Shown: piece by piece, positions 1 to 64,000 of the stretch
How positions within the stretch are numbered: position 1 is the first letter of the stretch
How the letters are laid out: each line of letters opens with the position of its first letter
IMG/VR virus record: IMGVR_UViG_3300017714_003662
Location: 3,945 to 67,944 of that record
DNA length: 64,000 nucleotides
Source: a virus
Reading direction: 5' to 3' (one strand)
Notes under the pieces: generated by a model
Seen by the model: the letters and a program-made list of their open reading frames with translations, nothing else
Told to the model about the DNA's origin: nothing
Databases searched by the model: none
Program-made: the position numbers and the translations under genes

Positions 1-205
1 ATGTTTCACCCATCATAGGCACATCTCCTTCGCCTGTAGTGCTACATAACATCATTACATTTTTCATTTCACTAATTTGTTCTACAGTGTAATCATTCAT
101 TTCGCCACATTCGACTTCAATACCCTTTGCTTCAACTTTTGATTCAAAATCTAAAGCAAGGTCAAATGCCGTTCCCATCTCACTTGCATATATTATATTA
201 ATCAT
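1..205 (-). CDS. Flavodoxin (MioC/short-chain type), 3' part outside window
   Basis: Manual translation from ATG at 205: MINIIYASEMGTAFDLA...MLCSTTGEGDVPMMGET; YxSxxGxA FMN phosphate loop and STTGEGD motif. Not in ORF track because it runs off the edge. Confidence 0.85.
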   Translation of the reverse strand, partial: MINIIYASEMGTAFDLALDFESKVEAKGIEVECGEMNDYTVEQISEMKNVMMLCSTTGEGDVPMMGET

Positions 206-224
206 GTTTTATTCTTTCCTATCT

Positions 225-308
225 TGGTGCTCACACTCGGACTCGAACCGAGACGCTATAAGCGACAGATTTTAAGTCTGTTGTGTCTACCTATTCCACC
301 ATGCGAGC
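225..308 (-). tRNA. tRNA-Leu(TAA)
   Basis: GCTCGCATGGTGGAATAGGTAGACAC..ACAGA-CTTAAAA-TCTGT..long variable arm..GGTTCGAGTCC..GAGCACCA. Confidence 0.95.
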
Positions 309-312
309 AAAT

Positions 313-388
313 TGGCCTGTCCTAGAGGATTCGAACCTCTGACCTAGTGCTTAGAAGGCACTTGCTCTATCCACTGAGCTAAGGACAG
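313..388 (-). tRNA. tRNA-Arg(TCT)
   Basis: CTGTCCTTAGCTCAGTGGATAGAGC, anticodon arm AGTGC-CTTCTAA-GCACT, GGTTCGAATCC, encoded CCA. Confidence 0.95.
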
Positions 389-395
389 CAAATAA

Positions 396-602
396 CTATA
401 ATGCTTCTAATGTTCTCACTTGCTGTTCTAATTGAAATATTCGTTCTTGCATCCAATTAATAGCTGTGTGGATATGTCCTGTGTCATGAGGTAGCAGCTG
501 ACTTTTTGCATGATCAATTTCTAACTGCAGAACTGTAATTTGATTTATTATTTCTGCGGTGCTCATATCTGCAAAAGCTTCTATATCATCACGGTTAATC
601 AT
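396..602 (-). CDS. Hypothetical phage protein
   Basis: ORF track, ATGA-coupled to upstream ORF. Confidence 0.6.
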   Translation of the reverse strand: MINRDDIEAFADMSTAEIINQITVLQLEIDHAKSQLLPHDTGHIHTAINWMQERIFQLEQQVRTLEAL

Positions 603-796
603 TTAAATACTTTTTCTGCTTCTTTAAAAGCATCAGACCTGTCAACAACAGGCTTTTTATATTGCCCTAGATAATCAATTTCTTCTAAGATCTCTATTTT
701 ATCCTTCACACGTGATAACACACCACGTGAATTATCATCAAGATCTTTTTTAAGTTCTTCATTGATGATTTTTACAACTTGTCTGCTCGTAATCAT
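599..796 (-). CDS. Hypothetical phage protein
   Basis: ORF with AGGAGA SD; sigma70-like TTGACA...TATATT promoter upstream at about 823-851. Confidence 0.65.
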   Translation of the reverse strand: MITSRQVVKIINEELKKDLDDNSRGVLSRVKDKIEILEEIDYLGQYKKPVVDRSDAFKEAEKVFK

Positions 797-900
797 GCCT
801 AATTCTCCTAACGCTTAATATACAATATACTAGTAATTTTCATACTTGTCAACTATATAATTGCTTATTAGGAAAAATTATGTCATTAACGGCTATGTTT

Positions 901-1143
901 TTAAAAAATCCACCATCTATAGACACCTATTGCATCTATTATTACATATACTGCACTACTCGTCATTATGCCAGGATAGTTTTGTATGTATGCAAATACT
1001 CCCATCATACTATCTTTAATACAAAATAGAACCATTGCCCAGAATATCCACTCATTGCCAAGATTAAAACTTACAATGGCAGCGGCTGTGCAACCAGTGA
1101 CCATTTGAGCCCATTCTAATATGCGAACAGTTTTAGATTTCAT
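901..1143 (-). CDS. Small membrane protein (3 predicted TM helices)
   Basis: Hydrophobic 80 aa ORF directly downstream of the dehydrogenase. Confidence 0.6.
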   Translation of the reverse strand: MKSKTVRILEWAQMVTGCTAAAIVSFNLGNEWIFWAMVLFCIKDSMMGVFAYIQNYPGIMTSSAVYVIIDAIGVYRWWIF

Positions 1144-1148
1144 TTATT

Positions 1149-2177
1149 TTAAAGTCTACCCTCTGCAATTTGATTTGCTGCCTTAACAGGATCTGTGCCT
1201 AATTTATGATGAGCAGTAATTAGTTCTACTGTATCATCAATTGCATTTAACCTGCTTATAACTTTTGGGTTATGATATTCTAGATCTACTAAATCATCTC
1301 CGATTGTTCTAACAATAATTACACCGCCTGCGTTTGCAATATAATCAGGAACATAAAATATACGTTTACTTTCTAAAATATCTATCATATCTGGCGTTGC
1401 CAGTTGATTATTTGCGCCTCCGCAAATAATATCGCACTTTAAATCATGTACTGTGTTAATATTTATTGCACCGCCAATAGCACAAGGTGCATATACGTCA
1501 CAGTCTATTTTGTGTATTTTATCATGCGATACCATATCACAATGATACTTGTTACACACGTTCATAGATTTATTATTGTCTATATCAGCTACTGTAACTT
1601 TACAGCCCGCACCTGTTAAAAACTTTACAAGTCTGTGTCCTACTTTGCCTAAACCGTTTACTGCAACATGTGTTTTTTGCCAAGTCATACCTTTGTATTT
1701 CATTGCAGCATGCATTGCCATAAACACACCATATGCTGTAGCCCAACCGCTGTCTAATTTTCCAGTTACACCTTGTATATGATCAGTATATTTTGCAATC
1801 ATTCCGCATTCGCGAAGTCCTGTGCCTACGTCTCCTGCGGTTACGTATATTGTTTCTTTCTCATTAAACTTGTTAATAAATTCTCCAAAACTTTGTGCTA
1901 ATTCTTCTGTTACTGGTCCTGTAAAGTTAATTGCTGTTTTGCCACCACCTAAATCTAAACCAGCCGCACTGTTTTTATATGTCATGCCTTTGCTTAAATT
2001 TAACGCATCTTTTATATGATCTTCGTAAGTTTCGTATGGCATAATTCTACATCCGCCTAATGCTTTTCCTAGGCTTATATTATGCACTGCAATTATTGCA
2101 TCAAGACCCGTGTCTTCATTGATTCCACGTGCTACTCTATGGTAGCCTTTAACAGGAATTTCAGTGATTTCTAACAT
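1149..2177 (-). CDS. Glu/Leu/Phe/Val dehydrogenase (leucine dehydrogenase-like)
   Basis: ALGGCR, GMTYKN..GLDLGGGK, GDVGT, TAYGV, GLGKVG Rossmann, APCAIGG, GGANNQL motifs. Confidence 0.93.
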   Translation of the reverse strand: MLEITEIPVKGYHRVARGINEDTGLDAIIAVHNISLGKALGGCRIMPYETYEDHIKDALNLSKGMTYKNSAAGLDLGGGKTAINFTGPVTEELAQSFGEFINKFNEKETIYVTAGDVGTGLRECGMIAKYTDHIQGVTGKLDSGWATAYGVFMAMHAAMKYKGMTWQKTHVAVNGLGKVGHRLVKFLTGAGCKVTVADIDNNKSMNVCNKYHCDMVSHDKIHKIDCDVYAPCAIGGAININTVHDLKCDIICGGANNQLATPDMIDILESKRIFYVPDYIANAGGVIIVRTIGDDLVDLEYHNPKVISRLNAIDDTVELITAHHKLGTDPVKAANQIAEGRL

Positions 2178-2201
2178 TCTAATACTCTTTTTTTACTACT
2201 A

Positions 2202-2555
2202 CTATTTAATCTTAACCTTTGCAATAAGCGGTTTATTGCGTTTATTTCCGCATTGATACAAACATAGCTCTGAAGGATTATCATCATCCCATCCATCATA
2301 AAATATATGATGCTTGTATATTTTGTTTTCTAGCATTTCTTCTATAGTATGTAATGCTAAGTTATTCCATCCAGGATTCTCAACACACTCTTTTTCATAT
2401 TTTGTATCAAATGTTCCAACTTCATCTTTGTTAGCATTAATGTATGCCGAGGCATAAAAACAACAAGGATGAACAGTCAAGTGTTCATCAACGTAAAAAG
2501 ATCTTTTTTCATGATCGTGATACATACACCATATATCATTTCTATTTGAGTTCAC
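2202..2555 (-). CDS. Stand-alone SPASM/twitch-like Fe-S domain protein
   Basis: C..(VHPCCF)..C-x3-CG pattern matching the C-terminal domain of 37122..38183. Confidence 0.7.
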   Translation of the reverse strand: MNSNRNDIWCMYHDHEKRSFYVDEHLTVHPCCFYASAYINANKDEVGTFDTKYEKECVENPGWNNLALHTIEEMLENKIYKHHIFYDGWDDDNPSELCLYQCGNKRNKPLIAKVKIK

Positions 2556-3174
2556 TAATAACTCTCCTTAATCTATAAAACTCCTCATCTCCTACATAAC
2601 CTGTAACTTCTATAGGATGTATTCTGTTATTGATTTTTATTTCAATTGGTATATTATTTGTTTTAGCATATTCATATGCATCATACAACTGATGTTTGTT
2701 CCATTTAAATATTATAAAATTCCAATGTCCTTTTCCACCATTTGTAAACCATGTGTGCATATTATTCCATGCTTTTTTAAAGTTTACACCTATCCTATAT
2801 TTACCATTGGTTTCAGCATCCATACCGTCTATACCCCAACTAATAGCAACTCTTCTATCTGTAGCATATTTTTCATAAAAACTTTTATTACTTAATGCGC
2901 CATTTGTATGTATTTGCACCCAATTGCCGTTTTGTAAAAACAATTTAACTATTTCTTCTATGTCAGGATGCATCATAGGATCACCTAGTTCACCACATAA
3001 TGTAACTGTAGTGTCTGGATCTAGTTTATTAATAATATTTTTAAATGTGTTTATGTTTACATGCTCGGGCTTCAACAAACCTCTATTATCAAGTATAGTC
3101 CTAGAACATGTAGGACATTTTGCCTGACAATAACTCGTAAGTTGAAATTCTAATTCAAGCATGGCGTGCCGCAA
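2542..3174 (-). CDS. Radical SAM core-domain protein
   Basis: CQAKCPTC (CxxxCxxC), GELGDPMMHP, TNG, GIDG. Confidence 0.9.
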   Translation of the reverse strand: MRHAMLELEFQLTSYCQAKCPTCSRTILDNRGLLKPEHVNINTFKNIINKLDPDTTVTLCGELGDPMMHPDIEEIVKLFLQNGNWVQIHTNGALSNKSFYEKYATDRRVAISWGIDGMDAETNGKYRIGVNFKKAWNNMHTWFTNGGKGHWNFIIFKWNKHQLYDAYEYAKTNNIPIEIKINNRIHPIEVTGYVGDEEFYRLRRVISELK

Positions 3175-3506
3175 TTATTAATACAAACTTTAGAACAGTT
3201 ATTACTTTCCCATCCTGATTTAAAAGTCCATTCAGTAAAATACGTGTGTTTTATAATAGTTGAAATTGAGTGTTTCTTTAATGAATTAAAATCCTTGTCT
3301 TTCTCCATTACTTTTATAAATTCAGGATCTTCTTTTAAGTATTTTGAATCTTTTTGAGGAGATGCAGTATTCATTCCATCCCATGCATTTGCAAAGTGAC
3401 AACATGGCCATATTTTGCCATCCATTGTAACATCCCATAATTTCCAATTTGTATTATTTGGATCTGAAGGTATCACCCAAGCATGACAATTGATTTTATA
3501 CTTCAT
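3150..3506 (-). CDS. Stand-alone SPASM/twitch-like Fe-S domain protein
   Basis: C..DGKIWPCCH..CINNCG. Confidence 0.7.
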   Translation of the reverse strand: MKYKINCHAWVIPSDPNNTNWKLWDVTMDGKIWPCCHFANAWDGMNTASPQKDSKYLKEDPEFIKVMEKDKDFNSLKKHSISTIIKHTYFTEWTFKSGWESNNCSKVCINNCGTPCLN

Positions 3507-4173
3507 AATTAATTTCTTTCAAAAGAGAGTATGCTTTTTCTTTATTGGTATCTGATATATATCCTTGTAAGCCAGCACTGTTTATAAAATTTCTACGATT
3601 AAAAGCATACTCTATTTCACATCCTATAATGTTTTTTGCAATGTCATATGCTTTTACTATTTCATGCCAGTTCCAATCAAAAATTATAAATTTCCACTTA
3701 CCCCAGCCTCCACTTTGAACAAATGTAGTCATATTTTGTATTGCTTTATCAAATATAACCCCTTCTCTATAATGCCAGTTTGTTTCGTTTGATGCACCAT
3801 CGATTGCAAACTTTATATGTAGTTTTTCATTACCAAACTTTTTAGCACTATTACTATACCATAATGGTTTTCTGATTCCACCATTTGTGCTTATTGATAC
3901 CTTGGGTGCATAGTTTAATGCTTCCTCTATGAATAAATCAATATCTGGATTCATCATAGGATCTCCATGCTCTCCGCAAAAAGCAATATTATTTAATTTT
4001 ATTTCATTAAAACTTTTAGTAAGATTTTTAAAATCTTCTATTGATGTATGCTGTAAATTAAGAGAACTTACAGCCTTGCCAGTTTTCTCATCTGTCCTAG
4101 GACATGCTCTACATCTTGCCTGACAATATGTGGTAATAGCAAATTCTATCATATGCATTGGGAACTTTTCCAT
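3496..4173 (-). CDS. Radical SAM core-domain protein
   Basis: CQARCRAC, GEHGDPMMNP, STNGG, AIDG; paralog of 2542..3174. Confidence 0.9.
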   Translation of the reverse strand: MEKFPMHMIEFAITTYCQARCRACPRTDEKTGKAVSSLNLQHTSIEDFKNLTKSFNEIKLNNIAFCGEHGDPMMNPDIDLFIEEALNYAPKVSISTNGGIRKPLWYSNSAKKFGNEKLHIKFAIDGASNETNWHYREGVIFDKAIQNMTTFVQSGGWGKWKFIIFDWNWHEIVKAYDIAKNIIGCEIEYAFNRRNFINSAGLQGYISDTNKEKAYSLLKEINYEV

Positions 4174-4207
4174 ACATATATTTATTTGTATTAATGTTAT
4201 ATCAGTT

Positions 4208-4282
4208 TGGCACCAGTGGAAGGAATCGAACCCTCGTCGTCGGTTTTGGAGACCGCTGTGTTACCATTAGCACCACACTGAT
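4208..4282 (-). tRNA. tRNA-Trp(CCA)
   Basis: ATCAGTGTGGTGCTAATGGTAACAC, anticodon loop CTCCAAA, GGTTCGATTCC, GCCA end. Confidence 0.92.
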
Positions 4283-4288
4283 ATAATT

Positions 4289-4729
4289 TTATTCGTGCTC
4301 ACCACCAGGAGCTCTTGAATTAATACGATTATCTCTTACAAACCACTGTGGTTTACGTTTTGCTGTTTCAAATGTAGCTACTGTTACAGCAATGGCTCCT
4401 AGTAATACTACATGTATCATCATAGAAACTAATCCAGCCCACATACTACCTACAATAAATGCAAATGTAATACACCACATCCATGCTAACACCTGCATAA
4501 TCATATGTCTAGTGCTAAAGTCTGGAATATTACTTAATGGATTTCTTTTATCATCCATTACTGCATTCCAACATTCATATACCCATTCTCTCATATCTTT
4601 TACCTTTTCAAATGTTACTTTAATAGGATAGTTAGCATCTGCACTATCTCTATAGTCTATCGCATCATATAAATCATAAAATTTTTGTACAACCTTATGA
4701 TCTTTAAAATATGCTGTTACTTTATACAT
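4289..4729 (-). CDS. Conserved phage membrane protein
   Basis: AGGAG SD; two C-terminal TM segments. Confidence 0.7.
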   Translation of the reverse strand: MYKVTAYFKDHKVVQKFYDLYDAIDYRDSADANYPIKVTFEKVKDMREWVYECWNAVMDDKRNPLSNIPDFSTRHMIMQVLAWMWCITFAFIVGSMWAGLVSMMIHVVLLGAIAVTVATFETAKRKPQWFVRDNRINSRAPGGEHE

Positions 4730-4785
4730 TTATATAACATCTCCTGTGTTGCAGTATTTAGTTATACTATAATAACTTAATAATG

Positions 4786-6009
4786 TCAAGCACTTTCTTT
4801 AAATGAATTGCTATCTTTTAGTAAATAATCCAAGTAAGGAAATGTATCTAAAAACTTCCTTGGATTGTAACTATCCCAAAATTTTACTATTTGTGGGAAT
4901 AAATGATGATCCTCACCTAGTCCAAAATCATTATGTTCTAAACTTATTAACATATCTTCTGTAAAGTTATGTTCTTTTGGATCGTAATCTTCTAATTCTT
5001 TTCTAATTAAATCTACTTCTCTTTTTCTAATATCTTGTGTTAATCTTGTAAAATGTAGATAATCTTTATCCTGTGAATGATACACTGGTGTTACATCTAT
5101 CTTAAAGCCACTTGTTTTTGTTAGATTTACTAACTTATGGAATCCAACAAAATTTAATAGTTGTATAGTTGGTATTACTTTTACATCTATATTATCATAT
5201 TTGTCGTTAAGCTCTTTAAATAACTTTAAATTTTTTTCTACTACTTTCCATTTTGTAGGAAATCTTACATATTCTATTGTATCTCCAATACCATCTATAC
5301 TTAAATTAAATTCTACTCTTTTATACTTTGTAAATAAATCTACCCATTTTGATCTAAATATTGTAGCATTAGTCAAAAACTTTAAATCAACATTTTCACT
5401 ATAACCATTATCAACTTGCCAATTAATACTGTTTATTACTTGTGGCATTAGTAATGGTTCACCTCCTGCATAACATACTTTTCTAATGTGTTCTGCATTT
5501 TTGTGTAAGTAATCTACCCAACCATCGTCATGTGTTCCATTATATACATCATCCATAAGAAAAAAAGATTTATCTTCGTATTTTCTATATCTATCATCAA
5601 TAGAAGAACTGTTATGTGGATTGCACATTACACATTCTAAATTACAATAATTGCTAGGTCGTATATCATAATAAAGAGGTGGTGGACATTCTGTTAATTT
5701 ATTATCATAAAAGTATTTTGCTTCATTATAAAAATCTTTGTTAAAATCTTGTCTTTTAGATACAATACCATTTTTTTCATCATCTATGCAAACTTGACAT
5801 TCATGCGGCATAATGCGTTTATTAAATAGTTCTCTAAGTTTTTTATATGACTCACTGTTCCAATAACCTTCAACAGTGACAGGATCATCTGTTAAAAATC
5901 TTCCTCTATATTCACAGCAAGGTCTTGCATCGCTTGTGTCTCTTATGTTCTCTTTTAAATACATACTCAAAAAGGGTATAGAACAAAAGTTTTTAAATGT
6001 GTCATCCAT
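4786..6009 (-). CDS. Radical SAM protein with N-terminal twitch/SPASM-like domain
   Basis: N-terminal C..PCC..CxxC, CNLECVMC, AGGEPL, TNAT, SIDG. Confidence 0.92.
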   Translation of the reverse strand: MDDTFKNFCSIPFLSMYLKENIRDTSDARPCCEYRGRFLTDDPVTVEGYWNSESYKKLRELFNKRIMPHECQVCIDDEKNGIVSKRQDFNKDFYNEAKYFYDNKLTECPPPLYYDIRPSNYCNLECVMCNPHNSSSIDDRYRKYEDKSFFLMDDVYNGTHDDGWVDYLHKNAEHIRKVCYAGGEPLLMPQVINSINWQVDNGYSENVDLKFLTNATIFRSKWVDLFTKYKRVEFNLSIDGIGDTIEYVRFPTKWKVVEKNLKLFKELNDKYDNIDVKVIPTIQLLNFVGFHKLVNLTKTSGFKIDVTPVYHSQDKDYLHFTRLTQDIRKREVDLIRKELEDYDPKEHNFTEDMLISLEHNDFGLGEDHHLFPQIVKFWDSYNPRKFLDTFPYLDYLLKDSNSFKESA

Positions 6010-6142
6010 GCTTTTATTTATTTAGAAGTCTCCTTCAATTCCATTGATACTATAAGTCTTACCGTTAAAACCTTTGTCCATTTTTTCTTTATCAGACATA
6101 GTTTCTCCATCTTTGCGTTTTTTATGGTTAAACTTTTCTTTT

Positions 6143-6772
6143 TTATCGGTAGTAGAATCCAATTCTTGGGTTTTTGAGGTGACTGTCTGCATCTTCAAAA
6201 TTTTCTTGATAAAACCAATCATTGTATTTTTCTTTCAATTCTTTTTTATTATTATCCCATACTGGAATAATTTCTGATGCTCCTTTTGGAAAATCAGCAC
6301 CATGTCTTAGATGTATTTCAATAATTTTGTTACCTATAAATTCAACGTTTATATTATCTACATCATCAAAGTCGTATATAAAGTCAGGCAATTTCATAGT
6401 AGGCGGATCTATTATAATCCATCGATAAAACTCTGTTAAGTTTTCACGTGTATTAAATCCTTTACTAGCATGTATTGGAATAAGTTTGCCTTTTTTCCAT
6501 ACATAGTCTATACTAATTTGATCTCCTTCAAATACTTCACACCAAAATTGCCCAGGATTGATTGGATGAAATACATCTTTAGTTATATGTTCAAAACGTG
6601 CATCAATTCCCATACCGCTTAAATTATAAATCGGACGAATAATATACTCGTCCGATTCGGTTACTGGAACTCCTGCTGGCCCACATTTATACCCTAGCTT
6701 TAAACTAAGTTCTAATTTATTAAAAATCCAACTATGATGGGGATATATTTTCCATGCTTGCCAATCATCCAT
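6143..6772 (-). CDS. Conserved phage protein, ATP-grasp-like
   Basis: YIIRPIYNLSGMG, CEVFEG..SID, INVEFIG..IIEIHLR resemble ATP-grasp elements. Confidence 0.55.
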   Translation of the reverse strand: MDDWQAWKIYPHHSWIFNKLELSLKLGYKCGPAGVPVTESDEYIIRPIYNLSGMGIDARFEHITKDVFHPINPGQFWCEVFEGDQISIDYVWKKGKLIPIHASKGFNTRENLTEFYRWIIIDPPTMKLPDFIYDFDDVDNINVEFIGNKIIEIHLRHGADFPKGASEIIPVWDNNKKELKEKYNDWFYQENFEDADSHLKNPRIGFYYR

Positions 6773-6798
6773 TACTATATTTATATTTTACGAATGTT

Positions 6799-7257
6799 TT
6801 AAAAATTCTCTAGTAGTTTTTTAAATTTTCTTTTTGATTTACCACGTATTTTTGTTTTTTTGATTGCATCTAAATTAGATGTATCGTCACCAACAACTAC
6901 CATTGCAATCATACCCATTGTTGCATGTGGTGTACATTGGTATATGTATATACCTGGAGTATCAAATGTAATAGCAACTTCTTTGTTTACTTTTGATTTC
7001 TTAGGTGCTTTCCATCCATTTGGACCTGCAATGAATTCTACATTGTGACCTTTTGAAGTTGGAACCCATGTAATAGTGTCACCTACATCAATACGTGCAA
7101 TATCTTGACTGTAAACCATTTTAGCTCCGTCATCACGTTTGTTTAGCATGTCGATTGAAATGTCCTCTGCGAATGCAGGTACTACAAATAATGCTATAAA
7201 CATAGCAAATAGTAATGCAGGATATATTAATCCGGTCGTAAGTGTATTAAGTTTCAT
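6799..7257 (-). CDS. Pseudoazurin (type I blue copper protein) with signal peptide
   Basis: Signal peptide ending AFA; GHNVEF and YQCTPHATMGM copper ligands (H, C, H, M). Confidence 0.93.
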   Translation of the reverse strand: MKLNTLTTGLIYPALLFAMFIALFVVPAFAEDISIDMLNKRDDGAKMVYSQDIARIDVGDTITWVPTSKGHNVEFIAGPNGWKAPKKSKVNKEVAITFDTPGIYIYQCTPHATMGMIAMVVVGDDTSNLDAIKKTKIRGKSKRKFKKLLENF

Positions 7258-7353
7258 TTGTTTTCTCTTTCTATTGGAAGTCTATTGTACTTTTACTTAT
7301 ACAATTATATAGGTATTTTTTAATAATGTCGATGTGTAAAATTGTAGCACTTG

Positions 7354-7965
7354 CTATGTATAATTTCTCATTAAAAGACTAGGTCGATAAAAATCAATTG
7401 GCTTAACAGCATGCCAGGTGCTTTGATCAGCTGTAAATGCCCAAGCATGATTTGGTTTATACTCAACTTGTGCTTGTCCTTGTGTATAGTCATCATCATT
7501 GTCAATCTCATTAGCTAGTATTACACCGCTATCTTTTTTGCTGTCATCCTGTGCCATGTATACTTGGAAAGTAGTGAGTCGCATATTTGGATATGCATCA
7601 ACATCATTATGCCATGCTTGATCAAATCCTGGATAATCTAAATGCCATAGTTTACTATAATCATTATATTCAATTCCAGTTACTTCAGTAATTTTAGACT
7701 CTAGTTCATCTGTCCATAACCAATCATAAAAATCACGTAGAAAACCAGTTGCTTGTTCACGTGCTTCATCATCAATCATTATAACTTGACCTTGTGGATA
7801 AGCAGGATCACTTCCATCGTCGTTATATACTTTCCAATCTTTTACTGCGTCCGAGTATAATATATTTGTTAAATTTTTATATACTTCTGGTAGAAAAAAA
7901 GAACCCACTGATTCTTTATATTTCCAAGGAAAGTCTTTTTCTACAAATGAATTATCTGTTATCAT
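7354..7965 (-). CDS. 2OG-Fe(II) oxygenase
   Basis: WHND (HxD), WHAV distal His, RxS. Confidence 0.8.
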   Translation of the reverse strand: MITDNSFVEKDFPWKYKESVGSFFLPEVYKNLTNILYSDAVKDWKVYNDDGSDPAYPQGQVIMIDDEAREQATGFLRDFYDWLWTDELESKITEVTGIEYNDYSKLWHLDYPGFDQAWHNDVDAYPNMRLTTFQVYMAQDDSKKDSGVILANEIDNDDDYTQGQAQVEYKPNHAWAFTADQSTWHAVKPIDFYRPSLLMRNYT

Positions 7966-8375
7966 TATGTTCTATTTCCTCTAAGTGCAAAATATAAACC
8001 ACCTACCCATAACAATACGTGCAGATTATCGTACAGTATTACGTCCCAGAAACTTTCAGGCTGACCTACCCAAATAACTCCTGTCATAATACTACAAATT
8101 GTAATACCGCTAAATCGAGTTATAATATCATTAATTTCTTTTAGTTTCTGCCATATAACAGCTCCACCTACAATCAAGCCTATACCAGCACCAATCTCAC
8201 CGTATGCTGCAAACCACCATACAATATAAGGTAAATCAAAACTTTCAGCGCCTTCTACTGTCACTGGTAACTTACTAAAGCCTTGTTGTAAAAATACAAT
8301 AGCTAATGGTATTCTTATTAACCAATGACTCATACAAAACTCTGGTATATTTCTAATTTTATTTTTTATATTCAT
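7965..8375 (-). CDS. DoxX family membrane protein
   Basis: LIRIPLAIVFLQQGFSKLP...AYGEIGAGIGLIVG...TRFSG DoxX pattern. Confidence 0.8.
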   Translation of the reverse strand: MNIKNKIRNIPEFCMSHWLIRIPLAIVFLQQGFSKLPVTVEGAESFDLPYIVWWFAAYGEIGAGIGLIVGGAVIWQKLKEINDIITRFSGITICSIMTGVIWVGQPESFWDVILYDNLHVLLWVGGLYFALRGNRT

Positions 8376-8394
8376 TATATTTCCTCGTATTAAT

Positions 8395-9174
8395 TTAAAA
8401 AAATCTTTTTACTTTTACATTTTTAGGTATTGGAGTACCATCGTATTCTGCACTCCTTGGTTCAAATTCAAATACATCACTGTGTGGATATTGTTTTATA
8501 TTATCACTAACTACTTCTAAAAACGGTCTAGTGTCTAATCCATCTGGTTCATCTTCACTTGCAACAACATAGTCTAAGTTTCGTGTTTCGTACCATGCTA
8601 AACTTTCATCAGGATATCCTACTCCTACTACTAATAGTGGCGAGTAATAATCACTTTTTTCATATCCTAAAAATTCTTTCCATGCATTTCCACTTTCGTT
8701 ATGCATTGTATTTTGACTGTATCCTGTTTTTAATCCCATCATATGTGCTGCTAAAACCATTTGTCCAGAACTAATTCCTATTGACTTGTTTTGTGTATCT
8801 CTAAAAGTATCTTCAAATTCTTCATTTACACCCGGACCGTCTTCGTCTGCTGCCCATATATCCTGATGTATGTCTTCTGGCAAAGTTTTGCCATATACAA
8901 ATATCAACGGTGCATGAACTTGTGTATTATGCATTGCACTATTGACTTTATCCCAATGGTATCCCCATGTAAATCTTTCTTCATGCTCTTTAAGCATTGC
9001 TTCATTTGTAATTACAGCAAGAGTAAAATCTACTTCATTTTGTTTACTAGGAGCATTGACTGCTATCTCTGTTAAAAAATCTACAGTATCTTGATCTACT
9101 TTCTTGTCTAAGTAATTACGTTGAGCCTTACGACTCTCGTGCATACATTTCAATACAAAGTTTTTGTCTATCAT
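8395..9174 (-). CDS. Nitroreductase-fold protein
   Basis: SRKAQRNY, NAPSKQN, IGISSGQMVLAAHMMGLKTG, LVVGVGYP. Confidence 0.85.
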   Translation of the reverse strand: MIDKNFVLKCMHESRKAQRNYLDKKVDQDTVDFLTEIAVNAPSKQNEVDFTLAVITNEAMLKEHEERFTWGYHWDKVNSAMHNTQVHAPLIFVYGKTLPEDIHQDIWAADEDGPGVNEEFEDTFRDTQNKSIGISSGQMVLAAHMMGLKTGYSQNTMHNESGNAWKEFLGYEKSDYYSPLLVVGVGYPDESLAWYETRNLDYVVASEDEPDGLDTRPFLEVVSDNIKQYPHSDVFEFEPRSAEYDGTPIPKNVKVKRFF

Positions 9175-9218
9175 ACTATTATTTATTATATTGGGGGATT
9201 TTCACCCCCTTCGTTCAA

Positions 9219-9581
9219 TTAAAACGAGTATGTTGCACCGATTGTTAAATCGCCACGTTCTTCTGCTTCTAAATCATAAGATGTTTTTGCAAATAATTCT
9301 AATGAATCATTTAAATCATATTCTGCTTCAAAGTTTAATGTTGGTAAAATTTCAACTGTATCATCTAATACAAACTCATTGTTGTAAATAGATAATTTTG
9401 ATGAAAGAGTCAACTCCAGTTGCTCAATACCGCTCCATGTCATTTCCGGTGTTAATACTATAGTATCGGTATTTGTATCTGAGTTACGTTGCGCTGTAAC
9501 TTCGCCACCGAGATCAATATCGGCTGTTGCTACTGTTGTAGTCAATACAATAGCAGCTACTGTTGTTGTTAGTAGTTTCAT
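9219..9581 (-). CDS. Secreted outer-membrane beta-barrel/porin-like protein
   Basis: Signal peptide, alternating beta strands, C-terminal GATYSF (Bam-type terminal Phe). Confidence 0.65.
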   Translation of the reverse strand: MKLLTTTVAAIVLTTTVATADIDLGGEVTAQRNSDTNTDTIVLTPEMTWSGIEQLELTLSSKLSIYNNEFVLDDTVEILPTLNFEAEYDLNDSLELFAKTSYDLEAEERGDLTIGATYSF

Positions 9582-9603
9582 TTTTTGTTTCCTTATAAAA
9601 AAA

Positions 9604-9771
9604 CGACTATTCTGTTGCCAGGTCAGTCGCCAACCCCTACATGCCTATATTAGGCTGCTAATGCCATTTCTGGCGCATAATTGTTATTTGCAATTATAAA
9701 ATTTAACCTATTACGCTGTTACCCGGTTAACTCCACTTCACTTTCACACCTGTCGATCCTAGCTCAGCCCC
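9604..9771 (-). ncRNA. ssrA: Two-piece (permuted) tmRNA, coding piece; tag ANNNYAPEMALAA* at 9691-9650
   Basis: Starts GGGGCTGAGCTAGGATCGAC; resume codon GCA AAT AAC; tag ends ALAA-TAA; terminal hairpin CGACT..CTGGCAACAG..AGTCG plus T-run. Confidence 0.93.
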
Positions 9772-9783
9772 ATCAAAAATACA

Positions 9784-9975
9784 TTATTTTTTATCTAAAA
9801 CTTGTTTACATTTATCAGATGCATAAGTTTTAAACCAACGTGGAGCAAATGCATGGAAAAAACAAGCATATGCTGCTTTCTCTAATTGCCATGATATCCA
9901 CATTGCATGCTTAAAATGTTGCCATCTTGTCATGTTAGCTTCTTCTAAATGTAATTTACACTGTTTACTAAACAT
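9784..9975 (-). CDS. 63-aa protein (DUF6356-like) inside the tmRNA intervening segment
   Basis: AAGGA SD then ATG at 9975: MFSKQCKLHLEEANMTRWQHFKHA...FHAFAPRWFKTYAS; H..H..HAxxP pattern. Confidence 0.8.
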   Translation of the reverse strand: MFSKQCKLHLEEANMTRWQHFKHAMWISWQLEKAAYACFFHAFAPRWFKTYASDKCKQVLDKK

Positions 9976-9997
9976 TGTATATTCCTTAATGTATTTT

Positions 9998-10056
9998 TGG
10001 TGGAGCTGCTCGGTACTGCCCCGAGGTCCAGTATGTGTCCACGTTACTTCAACGCC
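9998..10056 (-). ncRNA. ssrA: Two-piece tmRNA, acceptor piece
   Basis: T-arm CTCGG-GGCAGTA-CCGAG (alphaproteobacterial-type T loop) then CAGCTCCACCA, which pairs with GGGGCTG giving the G3.U70 Ala determinant. Confidence 0.92.
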
Positions 10057-10063
10057 AACAATG

Positions 10064-10093
10064 TATTTATACACTAATATAAAATTTTGTCAA
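10064..10093 (-). promoter_or_regulatory. tmRNA promoter: TTGACA-N16-TATAAATA (sigma70-type and late-type overlap)
   Basis: Motifs read directly, 7 nt upstream of the acceptor piece. Confidence 0.7.
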
Positions 10094-10110
10094 CCAAAAT
10101 AAATATTACT

Positions 10111-11241
10111 ATGAACAAATATTTTTGTAGTCTCCCGTGGGTCCATTTACGTTTAGATTCAAGTTACAACGGTCAAACAGGTGTAAGTCCATGTTGTAAA
10201 TTTGATTGTGAAGAATGGGATAAACTTAATTCAGAAAATCATGTAAAGTATGGATTACAAAATGCCATGAATACAAATCCATTTAAAAAAATTAGGAGTG
10301 ATATGCTGAATGGAATACCAACTCCTGGATGTATAGACTGTTATGAGGATGATAAGCTACTAGGAGGGTCGATGCGTTCGGCTGCAAATAATTCATATAA
10401 AATTACAAATAAAAATTTAACCACAGAATTTCTTCACACAGAGTATATCGAAGTTTTTTTAGATAATACATGCAACCTTGAATGTAGAATGTGCAGTTCA
10501 ATTAACTCAACTAAATTACGTAGACGTGATAAACTGTTAGGAGATACTGTGCATCCAAACGCAACTTGCGATCCAAATTTACTTGATGAACTAGATTTAA
10601 ATCTTGTAAGAAAAATCAAGCTAATTGGTGGCGAACCATTATTATCAAAACATCATTTACCATTCTTAAAAAAGTTTCCAGACCACAGTAAACTAAATCT
10701 GCTATACAATACTAATGCTACTATTATACCTAGTGGTGAAACTAGAGATATAATGGCAAGTGTTAATGAATTAAATTTTATAATTAGCTGTGATGGAATT
10801 TACAAATATAACGATTATCAAAGATGGGGAAGTAATTTTGAAAGTATTATTGAAAACGGATTAAAAATAAAAAACACATTTAAAAATATTAAATGGTTTA
10901 CGTTTTTAAATACATTCTCAATATTGAATCTAAATGCTTACAAAAAAACCATAGAATGGTTTAAAGAAAATAATCTCGATACTATGTCAAACTGGGGAGA
11001 AGGTGATCTCAGTGTTTGTTTTGCACCAGATTGGTATGAAGAATGGATACTACAAGAAAACGATTGTCCTGAAGTTAGAAGTTATTTTAATGAAAGATGT
11101 CTGAACAGAAAGTATGATCCAAAAAAATGGCAGAAGTTTATTGATTTAATAAAAATTACAGATAAAATGTATGGAACACGTTTAGAAGATTACAATCCCG
11201 AATTAGCAGAACAATTACATAAACACAAAATTTATATCTAA
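10111..11241 (+). CDS. Radical SAM protein with N-terminal twitch/SPASM-like domain
   Basis: FCSLPW..PCC..CxxC, CNLECRMC, IGGEPL; start moved to ATG 10111 (TAAATA-N5-ATG). Confidence 0.92.
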   Translation: MNKYFCSLPWVHLRLDSSYNGQTGVSPCCKFDCEEWDKLNSENHVKYGLQNAMNTNPFKKIRSDMLNGIPTPGCIDCYEDDKLLGGSMRSAANNSYKITNKNLTTEFLHTEYIEVFLDNTCNLECRMCSSINSTKLRRRDKLLGDTVHPNATCDPNLLDELDLNLVRKIKLIGGEPLLSKHHLPFLKKFPDHSKLNLLYNTNATIIPSGETRDIMASVNELNFIISCDGIYKYNDYQRWGSNFESIIENGLKIKNTFKNIKWFTFLNTFSILNLNAYKKTIEWFKENNLDTMSNWGEGDLSVCFAPDWYEEWILQENDCPEVRSYFNERCLNRKYDPKKWQKFIDLIKITDKMYGTRLEDYNPELAEQLHKHKIYI

Positions 11242-11255
11242 TGCTAAATACAAAT

Positions 11256-11570
11256 ATGTTAGAAGATCAAGCAATAGATTATTATAATTTAATTGAACCA
11301 TTACTTGCAATAATTATAGTTGGTGTAATAGGTCTTTGGATCAAAACATTCATAGAAGACTTAGTAGCAAGTATCAGATGGAAAATTAAACCAGGATTTG
11401 AACCTGGAGATGAATGTTTTTTAGATGGCGAGAAAGCTACTATAGTAAGTATTGGATATAGAGAAACTATATTTGAAATTGACAATGGCCGTGGAAAAGT
11501 ATGGCGCTATGTTGATAATAAACGTATACCAGCTATTAGACTGGAGAGAATAATTGCAAAAAAAAATTGA
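11256..11570 (+). CDS. Short MscS-like (mechanosensitive channel domain) protein
   Basis: TM helix then FEPGDECFLDGEKATIVSIG..T, MscS beta domain; start at ATG 11256. Confidence 0.6.
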   Translation: MLEDQAIDYYNLIEPLLAIIIVGVIGLWIKTFIEDLVASIRWKIKPGFEPGDECFLDGEKATIVSIGYRETIFEIDNGRGKVWRYVDNKRIPAIRLERIIAKKN

Positions 11571-12297
11571 TTGGGAATTAGCAAAAGTTTGTGCTGAATT
11601 CTGTGAACAAGCATATAAAGGACCAGACGAGTTTAAAAAGTTTTTATTTAAACGTGTAATAATGCATACACAATTAAAATACTTTGATAAAAATGGTGCC
11701 CAAGCATATGGTATTGTTATGCCAGATCAAGTTGCTATTATATTTAGAGGAACAGAGCCTAGCGAACTAAGTGATATATTAGCAGATATCAAAGCATGGA
11801 GATCAGAATCTGAAACTGTAGGTGAAGTTCATGCAGGATTCAAAGGTGAACTAGATAAAATATATCCAGAGATTGCTAAGTGGTTAACAAATCATGAGAA
11901 TAAAAAAATAGTAATATCAGGACACAGCCTAGGTGCTGCAATGGCAACATTGTTTGCAGCTAGAGTACACGAAGATAACAAAAATTTATTGTTATTTACA
12001 TTTGGTAGTCCACGTGCAGGAAACATAGAATGGTCTAAACAATTTAAAAACATCGAAGCTTATAGATTTGTAAATACAAATGATATTGTATGCACAGTTC
12101 CTCCATATGGATTCTATACACATGTTGGTGAATTACACTATATGAGTTACAAAGGAACTATTTTAACAAAAACAACATTTTGGCAAAGATTAGGTGACAA
12201 GTTTAGAGGAAGATTACGTGCTTGGCAGAAACGTCAACTGTTTAGTGGAATATACGATCATATGGGAAAAAGATATATTAAGAAAATTAAGAAATAA
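11554..12297 (+). CDS. Class 3 lipase
   Basis: IFRGT, VHAGF, GHSLGAAMA nucleophile elbow, TFGSPRAG, DIV, H. Confidence 0.92.
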   Translation: MQKKIDWELAKVCAEFCEQAYKGPDEFKKFLFKRVIMHTQLKYFDKNGAQAYGIVMPDQVAIIFRGTEPSELSDILADIKAWRSESETVGEVHAGFKGELDKIYPEIAKWLTNHENKKIVISGHSLGAAMATLFAARVHEDNKNLLLFTFGSPRAGNIEWSKQFKNIEAYRFVNTNDIVCTVPPYGFYTHVGELHYMSYKGTILTKTTFWQRLGDKFRGRLRAWQKRQLFSGIYDHMGKRYIKKIKK

Positions 12298-13264
12298 CAA
12301 TCTCTTCAGTTGTTTCACCGTGTTTCCATATACCATCTAATTGCTTTACAACACATTTATTATTATGTTGAGTTATAGTGGAATCTAGTTGATCCTGACT
12401 ACCAACCATACTAGCAGGAATAGCACTATAACAGGGTAATGGATTTTTTTCCATTGCTAACATCATCATATGTTGGATACCATTATATCTCCAGTTATAG
12501 CCAATTCTATCATCAATACCTCTAGCAAATCCATCATATCTAATTGCATCCCAAATAGTAAAACGTATACTTTCACTATCTGCTTCAATAACTTCATTAT
12601 TGTCTACACCTATGATATTATTTTTTTCATCTACAATTACAGCATGTCCATCAAGCACTGTTTTTTGTCCTTGTGCTAAATTAATAAATTGTTCATCCCA
12701 ACATTCCCAACCTTCAATTATATCTCCGGTTTTATTCCTATAACTTATAGTATCCTCGTCAATAATAATGTTGACTCTTAAACCTGTACTAATTGGTTGC
12801 ACACATGCTGGAAAGTTTTGATAATCAGATACGTCAGCAACACTACATGTTCTAATAGGATATTCCATAATTAGGTTTTCCCAAACACTGTTGATGGTTG
12901 ATATTTCTAAACCTAAATCAAGATCTTGTCTAACCAAATCTAAAAATAAAGGTGCTTCAACATCATCAATATGTTGCAAAGCCATATTACAACTAAATTG
13001 TCTTTCTCTGGGATCTAATTTATTTGCAACTATGTCATCTACAATATGTAGAAACTTGCTTATACCCATTCCAAACTTTTTACCAGATTTTGTTGTCTTA
13101 AAATCTTGCATTTTTAAATTGATCCAAGGATTATAAGCAATACTTACAATACGTTCTAACATTTTTTCTTTTTTGTATTTGGTCAACAATTTACATTTCT
13201 CTGACTGATCAGTCATAGATTGAAGATCTTTAACTATTGTAGAAATTAAATGTGTCTTACCCAT
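12287..13264 (-). CDS. Degenerate ATP-dependent DNA ligase homolog (no catalytic Lys, no OB domain)
   Basis: T4 gp30-like N-terminal domain, LDG, WDAI, VVKQLDGIWK; motif I reads QPISTGLRV instead of KxDGxR. Confidence 0.65.
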   Translation of the reverse strand: MGKTHLISTIVKDLQSMTDQSEKCKLLTKYKKEKMLERIVSIAYNPWINLKMQDFKTTKSGKKFGMGISKFLHIVDDIVANKLDPRERQFSCNMALQHIDDVEAPLFLDLVRQDLDLGLEISTINSVWENLIMEYPIRTCSVADVSDYQNFPACVQPISTGLRVNIIIDEDTISYRNKTGDIIEGWECWDEQFINLAQGQKTVLDGHAVIVDEKNNIIGVDNNEVIEADSESIRFTIWDAIRYDGFARGIDDRIGYNWRYNGIQHMMMLAMEKNPLPCYSAIPASMVGSQDQLDSTITQHNNKCVVKQLDGIWKHGETTEEIVIS

Positions 13265-13365
13265 ATAATTATTTATCTAATTAAAATAGCTGTTAATTAA
13301 TAATATATATGGTTAACTTGGCTATATAACCATTTAAATATATGCAGCAACTAAGGAGAGTTCAA

Positions 13366-13848
13366 ATGGTAGATCCAGTTAGCGCCATTGGTCTGGCCAC
13401 GGCCGCCTTTAAAGGCATCAAAGCAGCTATTAGTACAGGTAAAGACTTACACGACATGGGTAGGACACTTAACCAGTGGGCAACTAGTATGAGTGATATA
13501 GACTTTGCTCATAGACAAGCAGAAAACCCACCAATGTTTAAAAAACTATTTGGAGCAAGCAAGCTAGAACAAAATGCTTTAGAAATTTGGGGACATAAAC
13601 AAAAAGCAAAAGAAATGAGAGAAGAACTAAGATCTCATATTAGCTTATTTTATGGTCCATCAGCTTGGAAAGAGATTGTTGAAATAGAAGCACAAATGCG
13701 TAGAGAACGTAAAGCAGCAGTATATGCTGCAGAAGAAAGAAAACAAAATATAATTGAATGGTGTGTAGGATTATTACTTGCAGGCGTAATGACAGGTGTT
13801 ATTGTTTTAATTATATGGCTTGTTGGCAAAGGACAAGGAAGATGGTAA
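13366..13848 (+). CDS. Conserved phage protein with C-terminal TM anchor
   Basis: AAGGAG SD before ATG 13366 (MVDPVSAIG). Confidence 0.75.
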   Translation: MVDPVSAIGLATAAFKGIKAAISTGKDLHDMGRTLNQWATSMSDIDFAHRQAENPPMFKKLFGASKLEQNALEIWGHKQKAKEMREELRSHISLFYGPSAWKEIVEIEAQMRRERKAAVYAAEERKQNIIEWCVGLLLAGVMTGVIVLIIWLVGKGQGRW

Positions 13849-13852
13849 TAAG

Positions 13853-13884
13853 ATAAAAGAGCAGTGATATCACTGCTCTTTTAT
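13853..13884. terminator. Bidirectional terminator; perfect 32-bp palindrome
   Basis: ATAAAAGAGCAGTGATATCACTGCTCTTTTAT between convergent genes. Confidence 0.8.
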
Positions 13885-13928
13885 ATGTTTAAAAATTTCT
13901 TCCCACATGTCTACTGTAAAAATCCACA

Positions 13929-14114
13929 TTATGTATTATTTGAATTTTGAATTTTTTTGATTTCCATCATACACTTTTTCGATTCCTCTTGGTAACCAGC
14001 TCTTGCGAGCTCCGCTGCCGCTCTCGAGTAACCAGCTATCTGCGTATAGCGGTCTAATGCTGACCACAATCCAGACAATGGCGAAAATACAAAGTTTTGA
14101 ACTAATGCTGTCAT
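13929..14114 (-). CDS. Small protein, third gene of the DUF1127 operon
   Basis: TAATG coupling to the DUF1127 gene; GYSRAAAELARAGY. Confidence 0.7.
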   Translation of the reverse strand: MTALVQNFVFSPLSGLWSALDRYTQIAGYSRAAAELARAGYQEESKKCMMEIKKIQNSNNT

Positions 14115-14374
14115 TAAACCCATCCTCGTAAATTACTATTTGATTCAGTTTTTGTTTCTGTTGTATCATTGTGAAATGTACCAATTGAAACTGCACGTAT
14201 ATCACTACGACCTATACCAATATCCCATAGTTCTCTATCAGTAAGTCCGTTTAGTTTATTATATGTTTCACGCTGTATGCGTTTTTGAGCTGCTCTACGT
14301 CTCCAGTCAGAAAATAGTTCTCCGATGGATGAAATGTTAAGCCAATTTGATGCTGTTAAAATTACTTGTGTCAT
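14114..14374 (-). CDS. DUF1127 (YjiS-like) small RNA-binding protein
   Basis: WRRRAAQKR..LNGLTDRELWDIGIGRSDI signature. Confidence 0.9.
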   Translation of the reverse strand: MTQVILTASNWLNISSIGELFSDWRRRAAQKRIQRETYNKLNGLTDRELWDIGIGRSDIRAVSIGTFHNDTTETKTESNSNLRGWV

Positions 14375-14541
14375 TAGTAGTATATTCCTCTTTTTGGGCC
14401 TTTGCCTGTTAGTTTAATTTCATAGTATGCGAATTCCCAATCTTTTGAGTATTCTGTTTTTGCCCATGTGAGTATATCATTATCGTTGAGTTTCTTACGC
14501 CCAAACATGCTCACAAGGCTCCCGTATAGCTTTCTTGCCAT
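14374..14541 (-). CDS. 55-aa protein (below ORF-track cutoff)
   Basis: AAGGAG SD; MARKLYGSLVSMFGRKKLNDNDILTWAKTEY...GIYY*, TAATG-coupled to DUF1127. Confidence 0.75.
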   Translation of the reverse strand: MARKLYGSLVSMFGRKKLNDNDILTWAKTEYSKDWEFAYYEIKLTGKGPKRGIYY

Positions 14542-14544
14542 AGT

Positions 14545-14652
14545 AGTCTCCTTTAGTTTTTATGATGCTTGAGGGAAGCAATACCCCGGTCTGTTTCCGG
14601 CGTCACTAAGTCTTTCCCTAGTGCCACTCATTTTTTCTAAGCTGAGGTCGCT
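14545..14652 (-). ncRNA. Candidate structured 5' leader or sRNA
   Basis: GC-rich island with stems CTCA/TGAG, CACTAGG/CTTAGTG, CCGG/CCGG, TGCTT-CCCTC-AAGCA. Confidence 0.55.
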
Positions 14653-14775
14653 TTGGTAATAGAAATTTAGTTTAGCACAACTTTTAATTTATTACAATGA
14701 TATTTATCAGAGATATAGCAGGATTGCTTACATATTATTGCAAAGACGATATGCGTGTAGTGCATACATTACAAT

Positions 14776-14806
14776 AAAAAAGCAAGCAATAAGAATATTG
14801 CTTGCT
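14776..14806 (-). terminator. Intrinsic terminator after the haloperoxidase
   Basis: AGCAAGCAATA-TTCT-TATTGCTTGCT followed by T-run on the minus strand. Confidence 0.8.
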
Positions 14807-14830
14807 ATATAGTATTAAAATATTTTAATA

Positions 14831-16399
14831 TTAAACTGTTACTGATACTCCATCAAATCCAACAATAGTAATATTACCACGTGATTCAATTTGTCTGCTT
14901 ATATAGTCTTTAAAGTATGCAATAGCAACTTTCTGTCCTAGCATCATACCACAGTCGCCATCTGCACGATAGTGAACACCTGCAATGTTACGACCAATTG
15001 CAATATTTGCTGCAAGTTTATTAAGCTCTCCATGAACTGTTAGGTCACCTGAATCGGAGCGAGTATAACTTATTAGTGAGTCACCTGTTGTTGAATGTTG
15101 AACTGCACTATAATTACCCATTGTTGACCAATTTTCATCTGCATACATTAGTTTCAATATCGTTGCATTTGCACCTGCAATCACAGCATGACCTGCTGGA
15201 TATGATGGATGTGTTGGCGAACCTTCTGCATATAGTAATGGTAAGAAAGGTGCATTGTCGCCACCGTTTGCTTGGTTAAATGCCTTTACTGCATCAACTG
15301 TTGACTGTGCATTATTTAAAAGTGATGCAGCTTGGTATACTGGTGTATCACCTGACATACCTGTTGCAACACGAGCTGCCATTGTTTCAGGACGTAGTTT
15401 ACAGTGATGTCTCCATTTCTGTACCCATGATGCTGTTAACGCATTAGCTGATACTGCTGCAACCGCTGTTGCTTGAAATGCTGGGCCTGCATTAGTTAAA
15501 AATGCACCACTATTTGACGGATCAACATTTGTGTATGCTGTGTGTCTTGTACCGCCATGTGCTAGCATTGCTGCTGCATAATAAAAATGTTGATATACAA
15601 AGTCACTGTGAACAAGTGTTCCTAGCCCACGACCATTAAAAATATATTTTGGAGATGAATCTGCTTGCTGTGCTACTGGAACAGCCCCGTCTGCTATACT
15701 TTTAAAGTTTGTTTTTGTGTTACCATAAATGCCATTATGGACATTATATTTTTGTGTAACTGTATGGGCGCCTAATGCAAAGTCATGTGCAAGGAATTGT
15801 GAAATATATGGGCCTGCTAAACAACCAGGTGCTACGCCACGAAATAGTTCTGCACGTGTTAATGCTCCACTTGTTCCATTCACTGGTCCTTTGTATTCTG
15901 CACCAAATGCATTTAAGTTTGTTACGGCACGGTCTGCTGCTGTGTTTGTAACACCAAAGTTAAGATCATTAAATGAGGTATCTCTTTGGATATTCATTTC
16001 ATAAACTTCGACCATTTCTCCTGCACCCCAATCGCTATCAAGTGTAGGTGGCGCCGGCATTGTCATACCATATGCATCTTGTCCTGTTATTTCACATGCA
16101 AATGCACCCAATGGGTTTGCTAATTTACGTGTAGCATTTGAAGAAAGACTTACATTTTCTAAATCTTGTTTGGTTCCACGTTCCATTGCTAATGCTAGTT
16201 TTACAACATCTGCTTCGCTTGGCAGTAGGGTTGTTGAGTTATGATCTAATGTTTTGCTAAACATAGATTCTGTTTTTAATGTTGTTATATCGTTATTAAC
16301 AGCCTGGTCACGTTCGAACCCACTCATAGCATCTGCTAATCTTTGAGTTCGTTCTTTACGAAATCTGCTGATCGAATAATCTTCTTCTCTTTTGGACAT
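14831..16399 (-). CDS. Vanadium-dependent haloperoxidase (algal/cyanobacterial VBPO type)
   Basis: QKWRHHCKLRPE, EGSPTHPSYPAGHA, ELNKLAANIAIGRNIAGVHYRAD, GPYISQF, GRGLGTLVHSD. Confidence 0.93.
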   Translation of the reverse strand: MSKREEDYSISRFRKERTQRLADAMSGFERDQAVNNDITTLKTESMFSKTLDHNSTTLLPSEADVVKLALAMERGTKQDLENVSLSSNATRKLANPLGAFACEITGQDAYGMTMPAPPTLDSDWGAGEMVEVYEMNIQRDTSFNDLNFGVTNTAADRAVTNLNAFGAEYKGPVNGTSGALTRAELFRGVAPGCLAGPYISQFLAHDFALGAHTVTQKYNVHNGIYGNTKTNFKSIADGAVPVAQQADSSPKYIFNGRGLGTLVHSDFVYQHFYYAAAMLAHGGTRHTAYTNVDPSNSGAFLTNAGPAFQATAVAAVSANALTASWVQKWRHHCKLRPETMAARVATGMSGDTPVYQAASLLNNAQSTVDAVKAFNQANGGDNAPFLPLLYAEGSPTHPSYPAGHAVIAGANATILKLMYADENWSTMGNYSAVQHSTTGDSLISYTRSDSGDLTVHGELNKLAANIAIGRNIAGVHYRADGDCGMMLGQKVAIAYFKDYISRQIESRGNITIVGFDGVSVTV

Positions 16400-16427
16400 A
16401 TAGCTTTCTCCTTTGAACTAACTATAT

Positions 16428-17606
16428 TTATTTAATAGTAGAAGATTCGTATACACCGTTATATTGATTATTTACTAAAATAAATGTTGCACATTTACTA
16501 ATATTCTTTAATCTATTTGCACCTACGTATGTGCATGTGCTTCTAATACCACCTAGTATGTCTTGCATTGTATTTGCAATTTTACCTCTATATGGAACTA
16601 AAGCTTCTCTACCTTCGCTTGATCTATAATCTTTGAGTCCGCCAAAATGCTTTTTATTAGCTGCATCGCTACTCATACCGTAAAACTGAACATAATGCTT
16701 TTGTTCAACACGGCGTGTTTCTTTTGTTTGGTCGCCCACATATTCACGTATAATCTCATTTGTTTCGTAATACTTTGTAATCACTTCGCCACCGCCCTCA
16801 TCGTGTCCTGCTAACATTCCTCCTAGCATTACAAAATCTGCTCCGCCTGCAAACGCTTTAGCTACATCCCCCGAACATGTACAACCACCATCAGCAATAA
16901 CAAGCCCACCAAGCCCATGAGCAGCATCTGCACACTCCATGACTGCGGATAATTGCGGATAACCAATACCAGTTTTAATACGGGTCGTACAAACCGACCC
17001 AGGGCCAATCCCCACTTTAACAATATCTGCTCCACTTAAGATTAACTCCTGTGTTTGATCTGATGTAACTACGTTACCAGCAATGATTACTATATTAGGA
17101 TATAGACTACGAAATTCTCTCACAAAGTCAGTAAAACGTTCACTATAACCATTTGCTACATCAATACATACAAATTTTATAGTGTGTGCTTGTTCGTATA
17201 CTGTACGAAACTTTTCATGATCTCGATCTGTAATTCCCATACTGTATGCAACAAAATCAGATCTTTGTGGATTGTTAGGATCATCAAAGAAGTTTACTAA
17301 ATCATTTACCTCATATGTTTTTACTAAACATGTAAACATTTTTTGGCTAGCAAGTATATCTGCCATTTTAAATGTTCCTACACCGTCCATATTAGCAGCC
17401 ATAATAGGAACACCACGCCAATCTCTATCTTGATTTTGTACAACAGGATATCCATCAGGTAACACATCTTTTGCCACATAAGGTTTATAATTACAAAATG
17501 TAAAACCACGTTCTAAATCTACTTCTTTACGACTTCCTAATGTACTACGTTTTGGACGTATTAATACATCACTGTAGTCAAGTTTTACTTCTGTTTCAAT
17601 TCTCAT
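16428..17606 (-). CDS. guaC: GMP reductase
   Basis: KLDYSDVLIRPKRSTL, MAANMDGVG, IDVANGYS, GIGPGSVCTTR, FYGMSS, YRSSEG; start at ATG 17606. Confidence 0.95.
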   Translation of the reverse strand: MRIETEVKLDYSDVLIRPKRSTLGSRKEVDLERGFTFCNYKPYVAKDVLPDGYPVVQNQDRDWRGVPIMAANMDGVGTFKMADILASQKMFTCLVKTYEVNDLVNFFDDPNNPQRSDFVAYSMGITDRDHEKFRTVYEQAHTIKFVCIDVANGYSERFTDFVREFRSLYPNIVIIAGNVVTSDQTQELILSGADIVKVGIGPGSVCTTRIKTGIGYPQLSAVMECADAAHGLGGLVIADGGCTCSGDVAKAFAGGADFVMLGGMLAGHDEGGGEVITKYYETNEIIREYVGDQTKETRRVEQKHYVQFYGMSSDAANKKHFGGLKDYRSSEGREALVPYRGKIANTMQDILGGIRSTCTYVGANRLKNISKCATFILVNNQYNGVYESSTIK

Positions 17607-18022
17607 TTGTTTTCCTTTTCGCATACACGTCTACGCAAATCACTACTACTGAATCTATGTTCACGTTTATTAAAGTATACCTCAATTCCTCTTGCGGCAC
17701 AGGTAGCTCTGCCTGTAAATTCTTTTTCTCTGTACTCTTCTCCCAAGAATCTAACATCTATTTGAAACAGTTCAAGTATATCAATTAGATCTTCTTCTGT
17801 TTGATATGGAACTATTTCGTCAACAAACTTTAATGCATTAAGTTGTGCATAACGTTCTACCATTGTCTGTATTGGTTTATTTTTTGTATCAGGTCTATCG
17901 ATTGTTGGGTCGCTTTGTAGTCCAACAATTAAGTAATCGCAATTTGCCTTTGCTTCTCTAAGCATACCTATATGACCAGCATGAAGCAAATCAAATGTGC
18001 TAAATGTAATTCCTACTTTCAT
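17603..18022 (-). CDS. Glycerol-3-phosphate cytidylyltransferase-like (TagD family)
   Basis: STFDLLHAGH (HxGH), FSSSDLR. Confidence 0.88.
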   Translation of the reverse strand: MKVGITFSTFDLLHAGHIGMLREAKANCDYLIVGLQSDPTIDRPDTKNKPIQTMVERYAQLNALKFVDEIVPYQTEEDLIDILELFQIDVRFLGEEYREKEFTGRATCAARGIEVYFNKREHRFSSSDLRRRVCEKENK

Positions 18023-18213
18023 TTTTTATCTTTTAGTTTCATATGTTGTTTAGTAAACCATACAGGAACTTCGGGGTTTAAGTCAATTAATTCTTGCTCT
18101 GTATATGTTTCAGGAAGACGCACTCCATGTTCTTTAAACTTTTCATAAAAAAAGTCGGCTAATTCGTCTTTGTGTTTATTCCGATATGGAGATTTTTTAG
18201 TCCAATTTTTCAT
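18019..18213 (-). CDS. Hypothetical protein
   Basis: ORF overlapping both neighbours in an operon. Confidence 0.6.
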   Translation of the reverse strand: MKNWTKKSPYRNKHKDELADFFYEKFKEHGVRLPETYTEQELIDLNPEVPVWFTKQHMKLKDKK

Positions 18214-18607
18214 TACGCATTGCCTTTTTCTCTAAACTTAATTTTTCTTTTGCACTCATTGCATATGCAGCTCCCGCTAATAAAACAATAGCACCTGCTT
18301 CTGCTAAAAGTGTTAGTGGCTCTCCGTCTTTACTGTGTAGAATAATCAATCTACACAACGCTGTCATTGCAATAATGATTGGCAGTGTAACTGGTATTCT
18401 ATTGCTGATATAGTAAGCACCCACCATGCCTACAATCTCTGTATAAATGAAAAGCAAAAATAAATCAGCAAGTGCTATATTACGTGTCTGCCACATACCC
18501 CACACTTCTAATAATGCAGCTACTACTGTTAACATACCAATACCTCCTAGCATTAGCTTTTCGGTAATTGTAGTTGTCCAATGTAGTCTTTTATTTAAGT
18601 TGTTCAT
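18197..18607 (-). CDS. Phosphate-starvation-inducible PsiE family membrane protein
   Basis: LADLFLLFIYTEIVGMV..Y..RIPVTLPIIIAMTALCRLII. Confidence 0.8.
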   Translation of the reverse strand: MNNLNKRLHWTTTITEKLMLGGIGMLTVVAALLEVWGMWQTRNIALADLFLLFIYTEIVGMVGAYYISNRIPVTLPIIIAMTALCRLIILHSKDGEPLTLLAEAGAIVLLAGAAYAMSAKEKLSLEKKAMRNEKLD

Positions 18608-19292
18608 AAATTAAGCTCTTTACTTTCCATGGTGTGAAACACACAGTTCCTAAACTTATATGATCTGCTCCAGCGTCTATATATCGTTGAGCACTAGATT
18701 TATCTGTAACTCCACCACCTGCAATAACTTCAACATGTGGATAATTTTCTTTTAGAAAGGAAATAATCCCCAAGGTATAAGGCGCAATAATCTTTCCAGA
18801 TAACCCACCTTTTTCAGTTGGCAATGTATTACTTGCATGTATTTGAGTATAGCCTAATTTTACTATTTTGTCAAGTTGTTTGTTTGTTATAGTTGGCGGT
18901 ACTTTTACAATACACCATTTACGTTTATCCTTAGCAAAAGACTTTGTTAAGTTTGGATGCTTGTCTACATTAGGACAACTTATGTTAAGTTCGACACTCA
19001 TATTCTTAGGTACTATTTCATATAGTATACGCCAGTCGTTTGGTTCTAAACTAGCAATACTCATTACACTATTCGATGCAGTATTTTCTATACCTTTGAA
19101 TATTCCAGGATTACGCAATCCTAGTTTATTTCGCCAACCTGTTCTAGTATACCTAAGTGTTTTTATAATATGTTTTACTAGTCCAGGACGTGGTTTAACT
19201 GTAAAAGTTCCTGTTACAGATATTGCATCACCAATAAAATTTGTATGCTGTAAGTAATTCCCAAATGGAGCACTAATAAAATGTTTTGTCAA
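18591..19292 (-). CDS. Dihydroorotate dehydrogenase-like
   Basis: NKLGLRNPG, ELNISCPN, IVKVPP, SNT, GGLSG, IAGGGV; TTG start. Confidence 0.85.
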   Translation of the reverse strand: MTKHFISAPFGNYLQHTNFIGDAISVTGTFTVKPRPGLVKHIIKTLRYTRTGWRNKLGLRNPGIFKGIENTASNSVMSIASLEPNDWRILYEIVPKNMSVELNISCPNVDKHPNLTKSFAKDKRKWCIVKVPPTITNKQLDKIVKLGYTQIHASNTLPTEKGGLSGKIIAPYTLGIISFLKENYPHVEVIAGGGVTDKSSAQRYIDAGADHISLGTVCFTPWKVKSLIYEQLK

Positions 19293-19312
19293 TTAATCTT
19301 TCCTTGATTAAG

Positions 19313-19615
19313 TTAATCAGTTTTTTCAATTGTAACATCTAAAGGATAACTATTACGTCTCGCCTCTGTGATTGTTTCAACACATTTTTGTTCAGCAACT
19401 TCGTAGCTATATGTGCCACATATTCCTCTACCTTTTTCATGAACCTCAAGCATCACACTTTTAGCTGTTTCCATTGTGTGTCCATATATATGAGTAAGTA
19501 CAGATATTACAAACTCCATAGGAGTGCTATCATCATTTAGCATAATAACATTATACCTAGGTGGACTTTTTAGTTTTGTTACTTCTGCAACTTCTTCATG
19601 TGATACTTGAGCCAT
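19313..19615 (-). CDS. clpS: N-end rule adaptor ClpS
   Basis: PPRYNVIMLNDDSTPMEFV, MLEVHEKG, YEVAEQK, YPL. Confidence 0.95.
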   Translation of the reverse strand: MAQVSHEEVAEVTKLKSPPRYNVIMLNDDSTPMEFVISVLTHIYGHTMETAKSVMLEVHEKGRGICGTYSYEVAEQKCVETITEARRNSYPLDVTIEKTD

Positions 19616-19624
19616 GATTACCTC

Positions 19625-20050
19625 TTAATCAATTTTAATTGTTTTTTGTTTCATTTCTTCTGGAATGATACGTTCTAGTTCAATATAAAGCATACCATTT
19701 TCCATTTGAGCACCATTAACAACTACATTATCTGCTAATGTCCAAATACGGTTAAACTTTCGTTGTGCAATACCTTTATGAACGTATTCGCCTTGTTCTT
19801 CAACTTCTTCAGGATCATGACTGATCATTAATTTACCATCTTCGGTTGTAATATCAAGGTCTTCTTTTCGCACACCAGCAAGTGCAATTTCAATTTGAAA
19901 TTTGTTGCCTTCTTTGCGAATATTGTAAGGTGGGTATCCACTACTTGCTTTATTATTTTGTGCATATTGGAACATGTCCGAAATGATGCTGTCAAAGCCT
20001 ACAGCATAAGGTGTGATTTTATTCAAATCAAGTGTTGTTAATCTTGTCAT
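19625..20050 (-). CDS. Small heat shock protein Hsp20 (IbpA-like)
   Basis: GFD, YPPYNI, EIALAG, HKGIAQRKF, MENGML, IPEE. Confidence 0.95.
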   Translation of the reverse strand: MTRLTTLDLNKITPYAVGFDSIISDMFQYAQNNKASSGYPPYNIRKEGNKFQIEIALAGVRKEDLDITTEDGKLMISHDPEEVEEQGEYVHKGIAQRKFNRIWTLADNVVVNGAQMENGMLYIELERIIPEEMKQKTIKID

Positions 20051-20098
20051 AGTTTATCTCCTTTTAAGCAAGATATTTTGAGACCCATTAGGCGTCTC
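20051..20098 (-). promoter_or_regulatory. ROSE-like RNA thermometer in the hsp20 leader
   Basis: ATCTTGCTT-AA-AAGGAGAT hairpin (UUGCU opposite SD, bulged G) preceded by GAGAC/GTCTC hairpin. Confidence 0.7.
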
Positions 20099-20130
20099 GG
20101 TTATATACACTCAGTGTGTAATTCTTTCTA

Positions 20131-20352
20131 TCAAGTTTCTTTTGATAGTCTACGTCTATGACGAGCATTGGCGGCTGCCTTTGCTTTTAGACGTTTTTCA
20201 GTGTTACTTGTAAAATGCCTACGTTCTCGGATCTCGTTAAACAATCCGTCACGAAGCAGTTTCTTTTTTAATTGTCTCATTGCTTTATCAACATTATTGT
20301 TGTGGACACTTACAGTCATGCCCTTTTCGCCTTTGATATGATTATTACTCAT
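20131..20352 (-). CDS. rpsU: Ribosomal protein bS21
   Basis: VSVHNNNVDKAMRQLKKKLLRDGLFNEIRERRHF..EKR. Confidence 0.9.
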   Translation of the reverse strand: MSNNHIKGEKGMTVSVHNNNVDKAMRQLKKKLLRDGLFNEIRERRHFTSNTEKRLKAKAAANARHRRRLSKET

Positions 20353-20359
20353 TTAAATC

Positions 20360-20884
20360 TCATGTTTTGAACTTGCCCATAACTCTATTATGTTGTGTGC
20401 TAATTTGTTCGTATTCTTCGCCGATTAATTCTGCAAATGTATTTAGCAGATCTTTTGCTAAATCTTGTTTCCCACGTTCTCTTCCACGTAACATAACTGA
20501 TACGATTAAATTAGATCCTTTATCAATAAATTTTTGCCCTTGCTTTGCTTTAGTATTTAAATCGCCTGTGTCAATATTTAATCCAAGACGTATTTCTTTT
20601 GTTTCTATTTGGCTAGCTCTTGCGGCTCTTTTTTGTTCTTTTTCTTTTTGTTTTAACATATATACATGTTTACTTAGTTCAATGATTTTACATACTGGCG
20701 GTTCTGCTTTTTCAGCGATCAACACCAAATCTAATCCTTGATTGCGAGCTTCGTCAATAGCATCTCGCTTGCTCATTATTTTACTTTCACCATCTGTAAA
20801 ATTGACTCTTACCATTTCAGCTTGAATTTTATTGTTTGCTAAAATTTGCGGACCTCTGTCCCTTTGCTTATAATTTTTTTTCAT
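20360..20884 (-). CDS. infC: Translation initiation factor IF3
   Basis: GLDLVLIA..AEPPVCKI, KEIRLG..IDTGDLNTK, LRGRE. Confidence 0.93.
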   Translation of the reverse strand: MKKNYKQRDRGPQILANNKIQAEMVRVNFTDGESKIMSKRDAIDEARNQGLDLVLIAEKAEPPVCKIIELSKHVYMLKQKEKEQKRAARASQIETKEIRLGLNIDTGDLNTKAKQGQKFIDKGSNLIVSVMLRGRERGKQDLAKDLLNTFAELIGEEYEQISTQHNRVMGKFKT

Positions 20885-22062
20885 CAGTTTTTTATCATAA
20901 TTGGACCATGTCCAAGTGTTATCACTTGATCTGTTACAACTATTTTTTTTACCCCTTTTTCAGCAAGCTCTGGTAATTCATACTGTATATCTAGAAGTGC
21001 ATTATCCAGTATTTTTCTTAATCCCCTAGCTCCTATTTGTTCTTGATTAGCAATCTTTGCCACCTCTTCTAATGCTTTTATTTTAAACTCTATCTCAATT
21101 TTGTCAAGTAAAAAAAGCTCTTTAATTTGATTTACTATACTATTTACTGGTTCAGTTAATATTTTTATCAAATCTTCTTCCGAAAGTTCTTCTAGTATAT
21201 TAACGCTAGGCAATCTACCGATAAATTCAGGAATTAATCCATACTTTACTAGATCTCTTGTTTCTAAGTTATCTTCCCAATCATCTAATTTAGATTGTTC
21301 AGTTCCGTTGAATCCAATTTTACTTTTGCCTAGTCTTTGTATTACTGTATCTTCTAAACCAACAAATGCTCCACCAACAATAAAAAGTATATTGCTTGTA
21401 TCAATGTCAACTTTTTCTGGATTTGCTTGTGGCTTATTTGGAACAGTAACTATTGTTCCTTCCATAAGTTTAAGTAAACTTTGTTGCACACCTTCGCCGC
21501 TCACATCTCTACTTAAACTCATCATATCACTACGTTTTGCTTTTTTATCAATTTCGTCTACATAAATTATACCCATCTCTGTTCGATCAATATCAAAGTC
21601 AGAGTTTTGAAATAATTTTTGTATTAAAACTTCTGTATCATCTCCTGCATATCCACTTTCAGTTAATGTTGTTGCATCTGTAATAACAAAAGGAACATTT
21701 AAATATTCTGCTAATGTTTGTGCCATAAGTGTTTTACCAGTTCCTGTGGGTCCTGCAATAAGAACATTACTTTTTTGTAATTTAGATTTTGATTTTAGTC
21801 TTTTAAAATGGTTATATACTGCAACACTCAAACTCTTTTTTGCTTTGTCTTGACTAATTACGTGCTTGTCTAAATATTGATGTATTTGACGTGGACTTGG
21901 AATATTTTTAAATATCTTTTTTGTTTTAGTCTCTTTATCTAATATAGTATGGCATAGGTCAACACATTCATTACAAATGTGTATTCCATTGTTTCCTGCT
22001 AATAGCTTTTTTACCTGACTTGTGTCTTTATCGCAAAAGTTGCAAATTGTACTAGATTTCAT
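20884..22062 (-). CDS. clpX: ATP-dependent Clp protease ATPase ClpX
   Basis: Zn-binding CNFC..CNEC, GPTGTGKT, DEIDK, RDVSGEGVQQ, IGF loop, GARGLR. Confidence 0.96.
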   Translation of the reverse strand: MKSSTICNFCDKDTSQVKKLLAGNNGIHICNECVDLCHTILDKETKTKKIFKNIPSPRQIHQYLDKHVISQDKAKKSLSVAVYNHFKRLKSKSKLQKSNVLIAGPTGTGKTLMAQTLAEYLNVPFVITDATTLTESGYAGDDTEVLIQKLFQNSDFDIDRTEMGIIYVDEIDKKAKRSDMMSLSRDVSGEGVQQSLLKLMEGTIVTVPNKPQANPEKVDIDTSNILFIVGGAFVGLEDTVIQRLGKSKIGFNGTEQSKLDDWEDNLETRDLVKYGLIPEFIGRLPSVNILEELSEEDLIKILTEPVNSIVNQIKELFLLDKIEIEFKIKALEEVAKIANQEQIGARGLRKILDNALLDIQYELPELAEKGVKKIVVTDQVITLGHGPIMIKN

Positions 22063-22501
22063 ATGGTCCCTCTGGATTCATTTGTAGTTCTACGAATTTA
22101 TCAATATCTTTAACTTTTCTTACAATTAGATTTGTACCTGTTGCATTAATAAGTCTGGCTGTTTCTCTTCTTTTGTATTTACTACTATAGAACATAACAC
22201 CATCATTACTAATAGTAGGCTTGATAAGTGCAGCCATAATGTCTTCCCATGCACAAGTATCTATATCAATTATCATTAAATCACATGTAGTGCTTACATT
22301 CCACATCCATGCTAATGTCTCGCTATTTGTTTTATTTGGTTGAACGTAAAATACAATACTTGTATAAATGTATTTTTCAAATATACCTTTAACATTGTCA
22401 ATAAAATTTTCATCTGTACTTGTTACTAGCACAGTCATTCCATCATCACTCATATGCAAATCTGGATATGTTACAGTGTATACACTATTATCTGTTCTCA
22501 T
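22052..22501 (-). CDS. Hypothetical protein
   Basis: 149 aa ORF coupled in operon. Confidence 0.7.
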   Translation of the reverse strand: MRTDNSVYTVTYPDLHMSDDGMTVLVTSTDENFIDNVKGIFEKYIYTSIVFYVQPNKTNSETLAWMWNVSTTCDLMIIDIDTCAWEDIMAALIKPTISNDGVMFYSSKYKRRETARLINATGTNLIVRKVKDIDKFVELQMNPEGPYEI

Positions 22502-23313
22502 TTTATGTCTCTTGTTTCTGGTCTATTATCTAGTTGATCATTTGTAAAATTTGTCCAAGGCTCAAAAATTGTATTACAACATTCTGTTGTATAGTTAGTC
22601 CAATTTTCTAATTCAGGAACTTGTAATATGTCTAATAATTTTGAATATTCATTTATGTCATTTTTTAAAATTAGCTTGTCTATAAATAATGTATGAACTT
22701 TTACATATTTCGATACATTTGAAACTATTTCTGCATACAACGTTTTTTTTCTAGTGTTATAATCTTGCCATGCATCTTGAACAGTAAGGTTTGGTCTTAT
22801 AAATGCAAGTCTTTTTGCAAAAAGAGAAGAATATATATCTGTTTCTGGAATAATTATAGCCTTAGTATTACTTTCTTCTAATATTCTTAATATAAGATCT
22901 TTTGCTGTCTTATCTTTTAATCCCCATTTTTCTATCTCTTGTGATCCTTTATTTCCGGTATGTATTGGATTATGCCAAGGAAGAATTTTGTAGCATATAT
23001 TTTTGTAATCTGGATCATGTTTTATGTCTTTTTCTATTAAATGTTTCTTATAATCCTTAAAATTGTGTGTTGTTACTAATTTGTTTGAATACGGATCCAT
23101 TGGATCATCTCTAAAAGATTGAAAATTAGCTAAATGCCAATTTGATCCAGGACATGCATAGTCTGTTGCAATTTGTCCATATGTATAGCCTTTTCTTTCA
23201 TAGCGTATTTTTTTATCAAATTTAGGATAGCCTACATGTTGATTAATAAACCATGAAAGCCAAGTTCCCGAGTCACCGGGTTCGTACCAACAGCCAAATA
23301 CATCATTCGTCAT
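22498..23313 (-). CDS. Hypothetical protein, possible sulfotransferase-like P-loop fold
   Basis: N-terminal WYEPGDSGTWLSWFINQH resembles the PRSGTxxLxxxLxxH loop. Confidence 0.5.
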   Translation of the reverse strand: MTNDVFGCWYEPGDSGTWLSWFINQHVGYPKFDKKIRYERKGYTYGQIATDYACPGSNWHLANFQSFRDDPMDPYSNKLVTTHNFKDYKKHLIEKDIKHDPDYKNICYKILPWHNPIHTGNKGSQEIEKWGLKDKTAKDLILRILEESNTKAIIIPETDIYSSLFAKRLAFIRPNLTVQDAWQDYNTRKKTLYAEIVSNVSKYVKVHTLFIDKLILKNDINEYSKLLDILQVPELENWTNYTTECCNTIFEPWTNFTNDQLDNRPETRDIK

Positions 23314-24784
23314 TTCTCAAATCTTCTTTATTTTTATTTAGCATGTCTTGTTCCATGACTTTTTTAGCATGTGCATTTTCTTTTACTTGTGCAATAACTG
23401 TGTTATAATTTTCATCTTCTGGATTATAAATTCTACCTTTATACCTAACCGCACCCTCAATGTTATCAAACTCTTCTATGGTTTCAAGTTCTTCTAATTC
23501 TATAATTTCTAAAGGCTGTTCTACTTCTTCAATTTTTAATTCAGGTTCTGGTTGTGGTATAATTTTTTTAGGTGCAGCAGGTGTTGGTAAAACAGGTTTT
23601 ATTTTACGATTACTTTCAATTACTGTAATACCAGCAATAACAAGAACAATAGCTAATGGATCAAATACAATAACAAGAATAATAATAACCCAACGAACTG
23701 CTTCTTCTAGTGTATTTTTATCAGTATCTCCGTATACTAGTTCTGCAATATACTTTACTGGTCCAACTTCTGCTTCTAATACACGTGCTTCTGCTTCGAT
23801 AGTATATTTCTTTTCAAATAGACCATCTAGTTGTTCATTTGATATAATAATTAAATTACGCTGTTTTAATATTTCTTCTGTGTTGTCTACTGTAGCACCT
23901 TGTCCTAGTTGAGAACGTAGTCTATCAATTAATTCATTACTGTTTTGTATTTGTTGTTCTGCAACACCACGTAGTCTTTGTATTTCTTCTCTTGCTTCTA
24001 TAGTAATTGTATCCACACTGGTAGTCAATTTGTTTAGCGTTTGTAATACTACATCTCTTCTAACTAACTGTGTATCTCTAAATGCTTGCACTGCCGCTGC
24101 TGTTTTAGGTCCATAACGACCATCTGGATTAGAACCAATCATACTTTGTGCTTTTTTGATTTGGTTTGTTTCAATGTATTCATCTAGTAATGCAATTTTT
24201 CTATCTATATTTGTAAGTTCACTTTGATATGGCTTTTGAGAATCCACTCTAGATTGTCTTTGTGCATTTATAATAGCTTCTTGATCTTCTATAGCAGGCT
24301 TGACTGCATCATATGCTGTTGCAATACGATCTTGTTCTTTGTCAATTTTTGATTGAATACCATCATCTTGTGTCTCATCTGCACTATCTAACTTTTGTAT
24401 TTTAGATTCTGCACGTACGATAATACTTTCGTTTCTTGCGATGTCTGTTGTAATACGTTCTAATTGTGCAACATTTTCTGCGCCTGCACTTTGTTGTTCG
24501 ATGTGTGCTTTTGATAAAAAACCAAAAATACCCATGCTTGTAATAAACATTAATAATATTACAGCCATTGTTAAATATGTTTTTATTAAAAATGGAGCTT
24601 TATTCCAATACAAATGTAGCCAGACTGCACTAGTTAATTTGCCTACTTCTAATACTGTTCCCATAATAATAATAGGAATTGCCGCTGCAGCAAAGATTGC
24701 TACCAGTCCCACAATACTATAATAAGCCGCTACTACTGATATTGACAATGCGGCTAGGATTGTCCATAAACCAAATATACGCAT
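23303..24784 (-). CDS. Membrane-anchored coiled-coil protein with peptidoglycan-binding-like motif
   Basis: 3 N-terminal TMs, long coiled coil with PDGRYGPKTAAAVQAF, C-terminal TM (IVFDPLA). Confidence 0.75.
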   Translation of the reverse strand: MRIFGLWTILAALSISVVAAYYSIVGLVAIFAAAAIPIIIMGTVLEVGKLTSAVWLHLYWNKAPFLIKTYLTMAVILLMFITSMGIFGFLSKAHIEQQSAGAENVAQLERITTDIARNESIIVRAESKIQKLDSADETQDDGIQSKIDKEQDRIATAYDAVKPAIEDQEAIINAQRQSRVDSQKPYQSELTNIDRKIALLDEYIETNQIKKAQSMIGSNPDGRYGPKTAAAVQAFRDTQLVRRDVVLQTLNKLTTSVDTITIEAREEIQRLRGVAEQQIQNSNELIDRLRSQLGQGATVDNTEEILKQRNLIIISNEQLDGLFEKKYTIEAEARVLEAEVGPVKYIAELVYGDTDKNTLEEAVRWVIIILVIVFDPLAIVLVIAGITVIESNRKIKPVLPTPAAPKKIIPQPEPELKIEEVEQPLEIIELEELETIEEFDNIEGAVRYKGRIYNPEDENYNTVIAQVKENAHAKKVMEQDMLNKNKEDLRNDE

Positions 24785-24787
24785 AAA

Positions 24788-25141
24788 TTACTTCCCTAAC
24801 ATATAACGAACCGCATGTCCTTCTTCAACTAGCAGATCATTTATGTTTGTAAGTGTTTCATCTTCATTTTGGACTTGTAAGATTCCAAGGACACGGCCAT
24901 ACTTGCCACGCTTATTCAGAATAGTTTCAACTACAAACTCTCGTGGTAGAAGTTCTATCAAACGTTGCTTAGCCGCAAGGCCTTTTTCTTTTTCTGATAA
25001 ATTTGTTGTGCGTGATTCAGGTGTATTGATACCATATAATCTAATACGTTGACGAACAAATACGTCAAATCCTAGATCAATTTCAGCGTCTACTGTGTCA
25101 CCATCAATCACTCTTATTAATCTTGCTTTGTAAGTATACAT
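24788..25141 (-). CDS. Thermonuclease (SNase-like)
   Basis: RVIDGDT, RIRLYGINTPE, GKYGRVLG, LVEEGHA. Confidence 0.92.
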   Translation of the reverse strand: MYTYKARLIRVIDGDTVDAEIDLGFDVFVRQRIRLYGINTPESRTTNLSEKEKGLAAKQRLIELLPREFVVETILNKRGKYGRVLGILQVQNEDETLTNINDLLVEEGHAVRYMLGK

Positions 25142-25273
25142 GAATTTTAAACTTCCAACCTTATAAGAATACTTTCTCTTGTTAGTGTATTTATCGTGTA
25201 TTTCCTACTATATATATGCTATTTTAACATTTTTGCCTATATAGGAAATCGAAGTGTAAAATTATACATATAT

Positions 25274-25894
25274 CTATACTTTTTTACTTACTACCTTATC
25301 TGCAAAACCATTTTCTACTGCTTTGTCTGCTGTTAAGAATGTATCAAATTTCATAGTTTCAAAAAGCTCATCAAAGGATTTATTTGCTGTATTATGCTGT
25401 ACATACAATTGTGTTAGTCTTTCATTTAAAAATTTAGATTCTTCAAAATGTCTACGTGCATCTTCAAATTCAAGTTCTTGCACATGAACACTTCCACGTG
25501 TTCCTGGTGTGCCGCTGCTTACACGATGTATCATTGTTCGACTATTTGGTAACACAAAACGCTGTCCTGCTTCTCCTGCCATTGCTAAAAAGCTACCCAT
25601 GCTAGCCGCTTGACCCATTACAATAGTGCTTACGGGTGCTTTAATAAACTGCATAGTGTCGTAAATTGCAAGACCTGCTGTTACGCTACCACCAGGACTA
25701 TTAATATAAAAATTAATAGACTCTTCTGAATTTTGAGATTCTAAAAAGAGCATTTGAGCAACAATCAAATTTGCTGTATGATCATTTACTTCTCCATTAA
25801 GCATTACAATACGATCTTTAAGCAAACGACTGTAAATATCATATGCACGTTCACCGCGACCTGTTTGTTCAACTACTGTAGGGACTAATGCCAT
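25274..25894 (-). CDS. clpP: Clp protease proteolytic subunit
   Basis: [25 protein letters not shown] (Ser), MIH (His), FDTFL (Asp). Confidence 0.96.
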
Positions 25895-26739
25895 TATTCT
25901 TCTCCATTATATCTAGCTTGTAAATCAAAAATTATTGAATAGCGTGTATTATGTTGTGGATTATTATTATGTGTCATTCCATGATAGGTTGGTATCCATC
26001 CACTTCTCTCTGCATGTTCGCCAAACATCCAAAGCATACTATTTTTTTCCAATCCATCTATATGTTGCCAATTTCCATCTTTTGTATTTTTTGCATGAAA
26101 CTCAATAAAGTTTTCTCCTAAATGTAATCCACCTAGTGTTTCATCACAATGTTCATCACCAAATCTTTCTGTATTATGCTTTCGATGTTCTACACGTGTA
26201 TTTTCTTCTGCTGTAGGAACATTATACTGAATAATCATAAGTTTGTAAAGATTTTTATTCCATGTATTTTTTTGATTGTTATAACATGTATCTGCATAAT
26301 ATTCTAACACAGGTTTAAAATCGTTGTGCATTTCTACAAAGTATTCTAACTCAGGTAATTCAAATGGTAGCTTTTTACTTGTCCAATCGTATATATAACA
26401 TTTTCTACGTTCAACGTAATCTTTTAATTTATCTGTGTTCCAACTTTCAGGTCCTGCCATAATATCTACATCATATCCAAAAACAGCACCTTGATATTGA
26501 TGTGCAAAACTTTTTGTTGGTATAATAGGATCTTTTACAATAGTTGTAGCTGGTTGTTGTTTATCATTTATATCATTTAAAGCATAAAAAATATCTTCAT
26601 TTAAAACATCAAAAAGTTCACCAGCACGTTTGTATCTGTCAGCATATTTTGTTTCTAATAGTTCACTATGCACAACAGGCCACTCACCGGTAGCCTGTAT
26701 TTGCTTTAATCTTTCTAAGGGAATTAAATTATGTTTCAT
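25894..26739 (-). CDS. 2OG-Fe(II) oxygenase (IPNS-like)
   Basis: EHCD (HxD), TYHG, RYSIIF; likely start ATG 26739. Confidence 0.75.
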
Positions 26740-26962
26740 TCTCAATTTGCTGATCGAATTCACAAGTATCTATATTATCAGGAACACGATAAATGTGAAT
26801 TTCTCCAAAGTTATCTCTAGCAGTTCTAATATATTTACCTTGCTCTAAAAGAACTAATGTACCTTCCATGCCGTCTGCAAGTCCTTGTTTATGTCCACTT
26901 CTATAACTAAAGTAAGCACACGCAATTACAAATGCAAGAAATATAATATACCAAATTTCCAT
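26729..26962 (-). CDS. Small membrane-anchored protein
   Basis: N-terminal TM; TAAATA-N5-ATG start at 26962. Confidence 0.65.
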   Translation of the reverse strand: MEIWYIIFLAFVIACAYFSYRSGHKQGLADGMEGTLVLLEQGKYIRTARDNFGEIHIYRVPDNIDTCEFDQQIENET

Positions 26963-26970
26963 ATACATAT

Positions 26971-27270
26971 TTATTCTCCGTTGTTTGATTTAAACAAACG
27001 ATTAAACATTTCTCGCTGTTCCTCTAGAGTTGTATCTTCTTTAAAATTAAATTCTAATTGATTATTATCTTCTTCTATTTCTTCTAATGAATCTTTGAGT
27101 TGAATAACAATCCATTCATCTAACTTATCTAAATCATTTTCATTAATTTGAAGAAGTTTATCTACTGCATCATCTGTAAATCCACCATTTGGTAGATTAA
27201 TAGAAGTGTAAGGTTGTTTAAACTTGAAACTATATTTAAAACCTTTATTTTTTTTATTTTTATCGGTCAT
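26971..27270 (-). CDS. Hypothetical protein
   Basis: ORF in operon. Confidence 0.6.
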   Translation of the reverse strand: MTDKNKKNKGFKYSFKFKQPYTSINLPNGGFTDDAVDKLLQINENDLDKLDEWIVIQLKDSLEEIEEDNNQLEFNFKEDTTLEEQREMFNRLFKSNNGE

Positions 27271-27543
27271 TTACCATTCCTTATGATTGCCGTCGTTTTC
27301 ATTGTCTCTGAAACCAGCACTATAAGCGACAATCTCTTCTGCTGTCATATCTTCCATTTCTATACGAATAGTTCCACCATGTGGTCCACCTCCTGGACCT
27401 CCATAGTAATGAGGATTATATCCACGCCTATAATAACTATCAGCACCTCCTCTATCATATGGGCCACCATGATAGTCCGGATATTCTATTTTAGATAAAA
27501 CATCCGGACCTAACTGTTTATCAAGATTAACTTCATTCATCAT
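27271..27543 (-). CDS. Conserved hypothetical phage protein
   Basis: HGGPYDRGGADSYYRR, AYSAGF. Confidence 0.7.
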   Translation of the reverse strand: MMNEVNLDKQLGPDVLSKIEYPDYHGGPYDRGGADSYYRRGYNPHYYGGPGGGPHGGTIRIEMEDMTAEEIVAYSAGFRDNENDGNHKEW

Positions 27544-27820
27544 TTACACCATCGTTGCCAGTTACTGCATGAAGTTTAAGCATAATGTCTTCTACTTCTT
27601 TTTCAGACAAAAAGCCTTTTACAGTATCACCATTTTCTGTAATGCCAGGAAGTTCTACTTGATCTTTGCCTTTGAATACTGCAATTTCATATAGTTCTTT
27701 ATCATTACCATATGACATTTCATTTCTTATAATACTCAAATCATATTTGCCATACTTTACAAATGCCTTTATACCTTTAGGCACTGTAGTATTAACAAAA
27801 TTTAGTTGTTTGAATCTCAT
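27533..27820 (-). CDS. Conserved hypothetical phage protein
   Basis: AGGAG SD; SYG..LYEIAVF..DTVKGFL. Confidence 0.7.
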   Translation of the reverse strand: MRFKQLNFVNTTVPKGIKAFVKYGKYDLSIIRNEMSYGNDKELYEIAVFKGKDQVELPGITENGDTVKGFLSEKEVEDIMLKLHAVTGNDGVNDE

Positions 27821-27850
27821 CTAGTCTCCTAACTTTTAACTTACTCTTAT

Positions 27851-27879
27851 AGTTTACAGCAAGAACTCTTGCTCGTCAA
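27851..27879 (-). promoter_or_regulatory. Early sigma70-type promoter with palindromic spacer
   Basis: TTGACG-agcaagagttcttgctg-TAAACT. Confidence 0.7.
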
Positions 27880-28385
27880 CCTTTATCTACACTTTCTTTG
27901 GCTCTGTTCCAAATATCTGTGTTTTTAACTTTGTCCATGACATCCAACAACAATTGCATTTCTTGTTTGTATACTTTCCAAAATGATGGATCGTTGTCAG
28001 CAATATCCCAACTGTTATCTATAATATCAGCACATTTAATAAATTGTGCATCAACGTTGGCTTGTGCTAAATGTTGTCTATCAATTGATTTACGTGTAGC
28101 ACGATTACCATCGTCAGGCACACTAACGTCAGTAAGATCATTAACTAGATCAGCTACAACACTACCAAACATACCAGTAATAGTATCTATATCAACTTGT
28201 GTATCTTCTACAACATCATGCAAGTATGCAGCGGCAATCATTTCTTTGGTGCCGCCATATTGCTTAACAGTATCAGCAACACGAATAGGATGAACAATAT
28301 AATCGTCACCGCTGTATTTGCGTTTTTGGCCAATTGCAGCATGAGCAGCTGTAGCAAATGTTAATGCTGTTTTATCTATTGACAT
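27876..28385 (-). CDS. HD-domain small alarmone hydrolase-like (SpoT/Mesh1 family)
   Basis: AH.GQKRK..YIVHP, AAYLHDVVEDT, IKCADIIDN. Confidence 0.85.
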   Translation of the reverse strand: MSIDKTALTFATAAHAAIGQKRKYSGDDYIVHPIRVADTVKQYGGTKEMIAAAYLHDVVEDTQVDIDTITGMFGSVVADLVNDLTDVSVPDDGNRATRKSIDRQHLAQANVDAQFIKCADIIDNSWDIADNDPSFWKVYKQEMQLLLDVMDKVKNTDIWNRAKESVDKG

Positions 28386-28396
28386 TTATTATCCTA

Positions 28397-28492
28397 TTAG
28401 AATATTATGATCGATAGTACGATAATTGGTGTCAACACTATAACACCAATTACCAAACAATGTATTGTTCTCCACATTACGTCTTGTTTCAT
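28397..28492 (-). CDS. 31-aa single-TM peptide
   Basis: MKQDVMWRTIHCLVIGVIVLTPIIVLSIIIF fills the gap between neighbours. Confidence 0.45.
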   Translation of the reverse strand: MKQDVMWRTIHCLVIGVIVLTPIIVLSIIIF

Positions 28493-28493
28493 A

Positions 28494-28832
28494 TTACACC
28501 AAGTAATGTGGACCAGTCCAAGCAACACTGAACTCTTCAAAAATGTTACCACGTGCAGCATTTGTTGCTGGAGCATTGTATCCAGCGGCTTTAAGAATAT
28601 CACCTTTTTTAAACTTAGGACCATCTTCTTTAACAATAAAGCCCCAAACACCTGTGCCTCGGACTAGTTTGATATACTTCTTACCTTCTCTAATTTCAAA
28701 GCTATCTTCAAAGTTAGCAAGCTCATTAGCAAAGTAGCTACCTGGCTCTGGTGTACCACGCCCGCTTGCTGTAACAAACTTTGTGTAATCTGCTTTACAT
28801 TTTTGGATTAGTGTTTTAATTTCGTTTTGCAT
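28494..28832 (-). CDS. Conserved early phage protein
   Basis: GKKYIKL, VWGFIVK, GDILKAAGYNAPA, ARGNI; GAGG SD. Confidence 0.75.
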   Translation of the reverse strand: MQNEIKTLIQKCKADYTKFVTASGRGTPEPGSYFANELANFEDSFEIREGKKYIKLVRGTGVWGFIVKEDGPKFKKGDILKAAGYNAPATNAARGNIFEEFSVAWTGPHYLV

Positions 28833-28845
28833 ATCAACCTCTATA

Positions 28846-28917
28846 TTTGCTTAACTTATACATATAATATAAGACATCTTGGTTCAGATGTCAACCAGAA
28901 AATGCATCTTTTTTAAT
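28846..28917 (-). repeat. 72-bp early-promoter cassette, copy 1
   Basis: 71/72 identical to 31132..31203; contains TTGACA-N17-TATATT. Confidence 0.9.
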
Positions 28918-29233
28918 CTTTTTTAATCTTTTTTCTTACTGTTCCTGACTTAGTAAAGTATGTTTCACGTAAACTTTTTAATCCACCTTCAACTCTACTA
29001 GGATATTTGCCTAAGAATGAACCTGCCTGTAGATCACCTTTTGTAATATATTCTTTATGAAAGTGTTCTATATCATCCCATACTGCTAGCATTGTTTTTC
29101 CCATTTCATCAAAAAACCCATCGCTAAAGATTGCATCATCTTGTTCATAATATGCATATGATGCCATAAGATACCAAGGCACCATCATATTTACATTATT
29201 AGAAAATAATTCTGCAGCATGATCATCTAACAT
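28913..29233 (-). CDS. Stand-alone LigA subdomain Ia-like protein
   Basis: ASYAYYEQDDAIFSDGFFD resembles NAD-ligase YYxxDxPxISDxEYD. Confidence 0.6.
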   Translation of the reverse strand: MLDDHAAELFSNNVNMMVPWYLMASYAYYEQDDAIFSDGFFDEMGKTMLAVWDDIEHFHKEYITKGDLQAGSFLGKYPSRVEGGLKSLRETYFTKSGTVRKKIKKD

Positions 29234-29524
29234 TTATAACTCCATTTTCATTAAATCGTCGTATTCCCATTGTGCTTGAATTGCTACACCTGACTTTTCT
29301 GCTAAATTTGCCCAACACATAGAAGGCATAGCTGTTTGTGTAACTTGTTTTCTAGCTTTCTTGTGTAAATGCTGTGGTTTCATTCCATGTAATTCTGTCA
29401 TGTTATGCATTAATATATTAGGGGAAAACTTTATTTTAACTTGCATAGCTTCAAAATCTGTCATTACTACACAATCATTTCTTCCACTAATTGTAACACT
29501 CCAAACACTAGCTACATCTGCCAT
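29234..29524 (-). CDS. Hypothetical protein
   Basis: ORF in operon. Confidence 0.6.
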   Translation of the reverse strand: MADVASVWSVTISGRNDCVVMTDFEAMQVKIKFSPNILMHNMTELHGMKPQHLHKKARKQVTQTAMPSMCWANLAEKSGVAIQAQWEYDDLMKMEL

Positions 29525-30387
29525 ACTTCCACGCTTTCTGAACCAAATTTGGTTCCTTTAATACTACAATTAGCACATACGCCGCCTCGCTTGCCTTTTG
29601 CTAATTGTTTTCGAATCCATACAAGTTTATTACTATTCCAACAATTAACAAATCCATCAACAAGTATATTTCCCATGTTGCCTGCTTCTCGATGCCAATC
29701 ATTACAACACAATGTAATATCACCGTTCCAATCGATCATAGTTTTATAAAATGGTAAGTAACATGGATTTTGTATTCCTTTACCACCCATAGTGCCGCCT
29801 CTATTATTGAAGCCATATTGTTCAATCAATGCTTGTGCATTACCATCATCATAATGGTTACGTAGACGCCAATTATATTCTTCAAAATTTTGTTTCATTT
29901 TTGTCATACGTGTATTATATTGTTCATCGCCATCATAGCAATCAACAGTTAACATATTAAGTCCCGATTGAAACATTTCATGTGCATACAATATATCACT
30001 ATCAATTAATCTATCACCGTTTGTGGTTACTTCAATATATACACTTGCTTCACGTAGTATAGAAATAATTTCTTTTAACTGAGGATGAGTGTGAGGTTCT
30101 CCAAATCCTGTGATATGTATATCTCCAAACCAATCTGTTTTTTTTAATTGTTGTGTAATACTACGTACTGTATCTAGTTCCATAAAATCTTTTTTATTTG
30201 GGTATACTTCTGGATCGTGGCGTGGACAAAAACTACAAGTTCTATTACATAATTCAGTAATGTTAAGTTCTATAGTTGATAAACCAGGCAGATGCTTACT
30301 ATGAATATTTGCATTTCCATGTCTTGCTTTCCTGCTATCAATGTGTTTATCTACATCAAACATCTTTACGAGGAAATACTTTATCAA
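29512..30387 (-). CDS. Radical SAM/SPASM protein
   Basis: CNRTCSFCP, GFGEP, TTNGD, C-terminal CYLP..CCNDW..CANC. Confidence 0.92.
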   Translation of the reverse strand: MIKYFLVKMFDVDKHIDSRKARHGNANIHSKHLPGLSTIELNITELCNRTCSFCPRHDPEVYPNKKDFMELDTVRSITQQLKKTDWFGDIHITGFGEPHTHPQLKEIISILREASVYIEVTTNGDRLIDSDILYAHEMFQSGLNMLTVDCYDGDEQYNTRMTKMKQNFEEYNWRLRNHYDDGNAQALIEQYGFNNRGGTMGGKGIQNPCYLPFYKTMIDWNGDITLCCNDWHREAGNMGNILVDGFVNCWNSNKLVWIRKQLAKGKRGGVCANCSIKGTKFGSESVEVWQM

Positions 30388-30571
30388 CTATGTCAATAAC
30401 CCATGCCATAAGTAGCACAGTCCAACCAAATGGACCCGATAAGCATAAAACTACGCACATGACCCAAGTTTTTGGATTTTTACCAATCCATTTTTTTGCA
30501 CACCACATTACTAATCCAAAGTGAGTTGCTGCTAATAGAATTGATAAAAATACTATTACAATGTATTCCAT
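30356..30571 (-). CDS. Small membrane protein
   Basis: Hydrophobic 71 aa ORF. Confidence 0.6.
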   Translation of the reverse strand: MEYIVIVFLSILLAATHFGLVMWCAKKWIGKNPKTWVMCVVLCLSGPFGWTVLLMAWVIDIVDKVFPRKDV

Positions 30572-30744
30572 TTATGAACTCCATACCGATTAGCTGTTAA
30601 ATCTTGTGTAAGTTTACCAGCCACTTGCATCCAGTATTTATGTGCCCAACTATCTCTTGGACACGTTTCTGCTACTCGAACACAATTATCGATACGCTTT
30701 TTATATAATTTTTGTAAAGCAGGAGTCATTTCTTTATAAACCAT
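30556..30744 (-). CDS. Hypothetical protein
   Basis: TAATG-coupled ORF. Confidence 0.6.
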   Translation of the reverse strand: MVYKEMTPALQKLYKKRIDNCVRVAETCPRDSWAHKYWMQVAGKLTQDLTANRYGVHKWNTL

Positions 30745-31118
30745 TATGCTGTAAGCTCATATGGTTTATTCCAGTTACCAACATTAATGTCAGTGTAATG
30801 TGACCTATCAAAGTAATCACTCTGTGCGTCATCATTATTATAATATTTAGAACCTTTCATAGCCGCTAATAATTCGTTCAAAAAGTTTTTTGCCACTGTA
30901 TTGTTGGCATAATGATCATCAATCCAATATTCGTTAACTTGAATATATTGGTCGCCATGTGTATAGTTACCTGTAAAATCAATAGCACCAGACTTGATAT
31001 TCACTGCCAATGTACTGTGATTTCTAACTGAAATACTAGCTTTCATTTTGTATTTTTTCAATACATTTTTAATAGCCGGTGCTAGTTCTTTTTTCATTTC
31101 TTGTGATACATATGCCAT
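30744..31118 (-). CDS. Conserved early phage protein
   Basis: AGGAG SD; DAQSDYF..YTDINVGNWNKPY. Confidence 0.75.
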   Translation of the reverse strand: MAYVSQEMKKELAPAIKNVLKKYKMKASISVRNHSTLAVNIKSGAIDFTGNYTHGDQYIQVNEYWIDDHYANNTVAKNFLNELLAAMKGSKYYNNDDAQSDYFDRSHYTDINVGNWNKPYELTA

Positions 31119-31131
31119 TTGCTAACTCCTG

Positions 31132-31203
31132 TTTGCTTAACTTATACATATAATATAAGACATCTTGGTTCAGAAGTCAACCAGAAAATGCATCTTTTTT
31201 AAT
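31132..31203 (-). repeat. 72-bp early-promoter cassette, copy 2
   Basis: Same as 28846..28917 except TTGACT for TTGACA. Confidence 0.9.
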
Positions 31204-31218
31204 TTTTTTTAATCTTTT

Positions 31219-31713
31219 TTAATGAACAGTGTCATCGGCCAGTTTTATGTATACAAGATTTGTTTTCATTGTGTGATATTTTTCTTCTATAAACAAACTA
31301 TTCACACATCTCCACATGCCTTTAAATTCTGGATTCCATATGCCTGTGGTTATATTGGTAGGAAGTAAGTATTCAAGATTTATTTTATGATTCTTGCCTG
31401 GCGAAATATTATACTTAGGAGATATAGTTATTCTATCTTGTCCAAGAACTACTACTTCTTTTGTTTTAAAATTTGTAAAGTGAAGTTCTAAATGTTGCAT
31501 TTGACATCTAATTTGTCTATCAAATGTTCCTGTAAATACAATTTTATTGTCTTTAGACTTTGCTTGTAACTGAACACTTTCCATTGCATCATGTGATTTA
31601 AGGGTAATATATTGCTGAATCAGACAAGCTGAGAAAAGAACAATACTAACTGCGAACAGGAATAATCCTATTTCATACAGTGTAGTTGCTCCTTTTAGCT
31701 TTACTATTCTCAT
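31219..31713 (-). CDS. Membrane-anchored hypothetical protein
   Basis: N-terminal TM; TAAATA-N5-ATG. Confidence 0.65.
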   Translation of the reverse strand: MRIVKLKGATTLYEIGLFLFAVSIVLFSACLIQQYITLKSHDAMESVQLQAKSKDNKIVFTGTFDRQIRCQMQHLELHFTNFKTKEVVVLGQDRITISPKYNISPGKNHKINLEYLLPTNITTGIWNPEFKGMWRCVNSLFIEEKYHTMKTNLVYIKLADDTVH

Positions 31714-31721
31714 ATAGGTAT

Positions 31722-32477
31722 TTATCTAACACTGTCATATTCTAGGCGAATATCGTTTAGTAATTGGGTATTGTATTCTTGTTTAGATTTTATATCAATT
31801 AAATATTCATCTACCCATTTTTTGCTAGGAGGTTGCAGTCCTACCTTTTCCCACAAATTATAAATTTCTGGCGAGCGCATCCAATCTACTTGTTCAATTG
31901 AATAATCAAAACTATTCTTATCTTTCCATTCTCTATCAATTCTCATCTTATGAACAAAATTTAATATTACATCTTTTGATCCTGGAAAAACATGATTTTG
32001 TTCGCTATAGTTTGCATTTCTATCATCTTCCATTATATCGTTGTATTCACGCATTGCCCAGTTTTCAATGTCCATGTCCCAATCGCCAATAGTAGCGTTT
32101 ACAACAACTGCATAATTTTTTCTACTCCATCTCCATATATCTTTTGTATTATGTGCATGTAGTAACAATGCAACACTTTTACTTTTTGAAATGTTTAAAA
32201 GACCGTCTAGTTGATCTTCTCTTATTTCTAATGTATTTCTAATTTCAAAATTGTAATATTGTTTTTCGTAATCTGTTAAATTCCAATAGTCATCATGACA
32301 TCTAACTTTTCCAAGTATACCGGGTTCATAATCTATATCTTTACCATCTAGTTGATACGTAGCATAATTTTCTCCTGCATTGCTTTCTCCGTAGAGCTCT
32401 GGACTATTGTTTAGTAAATATGCAATTTCCATTTGCGCCATACAGCTATGACTACAAATAAGATATAATGTATTCAT
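31722..32477 (-). CDS. Hypothetical protein, possible degenerate sulfotransferase fold
   Basis: N-terminal LICSHSC..EIAYLLNNSP. Confidence 0.5.
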   Translation of the reverse strand: MNTLYLICSHSCMAQMEIAYLLNNSPELYGESNAGENYATYQLDGKDIDYEPGILGKVRCHDDYWNLTDYEKQYYNFEIRNTLEIREDQLDGLLNISKSKSVALLLHAHNTKDIWRWSRKNYAVVVNATIGDWDMDIENWAMREYNDIMEDDRNANYSEQNHVFPGSKDVILNFVHKMRIDREWKDKNSFDYSIEQVDWMRSPEIYNLWEKVGLQPPSKKWVDEYLIDIKSKQEYNTQLLNDIRLEYDSVR

Positions 32478-32638
32478 TCTTCATCAACTTTCTGTTTAAG
32501 TTTATGGTTAAAAACTCCTGCTGCAATAAAACTACTTGCTGCTAACATTGGCACAACATATACCATTTTGTCAGTTAAATAAGCCACTGTATAAGTTGGC
32601 ACAAGAACTATAGCTGCCTGCAAAAAACTTTTTTTCAT
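32474..32638 (-). CDS. 54-aa membrane peptide (below ORF-track cutoff)
   Basis: MKKSFLQAAIVLVPTY...KVDEE*, ATGA-coupled on both sides. Confidence 0.6.
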   Translation of the reverse strand: MKKSFLQAAIVLVPTYTVAYLTDKMVYVVPMLAASSFIAAGVFNHKLKQKVDEE

Positions 32639-32907
32639 TCTTTATACAGCTCACGTTTTTCTTTTATTGCTTCTTCTATATCAAGGATTTGTTCATTTTC
32701 GATCAATCTTATAATTGTTTCTGTTACACCAATTTCATGTTGTAACATTCCCATCTTAGCCATAAGTTTTTCTAATTCTTTTGTATAGAATCTAAGCTCT
32801 TTTCTTTTACGTTTTCTTTGATCATATATATCTGTTATATCTATAATTAATTTTGGAGATTTATCTTCGTGGAGCTTATCGCCACTGTTATGTCCTATTA
32901 GAGTCAT
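32635..32907 (-). CDS. Coiled-coil hypothetical protein
   Basis: GAGG SD; 90 aa. Confidence 0.7.
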   Translation of the reverse strand: MTLIGHNSGDKLHEDKSPKLIIDITDIYDQRKRKRKELRFYTKELEKLMAKMGMLQHEIGVTETIIRLIENEQILDIEEAIKEKRELYKE

Positions 32908-33010
32908 TTTTTACCTCATTTAATAAGATAGATTTTGCAGTCCTCTGGCTTTTGTCCTATAGGCTAATAAAACCCGGGCCAATAATGCAAGTCTACTGTA
33001 TAAGTATTTA

Positions 33011-33640
33011 TTATTTGTAAACAGTAGTTCTATATCTTGTAAGTAAACTTTTTCTAATTCTATCACCTGGCTTTGTAGCATGCCATGCTTGGCTTGGATT
33101 TGTTCCATATATTAGTGCAGAATTTCTTTTCATAGGAGTCTCAAGTTCACCATTTCCTTCTTCATCTTTATATAAAATTGTTCCAAATTCATCATAATCT
33201 TTGTCAGGCAAAAATATACTTATCTGAAATACAGGAACCTCACTACCATCACTGTCTTCATGTATTGGAATATGATGCTCGGGCATATCTAGTAAATAAC
33301 CATGCACTACATATTTTAGATGAGGTAAAATACTTTCACATTTAAATTTATTACAAAGTGTTTCTATAAATTCTTCAGACTCTGTAAATTCCATATATTC
33401 ATCCCATCCACATCCATGATTATAACAGTGGTCTCTGTCACCCTTTTCAACGTCATCTTCTGTAAAATAATCTACTCTGTTATATGCAAATTCCCATATC
33501 CAATCTTTATCAGCAAAATCTGCTCTAAGTGTATCATAATCATCATCGTCTAAAAAATTTTCAATAAACAGGTGTTCATATGGTTCTGTTTGTAAAGTAG
33601 CATTATTAATCATATCTAATACGTGTTGTTTATATTTCAT
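33011..33640 (-). CDS. 2OG-Fe(II) oxygenase
   Basis: EPYEHLFIENFL, IHED (HxD), GTILY, WHA, RKS; start ATG 33640. Confidence 0.82.
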   Translation of the reverse strand: MKYKQHVLDMINNATLQTEPYEHLFIENFLDDDDYDTLRADFADKDWIWEFAYNRVDYFTEDDVEKGDRDHCYNHGCGWDEYMEFTESEEFIETLCNKFKCESILPHLKYVVHGYLLDMPEHHIPIHEDSDGSEVPVFQISIFLPDKDYDEFGTILYKDEEGNGELETPMKRNSALIYGTNPSQAWHATKPGDRIRKSLLTRYRTTVYK

Positions 33641-34404
33641 TCTATTGTCTCCACAAATGCACGTTCTTGTACAAAGTCTCCTGGGCTCCTCATAGTTCCA
33701 TGCATCCAACCTTGTTGTTCTAGCATTTCTCTTATTTCATTGTTAAAACTAGGTCCACCACATATCATTATTCTATCACGTGTTTTATCAAATTCTGTAA
33801 AGTTTAATCCAAGCTGACTGAACAGCTCACCGCTACGGATGTTGTCTGTGATCCTTCCTTCAAATATGCCGTCTCTAGGTTTCTCTCTAGTGACGCTTTG
33901 ATACACTGTTGCTCCATGTTGTTCAAGTTCGGTGCGAAACACGCACTCATCATTGGAACGACAAGTATGAGTAATAATAACTTGTTCATAATATTCATAT
34001 ACCTCCTGGTGTCTTGCTAAACTTAAAAATGGTGCTAGCCCTGTACCTGTACTTATCATCCATAGTTTTGCATTACCATTTATGCATGGCTCTGGATCTA
34101 AATTTCTAAGCAATAATGTTCCTATAGCTTTATGACTTACATTTACAGTATCACCCACTGAGATGTGTTGTAGCTGGCTTGTAAGCGGGCCATCTGGAAC
34201 TTTAATAGATAAAAATTCCAAATGTTCATTATCTGGTGAATTTGCAATACTATATGCACGAGTAACATCTACAGATGGCATACCAATCATTGTGAACTCT
34301 CCTGGCTGGAAGTTTTTCTTATTCCATAAATCTCCCTTTGTAGTTTTAAACCAAAACAACTCATCTGTATAGTGTTCTATTTCTAATACTTTTTCTTCGT
34401 TCAT
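33637..34404 (-). CDS. fpr: Ferredoxin/flavodoxin-NADP+ reductase
   Basis: RAYSIAN, LEFLSIKVPDGPLTS, STGTGLAPFLS, VTRE, GRIT, MICGGP, ERAFVE. Confidence 0.93.
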   Translation of the reverse strand: MNEEKVLEIEHYTDELFWFKTTKGDLWNKKNFQPGEFTMIGMPSVDVTRAYSIANSPDNEHLEFLSIKVPDGPLTSQLQHISVGDTVNVSHKAIGTLLLRNLDPEPCINGNAKLWMISTGTGLAPFLSLARHQEVYEYYEQVIITHTCRSNDECVFRTELEQHGATVYQSVTREKPRDGIFEGRITDNIRSGELFSQLGLNFTEFDKTRDRIMICGGPSFNNEIREMLEQQGWMHGTMRSPGDFVQERAFVETIE

Positions 34405-35162
34405 ATTATTTCCTTATAAAATTGTATGTTTATTCCACTTTTTAAAAATCTTTCATTTGGCTTCATATTTGAAGCACAACTTGCATGTAATTGACATGCA
34501 TCAAACAAAAATATATCACCTGGTTCAAATTTAAAACAATTTTCTATTTCTAATCCTTGTAATGTTTTTTTACCTATCTGTGGAAATATATAATCATTAG
34601 ATTCAAGTTTATCATCGTGTTTACTAATAGTTCCATCTTCTAAATAAAATGTAGGATGCTCACGTGCTAATTCATACATACTATCGTTTTGTTCACTTAC
34701 ATAGTCTCTATCAATAGTTATACTATTTCCAATATGCCTCTGCTTTAGAAATGCTGTATATGTTTCTGCATTATGACTAAGCATTAAAGGTATAACAACA
34801 CTTTTCCAGGGTATTACTTTGTGTGTCCAGTCATAGACAGTAAGTTCATCTTCTGTTAACAAATCAACATGACAATCGTGTAGCTGAGTAGTAATATAGA
34901 AATTGCCTGTATGGTTAATCCAATAGTTGCCCAGTAACATTTGAAACTTTGTTTCGAGCCAACTAATACTTTTAAACATTGTATCTATATCTACAACACT
35001 TTGAATATTATTACTTGTAGGTGTCCACTTAATGCGTTCACCGTTTGCAAACTGATATTCACTCAGAATTTCAACTTCTTCTGATGTGAAGAAGTTTTCT
35101 ACAACCTGTGCAGGAGAAAAGTTTTGAATAATCTCTTTTTTGTAATTTTTACAATTATCTAT
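34401..35162 (-). CDS. 2OG-Fe(II) oxygenase-like; frame open to an ATA at 35162 (ORF track starts at ATG 34979)
   Basis: Upstream in-frame VVENFFTSEEVEIL motif; CHVD, FDACQLHAS. Confidence 0.65.
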   Translation of the reverse strand: MDNCKNYKKEIIQNFSPAQVVENFFTSEEVEILSEYQFANGERIKWTPTSNNIQSVVDIDTMFKSISWLETKFQMLLGNYWINHTGNFYITTQLHDCHVDLLTEDELTVYDWTHKVIPWKSVVIPLMLSHNAETYTAFLKQRHIGNSITIDRDYVSEQNDSMYELAREHPTFYLEDGTISKHDDKLESNDYIFPQIGKKTLQGLEIENCFKFEPGDIFLFDACQLHASCASNMKPNERFLKSGINIQFYKEII

Positions 35163-35177
35163 ATATGTGTTTATGAT

Positions 35178-35214
35178 AAAAAAAATAGTGAATATACTAT
35201 GTATATCACTATTT
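35178..35214 (-). terminator. Terminator after tRNA-Glu
   Basis: AAATAGTGA..TCACTATTT stem followed by T-run. Confidence 0.7.
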
Positions 35215-35219
35215 ATGTT

Positions 35220-35294
35220 TGGTAGCCCGTAGGGGAATTGAACCCCTCTTTCAAGGTTGAAAACCTTGCGTCCTAACCGATAGACGAACGGGCC
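35220..35294 (-). tRNA. tRNA-Glu(TTC)
   Basis: GGCCCGTTCGTCTATCGGTTAGGAC, CAAGG-TTTTCAA-CCTTG, GGTTCAATTCC, ACCA. Confidence 0.95.
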
Positions 35295-35296
35295 AG

Positions 35297-36247
35297 TTAA
35301 ATTTTATGTGCAAATGTTTTTTGAACCCAGTCTCTTTTTTGTTCCATTAGGTATGCATAATTATCAATATTATATTGCATATTTTGAGTTTTGTCAATTT
35401 CTAAATAATCTAAAACTTCATCTAAATCATCTAACCAATTTTCACTTTTTATTAATAATTTATCACTATTAACCTTGAATTGTTCACCAATGCCATCTTC
35501 CATAGTGACTTTTTTTCTATCATCCCATATTCTATCTAGGTCATCGTGTGCATTTAATTCTACTTTTTCAGGATCTTTGTGATTTTGTTCTACTAATGCA
35601 TTACATAAATCCCAATGCATAAAATTAAGTTGCCACATATATTTTAATTCACCTGCATCAAATGCATCATGCATTTTTTTATGATAAAGTCTATACCAAT
35701 ATTCTTTCCATCGTGTAGTATCTTGTCCATCTAAATGATGATGATCTTCATACCATATTTTAGAAGCTGTGTCAATATCACTATGTTGTTGTTCACCAAA
35801 TGCATATCCTGTAATATAATGTGTAAAAGTTTCTATAAAAGGTTGTCTACAAATTACTACTTTGTCTGCACCTTCTATTCTACTGTATATGTTTGATGTG
35901 CGACCAAAATAATTAGCCCATACAACATGTTCAAACTGTTCTTCATATTTTCTATAATGACTTATAAAGTCTACAGATTCATTCTCAAGCTCAGGTTGAC
36001 TTGGACCAAGTTTTCCTACCGAACCGTTTGTTAAATTTTCCATACGTTGCATACAAAGATAATGGTCATCAAAATACTTAGATTCTCTGTTATCACTTAT
36101 TACTTTGTTAAATAACCTGCCTCTATTAGCGTTATTTACATCGGAATCAAATTTAAATATTTGTGGTCCAATATTTTCTTCCTGACATAATAACCATGCA
36201 ATACTTTCTGGTGCGCCTAAATCATGTCCATAAATTATTGACAACAT
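35297..36247 (-). CDS. Hypothetical protein, possible degenerate sulfotransferase fold
   Basis: IIYGHDLGAPESIAWLL, VVICR, DLDEVLDYLEI. Confidence 0.55.
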   Translation of the reverse strand: MLSIIYGHDLGAPESIAWLLCQEENIGPQIFKFDSDVNNANRGRLFNKVISDNRESKYFDDHYLCMQRMENLTNGSVGKLGPSQPELENESVDFISHYRKYEEQFEHVVWANYFGRTSNIYSRIEGADKVVICRQPFIETFTHYITGYAFGEQQHSDIDTASKIWYEDHHHLDGQDTTRWKEYWYRLYHKKMHDAFDAGELKYMWQLNFMHWDLCNALVEQNHKDPEKVELNAHDDLDRIWDDRKKVTMEDGIGEQFKVNSDKLLIKSENWLDDLDEVLDYLEIDKTQNMQYNIDNYAYLMEQKRDWVQKTFAHKI

Positions 36248-36265
36248 GTATACATATTCCTTTAT

Positions 36266-36340
36266 TGGAGCGGGTGATGAGATTCGAACTCACGACATTT
36301 TCGTTGGCAACGAAATGCTCTACCACTGAGCTACACCCGC
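36266..36340 (-). tRNA. tRNA-Gly(GCC)
   Basis: GCGGGTGTAGCTCAGTGGTAGAGC, loop TTGCCAA, GTTCGAATC, TCCA. Confidence 0.95.
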
Positions 36341-36343
36341 ATA

Positions 36344-36433
36344 TGGCGGAGAGAGTGGGATTTGAACCCACGGTGGACTTTCACCCACGCTGGTTTTCAA
36401 GACCAGTGCATTAAACCGCTCTGCCACCTCTCC
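36344..36433 (-). tRNA. tRNA-Ser(TGA)
   Basis: GGAGAGGTGGCAGAGCGG, loop CTTGAAA, long variable arm, GCCA. Confidence 0.95.
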
Positions 36434-36495
36434 CATAACTCCTCTTGGGCACCATCCATTTAATTATTTATTAAGAGAAATGGAACTCTTATAAT

Positions 36496-36571
36496 TGGTG
36501 GAGCCTAGGAGGATCGAACTCCTGACCTCCTGAATGCAAATCAGGCGCTCTCCCGGCTGAGCTAAGGCCCC
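36496..36571 (-). tRNA. tRNA-Ala(TGC)
   Basis: GGGGCCTTAGCTCAG, loop TTTGCAT, G3.U70, CCACCA. Confidence 0.95.
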
Positions 36572-36777
36572 TGATTAAAATACTTATCCAAGACTTCCAA
36601 GCGATCATCTGCTTCAGCTAATTTATTTAATTCAGCAATAACTGCTTCGGTAACGTCTGAATGTTCACCTATACCTGCTGGCATAGTTTGATAAACTTTA
36701 ATGTTTGCAATGTGAACTGCAACTTCTCCTTCTGCCTGTTTACGGGCAGCTTCCATGATGGCGTCTCCAGCTTTCAT
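36562..36777 (-). CDS. Conserved T4-like marine phage hypothetical protein
   Basis: GAGG SD; HIANIKVY..PAGIGEHSDV. Confidence 0.75.
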   Translation of the reverse strand: MKAGDAIMEAARKQAEGEVAVHIANIKVYQTMPAGIGEHSDVTEAVIAELNKLAEADDRLEVLDKYFNQGP

Positions 36778-36903
36778 AGTATCCTCTTTTTCTTTTGTTT
36801 AAAAATGTATTGTCTATTGTATTTCCTAACGTGTGCGCCCTAACGCTGTCCTTTATGTCCACCTCAAAAATGAGGGTAGGGTCTCCTATATGTTTTCTAT
36901 CTT

Positions 36904-36988
36904 TGGTGCGCCTGGAGGGACTTGAACCCCCACGCCGTAAAGCACTAGAACCTAAATCTAGCGTGTCTACCAATTTCACCACAGGCGC
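36904..36988 (-). tRNA. tRNA-Leu(TAG)
   Basis: GCGCCTGTGGTGAAATTGGTAGACAC, loop TTTAGGT, variable arm, CACCA. Confidence 0.95.
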
Positions 36989-36992
36989 ATTA

Positions 36993-37068
36993 TGGTGCTG
37001 CTACACGGACTTGAACCGCGGACCTACTGATTACAAATCAGTTGCTCTACCAGCTGAGCTATAGCAGC
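36993..37068 (-). tRNA. tRNA-Thr(TGT)
   Basis: GCTGCTATAGCTCAGCTGGTAGAGC, loop TTTGTAA, GGTTCAAGTCC, CACCA. Confidence 0.95.
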
Positions 37069-37121
37069 TTAAAGTATTATTATATACTATATTATTGTTA
37101 TGTCAATAGTTATGTATAGTT

Positions 37122-38183
37122 TTATTTATCTTCTAGTTTTACTCTTTTTGTTTCACTTCTATAACCGCCATCGCCACATTCTAATTGACACATATTATTA
37201 AACATGTGAGAGTATTTCTCGTCTACAAAAGTTTTGTATAAAACATCTTTGTAGTATTCATGATTTATAATTTCTTCTACACTGTGTTTGAACACATTAT
37301 TCCAGTCTCTACCATACTTTTTTTGTAAATCTTTATAAAATTGATTAGCACCAGGAACTACATTTTCACTTGCATAGTAGCAACAAGGCCATAACTTTCC
37401 TGTTGAATCTATAAAAATTTGTTTCTTGTGTATCATGTAACAATTTATGTTTCTAGGATTATATTCTTTTTCTTTTTTAATTTTTTGTCTTTCCTTGATA
37501 TGATCATGTTCAAACTTTTTACTATGCTCTACAACTACTTCTGTTTTTTCTATTTTTTTTGTTTCTTTGTCTTTTTCAGTAATTAAACTTAGATAAGGCC
37601 GTGTATCTCTTGTTCCTTGTCTAAGTTCAAAAGGAATTTTTAGTCGCTTAGATATTTCATATGCTTCTTCAATGTCATTGTAGTTATGATCAAATACCAA
37701 GTATTGCCACGAACACTTACCACCTGTTTTGGCATAAGCAGTCATGTTTCTCATAACTGTTTTCCATTTAACATTTACTCTATATAGATGGTTACTTTTT
37801 TCTGTACCGTCAACACTAAATCTCACTAGCAATCTATGATCATGCTTATTACTAAGTTCTCCTAATGCTGTGAATGTTGCGGCTGTGTTTGCACCTGTAT
37901 TAGTTTCTAATACAATATCGCTACCTCCACTTAGTAGGTAATCACATATTTCAATAACTTGAGAATTCATCATAGCATCATCTACTGTTCCACCAAAGAA
38001 AAATTCAACATCAGGTCGTAGAAGTTCTTTTGGCACAATATCTTTGATGTGTTGTAAACTATATTCAAAATTATTTAGGGATTTAGGATCGTAGAATTGA
38101 CGATTGCATGCAGGACAAGCTGCATTACATTTATTGGTTAATTCAATATCTACTGCTGTGACTTCGGATAGTTTTAAATACAT
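37122..38183 (-). CDS. Radical SAM/SPASM protein
   Basis: CNAACPAC, SVDG, C-terminal C..LWPCCY..CQLECG. Confidence 0.92.
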   Translation of the reverse strand: MYLKLSEVTAVDIELTNKCNAACPACNRQFYDPKSLNNFEYSLQHIKDIVPKELLRPDVEFFFGGTVDDAMMNSQVIEICDYLLSGGSDIVLETNTGANTAATFTALGELSNKHDHRLLVRFSVDGTEKSNHLYRVNVKWKTVMRNMTAYAKTGGKCSWQYLVFDHNYNDIEEAYEISKRLKIPFELRQGTRDTRPYLSLITEKDKETKKIEKTEVVVEHSKKFEHDHIKERQKIKKEKEYNPRNINCYMIHKKQIFIDSTGKLWPCCYYASENVVPGANQFYKDLQKKYGRDWNNVFKHSVEEIINHEYYKDVLYKTFVDEKYSHMFNNMCQLECGDGGYRSETKRVKLEDK

Positions 38184-38195
38184 GCATATATTTAT

Positions 38196-38372
38196 TTAGA
38201 AGGGAATTTCGTCCTCATAATCAACAAATAATTCTTCTAATAAAATATCTACTTTTTGTATTATATCTGGTCCAAGATCTTTTGAAAATTCAGAAGCTTT
38301 TGAAGTGTAATCTGGCCAATCATCATTGATAAAATCATTATCACAACTCCAGCCTTCTCTTAATGTACTCAT
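38196..38372 (-). CDS. 58-aa acidic protein ending EDEIPF (below ORF-track cutoff)
   Basis: Manual translation MSTLREGWSCD...FVDYEDEIPF*, TGATG-coupled to upstream gene. Confidence 0.7.
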   Translation of the reverse strand: MSTLREGWSCDNDFINDDWPDYTSKASEFSKDLGPDIIQKVDILLEELFVDYEDEIPF

Positions 38373-38647
38373 CACTTTAACTCAGGAAACATTTGCTCAA
38401 TATAGTTTGTAACTATAGCACGTGTATCATTGTCTACAGTTCCCATTATATTTACTCCGTTTGCCTTTACTTCATTTTTAGCCAATTGTAGTAACTCACG
38501 TTTATTTAACTGTTGTACAGCATTAAGATTTACTACTTGATTTGAGACAGCATGGAGGATATATTTGCTAACATCATCAATGTCCATAGGGACTTCGATT
38601 TTAGCTTTAATACGCTTCACTCCGTCTTCATAAATTGTTGCTCTCAT
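38372..38647 (-). CDS. Hypothetical early protein
   Basis: Downstream of the early promoter at 38687-38715. Confidence 0.7.
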   Translation of the reverse strand: MRATIYEDGVKRIKAKIEVPMDIDDVSKYILHAVSNQVVNLNAVQQLNKRELLQLAKNEVKANGVNIMGTVDNDTRAIVTNYIEQMFPELK

Positions 38648-38686
38648 AATTCATACCATTACTTATTGTTGTTTACCAATATATAT

Positions 38687-38715
38687 AATATACAGGTAAG
38701 AACGCTTGATGTCAA
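38687..38715 (-). promoter_or_regulatory. Early sigma70-type promoter
   Basis: TTGACA-tcaagcgttcttacctg-TATATT. Confidence 0.7.
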
Positions 38716-38734
38716 CCATAAATGTTTGTTTTTT

Positions 38735-39976
38735 TTATAAATTTGCTATTTTATTTTGAAAATCAGCAAAATCTGTGCTATCTGCTGCAATTTGCTGTAA
38801 TTGATTTTTACTAATAAAATCTACTCCACTTCCTGATGAATTTAAAGTATCAGTTAGGTTTGTTGTAGTAGCTGGTGGTGGAAATACTATTGCTCCACTT
38901 TCTTGTAATCCTGTGTTACCTGGTGCAATTACAGATTCTACTGGTGCTCCAACACTTGATGCAATTTGCTGTTGTATAGGAGTATCTACTACACCAATGG
39001 GTTTGCCGCAATAATCATACACTGTTTCTTTGTTAGATAGTCCTACTGTTGGATCTGTTTTATTTTGTAGCATTGCAATCATATCATCTGTGAGTAGATA
39101 ATCAAAAATGTTTCTACCTTGCTCATCTACCTCATATGCGTTAAGTTGATCATATAATCCTTGCAATTGTGCAGCTAATGCACTTGCTTGTGAAAACGAC
39201 ATATTATCTGCATCAAATGCTAATCCAACATCTGTATGTGTTTCCTGTTGTCCTGGAGTAAATGTGCTTCCGCCGCTTGTATCTGTTGTTGCAAAATTAT
39301 TTTCAAAAGTAATTAAGTTTGATATATCGCTTTTAACACCATCAAGATCTGATTTAATTTGATCTCTTAAACTTTGAGGCATACCTGCTAAGTTATCAAA
39401 ATTATCACCTAACTGTTTCAAAAGACCGCCTGTGAATAAGTCTGGATTAAACTTTCCATCTGTACCTATACAGCCACCTATATCACTGCCTGCTATTGTT
39501 CCAAGTGTATCTAGTATACTTTTACCTGAACCTAAAAAACTACTCATACTATTCCGAAGCACATTAGGTATAGCTCTTGGTAAAACTGGTGTTCCACAGA
39601 AGTTAATCATATTAGCAATAGCTGCAAACTCAGCAATAGCACTGTTTAGCCTATTTAAAACATTATCAATATTTGTATGTGCAATAAATTCATCTAATGC
39701 AGTTTCTACTTGTGCTAAAGAATCCCTAATATCACTAGGAAGTGTTGGCTCTCCTAACAGCCTAGCAATATTAATTTTGAGACAAATTTGTAAGTTAGGA
39801 AGATTAATACCATTACCGCCGAGTAGACTACAAATAATTTCTTTCATACTAAAACTAGTTGTACCAACATTAATACCACCATCGCTTATAGTAGCATCGG
39901 TTGGAATATTTACAGTTGTTCTATTGATATAATCACTTGCACTTTGTAAACCATTTGTAAAATCTTCTATTGCCAT
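38735..39976 (-). CDS. Probable virion/baseplate-associated protein
   Basis: 413 aa, S/T/G-rich, directly after PAAR. Confidence 0.55.
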   Translation of the reverse strand: MAIEDFTNGLQSASDYINRTTVNIPTDATISDGGINVGTTSFSMKEIICSLLGGNGINLPNLQICLKINIARLLGEPTLPSDIRDSLAQVETALDEFIAHTNIDNVLNRLNSAIAEFAAIANMINFCGTPVLPRAIPNVLRNSMSSFLGSGKSILDTLGTIAGSDIGGCIGTDGKFNPDLFTGGLLKQLGDNFDNLAGMPQSLRDQIKSDLDGVKSDISNLITFENNFATTDTSGGSTFTPGQQETHTDVGLAFDADNMSFSQASALAAQLQGLYDQLNAYEVDEQGRNIFDYLLTDDMIAMLQNKTDPTVGLSNKETVYDYCGKPIGVVDTPIQQQIASSVGAPVESVIAPGNTGLQESGAIVFPPPATTTNLTDTLNSSGSGVDFISKNQLQQIAADSTDFADFQNKIANL

Positions 39977-39977
39977 A

Positions 39978-40265
39978 TTATCCGCCTATAAAAACATTCC
40001 CACTTGCACCTGTTGCACCTGGATTACAATGCGGTCCGCCTGGAAGAGGACATAGACCATCGGGTGCAGCACTGTTGCCTTGTATAACAACAAGAATATT
40101 ACCTACAAACACGTTTGGATTGGAAGCATTTAATGATCCTCCACCATGTGAATTAGGATTACCGTCAACTGATGCTAGCCTATTATTTACAAAGACATTA
40201 GGATTACTAGCAATAGTAGCCGCTCCACAACTTCTTGAATCTCTGTCTCTATGAACTCCTGGCAT
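39978..40265 (-). CDS. PAAR-repeat spike tip protein
   Basis: CGA..SNPNVFVN repeats, HC, ASGNVFIG. Confidence 0.88.
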   Translation of the reverse strand: MPGVHRDRDSRSCGAATIASNPNVFVNNRLASVDGNPNSHGGGSLNASNPNVFVGNILVVIQGNSAAPDGLCPLPGGPHCNPGATGASGNVFIGG

Positions 40266-40555
40266 TATACTGTTTGTATTCCTGTTGTTGCTTTAATATA
40301 CATGTCAGCCGCATCTTTGACTGTTTTAACTACACATATAATATTATTTAGCGAAAATTCAAACTTAGCATCTGGGTCTACTGTAAACATAAATGGTGCT
40401 AGTCCTGCTCCATTTTCACCTGCTACTAACATTAATGGTTTTTTAACAATAATAGCATTATCTTTTATTTCTTCAAGTCTGCAGACAGTTTCTTCGCCAC
40501 TGCTTAGTTTTACGCTTACTACATCGCCTACTGTGTATGGTGCTTGTATTAACAT
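40265..40555 (-). CDS. Sm-like/SH3-fold conserved phage protein
   Basis: VVSVKLSSGEET..KKPL..LAPFM, YIKATTGI. Confidence 0.6.
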   Translation of the reverse strand: MLIQAPYTVGDVVSVKLSSGEETVCRLEEIKDNAIIVKKPLMLVAGENGAGLAPFMFTVDPDAKFEFSLNNIICVVKTVKDAADMYIKATTGIQTV

Positions 40556-40809
40556 TATAAAGTGTGTCCTGTTCCGTTATAGTTTGTATCTTCAATGTAT
40601 TTTATAAATTGTTCGTATCCGCCAACTGATTTGCCGTGTACTTTTATTTGAGGGAATGTTCTTGCATTTGGAAAGTTTTTAAAAACTTCTTCTCTATCAA
40701 AGTCTTGCCCAAGTTGTTTATATTCAAAGTTGAAAGACCTTGATTCGCATAATGCTTTCGCTTTCATACAGGAAGGGCAAGCAGGCTTACCCCAGATTTC
40801 TATACTCAT
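40555..40809 (-). CDS. Glutaredoxin
   Basis: CPSC, RTFPQI, VGGY; adjacent to nrdB. Confidence 0.92.
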   Translation of the reverse strand: MSIEIWGKPACPSCMKAKALCESRSFNFEYKQLGQDFDREEVFKNFPNARTFPQIKVHGKSVGGYEQFIKYIEDTNYNGTGHTL

Positions 40810-41933
40810 AAACTAAATCCTTTAAATGTATCTTCGCCTACATCCTGTTTTGTTCCACCAATTACATAGCTACTAATTTCTGTTTCTTGAGGTGCTACTT
40901 GCACTTCTGCTCCACTGATCCATTTTTGTGTCCATGGAAGTGGATTAGCTTGTGGTGTTTTATATGGACAAGCAACGCCAAGTGCAGTCATACGCTTGTT
41001 ACAAATCCATTCAATATAATCATGTAGGAGTTGAGCATTTAGACCAATCATACTACCATCTCTAAAAAGATAGTTTGCCCATTCTTTTTCTTGCTCTACT
41101 GCCTCTACAAACATTTCTTCTACTTCTTGTTCACATTCTATAGCAATTTCTGCAAACTCAGGATCTTCTTTTGTTAATACTTTTGAAAGAAGATACTGTG
41201 TGCTTGCTAAGTGTAAATTTTCATCACGTGCAATAAACTTAATAATTTTTGCATTGCCTTCCATTTTCTTAAGTTCAGCAAAAGCCCAACTACAAGCAAA
41301 TGAAACATAAAAACGAACACCTTCTAGTACATTAACACTATTTAAACATAACCAAATTTTCTTTTTTAGCTCACGCTTGCTAATAGTTACTGTCTTACCA
41401 TTTACTTTGTGTTTACCTTCACCTAATAATTTATAGTATTGAGAATACTCAATAAGATCATCGTAATACTTCGAAATATCACCTGCACATTCTACAATTT
41501 CTTTACTATCCAACAGTTCATCAAACACTATCGAAGGATCGCTATAAATGTTACGAATAATATGTGTATAGCTACGTGAATGAATTGTTTCACTAAATGT
41601 CCATGTAATAATCCAATTCTCTAATTCTGGTAAACTAGTAAGATTACCAAAACTTTCTGCTGGCGCGCGACCTTGTACACTATCAAGTAAAATTTGTCTT
41701 TTTAGATTACTTGTAAAAATATGTTGCTCGTGGTCTGTAAGATCTTTAAAATCTTTAGAATCTTTACTTACATCAACTTCTTCTGGTCTCCAGAAAAAAC
41801 CAAGCTGTTTATCTGTCAGCTTATCCAATTGTTTGTATTTTACTACATCATATCTTTGCATTCCTAATCCCTCGTCTAGGAACGCCATGTTTTCTGTATG
41901 ATGTTTTGTTGCTTCTGTGTTTAAAACTGACAT
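40806..41933 (-). CDS. nrdB: Ribonucleotide reductase class Ia beta subunit
   Basis: FFWRPEE, LLDSVQGR, ETIHSRSY, LEGVRFYVSF, DENLH, VAPQE. Confidence 0.97.
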   Translation of the reverse strand: MSVLNTEATKHHTENMAFLDEGLGMQRYDVVKYKQLDKLTDKQLGFFWRPEEVDVSKDSKDFKDLTDHEQHIFTSNLKRQILLDSVQGRAPAESFGNLTSLPELENWIITWTFSETIHSRSYTHIIRNIYSDPSIVFDELLDSKEIVECAGDISKYYDDLIEYSQYYKLLGEGKHKVNGKTVTISKRELKKKIWLCLNSVNVLEGVRFYVSFACSWAFAELKKMEGNAKIIKFIARDENLHLASTQYLLSKVLTKEDPEFAEIAIECEQEVEEMFVEAVEQEKEWANYLFRDGSMIGLNAQLLHDYIEWICNKRMTALGVACPYKTPQANPLPWTQKWISGAEVQVAPQETEISSYVIGGTKQDVGEDTFKGFSL

Positions 41934-41934
41934 T

Positions 41935-42552
41935 TTAATTTCCTTCTATACTATTTAATAGAGATGGTATATCTATATACCGTTTATTATATATATCTTT
42001 ATCTTGAGTTTGTGTTTCTAATGTTTCTTTTGAATGTATTTCTTGACTTTCAGATATGCATATATGTCTAATATTAGATGCATTTTCCATACGAGTAATA
42101 ATTTCATCAATTTTTTTATTATGTCCTTCAGTATCCCATTCTTGATCCATTCTTCTTTTTGTATGAATTTCAACTTCATGTGTGTTTGGCGATGATAATA
42201 TGATATCTATAATTTTATCGTACATAGAAGAATTTATTGCAAAGTCTTCATAACCTTTTATCCAATCTGTCATCCACCACGATGCATTACTAATATGTAT
42301 AGTTTTTGATCTAGTTGATAAGTTTTTTTCTAAAGCTGATAGTATTTTTTCATAATCTTCTTTTGGCGATTGACTAAAAACTTTGATATCATAATAATCT
42401 AAGTAATTAGGATCATTAAAGAATTTATCTTTTAAATCATCTCTAATGACTTCATCATCGTTGCATTCTCTAAAGAATTGTAAATCATATGTTCTTGTAG
42501 GCCAGTTTTGTTTAATACATACCTGATGTACCTCTTTCGAATTCTTACTCAT
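41935..42552 (-). CDS. Hypothetical protein inserted between nrdA and nrdB
   Basis: 205 aa, ATGA-coupled to nrdA; no homing nuclease motif seen. Confidence 0.65.
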   Translation of the reverse strand: MSKNSKEVHQVCIKQNWPTRTYDLQFFRECNDDEVIRDDLKDKFFNDPNYLDYYDIKVFSQSPKEDYEKILSALEKNLSTRSKTIHISNASWWMTDWIKGYEDFAINSSMYDKIIDIILSSPNTHEVEIHTKRRMDQEWDTEGHNKKIDEIITRMENASNIRHICISESQEIHSKETLETQTQDKDIYNKRYIDIPSLLNSIEGN

Positions 42553-44852
42553 ATTACACAGCTCTCACAATCTTCATCGTCTACTGCACCTTGTTCAAGT
42601 GGTTCATCATCTTTGAATTCAATTTCGCCTTGTCCGTCATATGTATTAAAATAGTAAAGTTGCTTGCCGCCATATTTGTAAAACATAATAAGGTGTTGCA
42701 ACATTACACTCATAGGAATTTTTTCATCTTCGTAAAATTCTGGATTGTAACTAGTGTTTACACTAATACCTTGATCAATATATTTTTGTAACACTGCCAT
42801 TATTTTTAAATAACCTTCTGGACTTTTCTGTGTCCATAGCAGATCATATTTATTTTTTAAACGTGAATATTGTGGAACTACTTGTTTTAGCACACCATGT
42901 TTACTTTGTTTAACACTTACAAATGCACGTGGTGGTTCAATACCATTTGTGCTATTTGAAATTTGTGCTGATGTTTCTGCTGGCATAAGTGCCATTAGTG
43001 TGCTATTACGAATACCAGTTTCTTTTAGTTGTTCACGTAGACTTTTCCAATCTTGCCTCTCTACGTGAGGAACAAGTTCATCTACTTCAGTTTTATATGT
43101 TTGATTAGGAGTAATTCCATTTCCATATTTTGTTTCAGATATACCTTCTATATTACCTTTTTCTACAGCTAGATCTGCACTTGCTTTAATTAAATAATAA
43201 CTCCATGCTTCTGTCCATTCGTCTACCATTTCTAATCCATGTGCATCTATGTCTTGATAATTTAAATCATTTTTAGCAAGCCAAAATGCAAAATTAATAA
43301 TACCAACACCTAATGGGCGTCTTTTCATTGTGCTTAGTTCAGCTGCAATTATTGGATACTGTTGATAATCTAATAATGCATCCAACGCACGTACCGCAAG
43401 AGTACATGGTTTTTCAAAATCTTCTGGCTTTTTAATATTGCCCCAATTAATAGCACTCAATGTGCATAAACTAATTTCACCATCAGGATCGTTAAAATTA
43501 TTTAAAGGCTTTGTAGGAAGATTAATTTCACAGCAAAGATTACTTTGCCTAATTGGAGCTGTCTGTTCATCAAATGCGCCATGCATATTAGCATGATCAA
43601 CATTCATTAGATAAATTCTTCCAGTGTTTTTTCTTTCTTCCATAAAAATAGCAAAAAGTTCACTTGCTGAAATTGATTTTTTTCTAATACGTGTATTGCG
43701 TTCTGCTGTTTCATATAGCTCTTTGAACTTGTCTTGATCATTAAAAAATGCTTCATACAAACCAGGAACATCGCTAGGAGAAAACAGTGTAATGTTACCT
43801 CCAGTAAGTAAACGTTCATACATTAGTTTGTTAAATTGCACACCATAATCTAAATGACGAACACGATTATCTTCTGTACCTTTGTTGTTTTTTAGAACTA
43901 AAATATCTTCTGCTTCTAAATGCCAAATAGGATAATACAATGTTGCTGCTCCACCACGTACACCACCTTGGCTACATGATTTCACTGCACTTTGAAACAT
44001 TTTATAAAACGGAATAACACCTGTATGGCTTGTATCTCCGTTACGCACAGGAGACCCTATAGCACGTATTGCACCGGCATTTACGCCAATACCTGCTTTT
44101 TGGCTTACGTACTTGACAATAGATGCACTAGTTGCGTTAATACTATCCAAACTATCATCGCTTTCAATAAGAACGCAACTACTGAACTGGCGTTGCGGCG
44201 TCCTGAGTCCAGCCATAATAGGAGTAGGCAAACTAATATCAAAGTTACTGATAGCATCATAAAAGTCCTTTACATATTTTAAACGTGTTTCTTTGGAATA
44301 ATTTTGGAACAGTGTTGCAGAAATCATCATGTATGCAATTTGTGGTGTTTCAAATATTTCACCTGTGACTCTATTTTGCACAAGATACTTTCCACGAAAC
44401 TGTTCCATACCTACATACGAAATGTTTTCATCTCTGTCATGGTTAATATAACTATTAAGTTTATCAATTTCTTCTTCGCTATAAACGGAGAAAAAACTTT
44501 CATCGTAATAACCCATCTCCATATTTTTACGTGCAAGATCATTTAAATGATAAGGCTCAAATCCATCATAAACTTGTTTACGTAATTGATAGTTAATTAA
44601 CCGACCTGCCACCCATTGGTAGTTTGGTGTTTCTTCGCTTATAAGATCAGCGGCACTTTTAATAAGTGTTTCTTGAATATCTTTTGTACTAATACCATTA
44701 TAAAACTGTAAGCTACTTTTAATTTCTACTTCACTTGCACTCACGCCTGTAATATCTTCACAAGCATGATATACCACCTGATGCATTTTTTCTAGATCTA
44801 GTTCTTCGGGTGCACCATCCCGTTTTGTTACTGATATATCTTTTTTGTTCAT
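42549..44852 (-). CDS. nrdA: Ribonucleotide reductase class Ia alpha subunit with ATP cone
   Basis: VTKRDG, QFSSC, CSQGGVRGG, SNLCCEI, LCTLSA, MPAETS, C-terminal CESC. Confidence 0.98.
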   Translation of the reverse strand: MNKKDISVTKRDGAPEELDLEKMHQVVYHACEDITGVSASEVEIKSSLQFYNGISTKDIQETLIKSAADLISEETPNYQWVAGRLINYQLRKQVYDGFEPYHLNDLARKNMEMGYYDESFFSVYSEEEIDKLNSYINHDRDENISYVGMEQFRGKYLVQNRVTGEIFETPQIAYMMISATLFQNYSKETRLKYVKDFYDAISNFDISLPTPIMAGLRTPQRQFSSCVLIESDDSLDSINATSASIVKYVSQKAGIGVNAGAIRAIGSPVRNGDTSHTGVIPFYKMFQSAVKSCSQGGVRGGAATLYYPIWHLEAEDILVLKNNKGTEDNRVRHLDYGVQFNKLMYERLLTGGNITLFSPSDVPGLYEAFFNDQDKFKELYETAERNTRIRKKSISASELFAIFMEERKNTGRIYLMNVDHANMHGAFDEQTAPIRQSNLCCEINLPTKPLNNFNDPDGEISLCTLSAINWGNIKKPEDFEKPCTLAVRALDALLDYQQYPIIAAELSTMKRRPLGVGIINFAFWLAKNDLNYQDIDAHGLEMVDEWTEAWSYYLIKASADLAVEKGNIEGISETKYGNGITPNQTYKTEVDELVPHVERQDWKSLREQLKETGIRNSTLMALMPAETSAQISNSTNGIEPPRAFVSVKQSKHGVLKQVVPQYSRLKNKYDLLWTQKSPEGYLKIMAVLQKYIDQGISVNTSYNPEFYEDEKIPMSVMLQHLIMFYKYGGKQLYYFNTYDGQGEIEFKDDEPLEQGAVDDEDCESCVI

Positions 44853-44909
44853 TGTTTACCTATTTGTTTTCAACTCGTCATATATTTAACCGGCTAGTTG
44901 ATGTAAAAA

Positions 44910-45344
44910 CTATTTGGTTAACTCATTTGTGGCATATTTTTCTAATACTTGGCAATTATTTAGAACGCTCAGGTCTTCTACCTTACCATAAGTATAGTTT
45001 AAAATATATCTATCGTCAACCAAAACTATTAGTCTTATCCAACTTTCTTCTTGATTTTGCACCAGTAATACTTCACACTCCCAGTCTATTAAATGCAAAG
45101 TAAAAGCTATTCCTAGCGCAATACTATTTTCGTCTAATTCGTTGTTGTAGATGAGTTGCCAAGGATCTGGCCAGGATTCTATATCGTAAATATCCAACTC
45201 TCTACTACCAACTGGAGCTGATTTCCACCAATCAACCACTGTTTGTAGACAGTCTTCCTCGTATTCAATATTGTCTAACTGCAATCTAAATTCACGCCAA
45301 AGTTTGAGTCTTATCTTAGGCGCTTGCTGCCAAACATTGTCCAT
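44910..45344 (-). CDS. Conserved hypothetical phage protein
   Basis: RLKLWREFR, WPDPWQLI. Confidence 0.7.
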   Translation of the reverse strand: MDNVWQQAPKIRLKLWREFRLQLDNIEYEEDCLQTVVDWWKSAPVGSRELDIYDIESWPDPWQLIYNNELDENSIALGIAFTLHLIDWECEVLLVQNQEESWIRLIVLVDDRYILNYTYGKVEDLSVLNNCQVLEKYATNELTK

Positions 45345-45345
45345 T

Positions 45346-46080
45346 TTAAACTATAGGACGTTTTGCAAAACTTGTTTGTTTATAAGTAAATCCATGATCT
45401 TCTGAGCTAGTAGTATTAAACATAAGTTTACCTGCATTAATACTAAAAACAAGATCACTTGTGCCTGTTTGGTCATAAGTGTCTGTAATTGTTGCATCAG
45501 GTGACATACTAGGATTTACACTAATACGTAGTTGACCATTACGTGACATGGTATTTGTATATAGATAGTATTCTATAGACACACTATTTTTTACATTAGA
45601 ATCAAACGAAATACTAGTGGCTTCCGGATCAGTATCTGCTGGCGTTTTTTGAAACTGCACATATTGAACAGATGTTTTGCTACCTTCATTTGTTGTATTA
45701 TTTGTAAGCTCTTCATTAATTTTTATTTTATATACAGCCGCATTTGCAGCCGCTGCGTTTGCTAATCCATGAGAAATAGTTACAAGAGTATCTTCAATAT
45801 CAATGTTAGCTTGTGTTACTTCAACATCATCGATAAAAATTTTATAAGAATTTACATTTACATTGTCAAGATCAATAGGAATAGAATTTCCATTTAGGTT
45901 AACATCAAATGTAACAAATACTAACGTATCAGTTGTATCCGAACTATTAAAAGTTCCTGTGATTGGCTCGGTGCCTACAAACACTCTATTTTCGTCTGAT
46001 GCTAAGCCTAGCTCGCCAGCATCTAAAATTGGCATCTGTGATATAGGACCACGTCTAATTTGTGATTTTACAATAGTCAT
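45346..46080 (-). CDS. Virion fiber/collar-like protein
   Basis: QIRRG..LDAGELGLASDENRVFVG, the N-terminal motif of Mtd/hyaluronidase-type fibers. Confidence 0.7.
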   Translation of the reverse strand: MTIVKSQIRRGPISQMPILDAGELGLASDENRVFVGTEPITGTFNSSDTTDTLVFVTFDVNLNGNSIPIDLDNVNVNSYKIFIDDVEVTQANIDIEDTLVTISHGLANAAAANAAVYKIKINEELTNNTTNEGSKTSVQYVQFQKTPADTDPEATSISFDSNVKNSVSIEYYLYTNTMSRNGQLRISVNPSMSPDATITDTYDQTGTSDLVFSINAGKLMFNTTSSEDHGFTYKQTSFAKRPIV

Positions 46081-46106
46081 AATTTGTCTCCGCTATAACG
46101 TATTTA

Positions 46107-46793
46107 TCATTTATCGTAATATTCGAATAATCTTACAGCCCATTTATATTCCCAAGTTTTAAATTCTTCAGCATCAACCTCAAACAACTGCCATTCGCAA
46201 TCTCCACTACACATAAAGATAGCTACGTTTTCAATTTTAGTTTCAAACATTTCATTATGTGCATTTGCATATGCAGCACCCTGAAGGAAATAGTCTTCAA
46301 TCCATTCACGCTTTTTAGGTTTATTAGTTTGTTTAAAGTCCATGATAGTTGGTTTACCTTTGTACATACCAACCAAGTCTGTTGTACCAGCATACAAATT
46401 AGCAGAACACAAGTTTACTTCTGTTCCCCATATTTCATCAACATCATTTTGAATATTATCCACAACAACTTGTGCCATAGCTTTTGCTTGTCTATGAACA
46501 ATGTTATTGCCTGGATTGTATGTTTCGTATTCACCCAATGCCCAATGTTCTAATATATTGTGCATAACTGTGCCTCTATTAGCAGCAGTAGTTGTAATAC
46601 GTTGTGCTTCTTCTTTGCCAACTCTTTTTTTCCAGTTAGCGAGTGCCTTACGTTTTTCAGCAGGCTTTGTTGCATCAAGAATAGTGGTAACACTTGGAAC
46701 AGGATCGCCCCAAGGATTCTCATATAAACGTTTCCCGTCTACACTTTGTCTTTTGAGTTCTTGATAATTATAGGGATTTGTAAGTTTTACCAT
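46107..46793 (-). CDS. PD-(D/E)XK exonuclease
   Basis: PSVTTIL, RGTVMH, YAGTTD, IMDFKQ, FLQGAAYA. Confidence 0.9.
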   Translation of the reverse strand: MVKLTNPYNYQELKRQSVDGKRLYENPWGDPVPSVTTILDATKPAEKRKALANWKKRVGKEEAQRITTTAANRGTVMHNILEHWALGEYETYNPGNNIVHRQAKAMAQVVVDNIQNDVDEIWGTEVNLCSANLYAGTTDLVGMYKGKPTIMDFKQTNKPKKREWIEDYFLQGAAYANAHNEMFETKIENVAIFMCSGDCEWQLFEVDAEEFKTWEYKWAVRLFEYYDK

Positions 46794-46834
46794 AATACTA
46801 TTGTATATGAAAATACAATAAAGTCAATTGGTTT

Positions 46835-47173
46835 TTACCAGTAAACGTGCCACTTAAATGTTGTGTTAGTGCTAGTATTTGTTACACGATCAATTTTGTA
46901 ACCTAAATTTACAAAGTGTCGCATAACATTTTCCATTTGTGAGATTAATGCTCTGCTTTGGTAGGTGCCTTGCCATGCCTGGAAATAATATTCACTATCA
47001 CTGGTTGTTGGGGTACTGGCTGTCATAGTAGTATCATCATCAATAAATGCTTCAAATGCACCTGTTGCGCTTTCAGTTATAACTTTTTTCATAATTGCAT
47101 AAACTTCTTCAAATACAATTAAATCTGCATTTGCTTTTGCTCTTGCTTGTGCTGCGTTTAAACCAAAACTCAT
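46835..47173 (-). CDS. Hypothetical (probable virion) protein
   Basis: Late operon, ATGA-coupled. Confidence 0.65.
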   Translation of the reverse strand: MSFGLNAAQARAKANADLIVFEEVYAIMKKVITESATGAFEAFIDDDTTMTASTPTTSDSEYYFQAWQGTYQSRALISQMENVMRHFVNLGYKIDRVTNTSTNTTFKWHVYW

Positions 47174-47496
47174 TTGCTTAACTCTTTCTTAACCTTTTTA
47201 CGAGCCATCTTGTCGATAACCTTTTCGTCCTTTTCAGGATCTTGTATATTTTGTATGTTAGCATTTTTACTTGATGTATGAAAGCTAACTATACCATCTT
47301 TGATATTATGAACCATTGGAATTTCTTGTAATTCATCAAATAAACTTGGTTCATCAACATCGTGTCCTTGTGACTCTAGCTCTGCTATTAGTGCTTCCAT
47401 ACTGATAGTATCAATACCTTCTGCACTTAGTACAATAAGTAAATCTACAACAGCATTGTCAATTTCACTATATTCAAACAGATCACTAAATCTCAT
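47170..47496 (-). CDS. Hypothetical (probable head-associated) protein
   Basis: MRFSDLFE N-terminus. Confidence 0.65.
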   Translation of the reverse strand: MRFSDLFEYSEIDNAVVDLLIVLSAEGIDTISMEALIAELESQGHDVDEPSLFDELQEIPMVHNIKDGIVSFHTSSKNANIQNIQDPEKDEKVIDKMARKKVKKELSK

Positions 47497-47497
47497 T

Positions 47498-48247
47498 TTA
47501 CTTCTTTAGTTCCGCAAATGCTTTTTTAAGAACGTCCTTATTAATCTGACCATTATCCTGTGCTTCTTTAACCATTCTTAAAGCTGCTAGGTATGAGTCT
47601 TCTTTCATTTCGCGACCATCTGCATCACTATCATCTGCTGCTGCATCTACGCCTTCAAAGTCGTCACCCATGTCGTCCATTGGCTCTTCTGCTGGTGCTT
47701 CTGGATCCATATCCATACCTGTGTCCATTGCCATGTCTGTTGCTGGTGCTTGACCTTGTGCCGTTAATACTGCATTATTTACTCCATCAGTTGCTGATTT
47801 TACAGCTTCTAATGCTGATTCAATTGATGCTGATGCGCTTGCTTCAAACGCTTCTGCTTCTGCTACACCAACTTCTTCTTTCATGCCTTGTGTGATGCTC
47901 ATTAGACCTTCAACTTGCATACTTGCTAAGTCTTCTGCCATTTTTTGTAGATCATCTGCCATTTGCTTTGCAGCAAGTAGAACTTCAGCTTGATCGAGAT
48001 CGTTTTCCATAACTGTGTTTTTCATAACTTGGTTAATACCTTCTAATACCAGCAATAACTTTTGAAATTGCTTATCGTTTACATCAACGCCATTATCTTT
48101 TAATGAGCTGATTTTATTTTGTGTAGATTCTTTTACTTTTTGTAACTTAGCGTTACCAGCTGCAAAATCAAACTTCATGCCAAATACTTCTTTTAGCACA
48201 GAATCTAGTTTGTTCAGCTTATTTTCTTCTAATTGGTTTAATTCCAT
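47498..48247 (-). CDS. Acidic helical protein, prohead core/scaffold-like
   Basis: E/D/A-rich low-complexity C-half, GREMKE; start ATG 48247. Confidence 0.6.
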   Translation of the reverse strand: MELNQLEENKLNKLDSVLKEVFGMKFDFAAGNAKLQKVKESTQNKISSLKDNGVDVNDKQFQKLLLVLEGINQVMKNTVMENDLDQAEVLLAAKQMADDLQKMAEDLASMQVEGLMSITQGMKEEVGVAEAEAFEASASASIESALEAVKSATDGVNNAVLTAQGQAPATDMAMDTGMDMDPEAPAEEPMDDMGDDFEGVDAAADDSDADGREMKEDSYLAALRMVKEAQDNGQINKDVLKKAFAELKK

Positions 48248-48288
48248 AATACAGTACCCCACTATATCTAACTTATAATGTATTTATG

Positions 48289-48876
48289 CTAGAATAGAGA
48301 TTTTATTTGGTTTTTGATTTTTGTCATACGTGTTACTGCACTTTGTTGTTTTGCTTGTGCAATATCAAATTTAAATGACTCAGTTACCTTTTTTGATTTA
48401 ACTTTATAGTGTGCTGCTTCTTGCAATGCACCGCAATACATGTTATCTAATTCTAATATTTTATCTACATCTTTATCTTCTATTAATTTCATTACAACAA
48501 TCATTGCACTTTCAAATAGTGCAATATCGCTATAAAGTCTTTCACCGTTACAATCAATATGATAAAACTTTTTTGATATTCCTTTTACCACTGATTGTTT
48601 TTCCATTACAACATTATAGCCGCACATACTAACTGTGTTTTCCTGTATTGCACCTGTTGCTACTACTGGATCTTTTTTAGACTCTGCAACCACTGTTTTA
48701 CTTGCTTCGGTTGTTGCTTGTTCTAGCTTAGATAAAATATTAAACATTTCTTGTGCGTTTGATTTTACAACTACATTGCCTTTAGCACGTTCTTCGTTAA
48801 TATGCTCAGCATTTTCTTGTGCATTGTTTAATTTTCGCAGGATCTCTTCCATGCCTTTTGCTGCTGGTGTTGTCAT
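48289..48876 (-). CDS. Hypothetical (probable virion) protein
   Basis: TAATG-coupled. Confidence 0.65.
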   Translation of the reverse strand: MTTPAAKGMEEILRKLNNAQENAEHINEERAKGNVVVKSNAQEMFNILSKLEQATTEASKTVVAESKKDPVVATGAIQENTVSMCGYNVVMEKQSVVKGISKKFYHIDCNGERLYSDIALFESAMIVVMKLIEDKDVDKILELDNMYCGALQEAAHYKVKSKKVTESFKFDIAQAKQQSAVTRMTKIKNQIKSLF

Positions 48877-49085
48877 TATAGACTCCCTTTTTTACGTTCG
48901 TAATAAGTTTTTTTATTTTCGATAACACGTTTTACAACGTTTTTGTTTACTAGACTTTTTAGTAATTCAATTTCACGTTCATTTAACTCGTCTTTGCATG
49001 TACGCTCTAAAAGATTTTCGTATACACCGCACTCGTCCATACTAAGAAATGTAGTAATACCGCCCGGTGTCTCAATCATTCTCAT
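48876..49085 (-). CDS. Small winged-helix-like protein
   Basis: LNERE..LKSLVNKNVVKR. Confidence 0.6.
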   Translation of the reverse strand: MRMIETPGGITTFLSMDECGVYENLLERTCKDELNEREIELLKSLVNKNVVKRVIENKKTYYERKKGSL

Positions 49086-49930
49086 TAGCGTCTAGCCTGT
49101 ATTAGTTGTTTTAATCTTTCAATTTCTGCACTGTTATTAGAGGCCATATTTTGTGCTTGTCCTGCCGATTGTGCATTTTGTCCACGTTGAACATCATCTG
49201 GGTCTTGACGTTTGTCATAACGTGCAGCGCCTTGGCCTGTTGCAACTTTGCTACTACCTGCTGTGTATCTTTGTGCAGCTGTAGCATCTCTATTAGCATC
49301 CTGGTTTTGAATAACTGCGTCACGCTGATCGTTTCCATTACGCTCTTTTCTTAAACTTGCAGCACTCATAGATCCTTGTGCTGATGTTGGTGTTATTGCT
49401 TCTTTAAAACCAGGCATATTAATTTGTCTTGCTATACTACCTAGCTTGCCCATTGGTTTTTGTCTAGCTACTTTTACCGATCCTGGTGTTACAAGGTCTT
49501 TCACTGCTGAACCTACTTTACCAGCAACATTTTTTACTGTATCCCATACACCTTCATCTAGTTCTTTAAAATCTTCATATGACATATATATATCTGTGTC
49601 TGGGTCGTAATAACTTCCCTCTTTTGCATCGTAGTAAACTACTTTTCCTGCTTTTGTTTGTATAGGTCCTTCTAGTCCATCACGTTCTTGATACTTTTCT
49701 CTGTCTATTGGTGGAAGAATACTATACCCTTCGTTTACAGCACTGAGGTCAATGTATTCAATAAATGAGTTGTCATTTTCTTGTTTAATTGCATCTACTA
49801 GAGCTAATATGTCACTATAATTTAGTTCTTTAATGTTATTGGTGATTGTATCCTTGTCGAGTTCTACACTAAACTTAACATTCGCATATTCTATTACACT
49901 GTCTACAATGCTGTTATTTAAAATATCCAT
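49085..49930 (-). CDS. Hypothetical (probable internal head) protein
   Basis: GLEGP..YYDAKEGSYYDPDTDIY module; VNE/LDE/FKE junctions. Confidence 0.65.
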   Translation of the reverse strand: MDILNNSIVDSVIEYANVKFSVELDKDTITNNIKELNYSDILALVDAIKQENDNSFIEYIDLSAVNEGYSILPPIDREKYQERDGLEGPIQTKAGKVVYYDAKEGSYYDPDTDIYMSYEDFKELDEGVWDTVKNVAGKVGSAVKDLVTPGSVKVARQKPMGKLGSIARQINMPGFKEAITPTSAQGSMSAASLRKERNGNDQRDAVIQNQDANRDATAAQRYTAGSSKVATGQGAARYDKRQDPDDVQRGQNAQSAGQAQNMASNNSAEIERLKQLIQARR

Positions 49931-50217
49931 TATCTTCTTGCCTTATTGAGTTGTGCAACAATTTTACTTGCTGGATTAAACTTTTTTGTTCGCTGTGCTT
50001 TTTTGGTCATGCGAGATCCTTTAGCCGCCTTTGTACGTTTTAAAATAAAACGTTTTTTAAGATCAATTGGCGCACTACATTGATTTGGATTACCTACTAC
50101 ACGACCTTTACGTGGACCTACTGTGCAACGAAATTTCCGTGTCACTGATTTTCCACGTTTAGCAAAAACTACTTTTGCTTCTGCTATCACTGTATTATAT
50201 GATTCATTTAATAACAT
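49930..50217 (-). CDS. Basic hypothetical protein
   Basis: KFRCTVGPRKGRVV..C. Confidence 0.7.
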   Translation of the reverse strand: MLLNESYNTVIAEAKVVFAKRGKSVTRKFRCTVGPRKGRVVGNPNQCSAPIDLKKRFILKRTKAAKGSRMTKKAQRTKKFNPASKIVAQLNKARR

Positions 50218-50221
50218 ATTA

Positions 50222-50506
50222 TTACGAACCCATCATCGGTGTTACTGTTTGCAAATTAAGCAGTAGCAACACAATTGTTGACAGTAAACCCGCAATTACT
50301 GTTCCTGCAGCACCAATAACTAATCTATTGCTTGCTACTTTGTCAGTAGTTTGTTTTTCTGCCATTTTACCTACACTTTCGGCTAGGCTGTCGACTTTAT
50401 TTTCAAGTCTATTTAATTTTTCTTCTAACACGCGATATCTTTCTGCACACAAGTCTACATGTGCTTCCAGATTTTCACGCTCTAATCTTGACTGTTGCAT
50501 TGCCAT
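50222..50506 (-). CDS. Coiled-coil plus TM protein (holin/XhlA-like architecture)
   Basis: LEAHVDLCAERY coiled coil then a single TM. Confidence 0.6.
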   Translation of the reverse strand: MAMQQSRLERENLEAHVDLCAERYRVLEEKLNRLENKVDSLAESVGKMAEKQTTDKVASNRLVIGAAGTVIAGLLSTIVLLLLNLQTVTPMMGS

Positions 50507-50589
50507 ATTTTGCTCTCGCAATCTTTAGCAGCGTCTTTTCAGAGCTGATTTAATGCATAAACTTCCTAATTCATGCTATAGGTATTTAT

Positions 50590-51021
50590 CTAATGTTGAT
50601 TAAAAGTAAAGTATGTGTTGATAGTATCTCTATTTGTTGTATCAACTATAGGATCTATTTCTTTAATATTCTCATTTAAACCAACATGTATAGGTAAATT
50701 ATGGAAATCTTGCTGTAGCCAATATACAGGATTGTTATCTTTTTCAAATGGACTAGATACATCACAATCAAACTCTATAATCCATACTTTGCGCTTTTTA
50801 TATATTTCTCCAAAGAAATATTTTTTTAAATCTTTATTACCTAAACCTTTTGTTTCAATAACATTTGGTTGCACACGTAGACTGATAGTTTGTAAAAAGC
50901 TATTTAGATTTTGTGCTTGGTAAAATTTTTTTGCATTTTGTTTTGGTGTTGTAATTTTTGTATTAGTAATATCAATTAATGTATAGACTGTAAACTTAGG
51001 ACTTTGTGTTGAGTAATGCAT
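50590..51021 (-). CDS. Conserved hypothetical phage protein
   Basis: YTLIDITNT..QN..LQTISLRVQP. Confidence 0.7.
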   Translation of the reverse strand: MHYSTQSPKFTVYTLIDITNTKITTPKQNAKKFYQAQNLNSFLQTISLRVQPNVIETKGLGNKDLKKYFFGEIYKKRKVWIIEFDCDVSSPFEKDNNPVYWLQQDFHNLPIHVGLNENIKEIDPIVDTTNRDTINTYFTFNQH

Positions 51022-51779
51022 TAAACACCTGCAGCTCTACCTGCAGCATAACCAATTGCAAATGCACCAGCTTTACGTGCAACCTTAGTAGCAATTTTAC
51101 CCATTCTACTTGCACCTGCTAACAATCCATTGCTTTTTGCATACTTTATAAAAATTGGACGCACATCACTACGCATGCCGTTTATTCTATAATACTTCTC
51201 AATTTGTGTTGCAGCTAGTTGTTGTTGCTGTGTGCTAAGATCACTCCAATTTTGTACAAGTCTACGTGTGGCTCTTAGTTTAGGATCTTGTATTGCTAAG
51301 TCTTTTTCTAACTTATAAAAAAACTGTTGTGCTTGTCCCGAAGGCACATTACCTTGTTCAATTTGTTTTAAAAATCTTTTTATACGTAGTTGATCAATTC
51401 TTACTTTATTCATAAGAAGTTTATCTTTTTCACCATTTATTAATCCATCTGGCTTTAATAGTGTATGCATGGTTTGATAAACATCGCTACCACTAGGAGA
51501 AGGTGTATTAAAATTACCTTTACGCATGGTTTGACCTGCATATGCTTTTGCTACTGGTGCATATTCATAATCATTACTCATCATATAAAGACTCATAAGA
51601 CTTACAAATAAATGATCTGTAATACTATTAGCGCCTGCACTAGCAATTTGCTGTCTAGTTTTAAACATACGTGCTTCGCCTAAAGTGTTGATAAAATCGT
51701 ATTGTTCTTTATCAGTAGGCATTTCGTGTCCGCCTTGCATTGCTGCATACTGTTGTAATGTATATTTTTCGTTAGCCAT
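51021..51779 (-). CDS. Hypothetical (probable virion) protein
   Basis: 252 aa, TAATG-coupled. Confidence 0.7.
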   Translation of the reverse strand: MANEKYTLQQYAAMQGGHEMPTDKEQYDFINTLGEARMFKTRQQIASAGANSITDHLFVSLMSLYMMSNDYEYAPVAKAYAGQTMRKGNFNTPSPSGSDVYQTMHTLLKPDGLINGEKDKLLMNKVRIDQLRIKRFLKQIEQGNVPSGQAQQFFYKLEKDLAIQDPKLRATRRLVQNWSDLSTQQQQLAATQIEKYYRINGMRSDVRPIFIKYAKSNGLLAGASRMGKIATKVARKAGAFAIGYAAGRAAGV

Positions 51780-52975
51780 TAATTATTCCTTGCCATATTA
51801 GCAGCCGTGAAACCTGCTCTATTCACAAGTTTCACGTCTTTGTCTATTACGTAGCCTTCGCCACCGCGCTCACCATTAGTGTATGCTTCTATGTCTGCAT
51901 CTTGATCGTCTAAGGCTTTAATTATAGCATTTTTGACTTGTTGCAATCTTGTAATAATCTGAAATGTAGCTTCAAATCCTTGTTGATTTTGTTGCAGATA
52001 TTCTGCAAGACGACTTTGCTTTGCTCCACTTAATTTACTACTTTCTAACCATTTCATAAAATGTTGTAAGTTGTATTTTCCAGTTGCTCCACTCTTTACA
52101 CTATTGTTAATATATGTATATAATATATTACCAAAATCTTTCATTTTTAGTTCCATAGGAACTGCAAACATTTTGTCAATAGCAGTTGCCTTGCTTTTTA
52201 TATAGTTTTCTAACTCATCTACCTCTGGAAGATCAACGCCCGGTGCTTTTGTAACCACAGCCGGCGGCATTATTAATGTCTCACCTGGCTGAAAACGACT
52301 AACATCTACATTAGCTATGTTCCCGTCTGTATCAATATATTTGTGAACTACAATACCGACATCGCTGTCCTGTATTTGTTTTCCAACAACACTGTTCACG
52401 TCTACAGCGTATTCTGTTGTGTTTGGCTGGAACCTAAGTTTGCCACTGTCGTCCGCTGGAGGCGAAGTAAAGTATAATAGGTCTCCCAATACATATCCAC
52501 GGAAGTCTGCTGGTATCACGCTTTCAACTTTACTCCAAATGCCTTTCATCTTTGCAGGAAATTCGCTACGTGTTGCATTATCCTTTTTCCCACGTGCAAG
52601 CAGCATTTGTTCAAGTTCTTCTGCGCTCGTTACTCGTCCGTCATAGCCTTTAGCACCAAAGCCTGACTTGTCTGTTAGCACAAACTCACCACTTTCATTT
52701 CGTCCAAATATGACTGCTGGGCGTCCATCCCATTTTATTGTAATTGAGTGTGGTTGTGCTTCAACTTGGCGCAGCTTACCCACTGCTGCCATCGCACCCT
52801 TTGAGCCGTCCCAAAGAATTAAATCTTCAAGATGCTGAATTCGTGCGCTATTATTCTCCGTAAGTTCATCTCTCGATACTGACGAAAAGAAATCTTGCTG
52901 AATGGTTCTGTGTTTTCTATTGTCACGTGATTTACGTTTTTTTCTACCACCTATGACAATTTCATTAATTTTCAT
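51779..52975 (-). CDS. DUF6267-like conserved large-phage protein (ligase-like KxDG nucleotidyltransferase motif)
   Basis: IQHLEDL, TIKWDGRPA, GDLL, FQPNT, EGYV, KLVNR. Confidence 0.7.
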   Translation of the reverse strand: MKINEIVIGGRKKRKSRDNRKHRTIQQDFFSSVSRDELTENNSARIQHLEDLILWDGSKGAMAAVGKLRQVEAQPHSITIKWDGRPAVIFGRNESGEFVLTDKSGFGAKGYDGRVTSAEELEQMLLARGKKDNATRSEFPAKMKGIWSKVESVIPADFRGYVLGDLLYFTSPPADDSGKLRFQPNTTEYAVDVNSVVGKQIQDSDVGIVVHKYIDTDGNIANVDVSRFQPGETLIMPPAVVTKAPGVDLPEVDELENYIKSKATAIDKMFAVPMELKMKDFGNILYTYINNSVKSGATGKYNLQHFMKWLESSKLSGAKQSRLAEYLQQNQQGFEATFQIITRLQQVKNAIIKALDDQDADIEAYTNGERGGEGYVIDKDVKLVNRAGFTAANMARNN

Positions 52976-53220
52976 TTATCTTTCCTTAGCTTTTTAATAC
53001 CTCTATTAAAACGCTCTGGATCTCTGTTTTTAATGCTTAATATAATACGCTTTTGTAAATCAGATGCAGTTTCTTTATCAAACTTAGTATCAATCATTTC
53101 CATAATATTGATAAGGCTTTGAATAGCATTACTACCTCTGCTTTCTACGATACCAGTTTTGTCCTTTGTTGGACTAATACTATTAATTTCTTCAAGAATA
53201 CTACGAGTGCGTTTTTTCAA
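52972..53220 (-). CDS. Conserved hypothetical phage protein
   Basis: GGAG SD, TTG start, KRTRSILEE. Confidence 0.7.
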   Translation of the reverse strand: MKKRTRSILEEINSISPTKDKTGIVESRGSNAIQSLINIMEMIDTKFDKETASDLQKRIILSIKNRDPERFNRGIKKLRKDK

Positions 53221-53250
53221 TTCACTTCTCCATTACGTTGTATATATTTA

Positions 53251-54648
53251 TCAATTATTACTACGTTTTAACATACTACGAAGGGCATCGTGCGATTTTA
53301 AGTTTTCTTCTACTACACTATTCTCAGCAATACTCTTTTCTTGATGTGTAACTGTACTACGTTGTTTTAATTTATCAAATACTGCACTTGTATTTGTTAC
53401 ATCGCTACCATCTTCATCATCTGCAAGATCAGTAATACGTAATCCAGCAACATCAAAATTTAAATCAACTTTTTGTCCTACACCACTACTGCTACGAGTT
53501 TTCATAAACTGTACTTGATAGCGTCCACGTTCACGCATTGCCTGGCTTGTAAAAATACCAATAACATTATCTGCTGTCTGAATCTTACTTAAACCACCTG
53601 AGATATGACTGTGATCAAATTCTACTTCTTCAACAGCGGCTCTATTTAACTGAGATGCAGTTGCAAACAATAAATCATGTTCCATTGCAAAATTTCTAAG
53701 TTCTTCAGATACAAACTTATCTTTAATAAACAAATCACTTGGGCTTACTTTACTTTGTGCAGGCATCATTAAATCTAAATAGTCTAACAATACTGCATCA
53801 AACTTAATATTGTTTTTTACTTCAAACTCTTTCAAATAACTATTCAAGTCATTTACTGTAATACCGTTAGGAAGTTGTACAATTTGCATTGCACCTGCAT
53901 TTTTTCCTTGCATACGAACTTTCAAATCTACATCATCTGTATTTTTAAAAACATCACGTGTACCCATGCCAGTAAGCATACTATCAAATCTCATACTACA
54001 CAATTCTTCACTAAGTTCGAGGCTTACATATACTACATTTAATCCAGTCAATGCCCAATTCAATGCTAAATTTTGCAAGAACAAACTTTTACCACCGCCA
54101 CTTGCTGCCGCAAATATGTTTAGTTCTCCTCTATTAAAACCACCATATAGTTTTTTATCAATATCAGCCCAACCTGTTGTAGTTCCACCACGTTGATTAC
54201 GCACTCTTTCAATACGTTCTGCAGGATTTTCCCAATAGTCAGTTCCCATATGCCTTGCAAGACCAATTTGCACTGCATCTTTAATCATTTTTTCTACTGC
54301 ACCAAACTCACCTCTTTCAAGTTTGTCTGTACTTGCTAAAATTGCATGCTCAAGTGCTTTGTGTCTTGCAAATTGTTCAAATTCATCAATAAACCATTTT
54401 TTATGTCTATCATCCACATCTTTTAGTGGTTGCAATGTTGTGCCTGTTGTTGCACTAATTTGTTCAAGTGTGGGTAATGCACTATACTCACGTGCATGTT
54501 CTTGCACAAAGTCAACAGCCTTACGTAAACTTCTATCAAAATGATCAGAAACAAGTATGTTATTAATACGCACAAACAAATCTTGATCCTGAGATAAAAA
54601 TTCTACAAATAATTTTTGTAAGTCTACGTTATATTCTCTTTCGCTCAT
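53251..54648 (-). CDS. Replicative helicase (T4 gp41/DnaB-like)
   Basis: AASGGGKSL Walker A, SLELSE, LDYLDL, TASQLNR, KTRSS. Confidence 0.93.
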   Translation of the reverse strand: MSEREYNVDLQKLFVEFLSQDQDLFVRINNILVSDHFDRSLRKAVDFVQEHAREYSALPTLEQISATTGTTLQPLKDVDDRHKKWFIDEFEQFARHKALEHAILASTDKLERGEFGAVEKMIKDAVQIGLARHMGTDYWENPAERIERVRNQRGGTTTGWADIDKKLYGGFNRGELNIFAAASGGGKSLFLQNLALNWALTGLNVVYVSLELSEELCSMRFDSMLTGMGTRDVFKNTDDVDLKVRMQGKNAGAMQIVQLPNGITVNDLNSYLKEFEVKNNIKFDAVLLDYLDLMMPAQSKVSPSDLFIKDKFVSEELRNFAMEHDLLFATASQLNRAAVEEVEFDHSHISGGLSKIQTADNVIGIFTSQAMRERGRYQVQFMKTRSSSGVGQKVDLNFDVAGLRITDLADDEDGSDVTNTSAVFDKLKQRSTVTHQEKSIAENSVVEENLKSHDALRSMLKRSNN

Positions 54649-55655
54649 TTACAATACTTTCTTGCTAATACTTGTATTTTAGTTGAATTAGACACTGTGT
54701 TTTCAAGTATACTTCTTATTGTAAACAATCTTCCGTATTTTGTCAATGCATCTCCAACATCTTTACAGTCTTCCCACTCAGGAAAACTAACATGCCAACC
54801 ACGCTTTATAGCCATATCTATTCCCTTCATACTTGCTTCATCAGCATCGGGTAAGAATATGACACGCTTTTGCAATTCATCAATAATATCTGCTTGTTCT
54901 TCATTTATGTTATTACTACCTATTGCTACACCATCTGTTACTATTGCATCTAACGGACCCTCTGTAACAATTACAATTTCTTTATCATATGTTTGCTTAT
55001 CTAAACCATAAACAAAATTACGTTTAGGTTGCTGATTAAAATATTTAGTCATTTTATCAGGAGGATTACCAATCCACCTTGCAGTATAACCTACAATGTT
55101 TCCTTTATACCAAAAAGGAATTATAAATCTGTTTTTCATTCTACCAGGATTACTATTTGGACTATACCAGAAATTATTACTAAGTGGATCTAATCCTCTA
55201 CTGAATAGGTATTCAATAGCATTTTGTAAATTAGTATCTGCATTTTCATACTTTGAAATAGGTTTCGCGTCTTTTGGTAATTCCATTGTAGGCCAATTAA
55301 TTTGTGTTCTTTTTTTCTCTTCACGTCTAATTAGTAATGTTGCTACATCTGCCTCACGTAACATTTCTAATTGTATACGCTGTATTTCACTTTCATCAGC
55401 ACCAAATGTTGTTAATAACTGTCTAAGTTTTACTGTGATTTTACTACCCGGACTCCAACCAGTTTTAAAATTACAATTAAAACAATTATATTGGACTTTT
55501 TCTTCTTCAAAATAAAATCCACCTCTGCCACGTGTATCTGGCCTTGCTTGTCCATTCTTTATACACATAGGACAATTACCACTTGTCCAGCCACTAGGAC
55601 TTGATTTCCAGTTTACAGGAATCAGAGTTCTGATGTATTGTAGCATTACAGTCAT
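54645..55655 (-). CDS. DNA primase (T4 gp61-like)
   Basis: CPMC..CFNC zinc domain, VTEGPLDA TOPRIM, PDAD, KDVGD. Confidence 0.92.
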   Translation of the reverse strand: MTVMLQYIRTLIPVNWKSSPSGWTSGNCPMCIKNGQARPDTRGRGGFYFEEEKVQYNCFNCNFKTGWSPGSKITVKLRQLLTTFGADESEIQRIQLEMLREADVATLLIRREEKKRTQINWPTMELPKDAKPISKYENADTNLQNAIEYLFSRGLDPLSNNFWYSPNSNPGRMKNRFIIPFWYKGNIVGYTARWIGNPPDKMTKYFNQQPKRNFVYGLDKQTYDKEIVIVTEGPLDAIVTDGVAIGSNNINEEQADIIDELQKRVIFLPDADEASMKGIDMAIKRGWHVSFPEWEDCKDVGDALTKYGRLFTIRSILENTVSNSTKIQVLARKYCK

Positions 55656-55664
55656 ACGTGTATT

Positions 55665-56510
55665 TTACACTCTAATGACTACTTTGTCAACTGTTCCTGT
55701 TTCTTGAGTATGTATTGTTCTAATAAATTTTACGTTTGTTCTAAAAGTCCAAGGATCAACACCAGTAAAAGATGTATATGGGAAAAATGTTTCTGTATAT
55801 TGTCCTAATGTAATATCGAACCAATCTGACTCTGTTGGATTATCGCTTAATGTGCCTTGTGCATAAAATTTACCTGTGTAATTTGTTCCATATACAGCAA
55901 GTGTAATTAATCCATTTGGTTTGTTAAAATAACCAGAAGCTTTCATTCTACTACTATAATAGTAGTAAGTATGTGGATTAGTGCTTGTATCTATTTGTTC
56001 AATAAATGTATCATTTATTTCAGTTGTAAGCGGAAGAGCATCGCCTTCTTCATTTACTTCAACTGTGTAATTAGGACGCATGTGTAAATCACAAAACAGT
56101 GGCATTGTATGTCCTAGGTCTGTTGTATAACTGAATACTAAGTCATAATGTCCTTGGCTAAATTTTGCACTTTCGCCACTTGAAACAAATACTTTTACAC
56201 TTCCTAGTTCATAGTCTGTAATAATTGCTTTTTTACTTACTACTGTTGATCTATCTGTTCTATCAATAAAACTAGCATTAATATTCATACCCTGTAACAT
56301 AATTGCTTTTCGATCTTGATCTTTTATAAACATAAAAAATTCATTATCAAAGCCTCTAAACAATTTTAGAAATCTATAATTTACCGGACTATTCACAGTC
56401 GTGCCTTTTGCACCGGCATATTTAGACAGACCTGTTTTAGCACCATGTGCTTCTATTTGATATAATTCGCCAGTTTGGCTAATATTATACGTTGAACCGT
56501 AATTTGACAT
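55665..56510 (-). CDS. Probable structural beta-rich protein
   Basis: AGGAG SD and TAAATA late motif; start ATG 56510. Confidence 0.6.
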   Translation of the reverse strand: MSNYGSTYNISQTGELYQIEAHGAKTGLSKYAGAKGTTVNSPVNYRFLKLFRGFDNEFFMFIKDQDRKAIMLQGMNINASFIDRTDRSTVVSKKAIITDYELGSVKVFVSSGESAKFSQGHYDLVFSYTTDLGHTMPLFCDLHMRPNYTVEVNEEGDALPLTTEINDTFIEQIDTSTNPHTYYYYSSRMKASGYFNKPNGLITLAVYGTNYTGKFYAQGTLSDNPTESDWFDITLGQYTETFFPYTSFTGVDPWTFRTNVKFIRTIHTQETGTVDKVVIRV

Positions 56511-56572
56511 GCAATATCTCCTACATGTATTTATCAAAAAAACCAAGATTTCTAACAGGTAAATATGTTTAC

Positions 56573-56944
56573 ATGAGACAAACATATAAACAACTTCTAG
56601 ATGAATACCCATTTCTCACTGTTGTCGAATACGCTGGAAAAGAATATCTCGGTATTATACAAAATATAGATACACATGTGGCAAGCATGTATGTCTACGA
56701 TCGACTTATTGAACATGATGAAAAAGTATTATTCCTAGAATTAGGAGAAGAATGGTGGTGGGAAACTAATAGAAAATTACCTATTAATATTGCTCTTCTG
56801 AATCGTTGGAATTTTCAACATTGTATAATGAGTTTTAATGTAAAACAAATGGAAATAATAAGTGGACCGGAAGTAAGACTAGCGAACTGTATAACAAAAC
56901 GTATTAAACGCCGTAATATTAGCCTGATAAAGAAAAACCCTTAA
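56573..56944 (+). CDS. Conserved hypothetical phage protein
   Basis: YPFL, YLGIIQN, GEEWWWETNRKLPI; start ATG 56573. Confidence 0.7.
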   Translation: MRQTYKQLLDEYPFLTVVEYAGKEYLGIIQNIDTHVASMYVYDRLIEHDEKVLFLELGEEWWWETNRKLPINIALLNRWNFQHCIMSFNVKQMEIISGPEVRLANCITKRIKRRNISLIKKNP

Positions 56945-57503
56945 CTAACATATTTAATTGTAAAATTATAGCCTGAGCATATGCGTGAGCATGTGCTTTT
57001 TTAAAGAAGTAGGCATCGCTTTGTGGCTTTACCCATATATCATTCATAACAGTTATCCAATCTTTACCAAGTAAATGTCTTTTTGCAGGACGGATAACTC
57101 CAAGAACCGCGGCTAGTTGTTCAAGACTTCTTGGTTTCATACGTTGCACTACATCAAAATGCTTGTGAATATGAAACAATTGTTCTACTACTTCTTTATG
57201 TTCTAACAATTCCCACATTGGTTCGATTGCTAGCAAGTCATCTAGTTGTTCTTTTGATTTTATTTTTTTATATAAACTAACATTTAAAACATCAATTTTA
57301 AAAAATCCTTCATCCTCAGCTTGTTTATAATCAATTGTAGATAGTCCCGTAAAAGGGTCATGTGGCATTTCGTGAAAGTATACACCTGTATTGTGTTTTG
57401 TTCTTTTTCCATCTTTACTAATCATAGCAGGAACACCATTAATAAGTTTGATTAACTTATCTCTATCTGCTACATCAATATCAATATCTGTATTAGTTAT
57501 CAC
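56919..57503 (-). CDS. Minimal DNA polymerase III alpha (DnaE)-like protein
   Basis: DIDIDV, HNTGVY, FFKIDVL, IRP, YFFKKAHAHAYA. Confidence 0.85.
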   Translation of the reverse strand: MITNTDIDIDVADRDKLIKLINGVPAMISKDGKRTKHNTGVYFHEMPHDPFTGLSTIDYKQAEDEGFFKIDVLNVSLYKKIKSKEQLDDLLAIEPMWELLEHKEVVEQLFHIHKHFDVVQRMKPRSLEQLAAVLGVIRPAKRHLLGKDWITVMNDIWVKPQSDAYFFKKAHAHAYAQAIILQLNMLVKGFSLSG

Positions 57504-58254
57504 TAATTTGTTCCTTTGCCCACTTAACCCAAAAGTTGTATGATTGTTGCATTTCTTCTGTGTATATACAATCTATTTTATTACATAAATCCTGTAAGTC
57601 AAGATTAAATATATCGTCTATTAAAACATCAGCAGGGTAAGATGGCTCTTGGCCATTATATCTAGCTACCTCTTTTGCTTTATTAAAATCTTCATCTGTT
57701 GCACACGATTTCCAACCCCACCAAAAAGCACTTTGTAATTTCCAAAAAGGTATTTCGTCTTCTTTTAAATAATCAGCAAATGTTGTATACATATATTCTC
57801 TGTATTTTGGATCATCTTGATGATGATCATGTATATGCATGTTCATTGATTCTTTTATATCATCAATTGGTCTGTTTGCATAAAGTTTCCAATAATAATC
57901 AAAAGTCTCCGTTGTAGTTTTTATTCCTATTTTGTAGGCATTGCTTTCCCAATTTTTTTGTTCCCATGCACCATAACTTATACCCCATACACTCCTGCCT
58001 TTATTACTATTAATAATATCTTCCATAACAGGCACATATGAAGGGTCATCTAATTCTTGTGCTTCAATCATTTTATGACTCCAATGATCATGGTCGTCAC
58101 TATGATTATCCCAAGGATCTACATCTTTTTGATCTAATTCTTCTTCATTAATTCTAAAATTAGTAGATGTATATGTTGGACTTTTTTCTAGCACCCATCC
58201 CAATGCTCCGCAATCAGGTCCTGCACTACTGTAAATATGCACATGTTGTTTCAT
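57493..58254 (-). CDS. Hypothetical protein, possible degenerate sulfotransferase fold
   Basis: HIYSSAGPDCGALGWVLEKSP; start ATG 58254. Confidence 0.5.
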   Translation of the reverse strand: MKQHVHIYSSAGPDCGALGWVLEKSPTYTSTNFRINEEELDQKDVDPWDNHSDDHDHWSHKMIEAQELDDPSYVPVMEDIINSNKGRSVWGISYGAWEQKNWESNAYKIGIKTTTETFDYYWKLYANRPIDDIKESMNMHIHDHHQDDPKYREYMYTTFADYLKEDEIPFWKLQSAFWWGWKSCATDEDFNKAKEVARYNGQEPSYPADVLIDDIFNLDLQDLCNKIDCIYTEEMQQSYNFWVKWAKEQISDN

Positions 58255-58922
58255 AATTCTGCCTTTTTTAATATTTCTTTTGCCCAACTTGTTTCATCTG
58301 GATTTACATTCATTTTTCTTTGCCAAAAATCAATGTCTAAATAGTTGGTAACCATTTTAAGTTGCTCACTATTAAATGTATCTATAAGATTTTGTGCGCT
58401 ACTACTATTAAACAATACCCATGGACTTATCTTACCACTACAAATATGAAACGTTGCTAAATTAGGGCTTACATCTTCAAAATATTTGTTAAATGTAGTA
58501 TTATTTTCCAATGCCCATTTTTCTAAGAATATAATGGTTCTTTCTACAGCCCTATCTGTACTTTCAGTTTTTTGTCGTTCTTTCATCCATTCTGTAAAAT
58601 ACTTATCACGAGTCCAATGATCAAGTCTTGCTTGTTTAGCTAGTAAATATTTTACATAAGCTGGAATATCATCAATACCGATATCCCTACAATAATAGCC
58701 GAACTTACAAAAAGCAATATAGTATTGACTTTTCGCAAAATCGTTATAATCTTTATCTTGTTTACTGTTAGTGCCGATTTGATAAAATAATTGATAGGCT
58801 CGAAAACCAAGCTGAACATGTGGTTCTCCTTTCTGCATATGTCTACGTTTTGGTTCACAAAGATGAACAGCAAGAGTGCTTTCTTTCTTGTATTCTTTGT
58901 TGCAATATTCACATTTATACAT
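58251..58922 (-). CDS. Conserved protein with N-terminal C2HC zinc finger
   Basis: CEYC..HLCE, GKISPW. Confidence 0.7.
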   Translation of the reverse strand: MYKCEYCNKEYKKESTLAVHLCEPKRRHMQKGEPHVQLGFRAYQLFYQIGTNSKQDKDYNDFAKSQYYIAFCKFGYYCRDIGIDDIPAYVKYLLAKQARLDHWTRDKYFTEWMKERQKTESTDRAVERTIIFLEKWALENNTTFNKYFEDVSPNLATFHICSGKISPWVLFNSSSAQNLIDTFNSEQLKMVTNYLDIDFWQRKMNVNPDETSWAKEILKKAEL

Positions 58923-59377
58923 TATTTGAGTATATCTTTTATTTGTTTTTTGTCAAGTCCATATTCTTCTAAAAGTTCATTGAAGTTTTCTTTACTACGA
59001 CATGCAATAAAGATATCTACCTCATCATCATTGAGATGTGAATAATTTTCTTCTACCCATTTTTGTAATTTTGTTTTTTTTCCTGCTCTACCAGGAGCAA
59101 TCCATGGATGAAACGTTGGCTTGCCTAAACCAACAAGTTGTAACAGTTGCCATTGTAGTTGTGGATGTTTACGTAGTTTATTAAAATGAACATTTACAAC
59201 TTCATTTGTCCATTCTAAATAATGCTCTTGAAACATTTTTTCGCCTGCATTACTAGTATATCTCATAAGCAACCACATGCCTAGTTTACCTTTTTCTTCT
59301 TCTGTGAGACTATCATACCAACGTCTATCTTTTGAGTCGATGGCTCTCATCTCTTCTTTAATATTTAACTTACTCAT
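58922..59377 (-). CDS. Clamp loader small subunit-like (gp62-like)
   Basis: LLMRYTS, NEVVN, HPQLQW, HPWI; replication context. Confidence 0.5.
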   Translation of the reverse strand: MSKLNIKEEMRAIDSKDRRWYDSLTEEEKGKLGMWLLMRYTSNAGEKMFQEHYLEWTNEVVNVHFNKLRKHPQLQWQLLQLVGLGKPTFHPWIAPGRAGKKTKLQKWVEENYSHLNDDEVDIFIACRSKENFNELLEEYGLDKKQIKDILK

Positions 59378-59543
59378 CGACTTCGTCGGCCCTTATATCT
59401 TGTTCTATCATGTCGTACATACTACTGTAACACCATTCACAAAATGTAACTGGCATTATACCAAAGTATCCTTGTATGCCACCTGCATCCTCGTCATAAG
59501 GACTATCGCATATACTACATGTATCTTTAGGTTCAAGACTCAT
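59370..59543 (-). CDS. Small CxxC..CxxC zinc-binding protein
   Basis: MSLEPKDTCSIC..FCEWC; start ATG 59543. Confidence 0.6.
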   Translation of the reverse strand: MSLEPKDTCSICDSPYDEDAGGIQGYFGIMPVTFCEWCYSSMYDMIEQDIRADEVDE

Positions 59544-59638
59544 AGTCCTAAACTCCACATCCATATTGGAATAATAATAAAATGTAAAGCAATACAAATA
59601 CCTAACATCAAATATACAATACGCTTTTGAGGATCCAT
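59540..59638 (-). CDS. 32-aa single-TM peptide
   Basis: MDPQKRIVYLMLGICIALHFIIIPIWMWSLGL*, coupled on both sides. Confidence 0.55.
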   Translation of the reverse strand: MDPQKRIVYLMLGICIALHFIIIPIWMWSLGL

Positions 59639-59847
59639 TACCAAAATCCTAACATTCTTCCATTACCTGCAATTATAGCACAACATGTAACAATATGCAA
59701 CACAATCCAGAATGTTCTAAACAATAATGCTTTATGAACATCATCTTGCGTAATGGGTAAAAACTCTGGCTTGTCATCATCATCGAGTCCAACAGGCATG
59801 CCCACTGTTCTACTCCATAATTTTAAAAAGCGTCTTTGTCCACTCAT
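59638..59847 (-). CDS. Small membrane protein
   Basis: TAATG-coupled. Confidence 0.65.
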   Translation of the reverse strand: MSGQRRFLKLWSRTVGMPVGLDDDDKPEFLPITQDDVHKALLFRTFWIVLHIVTCCAIIAGNGRMLGFW

Positions 59848-60068
59848 TATCCACTCACGTATGTTTTAGACGATGGACGATAAAAGTTTTTTTGATCGTG
59901 AATACGTCCTAACAAATTTTGTATTTCAACCATTTCGTCTCTAAGTTGAGGAGAAGTTTCACCTTCTGCTATAGCAAGTCCTCTACGTCCTGCTTTTGCT
60001 CGTAGTGCTTGTTCAATAATTTCTATGTCTCTAATTGTAAGTTCAAATTTGTTATTTGCTTTTACCAT
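59847..60068 (-). CDS. Conserved hypothetical phage protein
   Basis: FELTIRDIEIIE..LLGRIHDQKNFYRP; start ATG 60068. Confidence 0.7.
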   Translation of the reverse strand: MVKANNKFELTIRDIEIIEQALRAKAGRRGLAIAEGETSPQLRDEMVEIQNLLGRIHDQKNFYRPSSKTYVSG

Positions 60069-60562
60069 AGCTGTGTTATATCCAATACTTCTGGTAACTT
60101 GTTTGCATCCTTTACAAACATCACACAAGGGGGATTCTCTCCATCATGTAAGGGAATACATAGTAAATGACCAAATTTAAGTTTTGGTGCATACCATTTT
60201 ACATCAGTATATATATTAACTATACTTACGTCTAGATATTGCGGCGTATATCCTGTTATTGGATTAAATGCAAATGAATGAAATCCTCTATCATTAAGGC
60301 TCATTAAACTTACAACTTCTGGATCTCCCACCATTGGATCGCATATAACCATGCTCCAGTCTAATGGCATACTTATAGTATACTGACCTACTTTTAAAAC
60401 TGCTGCAGGAGCATAGAAACTTTCCAAAAATACAAGTGGAATAAAATAATAATCAATATAGCTTGGATTACTGTAATCTAATATACCGTATCTCAAGTCT
60501 TCTACTGTATCAGGAACTTCATCCAAATCATAAGTTTGATTTTCAACTGTTAAAATTTTCAT
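60062..60562 (-). CDS. Conserved hypothetical protein next to UvsW
   Basis: DYYFIPLVFLESF..PA, KWYAPKLK. Confidence 0.7.
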   Translation of the reverse strand: MKILTVENQTYDLDEVPDTVEDLRYGILDYSNPSYIDYYFIPLVFLESFYAPAAVLKVGQYTISMPLDWSMVICDPMVGDPEVVSLMSLNDRGFHSFAFNPITGYTPQYLDVSIVNIYTDVKWYAPKLKFGHLLCIPLHDGENPPCVMFVKDANKLPEVLDITQLW

Positions 60563-62010
60563 TAATAATCAACTTTTTCAATAGTAAAGGGGTAGTTAGC
60601 CTCTTTATAGAATTTTTTACGTTCAGTCAAATGTCGCTTGCTGAACTTGGCTGTGCTCGTCACATCCCAAATTTGAACAAAGTCTTTATCTTCTGCTTTA
60701 CGCACACCTCGCCCTATTGACTGTATAACACGGACAAAACTTTTTCCAGGCTCAAGAAGCACAAGATTAAATATACGAGGAATGTTAATACCGACAGCCG
60801 CAACTCCGTATGTTGCCACAACCACATGATTCGTTCCTTCGTTAATTTCTGTGTATGCATCTTTTCTATCCATTGTTTTCATTTCGCCACTTACAAATTC
60901 TGCTTTAGGAATACGCTCACATATCATTTGACCACATTTAATACGATCAACTAATACAAGTGTATTACCACTTTTTGAAATTTTAGTTATAAGTTCAGAA
61001 ATATAATCCATTCTATACTTGTCAGTTGTCAAGTATGTAAGCTCGCTTTGATAATTACTATATTCTGCATGTTCTTTCATTTGCACAACATTTACATGAC
61101 ATTTAGATAAAACATCCATGTCTTGTAATTCGCTAGCACTTAATTTATTTACCACTTCTCCTAAACAGGCCTGCAAACTAACTTTTTCGTGATCAGCTTT
61201 AGGAATTGTACCTGTTAACCCCCATCGTAGTGGTATATGTGAAAAATCTTTAGTAAGTAATTCTTTTAAAACATCTGCTTTAGCTTGATGAACTTCGTCA
61301 ACAATAACACAAGAAACATCTTCTGCAAATTCTTGTAAACTTAATTCACTTTCTCCTTCTCGGAAACGTTTTCTAATACTGTTAAGACTTTGCCAGGTGC
61401 AAATAGTGTGCATTTTACCTAAGTCTTTTTTGTCACCATAATAAACACCAACGTCCAGTCCTAAATTTACATAGTCGTCATATGTTTGTCTAACTAGATC
61501 TTTATTGGGTACAATAACAATACTGCGTCCATATTTTTCTACACGCTCACTTAATGCAGCAGTAACAAGAGTTTTACCAGCACCTGTTGCAATTTCTTGC
61601 AAACATTGTGGTGTATTTAAAAACTGGTTAACTATCTCTATTTGATAGTCACGTAATGTTACTGGCTGTCCTTGTGCAGAATGACCTTCCGGCCATAATT
61701 TGTGTTGGAAGGTTGTTTGATCAACAGCGTCAAACTCAAAGTCATTATGTTTGCGATTATCTTCAACAACTATTTCATAACCATCTTCCACAATAATAGG
61801 CAAAATCCTATCTAAAAGATTTATATATGTTACTCCGCCTACTGTAAAATAGCTTGTGCATCCATCCCAACGTCCCAATTTAAAAGCCGGAACGTGACGT
61901 GCATAAGGCAAGAAAAACTTTAATTCTTTTTCACACTTTTTACGTGTATCTAAATCAAGTCCTTCTATCTTACAATTTACTTCATCTTTTAAAACAATCT
62001 TACAAGCCAT
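60562..62010 (-). CDS. uvsW: SF2 DNA helicase UvsW-like
   Basis: LRDYQ, ATGAGKT, VDEVH, GLTGT, GINIP, QSIGRGVR. Confidence 0.93.
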   Translation of the reverse strand: MACKIVLKDEVNCKIEGLDLDTRKKCEKELKFFLPYARHVPAFKLGRWDGCTSYFTVGGVTYINLLDRILPIIVEDGYEIVVEDNRKHNDFEFDAVDQTTFQHKLWPEGHSAQGQPVTLRDYQIEIVNQFLNTPQCLQEIATGAGKTLVTAALSERVEKYGRSIVIVPNKDLVRQTYDDYVNLGLDVGVYYGDKKDLGKMHTICTWQSLNSIRKRFREGESELSLQEFAEDVSCVIVDEVHQAKADVLKELLTKDFSHIPLRWGLTGTIPKADHEKVSLQACLGEVVNKLSASELQDMDVLSKCHVNVVQMKEHAEYSNYQSELTYLTTDKYRMDYISELITKISKSGNTLVLVDRIKCGQMICERIPKAEFVSGEMKTMDRKDAYTEINEGTNHVVVATYGVAAVGINIPRIFNLVLLEPGKSFVRVIQSIGRGVRKAEDKDFVQIWDVTSTAKFSKRHLTERKKFYKEANYPFTIEKVDY

Positions 62011-62045
62011 ACATTTAATATACTATAGTTACAGTGAAATGTCAA

Positions 62046-62069
62046 TAAAAAAGCCCCATAAGGGGCTTT
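62046..62069 (-). terminator. Intrinsic terminator
   Basis: AAAGCCCC-TTAT-GGGGCTTT plus T-run. Confidence 0.8.
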
Positions 62070-62087
62070 CTGTTATGTATGAAGCAA

Positions 62088-62954
62088 TTAAACTCGCTTC
62101 ATACATGTGCATTCTGCCATTCGTTTCCAACGATTGCTCATTGACTTTTTTAAGTCTGCTAACTTAGTTACCATACGCAAACTAATCTCACGCATTCTAT
62201 CTTTGTTAGAAAACATGAAGTCAATAACTTCTTGTTGCTCTTTCTTATTAAATCCGTACTCATTAAGCATACCGTCTGCAACGATTTGTTTACAACGTAG
62301 CATTTTTTCACGTGTTGTATCAAGTGTAAGATCAAGATAGTGACAACGTGACATAATAGCATCCAAATGGTCTTTCATTTTACCACGAACTTTATCAAAC
62401 TTAAGATTAGTAATAAAAATTACACTACCTTTAAATTCAAAAGTATCTGGAATACCTTCACGTCTCAATAAAGAACTATCAGTGTTCCAACTAATCTTAC
62501 GCTTTTTACTTGAGTCAAGTGCAGCTTTAAGAAGGTTAAGAGAAGTTTCATCATACAATACTGTATCACAATCATCTAGCACTAACACATTACCTTTGTC
62601 TGCATAGTTATAAAGCAACTTATACAAACCTATTGCAGATGCGGCACCTTTTTCAATGCCAAAACGCAAACGCTTACCTGCAATTTTGTCAAACAAATTG
62701 TTCTTCTCAAGAACAAGTTCAACACCAAAACTTTTACCAACACCTGGAGGTCCAGTAACTACCATACCTCGCACAACACCGTCAATACTTGCTTGTGTCA
62801 TATCTTCAAGTATTTGAAAACGCTCACGTGTTCTCTCTATGATTTGTGCATCAGTTTCATTGGGGTTGTCTACAGCTTCGTCTACTACTTTAATTAAAGT
62901 TTCTGCTTTAGTAGGACGTCCACGCTTGGTAGTTTTTAGTGCCATTTTAGTCAT
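62088..62954 (-). CDS. AAA+ ATPase
   Basis: GPPGVGKS, VLDDCD, FITN, SR finger. Confidence 0.88.
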   Translation of the reverse strand: MTKMALKTTKRGRPTKAETLIKVVDEAVDNPNETDAQIIERTRERFQILEDMTQASIDGVVRGMVVTGPPGVGKSFGVELVLEKNNLFDKIAGKRLRFGIEKGAASAIGLYKLLYNYADKGNVLVLDDCDTVLYDETSLNLLKAALDSSKKRKISWNTDSSLLRREGIPDTFEFKGSVIFITNLKFDKVRGKMKDHLDAIMSRCHYLDLTLDTTREKMLRCKQIVADGMLNEYGFNKKEQQEVIDFMFSNKDRMREISLRMVTKLADLKKSMSNRWKRMAECTCMKRV

Positions 62955-62986
62955 TTAAGTCTCCTAACTTTGTAAACTATACTTAT

Positions 62987-63015
62987 ACTTTACAGTAAGA
63001 TATCTTACTTGTCAA
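62987..63015 (-). promoter_or_regulatory. Early sigma70-type promoter with a perfect 16-bp palindrome in the spacer
   Basis: TTGACA-AGTAAGATATCTTACT-g-TAAAGT. Confidence 0.75.
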
Positions 63016-63018
63016 CCA

Positions 63019-63711
63019 TTAATTTAAGATTTTTGTAATTTTTACACGATTAATCATTGTTTCTTTTGCACCAGTGTATCGACTATTTTCGTGTTTATTA
63101 ACTGTTCCACGAATACTAATAATTTTACCAGTAATAATATCACTTACATCTGGTTGATCTCTCCACCAAAACTTAATAAGATCTTTACCAGCATATACAC
63201 CTGTAATCATATATACATTAGAAGTTTGAATAAACTTAACATCAAGTATCTCTATATTAATATCATAGCGTTTGCTTTTTTCTCCAAAAAACATACTGCT
63301 ATGTTTTAATTGAGACATACGATCATTTACTTTTTCACGTTTTTTATCAATACTAATACTATGAGGCAAACTAGCAATAATACTTACTGCAAAATTATTA
63401 GGTGTTTCATTTAGCGATCTTACAACATTTGATTCAAAATTGCTAAGATTACCTGTTAACTTTTTTAGCATCATTTTGCCATTAATATTATTTGCAAGCT
63501 CATTAGCTTCTTTAAGTTCTTCGTCAGTAAAGGTTTTACCTGAAAACAACATATCATTAATCATAGATTTATTATCTTTGATTTCTTTTATAACATTGCC
63601 GTCATCGTCATATTCAAAATGACCATATCCACTTTTTACAAAACCCTGAGAATTATATACTAAAATACTTGCGGCAATAATATCTACTACACTGCAATCT
63701 TGGATTTTCAT
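63019..63711 (-). CDS. Hypothetical protein with C-terminal OB-fold-like segment
   Basis: IRGTVNKH..ETMINRVK; promoter TTGACA-N17-TATATT at 63743-63771. Confidence 0.65.
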   Translation of the reverse strand: MKIQDCSVVDIIAASILVYNSQGFVKSGYGHFEYDDDGNVIKEIKDNKSMINDMLFSGKTFTDEELKEANELANNINGKMMLKKLTGNLSNFESNVVRSLNETPNNFAVSIIASLPHSISIDKKREKVNDRMSQLKHSSMFFGEKSKRYDINIEILDVKFIQTSNVYMITGVYAGKDLIKFWWRDQPDVSDIITGKIISIRGTVNKHENSRYTGAKETMINRVKITKILN

Positions 63712-63798
63712 TGTATGTTCCTTTTGCTAACTTACATATATTAATATATAACACTTCTTAATTGTTGTCAACCAAGAAGTGTTACTTTTTTAATTTTT

Positions 63799-64000
63799 TT
63801 ATGCTGCTTTTGCTAGTTGTATTGTATCCATTGCTGCAATCATACGGGTCATACCAATTCCACCGCCTACTCTTTGAAAGAAATCAAACTCTAAAAACTT
63901 TTCTAGTTCTGCTTCTACTCTTTCTTTACCAAATAGTTTGTAAAGTAACTCACTGTATTCGCCATCAGTAATACTATGGAATGTGTCACGCATCATATCA
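63799..64000 (-). CDS. C-terminus of class II aaRS-core/AsnA-like protein (5' part outside window)
   Basis: Motif 3 GGGIGMTRM. Confidence 0.65.
   Translation of the reverse strand, partial: DMMRDTFHSITDGEYSELLYKLFGKERVEAELEKFLEFDFFQRVGGGIGMTRMIAAMDTIQLAKAA

Follow-up and report, generated by a model that had tools for sequence, protein, structure and literature searches.

The window analysed here (64,000 nt) belongs to a viral contig of 67,944 b with 33% G+C, estimated in its record to be 19% complete. The source is an uncultured marine giant phage, a distant relative of T4, and the contig represents about one fifth of its genome. Among cultured phages, this one is closest to Sinorhizobium phage Phosso, Pseudomonas phage PA5oct and the Rak2-like phages; the contig shares with PA5oct and the Rak2-like phages the gene order helicase, primase-DnaB, exonuclease, RNR. 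About a dozen of its genes open exactly at the expected transcription start.

Eight of these starts are of a late type, in which the heptamer ATAAATA is followed by a 5-nt spacer and then the ATG. Three of them, on the minus strand, belong to radical SAM genes recognized by Pfam. The first, at 4171..4185 (box 4185-4179, ATG 4173; gene 3496-4173, 225 aa; Radical_SAM over residues 13-158, from profile position 3), is intergenic, lies directly behind tRNA-Trp, uses the first start codon of the ORF and has no Shine-Dalgarno (SD) sequence. At the second, 6007..6021 (box 6021-6015, ATG 6009; gene 4786-6009, 407 aa, which also matches phrog_14086 over residues 6-282, from profile position 2), the TAA stop of the upstream ORF stands directly ahead of the box. 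The third, at 38181..38195 (ATG 38183; gene 37122-38183, 353 aa), opens a radical SAM/SPASM gene (Radical_SAM over residues 13-176, from profile position 1). A fourth gene, radical-SAM-like by PHROG (phrog_14086), starts at 10099..10113 on the plus strand (ATG 10111; gene 10111-11241, 376 aa), within a divergent promoter region common to the tmRNA promoter; an earlier, sequence-only reading of this DNA had likewise counted four radical SAM genes. The other four late-type sites are all on the minus strand: 6770..6784 (ATG 6772; gene 6143-6772, 209 aa, phrog_3577, a family of unknown function); 9172..9186 (ATG 9174; gene 8395-9174, 259 aa, Pfam Nitroreductase over residues 14-187, from profile position 3), with a GC-rich hairpin directly upstream; 13262..13276 (ATG 13264), the start of an ATP-dependent DNA ligase (12287-13264, 325 aa, phrog_114 over residues 4-317) in a divergent intergenic region; and 31711..31725 (ATG 31713; gene 31219-31713, 164 aa, no family), where the upstream gene's TAG stop adjoins the box. 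In six of these eight genes the family match sets in no more than 13 residues from the ATG, and no start codon comes earlier in the ORF.

The sequence-only reading had listed ten leaderless starts with TAAATA exactly 5 nt before the ATG. All ten lie where it placed them, among 13 exact matches in the window (the others being 36459(-), 38187(-) and 58243(+)), but its motif is one base short: the full box is ATAAATA at nine of the ten sites and CTAAATA at 11256. Eight of the ten are good candidates and two are probably false. At 26960..26974 on the minus strand (ATAAATA-N5-ATG 26962), another in-frame ATG stands six bases farther upstream (26968), with GGAG spaced 7 nt from it, so that an SD-led start is more likely than a leaderless one. 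The other, CTAAATA-N5-ATG 11256 (11245..11258, plus strand), is a probable false positive, with an in-frame ATG at 11241 that shares bases with the stop codon ending gene 10111-11241 (TAATG).

Three or four further good candidates, all on the minus strand, are of the sigma70 type, with the ATG 6 nt behind the -10 box. Three were described exactly by the earlier reading: the start of a UvsW-like helicase (60562-62010) at 62008..62045, with TTGACA 62045-62040, 17 nt, TATATT 62022-62017, 6 nt and ATG 62010, directly downstream of a terminator-like hairpin (62050-62069); that of the DNA primase (54645-55655) at 55653..55690, with TTGACA, 17 nt, TAAAAT, 6 nt and ATG 55655; and that of the exonuclease (46107-46793) at 46791..46827, with TTGACT, 16 nt, TACAAT, 6 nt and ATG 46793. 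The fourth, which was not on its list, lies at 58920..58956 (TTGACA, 16 nt, TATACT, 6 nt, ATG 58922; gene 58251-58922, phrog_11058). This ATG overlaps the upstream stop (TAATG), making translational coupling an alternative there; the same layout is also present in a related locus. At the 12 candidate ATGs there is a pyrimidine at -1 in 10 and an A at +1 in all, which is the usual context of a transcription start site.

Both spacings were compared with randomized sequence. TAAATA-N5-ATG, found 13 times in the window, occurred 3.51 ± 1.84 times in 100 dinucleotide-preserving shuffles (largest 8; none reached 13), bearing out the enrichment over an AT-rich background. Across the whole contig, ATAAATA-N5-ATG was observed 10 times versus 1.07 ± 1.04 expected (500 simulated contigs, second-order Markov model; maximum 5; none reached 10), and TTGAC[AT]-N16/17-TAnnnT-N6-ATG four times versus 0.13 ± 0.35 (none reached 4). 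The heptamer itself is depleted (27 copies versus 47.7 ± 7.1 simulated), and 25 of the copies are on the coding (minus) strand, against 2 on the other. An ATG stands at offset 5 for 10 of the 27 copies, and for 0-4 copies at each of the other 25 offsets in the range 0-25. When only ORFs of at least 50 aa are considered, nine fall at offset 5 and seven across 17-35; offsets 0-4 and 6-16 are empty. The copies of both promoter types that do not abut a start codon lie 17-39 nt ahead of genes with their own GGAG SD sequence, so that the spacing is bimodal. GGAG accompanies the long-offset ATAAATA class at boxes 16431, 46107 and 53251, among others, and the sigma70-type promoters fall into an N6 group (4 cases) and a group followed by 26-39 nt leaders that contain AGGAG.

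RNA contigs from one marine metatranscriptome were compared with positions 44001-64000, a stretch that holds no ATAAATA-N5 site; runs X1 and X2 gave near-identical contigs and were counted as one data set. The upstream ends of four contigs (46086, 50566, 53225 and 56513) fall at +10 to +15 from the predicted +1 of boxes 46107, 50589, 53251 and 56534, although such ends cannot fix a transcription start to the base, and read depth at leadered-box contig ends rises from about 4-7 to 39-47. Three of these boxes, on the minus strand, serve as leadered comparisons: 46080..46107 (ATAAATA 46107-46101, 20 nt with GGAG, ATG 46080); 53220..53251 (ATAAATA 53251-53245, 24 nt with GGAG, TTG 53220), ahead of a virion structural protein (phrog_11854) and followed by RNA contig 51627-53225 (depth 47 versus about 4 upstream); and 56510..56534 (ATAAATA 56534-56528, 17 nt with GGAG, ATG 56510), ahead of a virion-protein-like gene ending at 55665 and followed by RNA contig 55697-56513. 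The fourth, at 50555..50589 (ATAAATA 50589-50583, minus strand), heads a strongly covered late unit, whose RNA contig 46510-50566 (depth 39 versus 7 upstream) runs on across the exonuclease ATG at 46793. In run X2, the contig ends at 46086 and 50555 are followed by adapter letters; were these genuine 5' ends, the start of transcription would lie 15-28 nt behind the box instead of 6. For UvsW the RNA picture is mixed: one contig ends at 61984, 26 nt inside the gene, and that of the twin run reaches 62111, crossing both ATG and promoter.

Relatives keep the geometry between promoter and ATG while spacer letters change. Upstream of UvsW, 12 of the 19 relatives that have upstream DNA and a UvsW at least 65% identical retain the exact TTGAC-N17-TAnnnT-N6-ATG, and conservation of 80% or more among 12 distinct sequences is confined to TTGAC, the -10 box, T(-1) and the ATG. 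The sigma70-to-ATG spacing in 77 related loci peaks at N6 (21/61, 11/32 and 25/119), and 70 of 76 motif-plus-ATG matches in relatives begin ORFs of 40 aa or more. Primase orthologues at 10 related loci have the sigma70-N6-ATG layout and align from residue 1; in two relatives, G002 and G003, the primase has a sigma70-type promoter at N5 and N6, respectively. The G003 exonuclease has the same sigma70-N6-ATG arrangement as that at 46793, and the PA5oct exonuclease gp244 has TTGACA-N17-TATAAT-N7-ATG. At the late-type sites 10111 and 13264, a 92%-identical relative keeps box and spacing with one spacer letter changed in each. Searches for orthologues of the N5 accessory genes reached no more distant relative: the ligase gave a single locus (92% identity) and two other genes gave none. 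Gene-by-gene conservation of N5 therefore rests on other genes in relatives. Promoter class matches gene class in relatives, with sigma70 ahead of replication genes and ATAAATA ahead of virion genes: the sigma70-abutted genes of G002 and G003 comprise primase, DnaB, UvsW, exonuclease and a DNA polymerase piece, and baseplate wedge and virion structural proteins are among the products of their ATAAATA-abutted genes.

The late-type box is that of T4 late promoters (TATAAATA; recognized by gp55 together with gp33 and the gp45 clamp) minus its first T, likewise with no -35 element and with A/T-rich downstream DNA. T4 late mRNAs have leaders with SD sequences, and T4 has only 2 ATAAATA-N5-ATG sites in 168.9 kb versus 10 in the contig's 67.9 kb. 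The T4 late box is described as occupying the -10 position (PMC2988020; PMC7892883), and gp55 is reported to flip A-12, A-9 and A-8 (PMC7892883); these flipped bases put TATAAATA at -13 to -6, so that with a 5-nt spacer the A of the ATG would be +1. A gp55-family sigma is encoded in 3 of 4 large related fragments; no gp55 homologue was found within the contig itself (19% complete). ATAAATA has been proposed as the late promoter of the Rak2-like phage CBB, with 35 locations, and CBB has a gp55-like sigma (PMC5259590). The heptamer is the predicted late promoter of the Rak2-like phages CBB and GAP32 and of the related PA5oct, standing ahead of structural genes; those it precedes in PA5oct were verified by mass spectrometry. 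The passages on ATAAATA in the CBB account (PMC5259590) make no mention of start-codon abutment, the word 'leaderless' does not occur in the PA5oct paper, and a promoter-abutted start-codon layout of this kind was not found in the literature searched. The N5 matches number 8 in PA5oct (control, 4) and 0 in Phosso. Pelagibacter phage HTVC008M, a cultured member of another phage family (Kyanoviridae) whose host is a marine alphaproteobacterium, has 9 versus 1 in the control within 147 kb.

Since the gene starts coincide with the expected transcription starts, the mRNAs probably lack a ribosome-binding leader. Good, if indirect, support for a 5' end on or beside the AUG in those of the N5 and N6 genes comes from the motif statistics and strand bias, the bimodal spacing, the geometry kept in relatives, the match of promoter and gene class, the RNA contigs behind leadered boxes and the geometry of the T4 open complex; the exact +1 at these sites and translation from the leaderless form are our inferences. 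The likely full explanation is that two promoter types each occur in a leadered and a leaderless, ATG-fused layout. One type would be host sigma70 (TTGACA, 16-17 nt, TAnnnT), ahead of replication and other early genes; the other would be the T4-type late box ATAAATA, without a -35 element and presumably read by a gp55-family sigma. In the leadered layout, +1 would lie 17-39 nt ahead of the start codon and the leader would carry a GGAG SD sequence. In the fused layout, +1 would be the A of the ATG, 5 nt past ATAAATA or 6 nt past the -10 hexamer, giving an mRNA with neither leader nor SD, on which ribosomes with initiator tRNA would bind the 5'-terminal AUG directly.

The promoters might instead be real and their closeness to the ATG a product of genome compaction, with translation mainly from read-through transcripts by termination-reinitiation or 70S scanning and with leaderless transcripts minor or poorly translated. 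Co-directional upstream ORFs stop 0-10 nt before the ATG at 6009, 31713, 38183 and 58922, so that re-initiation could feed these four without leaderless mRNA, and the RNA contigs that cross the exonuclease and UvsW ATGs fit such read-through. Promoters also crowd RNA genes, a -10 box ending 10 nt upstream of tRNA-Thr and an Rfam permuted-tmRNA match beginning at 10059, which is N6+1 downstream of a promoter with TTGACA, N16 and TATAAA; a crude scan of longest-ORF starts found no SD core at 59 of 114. The tmRNA position also counts in favor of a +1 at that distance from the -10 box, as in the fused layout. However, 4173, 6772, 9174, 10111 and 13264 have no nearby co-directional ORF end, their upstream contexts being a tRNA, a 26-nt gap, a hairpin or divergent regions. 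Moreover, if compaction were the only cause, various short distances would be expected rather than one offset with none at 0-4 or 6-16, and 12 diverged relatives retain exactly N6 ahead of UvsW. We consider this account unlikely.

Leaderless mRNAs are known in other phages. In the Thermus phages phiYS40 and Lalka27a, most transcripts are reported to be leaderless, with promoters that put the start codon's A or G at the transcript 5' end (bioRxiv 10.64898/2026.04.20.719267). Like the source of our contig, these are large lytic phages whose promoters set the start codon at the 5' end; they differ in host phylum, theirs being one where leaderless mRNAs are common, in their late box (TAGGGT) and in that their 5' ends were mapped, whereas ours are inferred. 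The lambda cI mRNA from PRM is likewise described as starting at the AUG and being translated by 70S ribosomes (PMC10491246), but it represents a single regulatory gene of a temperate phage rather than a dozen-gene class under two promoter types.

The contig encodes bS21 (20131-20352; Pfam Ribosomal_S21, 5.3e-13) and, adjoining it, IF3 (20360-20884; IF3_N 3.2e-20, IF3_C 4.6e-17), both on the minus strand; the IF3 ATG overlaps the ClpX stop and neither gene has an SD sequence. The pair is also adjacent in G003. The sequence-only reading noted that IF3 level and bS21 affect leaderless translation, which reported E. coli work bears out (PMC9031893, PMC10491246), and proposed that the phage proteins may retune host ribosomes toward one or the other class of phage mRNA, leaderless or SD-led. 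phiYS40 reportedly increases IF2 and decreases IF3 as it makes its leaderless mRNAs (PMC3594737), whereas our phage encodes IF3. The proposal is not supported: the reported effects run in the opposite direction and presence of the genes does not track the layout. Excess IF3 is reported to inhibit leaderless translation (PMC9031893) and ribosomes without uS2 and bS21 to translate leaderless lambda cI mRNA better (PMC10491246), so that extra IF3 and bS21 should favor SD-led mRNAs. Phosso, with no ATAAATA-N5-ATG site in its complete genome, carries both genes; HTVC008M (complete genome) and PA5oct, with their 9 and 8 sites, carry bS21 and gave no IF3_C match; and G002, with 15 candidates, has neither gene in the recovered 62%. 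Such retuning is unlikely.

It is very improbable that ATAAATA, at -11 to -5, is no promoter but an A/U-rich ribosome-recruiting RNA element that bS1 binds in place of an SD sequence. The A/T-richness of the box and its place at the SD position would suit such a role, as would the many genes here without an SD core, but it also stands 17-46 nt ahead of genes with their own GGAG, too distant for a ribosome-binding site, and precedes tRNA-Ser; at four sites the RNA contigs begin behind the box without including it, and it matches the T4 late box and the late promoter proposed for CBB. Chance in A/T-rich DNA has a negligible probability: although a G+C content of 33% and a loose sigma70 scan with no excess (80 sites versus 87.3 in shuffles) would suit it, it is rejected by the shuffle, simulation and ORF-offset controls, the 25-to-2 strand bias, the use of one offset and the layout kept in relatives.

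The sequence-only reading had placed TAAATA exactly five bases before the ATG of ten genes, and all ten sites are where it put them; the window holds 13 TAAATA-N5-ATG matches versus 3.51 ± 1.84 in shuffled sequence, a number that none of 100 shuffles reached. The full box is ATAAATA, present in 27 contig copies, 25 of them on the coding strand. The comparison of motif-to-start distances with controls, which that reading had proposed, gave an enrichment of the five-base spacing: an ATG lies at offset 5 behind 10 ATAAATA copies, with at most 4 at every other offset from 0 to 25, and 500 second-order Markov simulations of the contig gave 1.07 ± 1.04. The sigma70 composite with an ATG at N6 occurs four times versus 0.13 expected, and no simulation matched either observed count. 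ATAAATA itself is depleted in the contig (27 copies versus 47.7 expected), which, together with the 25:2 strand bias, is the pattern of a functional signal avoided elsewhere. ATGs that open ORFs of at least 50 aa show the same preference, with nine at offset 5 behind ATAAATA, none at 0–4 or 6–16, and seven at 17–35.

Eight of the ten sites first proposed stand as candidate leaderless starts of late type (4173, 6009, 6772, 9174, 13264, 31713 and 38183 on the minus strand, 10111 on the plus strand), and two do not. The box at 11256 is CTAAATA, and the preceding stop codon shares bases with an in-frame ATG at 11241 (TAATG), a classic coupled start; at 26962, an in-frame ATG at 26968 has GGAG 7 nt before it. 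A tenth ATAAATA-N5-ATG, at 36459 (box within 36471–36433, minus strand), opens no ORF; tRNA-Ser begins 26 nt after this ATG and 31 nt after the box, which is probably the promoter of the tRNA. The sigma70-type sites of the UvsW-like helicase (62010; TTGACA, N17, TATATT, N6, ATG), primase (55655; TTGACA, N17, TAAAAT, N6, ATG) and exonuclease (46793; TTGACT, N16, TACAAT, N6, ATG) are exactly as first described, and another, absent from the original list, lies at 58922 (TTGACA, N16, TATACT, N6, ATG), all on the minus strand. These four fit the sigma70 pattern of a TTGACA-like −35, a 16–18 nt spacer and a TAnnnT −10, and their promoters (62045, 58956, 55690 and 46827) agree with consensus at 10–11 of 12 positions. 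A loose sigma70 scan of 44001–64000 showed no excess over shuffles (80 sites versus 87.3 ± 8.2), so only near-perfect matches are informative and the loose list is left out. A TAATG stop–start overlap makes translational coupling an alternative at 58922; the good candidates by geometry are thus eight late-type sites, three firm sigma70-type sites and this one shared case. Separately, a TTGACA-N16-TATAAT promoter (within 37106–37068, minus strand) ends 10 nt ahead of tRNA-Thr.

A Shine–Dalgarno (SD) core was found at −3 to −13 at none of the 12 candidates, where a gap of only 5 or 6 nt leaves no room for one; the start codon is ATG in all 12. To judge from protein alignments, these ATGs appear to be the true protein starts: family matches begin at most 13 residues from the ATG in six of the eight late-type genes, and for UvsW and primase the orthologue alignments begin at residue 1. 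Other intergenic ATAAATA boxes lie 17–25 nt, and twice 42–46 nt, before starts whose leader has GGAG (for example, boxes at 16431, 46107 and 53251), and about ten sigma70-type promoters have leaders of 26–39 nt bearing AGGAG (for example, 63015, 27879 and 852). The phage therefore does use SD pairing, and the SD-less genes are those whose promoter leaves no space for a leader. An SD core of at least 4 nt was found at 55 of 114 ORF starts in a crude scan, which gives only a rough overall fraction because it uses the longest-ORF start.

Promoter geometry predicts that transcription starts on the AUG. T4 late promoters have their 8-bp TATA box roughly one turn of the helix 5′ of the start site (PMC2988020); in the gp55 open complex, adenines −12, −9 and −8 are flipped into pockets (PMC7892883). 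The flipped adenines fit TATAAATA in the register −13 to −6 and in no other, and five bases past the late box would bring +1 to the A of the ATG. Sigma70 promoters as a rule begin transcription at the seventh base past the −10 hexamer. The base at +1 is A in all 12 candidates and that at −1 is a pyrimidine in 10. The Rfam permuted-tmRNA match begins at 10059, N6+1 after the TATAAA of a TTGACA-N16 promoter, so that this transcript cannot begin further downstream than the rule predicts. Leaderless mRNAs are the best explanation of both the N5 and the N6 layout, and +1 probably does fall on the AUG at these genes. As a possible shared feature we also considered an A at +4, a contact on lambda cI mRNA, and rejected it because only 4 of the 12 candidates have it.

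The ATAAATA box resembles a T4-type late promoter, which is a TATAAATA-like box lacking a conserved −35: all eight sites have ATAAATA unchanged, the preceding base varies, and inspection by eye found no common −35 upstream of them. It also precedes late (virion) genes, as a T4-type late promoter would. Genes behind ATAAATA in the window include 52972–53220 and 47498–48262 (virion PHROGs) and 55665–56510. Among cultured phages, the box precedes the tail tube gene of PA5oct and many PA5oct genes with virion products found by mass spectrometry, and SD-led genes of the corresponding block in Phosso. In PA5oct, gp262 has ATAAATA-N5-ATG, and exonuclease gp244 has its ATG at N7 behind the −10 box. 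The CBB paper (PMC5259590) gives 35 ATAAATA sites ahead of structural genes, compares the box with the T4 late promoter, and mentions a gp55-like sigma. No gp55-family sigma turned up in our contig, a record rated 19% complete, whose whole genome should accordingly be several hundred kb; three of four large related fragments have one, matching phrog_12791 (E 8e-71 to 1e-83) and also phrog_234 (E 9e-22 to 4e-27).

The sigma70-type layout is conserved in relatives. A UvsW search of IMG/VR gave 77 loci, 19 of them 65% or more identical and with DNA upstream, and TTGAC(A/T)-N17-TAnnnT-N6-ATG was present at UvsW in 12 of the 19. One further locus (L010) has the layout one base shorter and another (L039) a weaker −35 and N9; in the remaining five UvsW has no promoter and lies inside an operon, in some cases after GGAG. 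Across 12 distinct UvsW upstream sequences, the window included—rows picked for having the layout, which show spacer variability and not layout frequency—only TTGAC, the −10 box, T(−1) and the ATG are conserved at 80% or more. In each of three identity groups, six is the commonest spacing between sigma70 motif and ATG (21/61, 11/32 and 25/119 copies); a second mode lies near 30–34 over all loci. ORFs of at least 40 aa are opened by 70 of the 76 motif-plus-ATG matches in related loci; among these ORFs are 12 UvsW, 10 primase and 10 gene 58922–59377 orthologues, and of the alignments listed for them most begin at residue 1. Orthologue searches of IMG/VR for other candidates gave one locus, of 92% identity, for the ligase, no pattern match for radical SAM gene 37122–38183, and seven pattern matches, none confirmed, for the nitroreductase.

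Both layouts recur in two large related phage genomes. In G002, an ORF-opening ATG follows 15 of 53 ATAAATA boxes at offsets 4–7 and none at 8–12; G003 has four boxes with such an ATG at offsets 4–5. Genes abutted by sigma70 promoters in these genomes are primase (both), DnaB, UvsW, exonuclease and a DNA polymerase piece, and those abutted by ATAAATA encode four virion structural proteins, a baseplate wedge subunit, a DNA-binding protein and others. Such a sorting of gene classes by promoter type would be difficult to account for if either motif were not a promoter. With the reversed pattern as control, ATAAATA-N5-ATG counts in cultured genomes were 9 in HTVC008M (control 1), 8 in PA5oct (control 4), 2 in T4 (control 0) and 0 in Phosso (control 0). 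HTVC008M thus has the layout too, and the contig has it more often than T4 or PA5oct.

Metatranscriptome contigs were placed on 44001–64000, a stretch that contains none of the ATAAATA-N5 sites. Two RNA-labelled marine runs contain 66–71% of the sampled words of 52100–62090; their contigs and depths on 44001–64000 are near-identical, though filed under two studies, so they count as one observation and may be one data set filed twice. Two other runs gave short pieces only (6 and 4 records), from which nothing was drawn. The contigs give neither strand nor exact ends, and uncovered parts were not taken as evidence. Depth is strongly stepped, about 4 over primase–DnaB versus 47 over 51627–53225, and is thus RNA-like, not DNA-like. 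Upstream contig ends at 46086, 50566, 53225 and 56513 lie at +10, +12, +15 and +10 from the +1 predicted for minus-strand ATAAATA boxes at 46107, 50589, 53251 and 56534, respectively. The minus strand carries only five ATAAATA boxes over this 20-kb stretch. The agreement supports a promoter role for the box. Adapter letters follow the contig ends 46086 and 50555 in one run, and contigs lose ends, so +1 is not fixed by them. The contigs over UvsW differ: one ends 26 nt into the gene, at 61984, and that of the twin run reaches 62111, across the ATG and promoter. Contig 46510–50566, coming from a late unit, spans the exonuclease promoter and ATG, which shows that read-through into a predicted leaderless gene occurs.

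The window, positions 3945–67944 of one viral contig of 67,944 b, has a G+C content of 31–36%, and 104 of its 113 ORFs, picked by length, are on the minus strand. Pfam and PHROG scans identified replication genes—UvsW-like helicase (60562–62010, minus), primase (54645–55655, minus), DnaB (53251–54648), exonuclease (46107–46793, minus), RNR (40806–44852) and ligase (12287–13264, minus)—intermixed with virion-protein PHROGs. The gene order helicase, primase–DnaB, exonuclease, RNR is common to the contig, Phosso and PA5oct, and the closest cultured relatives by UvsW identity are Phosso (56.6%), PA5oct and kin (52.2%) and Rak2-like E. coli giant phages (~50%). Six radical SAM genes, two with SPASM domains, fall in 38 kb (within 2542–6009, 10111–11241, 29512–30387 and 37122–38183), and four of them are leaderless candidates. 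They are accompanied by a nitroreductase-family gene (8395–9174, minus), plastocyanin/azurin (6799–7257), DoxX (7965–8375) and a 2OG-Fe(II) oxygenase domain (7354–7965, a weak match below cut-off). A short ORF at 56919–57503 (minus) matches 'DNA polymerase' phrog_11778; its G002 counterpart (L090:10188-10703) matches phrog_11127, both being about 170–195 aa, and the syntenic Phosso gene is 576 bp and annotated 'DnaE-like DNA polymerase III alpha'. The ORF looks like a small stand-alone polymerase piece conserved in the lineage.

The window also encodes nine tRNAs and a permuted (two-piece) tmRNA of alphaproteobacterial type (9601–10107, minus; Rfam tmRNA_permuted 98 bits, alpha_tmRNA 91 bits), which points to an alphaproteobacterial host and whose tag ARAGORN reads as ANNNYAPEMALAA. 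With ClpX (20884–22062, minus), ClpP (25274–25894), ClpS (19313–19615) and Hsp20 (19625–20050), the tmRNA would make a full phage-borne tagging-and-degradation set. IF3 (20360–20884, minus) and bS21 (20131–20352, minus), both genuine genes by their Pfam matches, belong to an extended series of genes in one orientation that follows the ATAAATA box at 25194. The start codon of IF3 shares one base with the stop of ClpX (20882–20886, minus), bS21 begins 7 nt after IF3 (20353–20359, minus), and no SD is recognisable before either. The Pfam IF3_C match on the phage IF3 spans only profile positions 1–65 of 86.

This phage lineage mixes early replication genes with late virion genes along a single strand, and transcripts continue from one class into the other. 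Were a 5′-terminal AUG the sole initiation signal, a gene would be translated only from transcripts of its own promoter, and the leaderless layout would insulate the early and late programmes at translation, without terminators; IF3 and bS21, made from a late-type unit, could help to close the leaderless early class late in infection. We put forward such promoter-gated translation, with IF3 and bS21 aiding it, as a tentative and rather unlikely reading. The link of phage IF3 and bS21 to leaderless mRNAs, proposed in the sequence-only reading as a retuning of ribosomes between the two mRNA classes, is unsupported and improbable. Elevated IF3 is inhibitory to leaderless translation, in vitro as well as in vivo (PMC9031893); ribosomes without uS2 and bS21 favour lambda cI leaderless mRNA, a preference put down to the support that bS21 gives the anti-SD (PMC10491246); and phiYS40 reportedly increases IF2 and reduces IF3 (review PMC3594737). 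From these results, additional IF3 and bS21 would be expected to benefit SD-led messages. Nor does factor presence track the layout across six genomes: both factors occur in this contig (10 ATAAATA-N5-type sites), G003 (4) and Phosso (0), bS21 alone in HTVC008M (9) and PA5oct (8, control 4), and neither in G002 (15; 62% recovered).

Leaderless mRNAs are also known in actinobacteriophages. Earlier phage examples are lambda cI (PMC10491246) and Thermus phages, of which phiYS40 and Lalka27a are the closest precedent with mapped starts. Unlike these, the giant phage phiKZ has no leaderless transcript among its mapped starts, and the mapped starts of AR9, another giant phage, give UTRs of 26–491 nt. 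The literature searched gave no account of start codons fused to T4-type late promoters or to any promoter of a T4-related giant phage; 'leaderless' is absent from the PA5oct paper and occurs in two cyanophage papers only in a reference title. What is new here, on the best explanation, is leaderless units on both the gp55-type late and the sigma70 early promoters of a widespread giant-phage lineage. If +1 does lie on the AUG, replication, virion and auxiliary proteins, radical SAM proteins included, are made without SD pairing in a large group of phages that abound in marine and fresh waters, and gene calling in viral metagenomes could fix start codons by the promoter box. Such a layout would also bear on translation initiation in the host and on the separation of early and late programmes. 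HTVC008M on Pelagibacter HTCC1062, with its nine ATAAATA-N5-ATG sites, is a cultured system open to direct testing.

Two pairs of leadered sigma70 promoters deserve separate mention. Those at 31180–31118 and 28894–28832 (minus) are near-identical over ~55 nt, agreeing in the −35 flank, spacer, TATATT and first 20 nt of the leader; the genes behind them differ (30744–31118 versus 28494–28832), and the pair looks like a duplicated promoter cassette. The 17-nt spacers of the promoters at 63015–62987 and 27879–27851 (minus) contain 16-nt palindromes, one perfect and the other matching at 7/8 per arm, and their leaders are also similar; a phage repressor acting on early promoters might use these palindromes as its operators.

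Follow-up and report, generated by a model that had tools for sequence, protein, structure and literature searches.

The stretch between the two pieces of a two-piece tmRNA gene has so far been regarded as no more than a short linker to be discarded. A locus on the minus strand of a virus sequence raises the question of whether this linker can hold a complete protein gene in a tmRNA that stays functional, and how the two genes would then share one stretch of DNA. The window analyzed here (the whole stretch of 64,000 nucleotides, to which all coordinates refer) comes from a 67.9-kb IMG/VR virus record that is estimated to be about 19% complete. It is AT-rich (G+C, 30 to 39%) and carries nine tRNA genes, as found by ARAGORN, together with replication and nucleotide genes of the phage type, namely, those for the large subunit of ribonucleotide reductase, a DnaB-like helicase, a DNA helicase, a DNA ligase and two radical-SAM proteins. 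When the locus was compared with named phages by blastn, the sole matches were four Melnitz records, with 12% of the query covered. SmpB (PF01668) gave no match in the 67.9-kb record, itself an estimated 19% complete, and SmpB of the host may serve the phage tmRNA.

ARAGORN called a permuted tmRNA on the minus strand at 9559-10091, with the tag ANNNYAPEMALAA encoded at 9691-9650. Indeed, the Rfam model tmRNA_permuted (RF04321) matched at 10059-9650 with 98 bits (cut-off, 47) and alpha_tmRNA (RF01849) with 91.1 bits (cut-off, 50), each over the full model, which bears out the claim of an earlier note on this DNA that it encodes a permuted phage tmRNA. The order is the permuted one, with CCA (10000-9998) upstream of GGGGCUG (9771) on the minus strand. 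According to both Rfam models, the acceptor piece (10059-9998) consists of the 5' strand of the long-range helix, the T arm, CAGCUCC, the discriminator A and CCA. The coding piece (9771-9597) starts with GGGGCUG and contains the tag frame, which has an ALAA-type ending followed by a stop, a terminal hairpin (9631-9602) and a U run that extends to 9597. GGGGCUG and CAGCUCC form an acceptor stem of seven pairs, the third of which is the G.U pair that confers alanine identity (G3.U70). All elements were thus found where the earlier note had placed them, except that the acceptor piece begins at 10059 in the Rfam match and not at 10056.

The Rfam alignment contains a single large insertion, located precisely in the loop between CCA and G1. 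This intervening segment (IVS; 9997-9772) is 226 nt long and holds a gene for 63 amino acids, and in this respect the locus departs from the short noncoding IVS that is typical of the family (cellular median, 29 nt). No group I intron model matched: across the window, tmRNA and tRNA families were the only ones to pass the Rfam gathering cut-offs. The ends of the IVS form a closing stem, whose 5' arm (9998-9987, AAAAAUACAUUA) shares its first A with CCA. An SD-like AAGGA (9987-9983) abuts this arm and lies 7 nt ahead of the ATG of the protein gene (9975-9784), and the stop codon UAA (9786-9784) is included in the 3' arm (9786-9775, UAAUGUAUUUUU), after which GAU (9774-9772), read from the sequence as an unpaired linker, leads to G1. 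The spacer with its SD motif and 63-aa ORF was therefore confirmed, and the 12-nt inverted repeat that takes in the ORF stop is indeed perfect, with the refinement that the first base of its 5' arm is the terminal A of CCA.

The 63-aa protein belongs to the Pfam family DUF6356 (PF19883), to which residues 8 to 60 aligned on profile positions 6 to 58 of 64 with 45.9 bits (cut-off, 24.4; E value, 6.5e-12), and the Atlas clusters nearest to it are all DUF6356; PHROGs held no family that matched the protein. In an alignment of 27 copies, residues C6, H9, H20, H41 and C56 were invariant, and these Cys and His residues suggest the involvement of a metal site. The AlphaFold2 model is a three-helix unit (mean pLDDT, 83.7), for which Foldseek found no match in the PDB.

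A scan of viral contigs for DUF6356 yielded 161 relatives, the best 80 of which were analyzed together with the copy in the window. Among these 81 copies, 10 lie inside a tmRNA IVS, between CCA and GGGG..UCGAC (the window and loci L123, L125, L127, L133, L134, L140, L145, L146 and L147); in L133 and L134 the IVS has 442 nt and contains DUF6356 followed by a second small gene. The other 71 of the 81 copies (again, the best 80 of 161 plus the window) are free-standing genes in unrelated contexts, and therefore the gene needs no tmRNA context. In the gene tree, the copies inside IVSs cluster, with 3 changes of context against a mean of 8.8 after shuffling (none of 500 shuffles was as low), and one free-standing copy, L124, sits nested among them. 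For eight copies located in IVSs, dN/dS was 0.03 to 0.125 in 24 of the 28 pairs and thus not near 1; in the remaining four pairs, dS was saturated (three pairs) or dN was 0 (one pair). With this purifying selection and the Pfam match, a chance ORF was rejected.

The RNA gene around the ORF is conserved as well. When the six full-length tmRNAs with DUF6356 in the IVS were aligned, 98.6% of the cells were paired, against 43 to 54% in slid registers, and 5 pairs had compensatory changes; these changes affect two acceptor pairs, two T-arm pairs and also the closing stem. G3.U70 was retained in six of six related loci of this kind. Selection therefore acts on the RNA gene as well as on the protein gene nested in it, as the covariation of the tmRNA and the dN/dS of the ORF show, and the conservation of ORF and stem in related phages that the earlier note had made a point of is borne out by the 10 in-IVS copies among the 81 (best 80 of 161 and the window). 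ARAGORN made no tmRNA call in the 80 loci derived from the ORF search, yet 9 of these have tmRNA flanks, 6 of them with the whole gene, as recognized by a regular expression and Rfam; because of these 9, the negative ARAGORN results on the ORF-derived loci were dropped.

To what extent are other phage tmRNAs built in this way? A pattern for the acceptor piece matched at least 120 viral loci, and the coding piece was placed in 104 of the matches listed; the others either carried UUGAC as a variant, together with short spacers, or ran off the end of the contig. One form that has the tRNA-like domain only and one one-piece form were also seen among the viral loci listed. The set of unique viral spacers, made up of the matches listed plus Melnitz, L123, L127 and the window, had 101 members and a median length of 90 nt; 51 had at least 90 nt, 28 at least 140 nt and 11 at least 200 nt. 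IVSs of viral permuted tmRNAs were as long as 277 nt, or 442 nt where two genes are present. We scored an IVS as ORF filled if an ATG-initiated ORF covered at least 70% of its length, with the antisense strand as a control. Of IVSs with at least 192 nt, 16 of 18 were ORF filled in the sense direction (9 of 10 when only pattern-selected loci were counted), compared with 2 of 18 in antisense. The corresponding figures were 10 of 15 against 2 of 15 for IVSs of 140 to 191 nt and 9 of 34 against 5 of 34 for those of 60 to 139 nt.

These ORFs start 7 to 57 nt past CCA, mostly 18 to 23 nt, and an SD-like motif precedes 27 of 33; some of the shorter ORFs, 6 of the 33, lack it. The encoded proteins have no evident similarity across families, which comprise DUF6356, four further families (F2 to F5) and several singletons. 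Membrane-type proteins of 69 to 73 aa (F2) and of 38 to 49 aa (F5) had dN/dS values of 0.08 to 0.11 and 0.10 to 0.25, respectively, a Trp-rich protein of 43 to 47 aa (F3) had 0.22 to 0.51, and the Melnitz-type frame (F4) had 0.41. Shorter ORFs that have no SD motif or a higher dN/dS (F3 and F4) may not be genes. Ten other IVS ORFs matched no Pfam or PHROGs family, and tblastn with the F2 and F3 ORFs found no match in named phages. One IVS ORF is 52% identical to the annotated gene 85 of Melnitz, which is located directly upstream of the tmRNA in that phage. The Rfam tmRNA cut-offs were passed by 18 of 19 ORF-bearing loci, and Rfam missed the two-gene case with 442 nt. Judged by these sequences, the nested gene is not a singular case: long ORF-filled spacers are common among the tmRNAs of marine phages.

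The same does not hold for cells. A like pattern retrieved 120 bacterial loci, mostly of Alphaproteobacteria, from which 111 spacers were measured, 109 of them unique. Their median length was about 28 to 29 nt and their maximum 139 nt; two had at least 90 nt, and those of Pelagibacteraceae had 7 to 12 nt. No ORF with an SD motif and ATG was present in the twelve longest, and no plausible ORF in any of the 109. Across these 109 sequences, then, the ORF-filled IVS is absent from cellular genes, and the view that alphaproteobacterial spacers are short and noncoding holds up.

The contents of the phage IVS turn over. A tree built from the initial 150 nt of the coding piece places L011 as the sister of the window and L123 (SH-aLRT, 97); the IVS of L011 has 78 nt, different stem arms and no ORF. 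The tmRNAs that bear DUF6356 appear in three places of a 32-row clade, among tmRNAs with IVSs of 25 to 105 nt, and the arms in the window are closer to those of other DUF6356 cassettes than to the arms of the nearest tmRNA relative. The exchanged unit would thus appear to be arm, SD motif, ORF and arm together, and exchange probably occurs by recombination in the conserved tmRNA flanks.

Taken together, we consider it likely, and hold with good confidence, that the locus is a functional two-piece tmRNA gene of the alpha type whose IVS has been colonized by a DUF6356 gene, that both are carried on one precursor and that the loop is an exchangeable slot for small genes. A single upstream promoter would give rise to a precursor with the acceptor piece, the 5' arm, SD motif, ORF and 3' arm, the coding piece and the terminal hairpin. 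RNase P is expected to cut between 9772 and 9771, that is, before G9771, because this is where established tRNA and tmRNA processing would place the site. 3' processing would trim the acceptor piece to CCA at 9998, and the IVS would be released. The protein would be translated cotranscriptionally from the precursor and perhaps also from the freed IVS with its paired ends. By joining the two halves of the acceptor stem, the closing stem would allow the loop to tolerate inserts of hundreds of bases, and in marine phages the loop would serve as a recurrent slot in which cassettes of arms and ORF are swapped between related tmRNA genes.

The closing stem is central to this reading. Positions 9998-9987 and 9786-9775 are perfect complements over 12 nt and form a 12-bp stem that closes the IVS; together with the acceptor stem, it makes up an inverted repeat of 22 nt (91% complementary) that is longer than any other in the region. 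It is present in the minimum-free-energy fold of the precursor, which is more stable than expected (z = -4.3), and none of 100 shuffled sequences folded as well. The repeat had been thought to stack on the acceptor stem, and the two are in fact nearly coaxial, but they are not strictly continuous: ACC and GAU, on opposite strands, separate them, which amounts to a single mismatch in the minimum-free-energy fold. A (U/A)UGAU linker is common to most of the viral spacers listed. Pairing of the 3' arm with a near repeat at 10068-10057 was set aside, because transcription probably starts downstream of most of that repeat.

In 62 unique viral spacers of at least 60 nt, the duplexes formed by the first and last 24 nt had a mean of -15.4 kcal/mol, compared with -7.8 kcal/mol when ends of different loci were combined (Mann-Whitney P = 3e-29). 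The pairing follows a fixed register, in which spacer base i pairs with base -5-i: in 76 unique viral spacers, positions 1 to 8 were paired in 93 to 99%, with 4 to 6 pair types per position. Over positions 0 to 9, the paired fraction was 0.91 in the true register and 0.33 to 0.61 in slid ones; cellular spacers (n = 63) reached 0.64 in the same register, against 0.36 to 0.45. On these pairing statistics, a chance origin of the closing stem is excluded. Phage spacers without an ORF, down to 40 nt, are closed by the same stem in the same register. Since the stem is found in ORF-less and cellular spacers, it predates the genes and has not evolved for them, and it is best read as a generic, ancestral feature of pre-tmRNA. 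The idea that it arose for the gene was rejected because it occurs where there is no ORF at all, and the suggestion of the earlier note that it is a device for looping the gene out falls with it: the stem closes ORF-less phage spacers too and is enriched in cellular precursors.

Translation of the IVS gene and maturation of the tmRNA could, in line with an inference of the earlier note, be mutually exclusive on one precursor, so that ribosome traffic tunes tmRNA output or processing sets protein output, for example, by way of a stabilized mini-mRNA with paired ends. The geometry makes such coupling plausible. In the window and eight related single-gene loci, the 3' arm includes the stop codon, and in 32 of the 33 ORF-bearing IVSs the stop is found no more than 17 nt before the end of the IVS or else downstream of G1; therefore, a terminating ribosome must unwind the closing stem and extend to the acceptor stem. 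The SD motifs adjoin or overlap the 5' arm, and in 9 of the 33 the ORF ends 13 to 42 nt inside the coding piece, so that cleavage at G1 would produce a message without a stop codon. However, the same stem is found in ORF-less and cellular spacers and so did not evolve for coupling, the IVS ORFs are unrelated to one another, DUF6356 is free-standing in 71 of the 81 loci, and the closest tmRNA relative of the window has no ORF. The overlaps are explained, with no need for regulation, by the tight packing that is common in phage genomes, and we regard regulatory coupling as unlikely. Rather doubtful is a version of it in which the IVS is a dedicated expression platform that releases a panhandle mini-mRNA and in which translation and maturation gate each other. 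If it were true, an ORF that ends inside the coding piece would be turned by G1 cleavage into a nonstop mRNA, a substrate of the very same tmRNA, and this conversion would result in a self-limiting pulse of an early protein.

Expression from one precursor, as we prefer it, has been set against the possibility that acceptor piece, ORF and coding piece are three independent genes, each with its own promoter, and that the ORF is an intergenic neighbor. A sigma-70-like promoter read from the sequence precedes the acceptor piece on the minus strand (10093-10066), with TTGACA at 10093-10088 as the -35 element, a 16-nt spacer and TATAAA at 10071-10066 as the -10 element; the -10 region (10071-10064) reads TATAAATA. 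It was not listed by the scanner, which accepts only -10 hexamers that end in T. In the alignment, an equivalent TTGACA-17-TATAAA is found upstream of the Melnitz tmRNA. No promoter-like or terminator-like site was found on the minus strand within the IVS (9772-9997) in a scan whose promoter search covered sigma-70-type sites, so phage middle or late promoters, such as those of the T4 type, could escape it; the separate internal promoter that would have spoken against the earlier note thus did not turn up among sites of the sigma-70 type. The ATG follows the 5' arm at a distance of just 11 nt, and G1 follows the stop at just 12 nt, and a covarying stem that pairs the two ends of the IVS has a meaning only within one RNA molecule. 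Moreover, permuted tmRNAs come from a single precursor, as cited in PMC9004378. Three separate genes are therefore very improbable.

That the tmRNA gene is decaying after inactivation by a mobile small gene is barely credible, for although its nearest tmRNA relatives have short IVSs and the insertion in the lineage of the window may thus be recent, the tag frame, G3.U70, the T arm and the acceptor stem remain intact, with covariation, in six diverged loci of the in-IVS type, the Rfam scores are far above the cut-offs and the arrangement persists across near-saturating synonymous divergence. A dead tmRNA was rejected on the covariation.

Public RNA data touch on the one-precursor reading. Parts of the stretch occur in 19 public runs that are recorded as RNA, none of which contains half of its words. 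A 207-nt contig from an RNA library is identical to 9767-9973; as a contig from a library in which DNA carry-over is possible, it proves neither transcription nor ends nor processing. This contig and one of a neighboring gene, at similar depth, are found in two runs that seem to be the same data filed twice, and two other runs have contigs of relatives that cover the mature tmRNA pieces. In the contigs of four RNA runs, no junction was bridged by at least 31 nt, which we counted neither for nor against processing.

How does the locus compare with known systems? mRNAs that share a transcript with tRNAs are known from the tufB operon of Escherichia coli, the tRNA region of T4 and the tRNA punctuation of mitochondria, where RNase P and 3' processing free the mRNA. 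The window would resemble these in that an mRNA is freed from a transcript shared with tRNA-like structures, but its mRNA is enclosed by a single RNA gene, whose two halves pair with each other across it. The two-piece tmRNA of the Caulobacter type was reportedly described by Keiler et al. in 2000, and that work and the one by Sharkady and Williams of 2004 are said to be the founding papers on two-piece tmRNA. Cellular alphaproteobacterial tmRNA (RF01849) has the gene order, the tRNA-like domain with G3.U70, the ALAA-ending tag and the stem register in common with the window, but its IVS is shorter (median, 29 nt, and maximum, 139 nt, for 109 unique spacers) and contains no plausible ORF, whereas that of the window has 226 nt and a gene under selection.

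The closest phage counterpart is that of Melnitz (MZ577097), a marine T4-like phage; PMC9004378 describes its two-piece tmRNA as well as an early promoter and a glutamine riboswitch. Melnitz shares with the window the permuted tmRNA of the alpha type, the early-type promoter and the closing stem. Its IVS has 142 nt and no annotated gene, in contrast to the 226 nt and the DUF6356 gene of the window, and the riboswitch follows the tmRNA gene in Melnitz but not in the window. An unannotated SD-plus-ATG frame of 54 aa is nevertheless present in the Melnitz IVS and extends 42 nt into the coding piece. A term search of the main text of PMC9004378 did not find the word "intervening."

Foreign elements in a permuted tmRNA are not without precedent. 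The 2025 paper on the tmRNA database (PMC11915505), which lists only 79 phage sequences, describes one permuted tmRNA whose IVS holds a tRNA-Ala gene, a case that it calls unique, and another with a repetitive element in that position. These inserts resemble the window in that a foreign element is tolerated within the IVS; one of them is a gene for an RNA and the other a repeat, whereas the insert in the window is a protein gene, and the passages covered here mention no protein-coding IVS. The same paper also reports tmRNA genes that are interrupted by group I introns, some with homing endonuclease genes. The resemblance to the window is that a structured RNA gene loops out an ORF for a protein, which the mature RNA no longer contains, but these introns are self-splicing and located in the T loop of a gene with standard order, whereas the window has no match to an intron family, its ORF encodes no endonuclease and removal would take place by ordinary end processing. 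A full-text search of the main text of articles turned up none that reports a protein gene in the IVS of a permuted tmRNA.

Marine phages have thus repeatedly put selected protein genes into the linker of their two-piece tmRNA. A protein gene is nested in, and presumably coexpressed with, a structured RNA gene that is cut by the enzymes of tRNA processing, which offers a natural system in which possible competition between translation and RNA folding or processing on one transcript can be addressed. The arrangement explains why ARAGORN and covariance models can miss or misdelimit such genes, and it shows annotators where small phage genes have likely been overlooked. An insertion-tolerant loop closed by a stem might, in addition, be a design principle for the coexpression of a peptide with a stable RNA.

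The intervening segment between the two pieces of the permuted tmRNA was found to hold two genes in one viral contig, L133 (442 nt, positions 1481-1923), and a second contig, L134, has the same layout. In both, a gene for a 69-aa DUF6356 protein overlaps the beginning of a second gene, of the membrane-type family F2, which stands alone in the intervening segments of the viral contigs L041 and L045. This 442-nt, two-gene segment retains the closing stem, but its tmRNA was not called by Rfam.

Overlapping frames were also observed in the intervening segments of L084, L094 and L115, where each of the two frames is conserved: a short one of 18 to 23 aa, whose ATG at +13 directly follows a Shine-Dalgarno (SD) sequence that lies within the stem's 5' arm, and a longer, membrane-type ORF with its ATG at +41. 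Melnitz-type segments hold an unannotated frame of 54 to 62 aa with SD and ATG (L002, the Melnitz phage, 1389-1550; L062, 454-639). The two versions share 85% amino acid identity with a dN/dS of 0.41, and the final 42 nt of the frame lie within the coding piece of the tmRNA; the frame would be left without a stop codon once cleavage at G1 occurs. In both genomes, a glutamine riboswitch aptamer directly follows the tmRNA on its 3' side (L002, 1691-1739; L062, 778-828).

Two of the viral contigs that carry an alpha-type acceptor end have G1 upstream of the CCA. In L025 (around 3611-3682) the distance is just 71 nt, and this form comprises scarcely more than the tRNA-like domain; in L060 (reverse strand, around 1407-1769) it is 362 nt, and the order is one-piece and non-permuted. 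Alpha-type acceptor pieces were also present in metagenome-assembled genomes labelled Saccharibacteria, Bacteroidaceae and Marinimicrobia (L239, L258, L271, L273 and L226), and no tmRNA coding piece was found in four of the five; mis-binning of contigs from phages or Alphaproteobacteria may account for these cases. DUF6356-like frames with 46 to 48% identity occur in two records of Nitrosopumilaceae spindle-shaped viruses, which are archaeal viruses (BK067785.1, 7549-7677; BK067784.1, 17152-17280).

In the window, no glutamine riboswitch follows the tmRNA; the next gene (9581-9219) starts about 16 nt past the U run and encodes a 120-aa protein with a hydrophobic N terminus. The tmRNA region is flanked by two radical-SAM proteins, both of PHROG 14086, encoded at 4786-6009 (minus strand) and 10087-11241 (plus strand), the latter gene adjoining the tmRNA promoter in divergent orientation. 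The acceptor piece is immediately preceded by AAAUACAUUGUU (10057-10068), a near-repeat of the closing stem's 5' arm (9987-9997); over 12 nt it is 92% complementary to the 3' arm, with which it could pair, although transcription probably starts downstream of most of it. At the -10 region the sequence is TATAAATA (10064-10071), the T4 late-promoter consensus, so the tmRNA gene might be transcribed late as well as early.

What the first reader, a model, noticed from the sequence alone, without database searches (positions are those of the whole stretch)
14831..16399. Phage-encoded vanadium haloperoxidase
Seen: all three vanadate-binding motifs of algal/cyanobacterial VBPO-type enzymes (QKW-x6-RPE, HPSYPAGH, GRNIAGVHY). 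The gene has its own TAAATA motif, AAGGAG SD and terminator, and no signal peptide. The usual vanadate-binding Ser (PSGH) is Ala, a change I recall from a brown-algal iodoperoxidase. Known: these enzymes consume H2O2 to make HOBr/HOI, generate halocarbons and can destroy 3-oxo-AHL signals. Inference: an unusual auxiliary gene for peroxide removal, quorum quenching, halogenation of virion or host molecules, or viral halocarbon production at lysis.
Basis: partly seen in the sequence, partly recalled or inferred. Interest (0 to 1): 0.85.

Follow-up and report, generated by a model that had tools for sequence, protein, structure and literature searches.

The report
Jumbo-phage vanadium bromoperoxidase-type enzyme gene
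An uncultured marine jumbo phage carries an intact gene for an enzyme built like the seaweed enzymes that turn hydrogen peroxide and bromide or iodide into reactive halogen, and it belongs to a large branch of that family found here only on phage DNA.

Summary
Window 14831-16399 (minus strand) is an intact 522-aa ORF. It matches solved vanadium bromoperoxidases over its full length (Ascophyllum 1QI9, E 3.5e-47), and its AlphaFold model matches them with TM 0.81-0.87. Acid phosphatases and chloroperoxidase/NapH1-type enzymes score TM 0.29 or less.

All vanadate-site residues are present (K328, R336, G403, H404, R470, H476) except the Ser, which is Ala402. That Ala is not unusual. It is the majority state among the nearest relatives (93 Ala, 26 Ser in 146 representative clusters).

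The contig is a fragment of a jumbo phage related to PA5oct and Phosso. A 21.5-kb independent contig is colinear across the gene, and GC3 equals the phage mean, so the gene is not a chimera.

The gene sits in a 145-member clade (support 99-100) made of viral contigs and metagenome sequences, with 0 of 78 bacterial-genome homologues. No clade member has an export signal. dN/dS is 0.10-0.23.

I read it as an active, leaderless haloperoxidase carried as an accessory gene (confidence about 0.6). Activity, halide preference and role are untested, and a phosphatase role is the main rival. I found no paper on a phage-encoded one. This scan noted the same thing earlier on other DNA.

The parts
14831..16399 (-). 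Coding sequence, 522 aa. A leaderless vanadium bromoperoxidase-type protein. Site residues: D266, W325, K328, R336, H397, A402, G403, H404, R470, H476.
   Evidence: ORF. PDB sequence matches. AF2 model pLDDT 85.8, pTM 0.90. Foldseek TMq 0.81-0.87 to 12 bromoperoxidase chains. Residue conservation in 145 clade members. dN/dS 0.10-0.23.
16408..16413 (-). Shine-Dalgarno AAGGAG, 8 nt upstream of the ATG.
   Evidence: Read from the sequence. AAGGAG or AGGGAG is found at the same place before 7 homologous genes on other contigs.
16425..16435 (-). TTAAATAAATA motif, 26-36 nt upstream of the ATG, overlapping the stop codon of the GMP-reductase-family gene. A possible promoter element, not shown to act as one.
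   Evidence: A related (G)TTAAATA(G/A)T lies upstream of the gene in L002, L109, L084, L110, L085 and L092. The bare hexamer is common in the window.
14771..14806 (-). Intrinsic-terminator-like hairpin (11-bp stem, 4-nt loop) plus a T run, 25 nt after the stop codon.
   Evidence: RNAfold gives -18.1 kcal/mol over the 78-nt stretch after the stop. By my reading of that output, a hairpin with a T run follows about 11 of the 13 other clade genes folded.

Best explanation
The gene encodes a soluble, leaderless vanadate-dependent haloperoxidase of the algal/cyanobacterial bromoperoxidase type. An uncultured marine jumbo phage carries it as a non-core accessory gene.

Inferred mechanism, by homology with the solved enzymes:
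- Vanadate is bound covalently by His476.
- It is held by hydrogen bonds from Lys328, Arg336, Arg470 and the backbone of Ala402-Gly403.
- H2O2 adds to vanadate to give a peroxo-vanadate, with His404 as acid-base.
- A halide attacks this intermediate and leaves as hypohalous acid. The halide is most likely bromide or iodide. Chloride is possible, because Trp325 sits three residues before the Lys as in the chlorinating enzymes.

What is shown: the residues, the fold, the phage context and purifying selection.

What is inferred: the chemistry and the role. The protein has no export signal, so it is made in the infected cell. The most likely role is halide-dependent consumption of peroxide during infection, with release of reactive halogen into the lysate when the cell lyses. 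I hold that role loosely.
For: Sequence: full-length alignment to Ascophyllum VBPO I, query 34-494 against chain 43-504, E 3.5e-47. Nine further bromoperoxidase sequences score E 2.4e-44 to 7.6e-38.

Fold: AF2 model with mean pLDDT 85.8 and pTM 0.90. The 12 Foldseek PDB matches with E <= 0.001 are all bromoperoxidases from Corallina, Ascophyllum and Acaryochloris, at TMq 0.81-0.87. NapH1, Curvularia VCPO, Zobellia VIPO and PAP2 acid phosphatases score TM <= 0.29.

Active site: only 35 of 522 positions are invariant across the 145-member clade. These include D266, W325, K328, R336, H397, H404 and R470 (145/145 each). H476 and G403 are 144/145. The roles of the equivalent Curvularia residues (Lys353, Arg360, Ser402, Gly403, His404, Arg490, His496) come from passages of PMC9144378. 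Trp three residues before the Lys in Ascophyllum and Curvularia comes from passages of PMC11871015.

Selection: dN/dS is 0.10-0.23 in the 22 pairs printed among 8 close genes.

Residency in the phage: GC3 is 0.189 against 0.190 +/- 0.033 for 24 other genes of the window. A 21.5-kb contig (L111) is colinear at 78-92% nt across the gene and both flanks.

Phage identity: the record is an IMG/VR virus record of 67.9 kb, estimated 19% complete. It holds phage replication genes. Its helicase is 52-57% identical to those of phage Phosso and PA5oct-like jumbo phages.

Antioxidant neighbour: the closest relative's contig carries a peroxiredoxin 3.7 kb from the gene.
Against: - No enzyme with Ala at the Ser position was shown here to be active. 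All solved bromoperoxidase sequences whose alignments I saw have Ser.
- Pfam gives only PAP2, at 24.2 bits against a cut-off of 27.2. NCBIfam and PHROGs give nothing useful.
- The loop 393-399, which carries His397, is the one low-confidence stretch of the model.
- The protein is cytoplasmic. Vanadate supply is uncertain there, and phosphate competes for the site. Phosphate replaces vanadate in the Acaryochloris crystal, according to passages of PMC11871015.
- Hypohalous acid made inside a cell would also harm phage production.
- Halide preference cannot be read from sequence. PMC11871015 says it cannot be traced to a single residue.
- The neighbours of 10 bacterial homologues are not conserved and give no hint of function.
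Confidence: 0.6

Rival explanations
1. It works as a phosphatase. The same His nucleophile, Lys, Arg and acid-base His that hold vanadate would instead cleave phosphomonoesters, as in PAP2 acid phosphatases. This would help the phage obtain phosphate in a phosphorus-poor sea.
For: - The only Pfam match is PAP2, and sources name some relatives 'membrane-associated phospholipid phosphatase'.
- Haloperoxidases and PAP2 phosphatases share the active site, and vanadate inhibits the phosphatases (passages of PMC9144378).
- No Ala-type member was shown to be a characterised haloperoxidase.
- Phosphate-related genes occur nearby: PsiE at 18197-18607 and PhoH on relative L117.
Against: - The whole 522-aa fold is that of the bromoperoxidases (TMq 0.81-0.87). 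Acid phosphatases of about 215-240 residues match at TMq <= 0.14 and TMt <= 0.29.
- W325, H397 and D266 lie outside the three phosphatase motifs, yet they are invariant in 145 of 145 clade members.
- The Lys-to-Arg spacing equals that of Ascophyllum VBPO, since the alignment is ungapped there.
- The phosphatase activity of metal-free chloroperoxidase is low. This last point is recalled, not checked here.
Confidence: 0.2
2. It is a substrate-selective halogenase rather than a producer of free hypohalous acid. It would brominate a defined molecule, for example a host or competitor signalling molecule such as alkyl quinolones or acyl-homoserine lactones, or a nucleotide or base.
For: - Bacterial haloperoxidases that brominate exogenous alkyl quinolone signals exist and, like this family, show no conserved gene neighbourhood (abstract and section 6 of PMC11312541).
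- In several phage types the gene lies among nucleotide-metabolism genes: GMP-reductase family here; dUTPase in L087 and L119, dCMP deaminase in L088, MazG in L118.
Against: - The selective enzymes belong to the NapH1-like branch. The model matches that branch only at TM about 0.2 (3w35/3w36, 8cxl, 9l8x).
- Algal-type enzymes are described as having solvent-exposed sites that release diffusible HOX (passages of PMC12633397).
- No biosynthetic partner genes are seen.
Confidence: 0.1
3. The gene is not the phage's own. It would be an assembly chimera or a bacterial fragment binned as viral.
For: - The gene's overall GC (0.398) is the joint highest of the 25 genes measured.
Against: - GC3 (0.189) equals the mean of the other genes, so the excess GC lies in codon positions 1 and 2.
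- L111 is colinear over 21.5 kb, including both junctions.
- L002 keeps the ClpX-IF3-Hsp20-ClpS-cytidylyltransferase-GMP reductase-gene order, and L109 keeps the ligase and radical-SAM neighbours.
- Eleven sequencing-run rows hold half or more of the sampled words of the 4.8-kb stretch.
- 0 of 78 bacterial-genome homologues fall in its clade.
Confidence: 0.01

Closest known systems
Ascophyllum nodosum vanadium bromoperoxidase I (PDB 1QI9) and II (5AA6)
   Same: Best sequence match, E 3.5e-47 over residues 34-494, and best fold match, TMq 0.86-0.87 at rmsd 3.1-3.3. It has the same Lys-x7-Arg spacing, the Trp three residues before the Lys, the His five residues before xGH, and the Arg-x5-His motif.
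   Different: About 26% identity. The alga has Ser where the phage has Ala402. The phage protein has its own charged N-terminal helix at residues 2-26. By recall, the algal enzymes are extracellular. The carrier here is a phage, not a eukaryote.
Corallina (1QHB, 1UP8) and Acaryochloris marina (5LPC) vanadium bromoperoxidases
   Same: Same fold, TMq 0.81-0.85, and the same three motifs. The C-terminal 139 residues match at E 2e-24 to 6e-23.
   Different: They are 75-145 residues longer. They have Arg rather than Trp three residues before the Lys (passages of PMC11871015). The Corallina enzymes have Ser in xGH. I saw no alignment to the Acaryochloris enzyme, so its residue at that position was not checked. 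The Acaryochloris enzyme is a dodecamer (passages of PMC11871015), and the oligomeric state of the phage protein could not be tested.
Uncharacterised bacterial 'xAGH' homologues (Bacillota, Pseudomonadota, Acidobacteriota, Verrucomicrobiota, Myxococcota and others)
   Same: They are the nearest cellular relatives, at 33-40% identity. They carry Ala in the same place. They form the neighbouring branch in the trees.
   Different: They fall outside the phage clade: 0 of 78 in FastTree, and a separate 100-supported group in IQ-TREE. Some non-clade relatives carry export signals: 17 of 133 have a hydrophobic N-terminus and 40 of 133 an RR motif by a crude regex. None of 120 clade members has a hydrophobic leader. 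I know of no characterised member.
Giant-virus 'PAP2 superfamily' proteins (Sylvanvirus, Hokovirus HKV1, Yasminevirus; BFVD)
   Same: Same fold, TMq 0.73-0.85 and E 1.8e-30 to 5e-22. They are the only 3 viral entries with E <= 0.001.
   Different: 24-29% identity. They come from viruses of eukaryotes. No phage entry of BFVD matches, and no GenBank phage genome matches.
PAP2 acid phosphatases (e.g. Escherichia blattae 1EOI, PhoC)
   Same: The catalytic motifs are shared. Pfam PAP2 matches residues 392-497 at 24.2 bits.
   Different: The match is below the Pfam cut-off of 27.2 bits. Fold overlap is limited to the core, at TMq <= 0.14. These enzymes are less than half the size.

Membership tests
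Vanadium-dependent haloperoxidase, bromoperoxidase type | The His of motif 3 that binds vanadate covalently (Curvularia His496, passages of PMC9144378) | tested here: met
   H476 in GRNIAGVHY aligns with the corresponding His of 1QI9, 5AA6 and 1QHB. It is kept in 144 of 145 clade members.
Vanadium-dependent haloperoxidase, bromoperoxidase type | The Lys, Arg and Arg that hydrogen-bond the vanadate oxygens (Curvularia Lys353, Arg360, Arg490) | tested here: met
   K328, R336 and R470, each kept in 145 of 145 clade members.
Vanadium-dependent haloperoxidase, bromoperoxidase type | The Gly and the acid-base His of the Ser-Gly-His motif (Curvularia Gly403, His404) | tested here: met
   G403 (144/145) and H404 (145/145).
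Vanadium-dependent haloperoxidase, bromoperoxidase type | The Ser of Ser-Gly-His (Curvularia Ser402) | tested here: not met
   Ala402. Ala is found in 141 of 145 clade members and in 93 of the 146 nearest representative clusters, against 26 with Ser. It is therefore a family-wide natural variant. Whether it permits halide oxidation is untested. For that reason I file the protein as a homologue by sequence and fold, not as a proven enzyme of the class.
Vanadium-dependent haloperoxidase, bromoperoxidase type | Whole-chain helical-bundle fold of the algal/cyanobacterial enzymes | tested here: met
   AF2 model pLDDT 85.8, pTM 0.90. Foldseek TMq 0.81-0.87 to 12 bromoperoxidase chains.
Vanadium-dependent haloperoxidase, bromoperoxidase type | Second-shell residues not needed by phosphatases: Trp three residues before the Lys, His five residues before xGH, and the Asp aligned with Ascophyllum Asp278 | tested here: met
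   W325, H397 and D266 align with the Ascophyllum residues and are invariant in 145 of 145. Their roles come from passages of PMC11871015 (the Trp) and otherwise from recall.
Vanadium-dependent haloperoxidase, bromoperoxidase type | Vanadate-dependent, H2O2-driven oxidation of a halide | not testable with these tools
   This needs expression and assay.
Vanadium-dependent haloperoxidase, bromoperoxidase type | Homo-oligomer (dimer or larger), as in the solved enzymes | not testable with these tools
PAP2 acid phosphatase | Pfam PF01569 at its gathering score, in a compact domain of about 230 residues | tested here: not met
   24.2 bits against a cut-off of 27.2. All 24 members of A1 match only weakly, best E 1.6e-06. 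Acid phosphatase chains match at TMq <= 0.14.
Phage accessory (auxiliary) gene | Lies on phage DNA, is absent from related phages, and forms a self-contained unit | tested here: met
   Phage context. No match in 50,697 GenBank phage records, including the PA5oct-like phages and Phosso, whose capsid protein is 67-69% identical to that of relative L084. SD and terminator present.

The most novel reading that the evidence does not exclude
In many of these phages the enzyme is a late product that travels in or on the virus particle and works outside the cell. There, seawater supplies vanadate, halide and H2O2, so the virions, or the lysate around them, make reactive bromine or iodine at the host surface. 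Marine phages would then be an unrecognised source of reactive halogen and halocarbons.
Probability: 0.12. Interest if true: 0.85.

Novelty: new variant of a known kind. Interest (0 to 1): 0.65.

Why it matters
Vanadium haloperoxidases drive much of the natural bromine and iodine chemistry of the sea, including hypobromous acid, bromoform and iodocarbons. They are credited to seaweeds, cyanobacteria and some bacteria.

This gene belongs to a well-supported branch of at least 145 sequence clusters. The branch is carried by at least seven different phage genome types and is not seen in the bacterial genomes searched. If the enzymes are active, infection and lysis become a route for peroxide removal and reactive-halogen production that no model includes. 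Phages would also gain a chemical tool (oxidant, signal quencher or halogenating agent) with no described counterpart among phage accessory genes.

It also offers a set of compact, leaderless, naturally Ala-substituted enzymes. These could be used to ask what the conserved Ser contributes to catalysis and to halide choice.

Tried and rejected
- Read laying. Metatranscriptome run X8 holds 0.74 of the sampled words.
- Complex prediction for a homodimer. Not available.
- The listing of cluster members for source names of relatives.
- Gene neighbourhoods of 10 bacterial homologues. No conserved partner, so nothing to learn about function.
- Fused forms. One 1110-aa protein at 36% identity, outside the clade, and none in the clade. 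This is weak evidence only.
- NCBIfam and PHROGs. No useful family for the protein.
- Pfam PF22778 appears in the precomputed column, but the local Pfam copy returned no such hit, even at E 10.
- A guess that P0240 (666 aa) was the Acaryochloris enzyme. It was wrong.
- Literature on the Ser-to-Ala change. Fournier 2014 (PMC4249250) is not held and Colin 2005 is not held. A search for mutant names returned unrelated papers. Passages of PMC10427571 and PMC13198595 do not mention it.
- Sigma-70-type promoter scan. 8 sites against 16.3 expected, and none upstream of the gene.
- Chimera or bacterial contamination. Rejected.
Full report
**The observation**

Window 14831-16399 holds one uninterrupted ORF on the minus strand, 522 aa with an ATG start.

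- An AAGGAG lies 8 nt before the ATG.
- An 11-bp hairpin followed by TTTTTATTGT starts 25 nt after the stop.
- The first 60 residues have no hydrophobic stretch (maximum hydropathy -0.13), and the protein has no TM-like window.
- The gap to the upstream gene is only 28 nt. The TAAATA-type motif overlaps that gene's stop codon.
- The hexamer occurs 72 times on this strand, 25 of them within 80 nt upstream of a start. An own promoter is therefore possible but not shown.

**What the protein is**

phmmer against all PDB sequences returns ten vanadium bromoperoxidase sequences and, much more weakly, the Zobellia iodoperoxidase. The best is Ascophyllum nodosum VBPO I, at E 3.5e-47 with query 34-494 aligned to chain 43-504.

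An AlphaFold2 model built on a 24-sequence alignment has mean pLDDT 85.8 and pTM 0.90. Its only poor stretch is the loop 393-399.

Foldseek against the PDB finds 12 matches with E <= 0.001. All are bromoperoxidases of Corallina, Ascophyllum or Acaryochloris, at TMq 0.81-0.87. NapH1-type enzymes, Curvularia chloroperoxidase, the Zobellia iodoperoxidase and PAP2 acid phosphatases reach TM 0.29 at most.

Pfam sees only PAP2, at 24.2 bits against a cut-off of 27.2. NCBIfam and PHROGs add nothing.

**The active site**

Passages of PMC9144378 give the vanadate site of the Curvularia enzyme. His496 is the covalent ligand. Lys353, Arg360, Ser402, Gly403 and Arg490 are hydrogen-bond donors. His404 takes part in catalysis.

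The aligned residues here are H476, K328, R336, A402, G403, R470 and H404. Every one is kept except the Ser.

Residues outside the phosphatase motifs are also kept:
- W325, three residues before the Lys. Passages of PMC11871015 say that Ascophyllum and Curvularia have Trp there and Corallina and Acaryochloris have Arg.
- H397.
- D266, aligned with Ascophyllum Asp278.

**The Ala is not an oddity**

Among the 146 nearest representative clusters found by HMMER without any motif filter, the residue before GH is Ala in 93, Ser in 26, Gly in 3 and Thr in 1. My regular expression did not match in 23.

All solved bromoperoxidases whose alignments I saw have Ser. No Ala-type enzyme is therefore known to me to be characterised.

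**The DNA is phage DNA, and the gene belongs to it**

- The window is part of an IMG/VR virus record of 67,944 bases, estimated 19% complete.
- It carries a DnaB-type helicase, primase, a UvsW-like helicase, ribonucleotide reductase, ClpX/ClpP/ClpS, IF3, many radical-SAM genes, nine tRNAs and a tmRNA.
- Its helicase is 52-57% identical to those of Sinorhizobium phage Phosso (469 kb) and PA5oct-like Pseudomonas jumbo phages.
- A metagenome contig, L111, is colinear with the window over 21.5 kb at 78-92% nucleotide identity, including the gene and both junctions.
- L002 keeps the order ClpX-IF3-Hsp20-ClpS-cytidylyltransferase-GMP reductase-gene.
- The gene's GC3 is 0.189, against 0.190 +/- 0.033 for 24 other genes. 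Its higher total GC lies in codon positions 1 and 2.
- Eleven run rows from seawater, marine and viral metagenomes hold at least half of the sampled words of the 4.8-kb stretch.

The evidence against a chimera is therefore colinearity and composition, not coverage.

**A phage-only clade**

The word-indexed search found 1437 relatives at E <= 1e-5 among the 8000 candidates scored. The exhaustive search found 2283 representative clusters at E <= 0.001.

Pattern scans gave:
- 26 relatives on IMG/VR contigs.
None of the 80 is above 40% identity.

A FastTree of 424 sequences was built after dropping rows under 400 aa and exact duplicates. It puts the query in a 145-tip clade with support 99. The clade holds 114 catalogue proteins, 19 metagenome loci, 11 IMG/VR loci and the query, and 0 of the 78 bacterial-genome sequences.

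An IQ-TREE quick run used 60 chosen rows. One requested row, L081, was missing because it was under 400 aa. It recovers a 24-row phage group at SH-aLRT 100, next to a 20-row bacterial group at 100. Two sequences (P0122, L130) are unresolved between them.

A sample of 401 alphaproteobacterial genomes holds 2 with any match at E <= 1e-10, one of which is the query centre itself.

'Not found in bacteria' therefore means not found among those examined.

**Genomic contexts within the clade**

PHROGs and Pfam scans of the neighbours give the following.

| Loci | Identity to query | Context |
|---|---|---|
| Window, L002, L109, L111 | 84-91% | After a GMP-reductase-family gene, near DNA ligase |
| L084, L110, L085, L092 | 73-78% | Portal, prohead protease, major capsid protein, one ORF, then the gene. 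The capsid protein is 67-69% identical to those of Phosso and PA5oct, so this is the same jumbo-phage group with the gene in another place |
| L086 | 45% | Directly before a head-tail adaptor and tail genes |
| L091 | 44% | Between the capsid gene and an internal-virion-protein gene |
| L096, L129 | 42-48% | After capsid genes |
| L122 | 45% | After a virion structural protein |
| L003 (=L090) | 46% | After two ORFs of about 850 aa and a lytic transglycosylase, with RecT and terminase nearby |
| L087, L113, L119 | 48-49% | DNA polymerase, dUTPase, the gene, head protease, endolysin, GroEL |
| L088 | 45% | RNA ligase, polynucleotide kinase, the gene, dCMP deaminase, helicase |
| L117 | 46% | PhoH, guanylate kinase, sigma factor |
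| L118 | 45% | MazG |

L110 and L116 were not scanned themselves.

No GenBank phage genome (50,697 records) has a match at E <= 1e-5. No phage entry of BFVD shares the fold, and the only three viral matches there are giant viruses. The gene is therefore an accessory gene, not a core part.

**Signs that the gene works**

- dN/dS is 0.10-0.23 in the 22 pairs printed among eight close genes.
- Only 35 of 522 positions are invariant across the 145 clade members, and they include the whole vanadate site.
- None of 120 clade proteins has a hydrophobic N-terminus. Among 133 non-clade relatives, 17 have one and 40 have an RR motif by a crude regex. The phage forms have thus lost, or never had, the export signals that many cellular forms carry.
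- In their place the model shows a charged helix at residues 2-26.
- A hairpin with a T run follows the gene in most of the 14 clade loci folded.
- Six relatives share a (G)TTAAATA(G/A)T element and a hairpin upstream. The gene therefore looks like a self-contained cassette that moves between phage genomes.

**How it most likely works**

By homology, vanadate bound to His476 takes up H2O2 and oxidises a halide to hypohalous acid.

The Trp at position 325 resembles the enzymes that can also use chloride. PMC11871015 warns, however, that halide preference cannot be traced to single residues.

What the phage gains is inference. One candidate is peroxide removal. This fits the peroxiredoxin on the closest relative's contig, and it would suit a peroxide-sensitive host. 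The alphaproteobacterial-type tmRNA and the alphaproteobacterial host of the nearest isolate hint at an AT-rich marine alphaproteobacterium. The other candidate is reactive halogen released at lysis.

The main rival is a phosphatase role. It is argued against by the full bromoperoxidase fold and the invariant non-phosphatase residues, but it is not excluded.

The frequent placement in structural modules leaves open a virion-borne, extracellular enzyme. I rate this at about 0.12. An even bolder idea is halogenation of nucleotides or DNA, suggested only by the neighbouring nucleotide-metabolism genes. I rate that at a few per cent.

**Novelty**

Three searches of the held library found nothing on a phage-encoded enzyme of this kind:
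- vanadium + haloperoxidase + phage: 21 papers, 20 listed. I saw titles and abstract starts only. They were nanozyme reviews and unrelated work.
- 'vanadium-dependent haloperoxidase' + virus + 'auxiliary metabolic': 0 papers.
- haloperoxidase + AMGs + viral: 0 papers.

The library lacks most subscription journals, and I read no supplements.

Earlier notes of this scan describe the same kind of gene on another jumbo phage, on a 35-kb phage and on giant viruses. They agree with what I found here independently.

Noticed in passing
window 9601-10107 (-): A permuted (two-piece) tmRNA of the alphaproteobacterial type: Rfam RF01849 at 91 bits and RF04321 at 98 bits. ARAGORN gives the tag ANNNYAPEMALAA. 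The segment is 92% identical in relative L111. It hints at an alphaproteobacterial host.
   Followed up: partly
window 225-388, 4208-4282, 35220-37068 (-): Nine tRNA genes (Leu x2, Arg, Trp, Glu, Gly, Ser, Ala, Thr), six of them in one cluster.
   Followed up: no
window 19313-25894 (-): A proteostasis and translation block: ClpS, Hsp20, IF3, ClpX, a staphylococcal-nuclease-like gene and ClpP. The ClpX-IF3-Hsp20-ClpS part is kept in L002.
   Followed up: no
window 1149-9174, 29512-30387, 37122-38183 (-): An unusual load of redox and radical enzymes: five radical-SAM proteins (two with SPASM domains), a plastocyanin/azurin-family cupredoxin (6799-7257), DoxX, a nitroreductase and a Glu/Leu/Phe/Val dehydrogenase.
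   Followed up: no
L111:15241-17876 versus window 10093-11230: The 91%-identical relative carries a peroxiredoxin (phrog_2281, L111:15273-15827) in a segment that is replaced in the window by a radical-SAM-like gene.
   Followed up: partly
L002, L109, L084, L110, L085, L092: the 90 nt before the gene: A shared (G)TTAAATA(G/A)T element, then a hairpin with a T-rich tail, then AAGGAG/AGGGAG and the ATG. It is kept although the upstream neighbours differ. It looks like a mobile expression cassette, and the order of promoter-like motif then terminator-like hairpin is unexplained.
   Followed up: partly
window 18197-18607 (-) and 16428-17624 (-): A PsiE (phosphate-starvation-inducible E) family membrane protein lies 1.8 kb from the gene. 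An IMPDH/GMP-reductase-family gene lies directly upstream.
   Followed up: no
L093-L103, L105 (IMG/VR): More distant relatives (33-39% identity) lie on contigs labelled as giant-virus MAGs, or on contigs of 95-619 kb. They fall outside the phage clade. BFVD likewise shows the fold in three giant viruses.
   Followed up: partly
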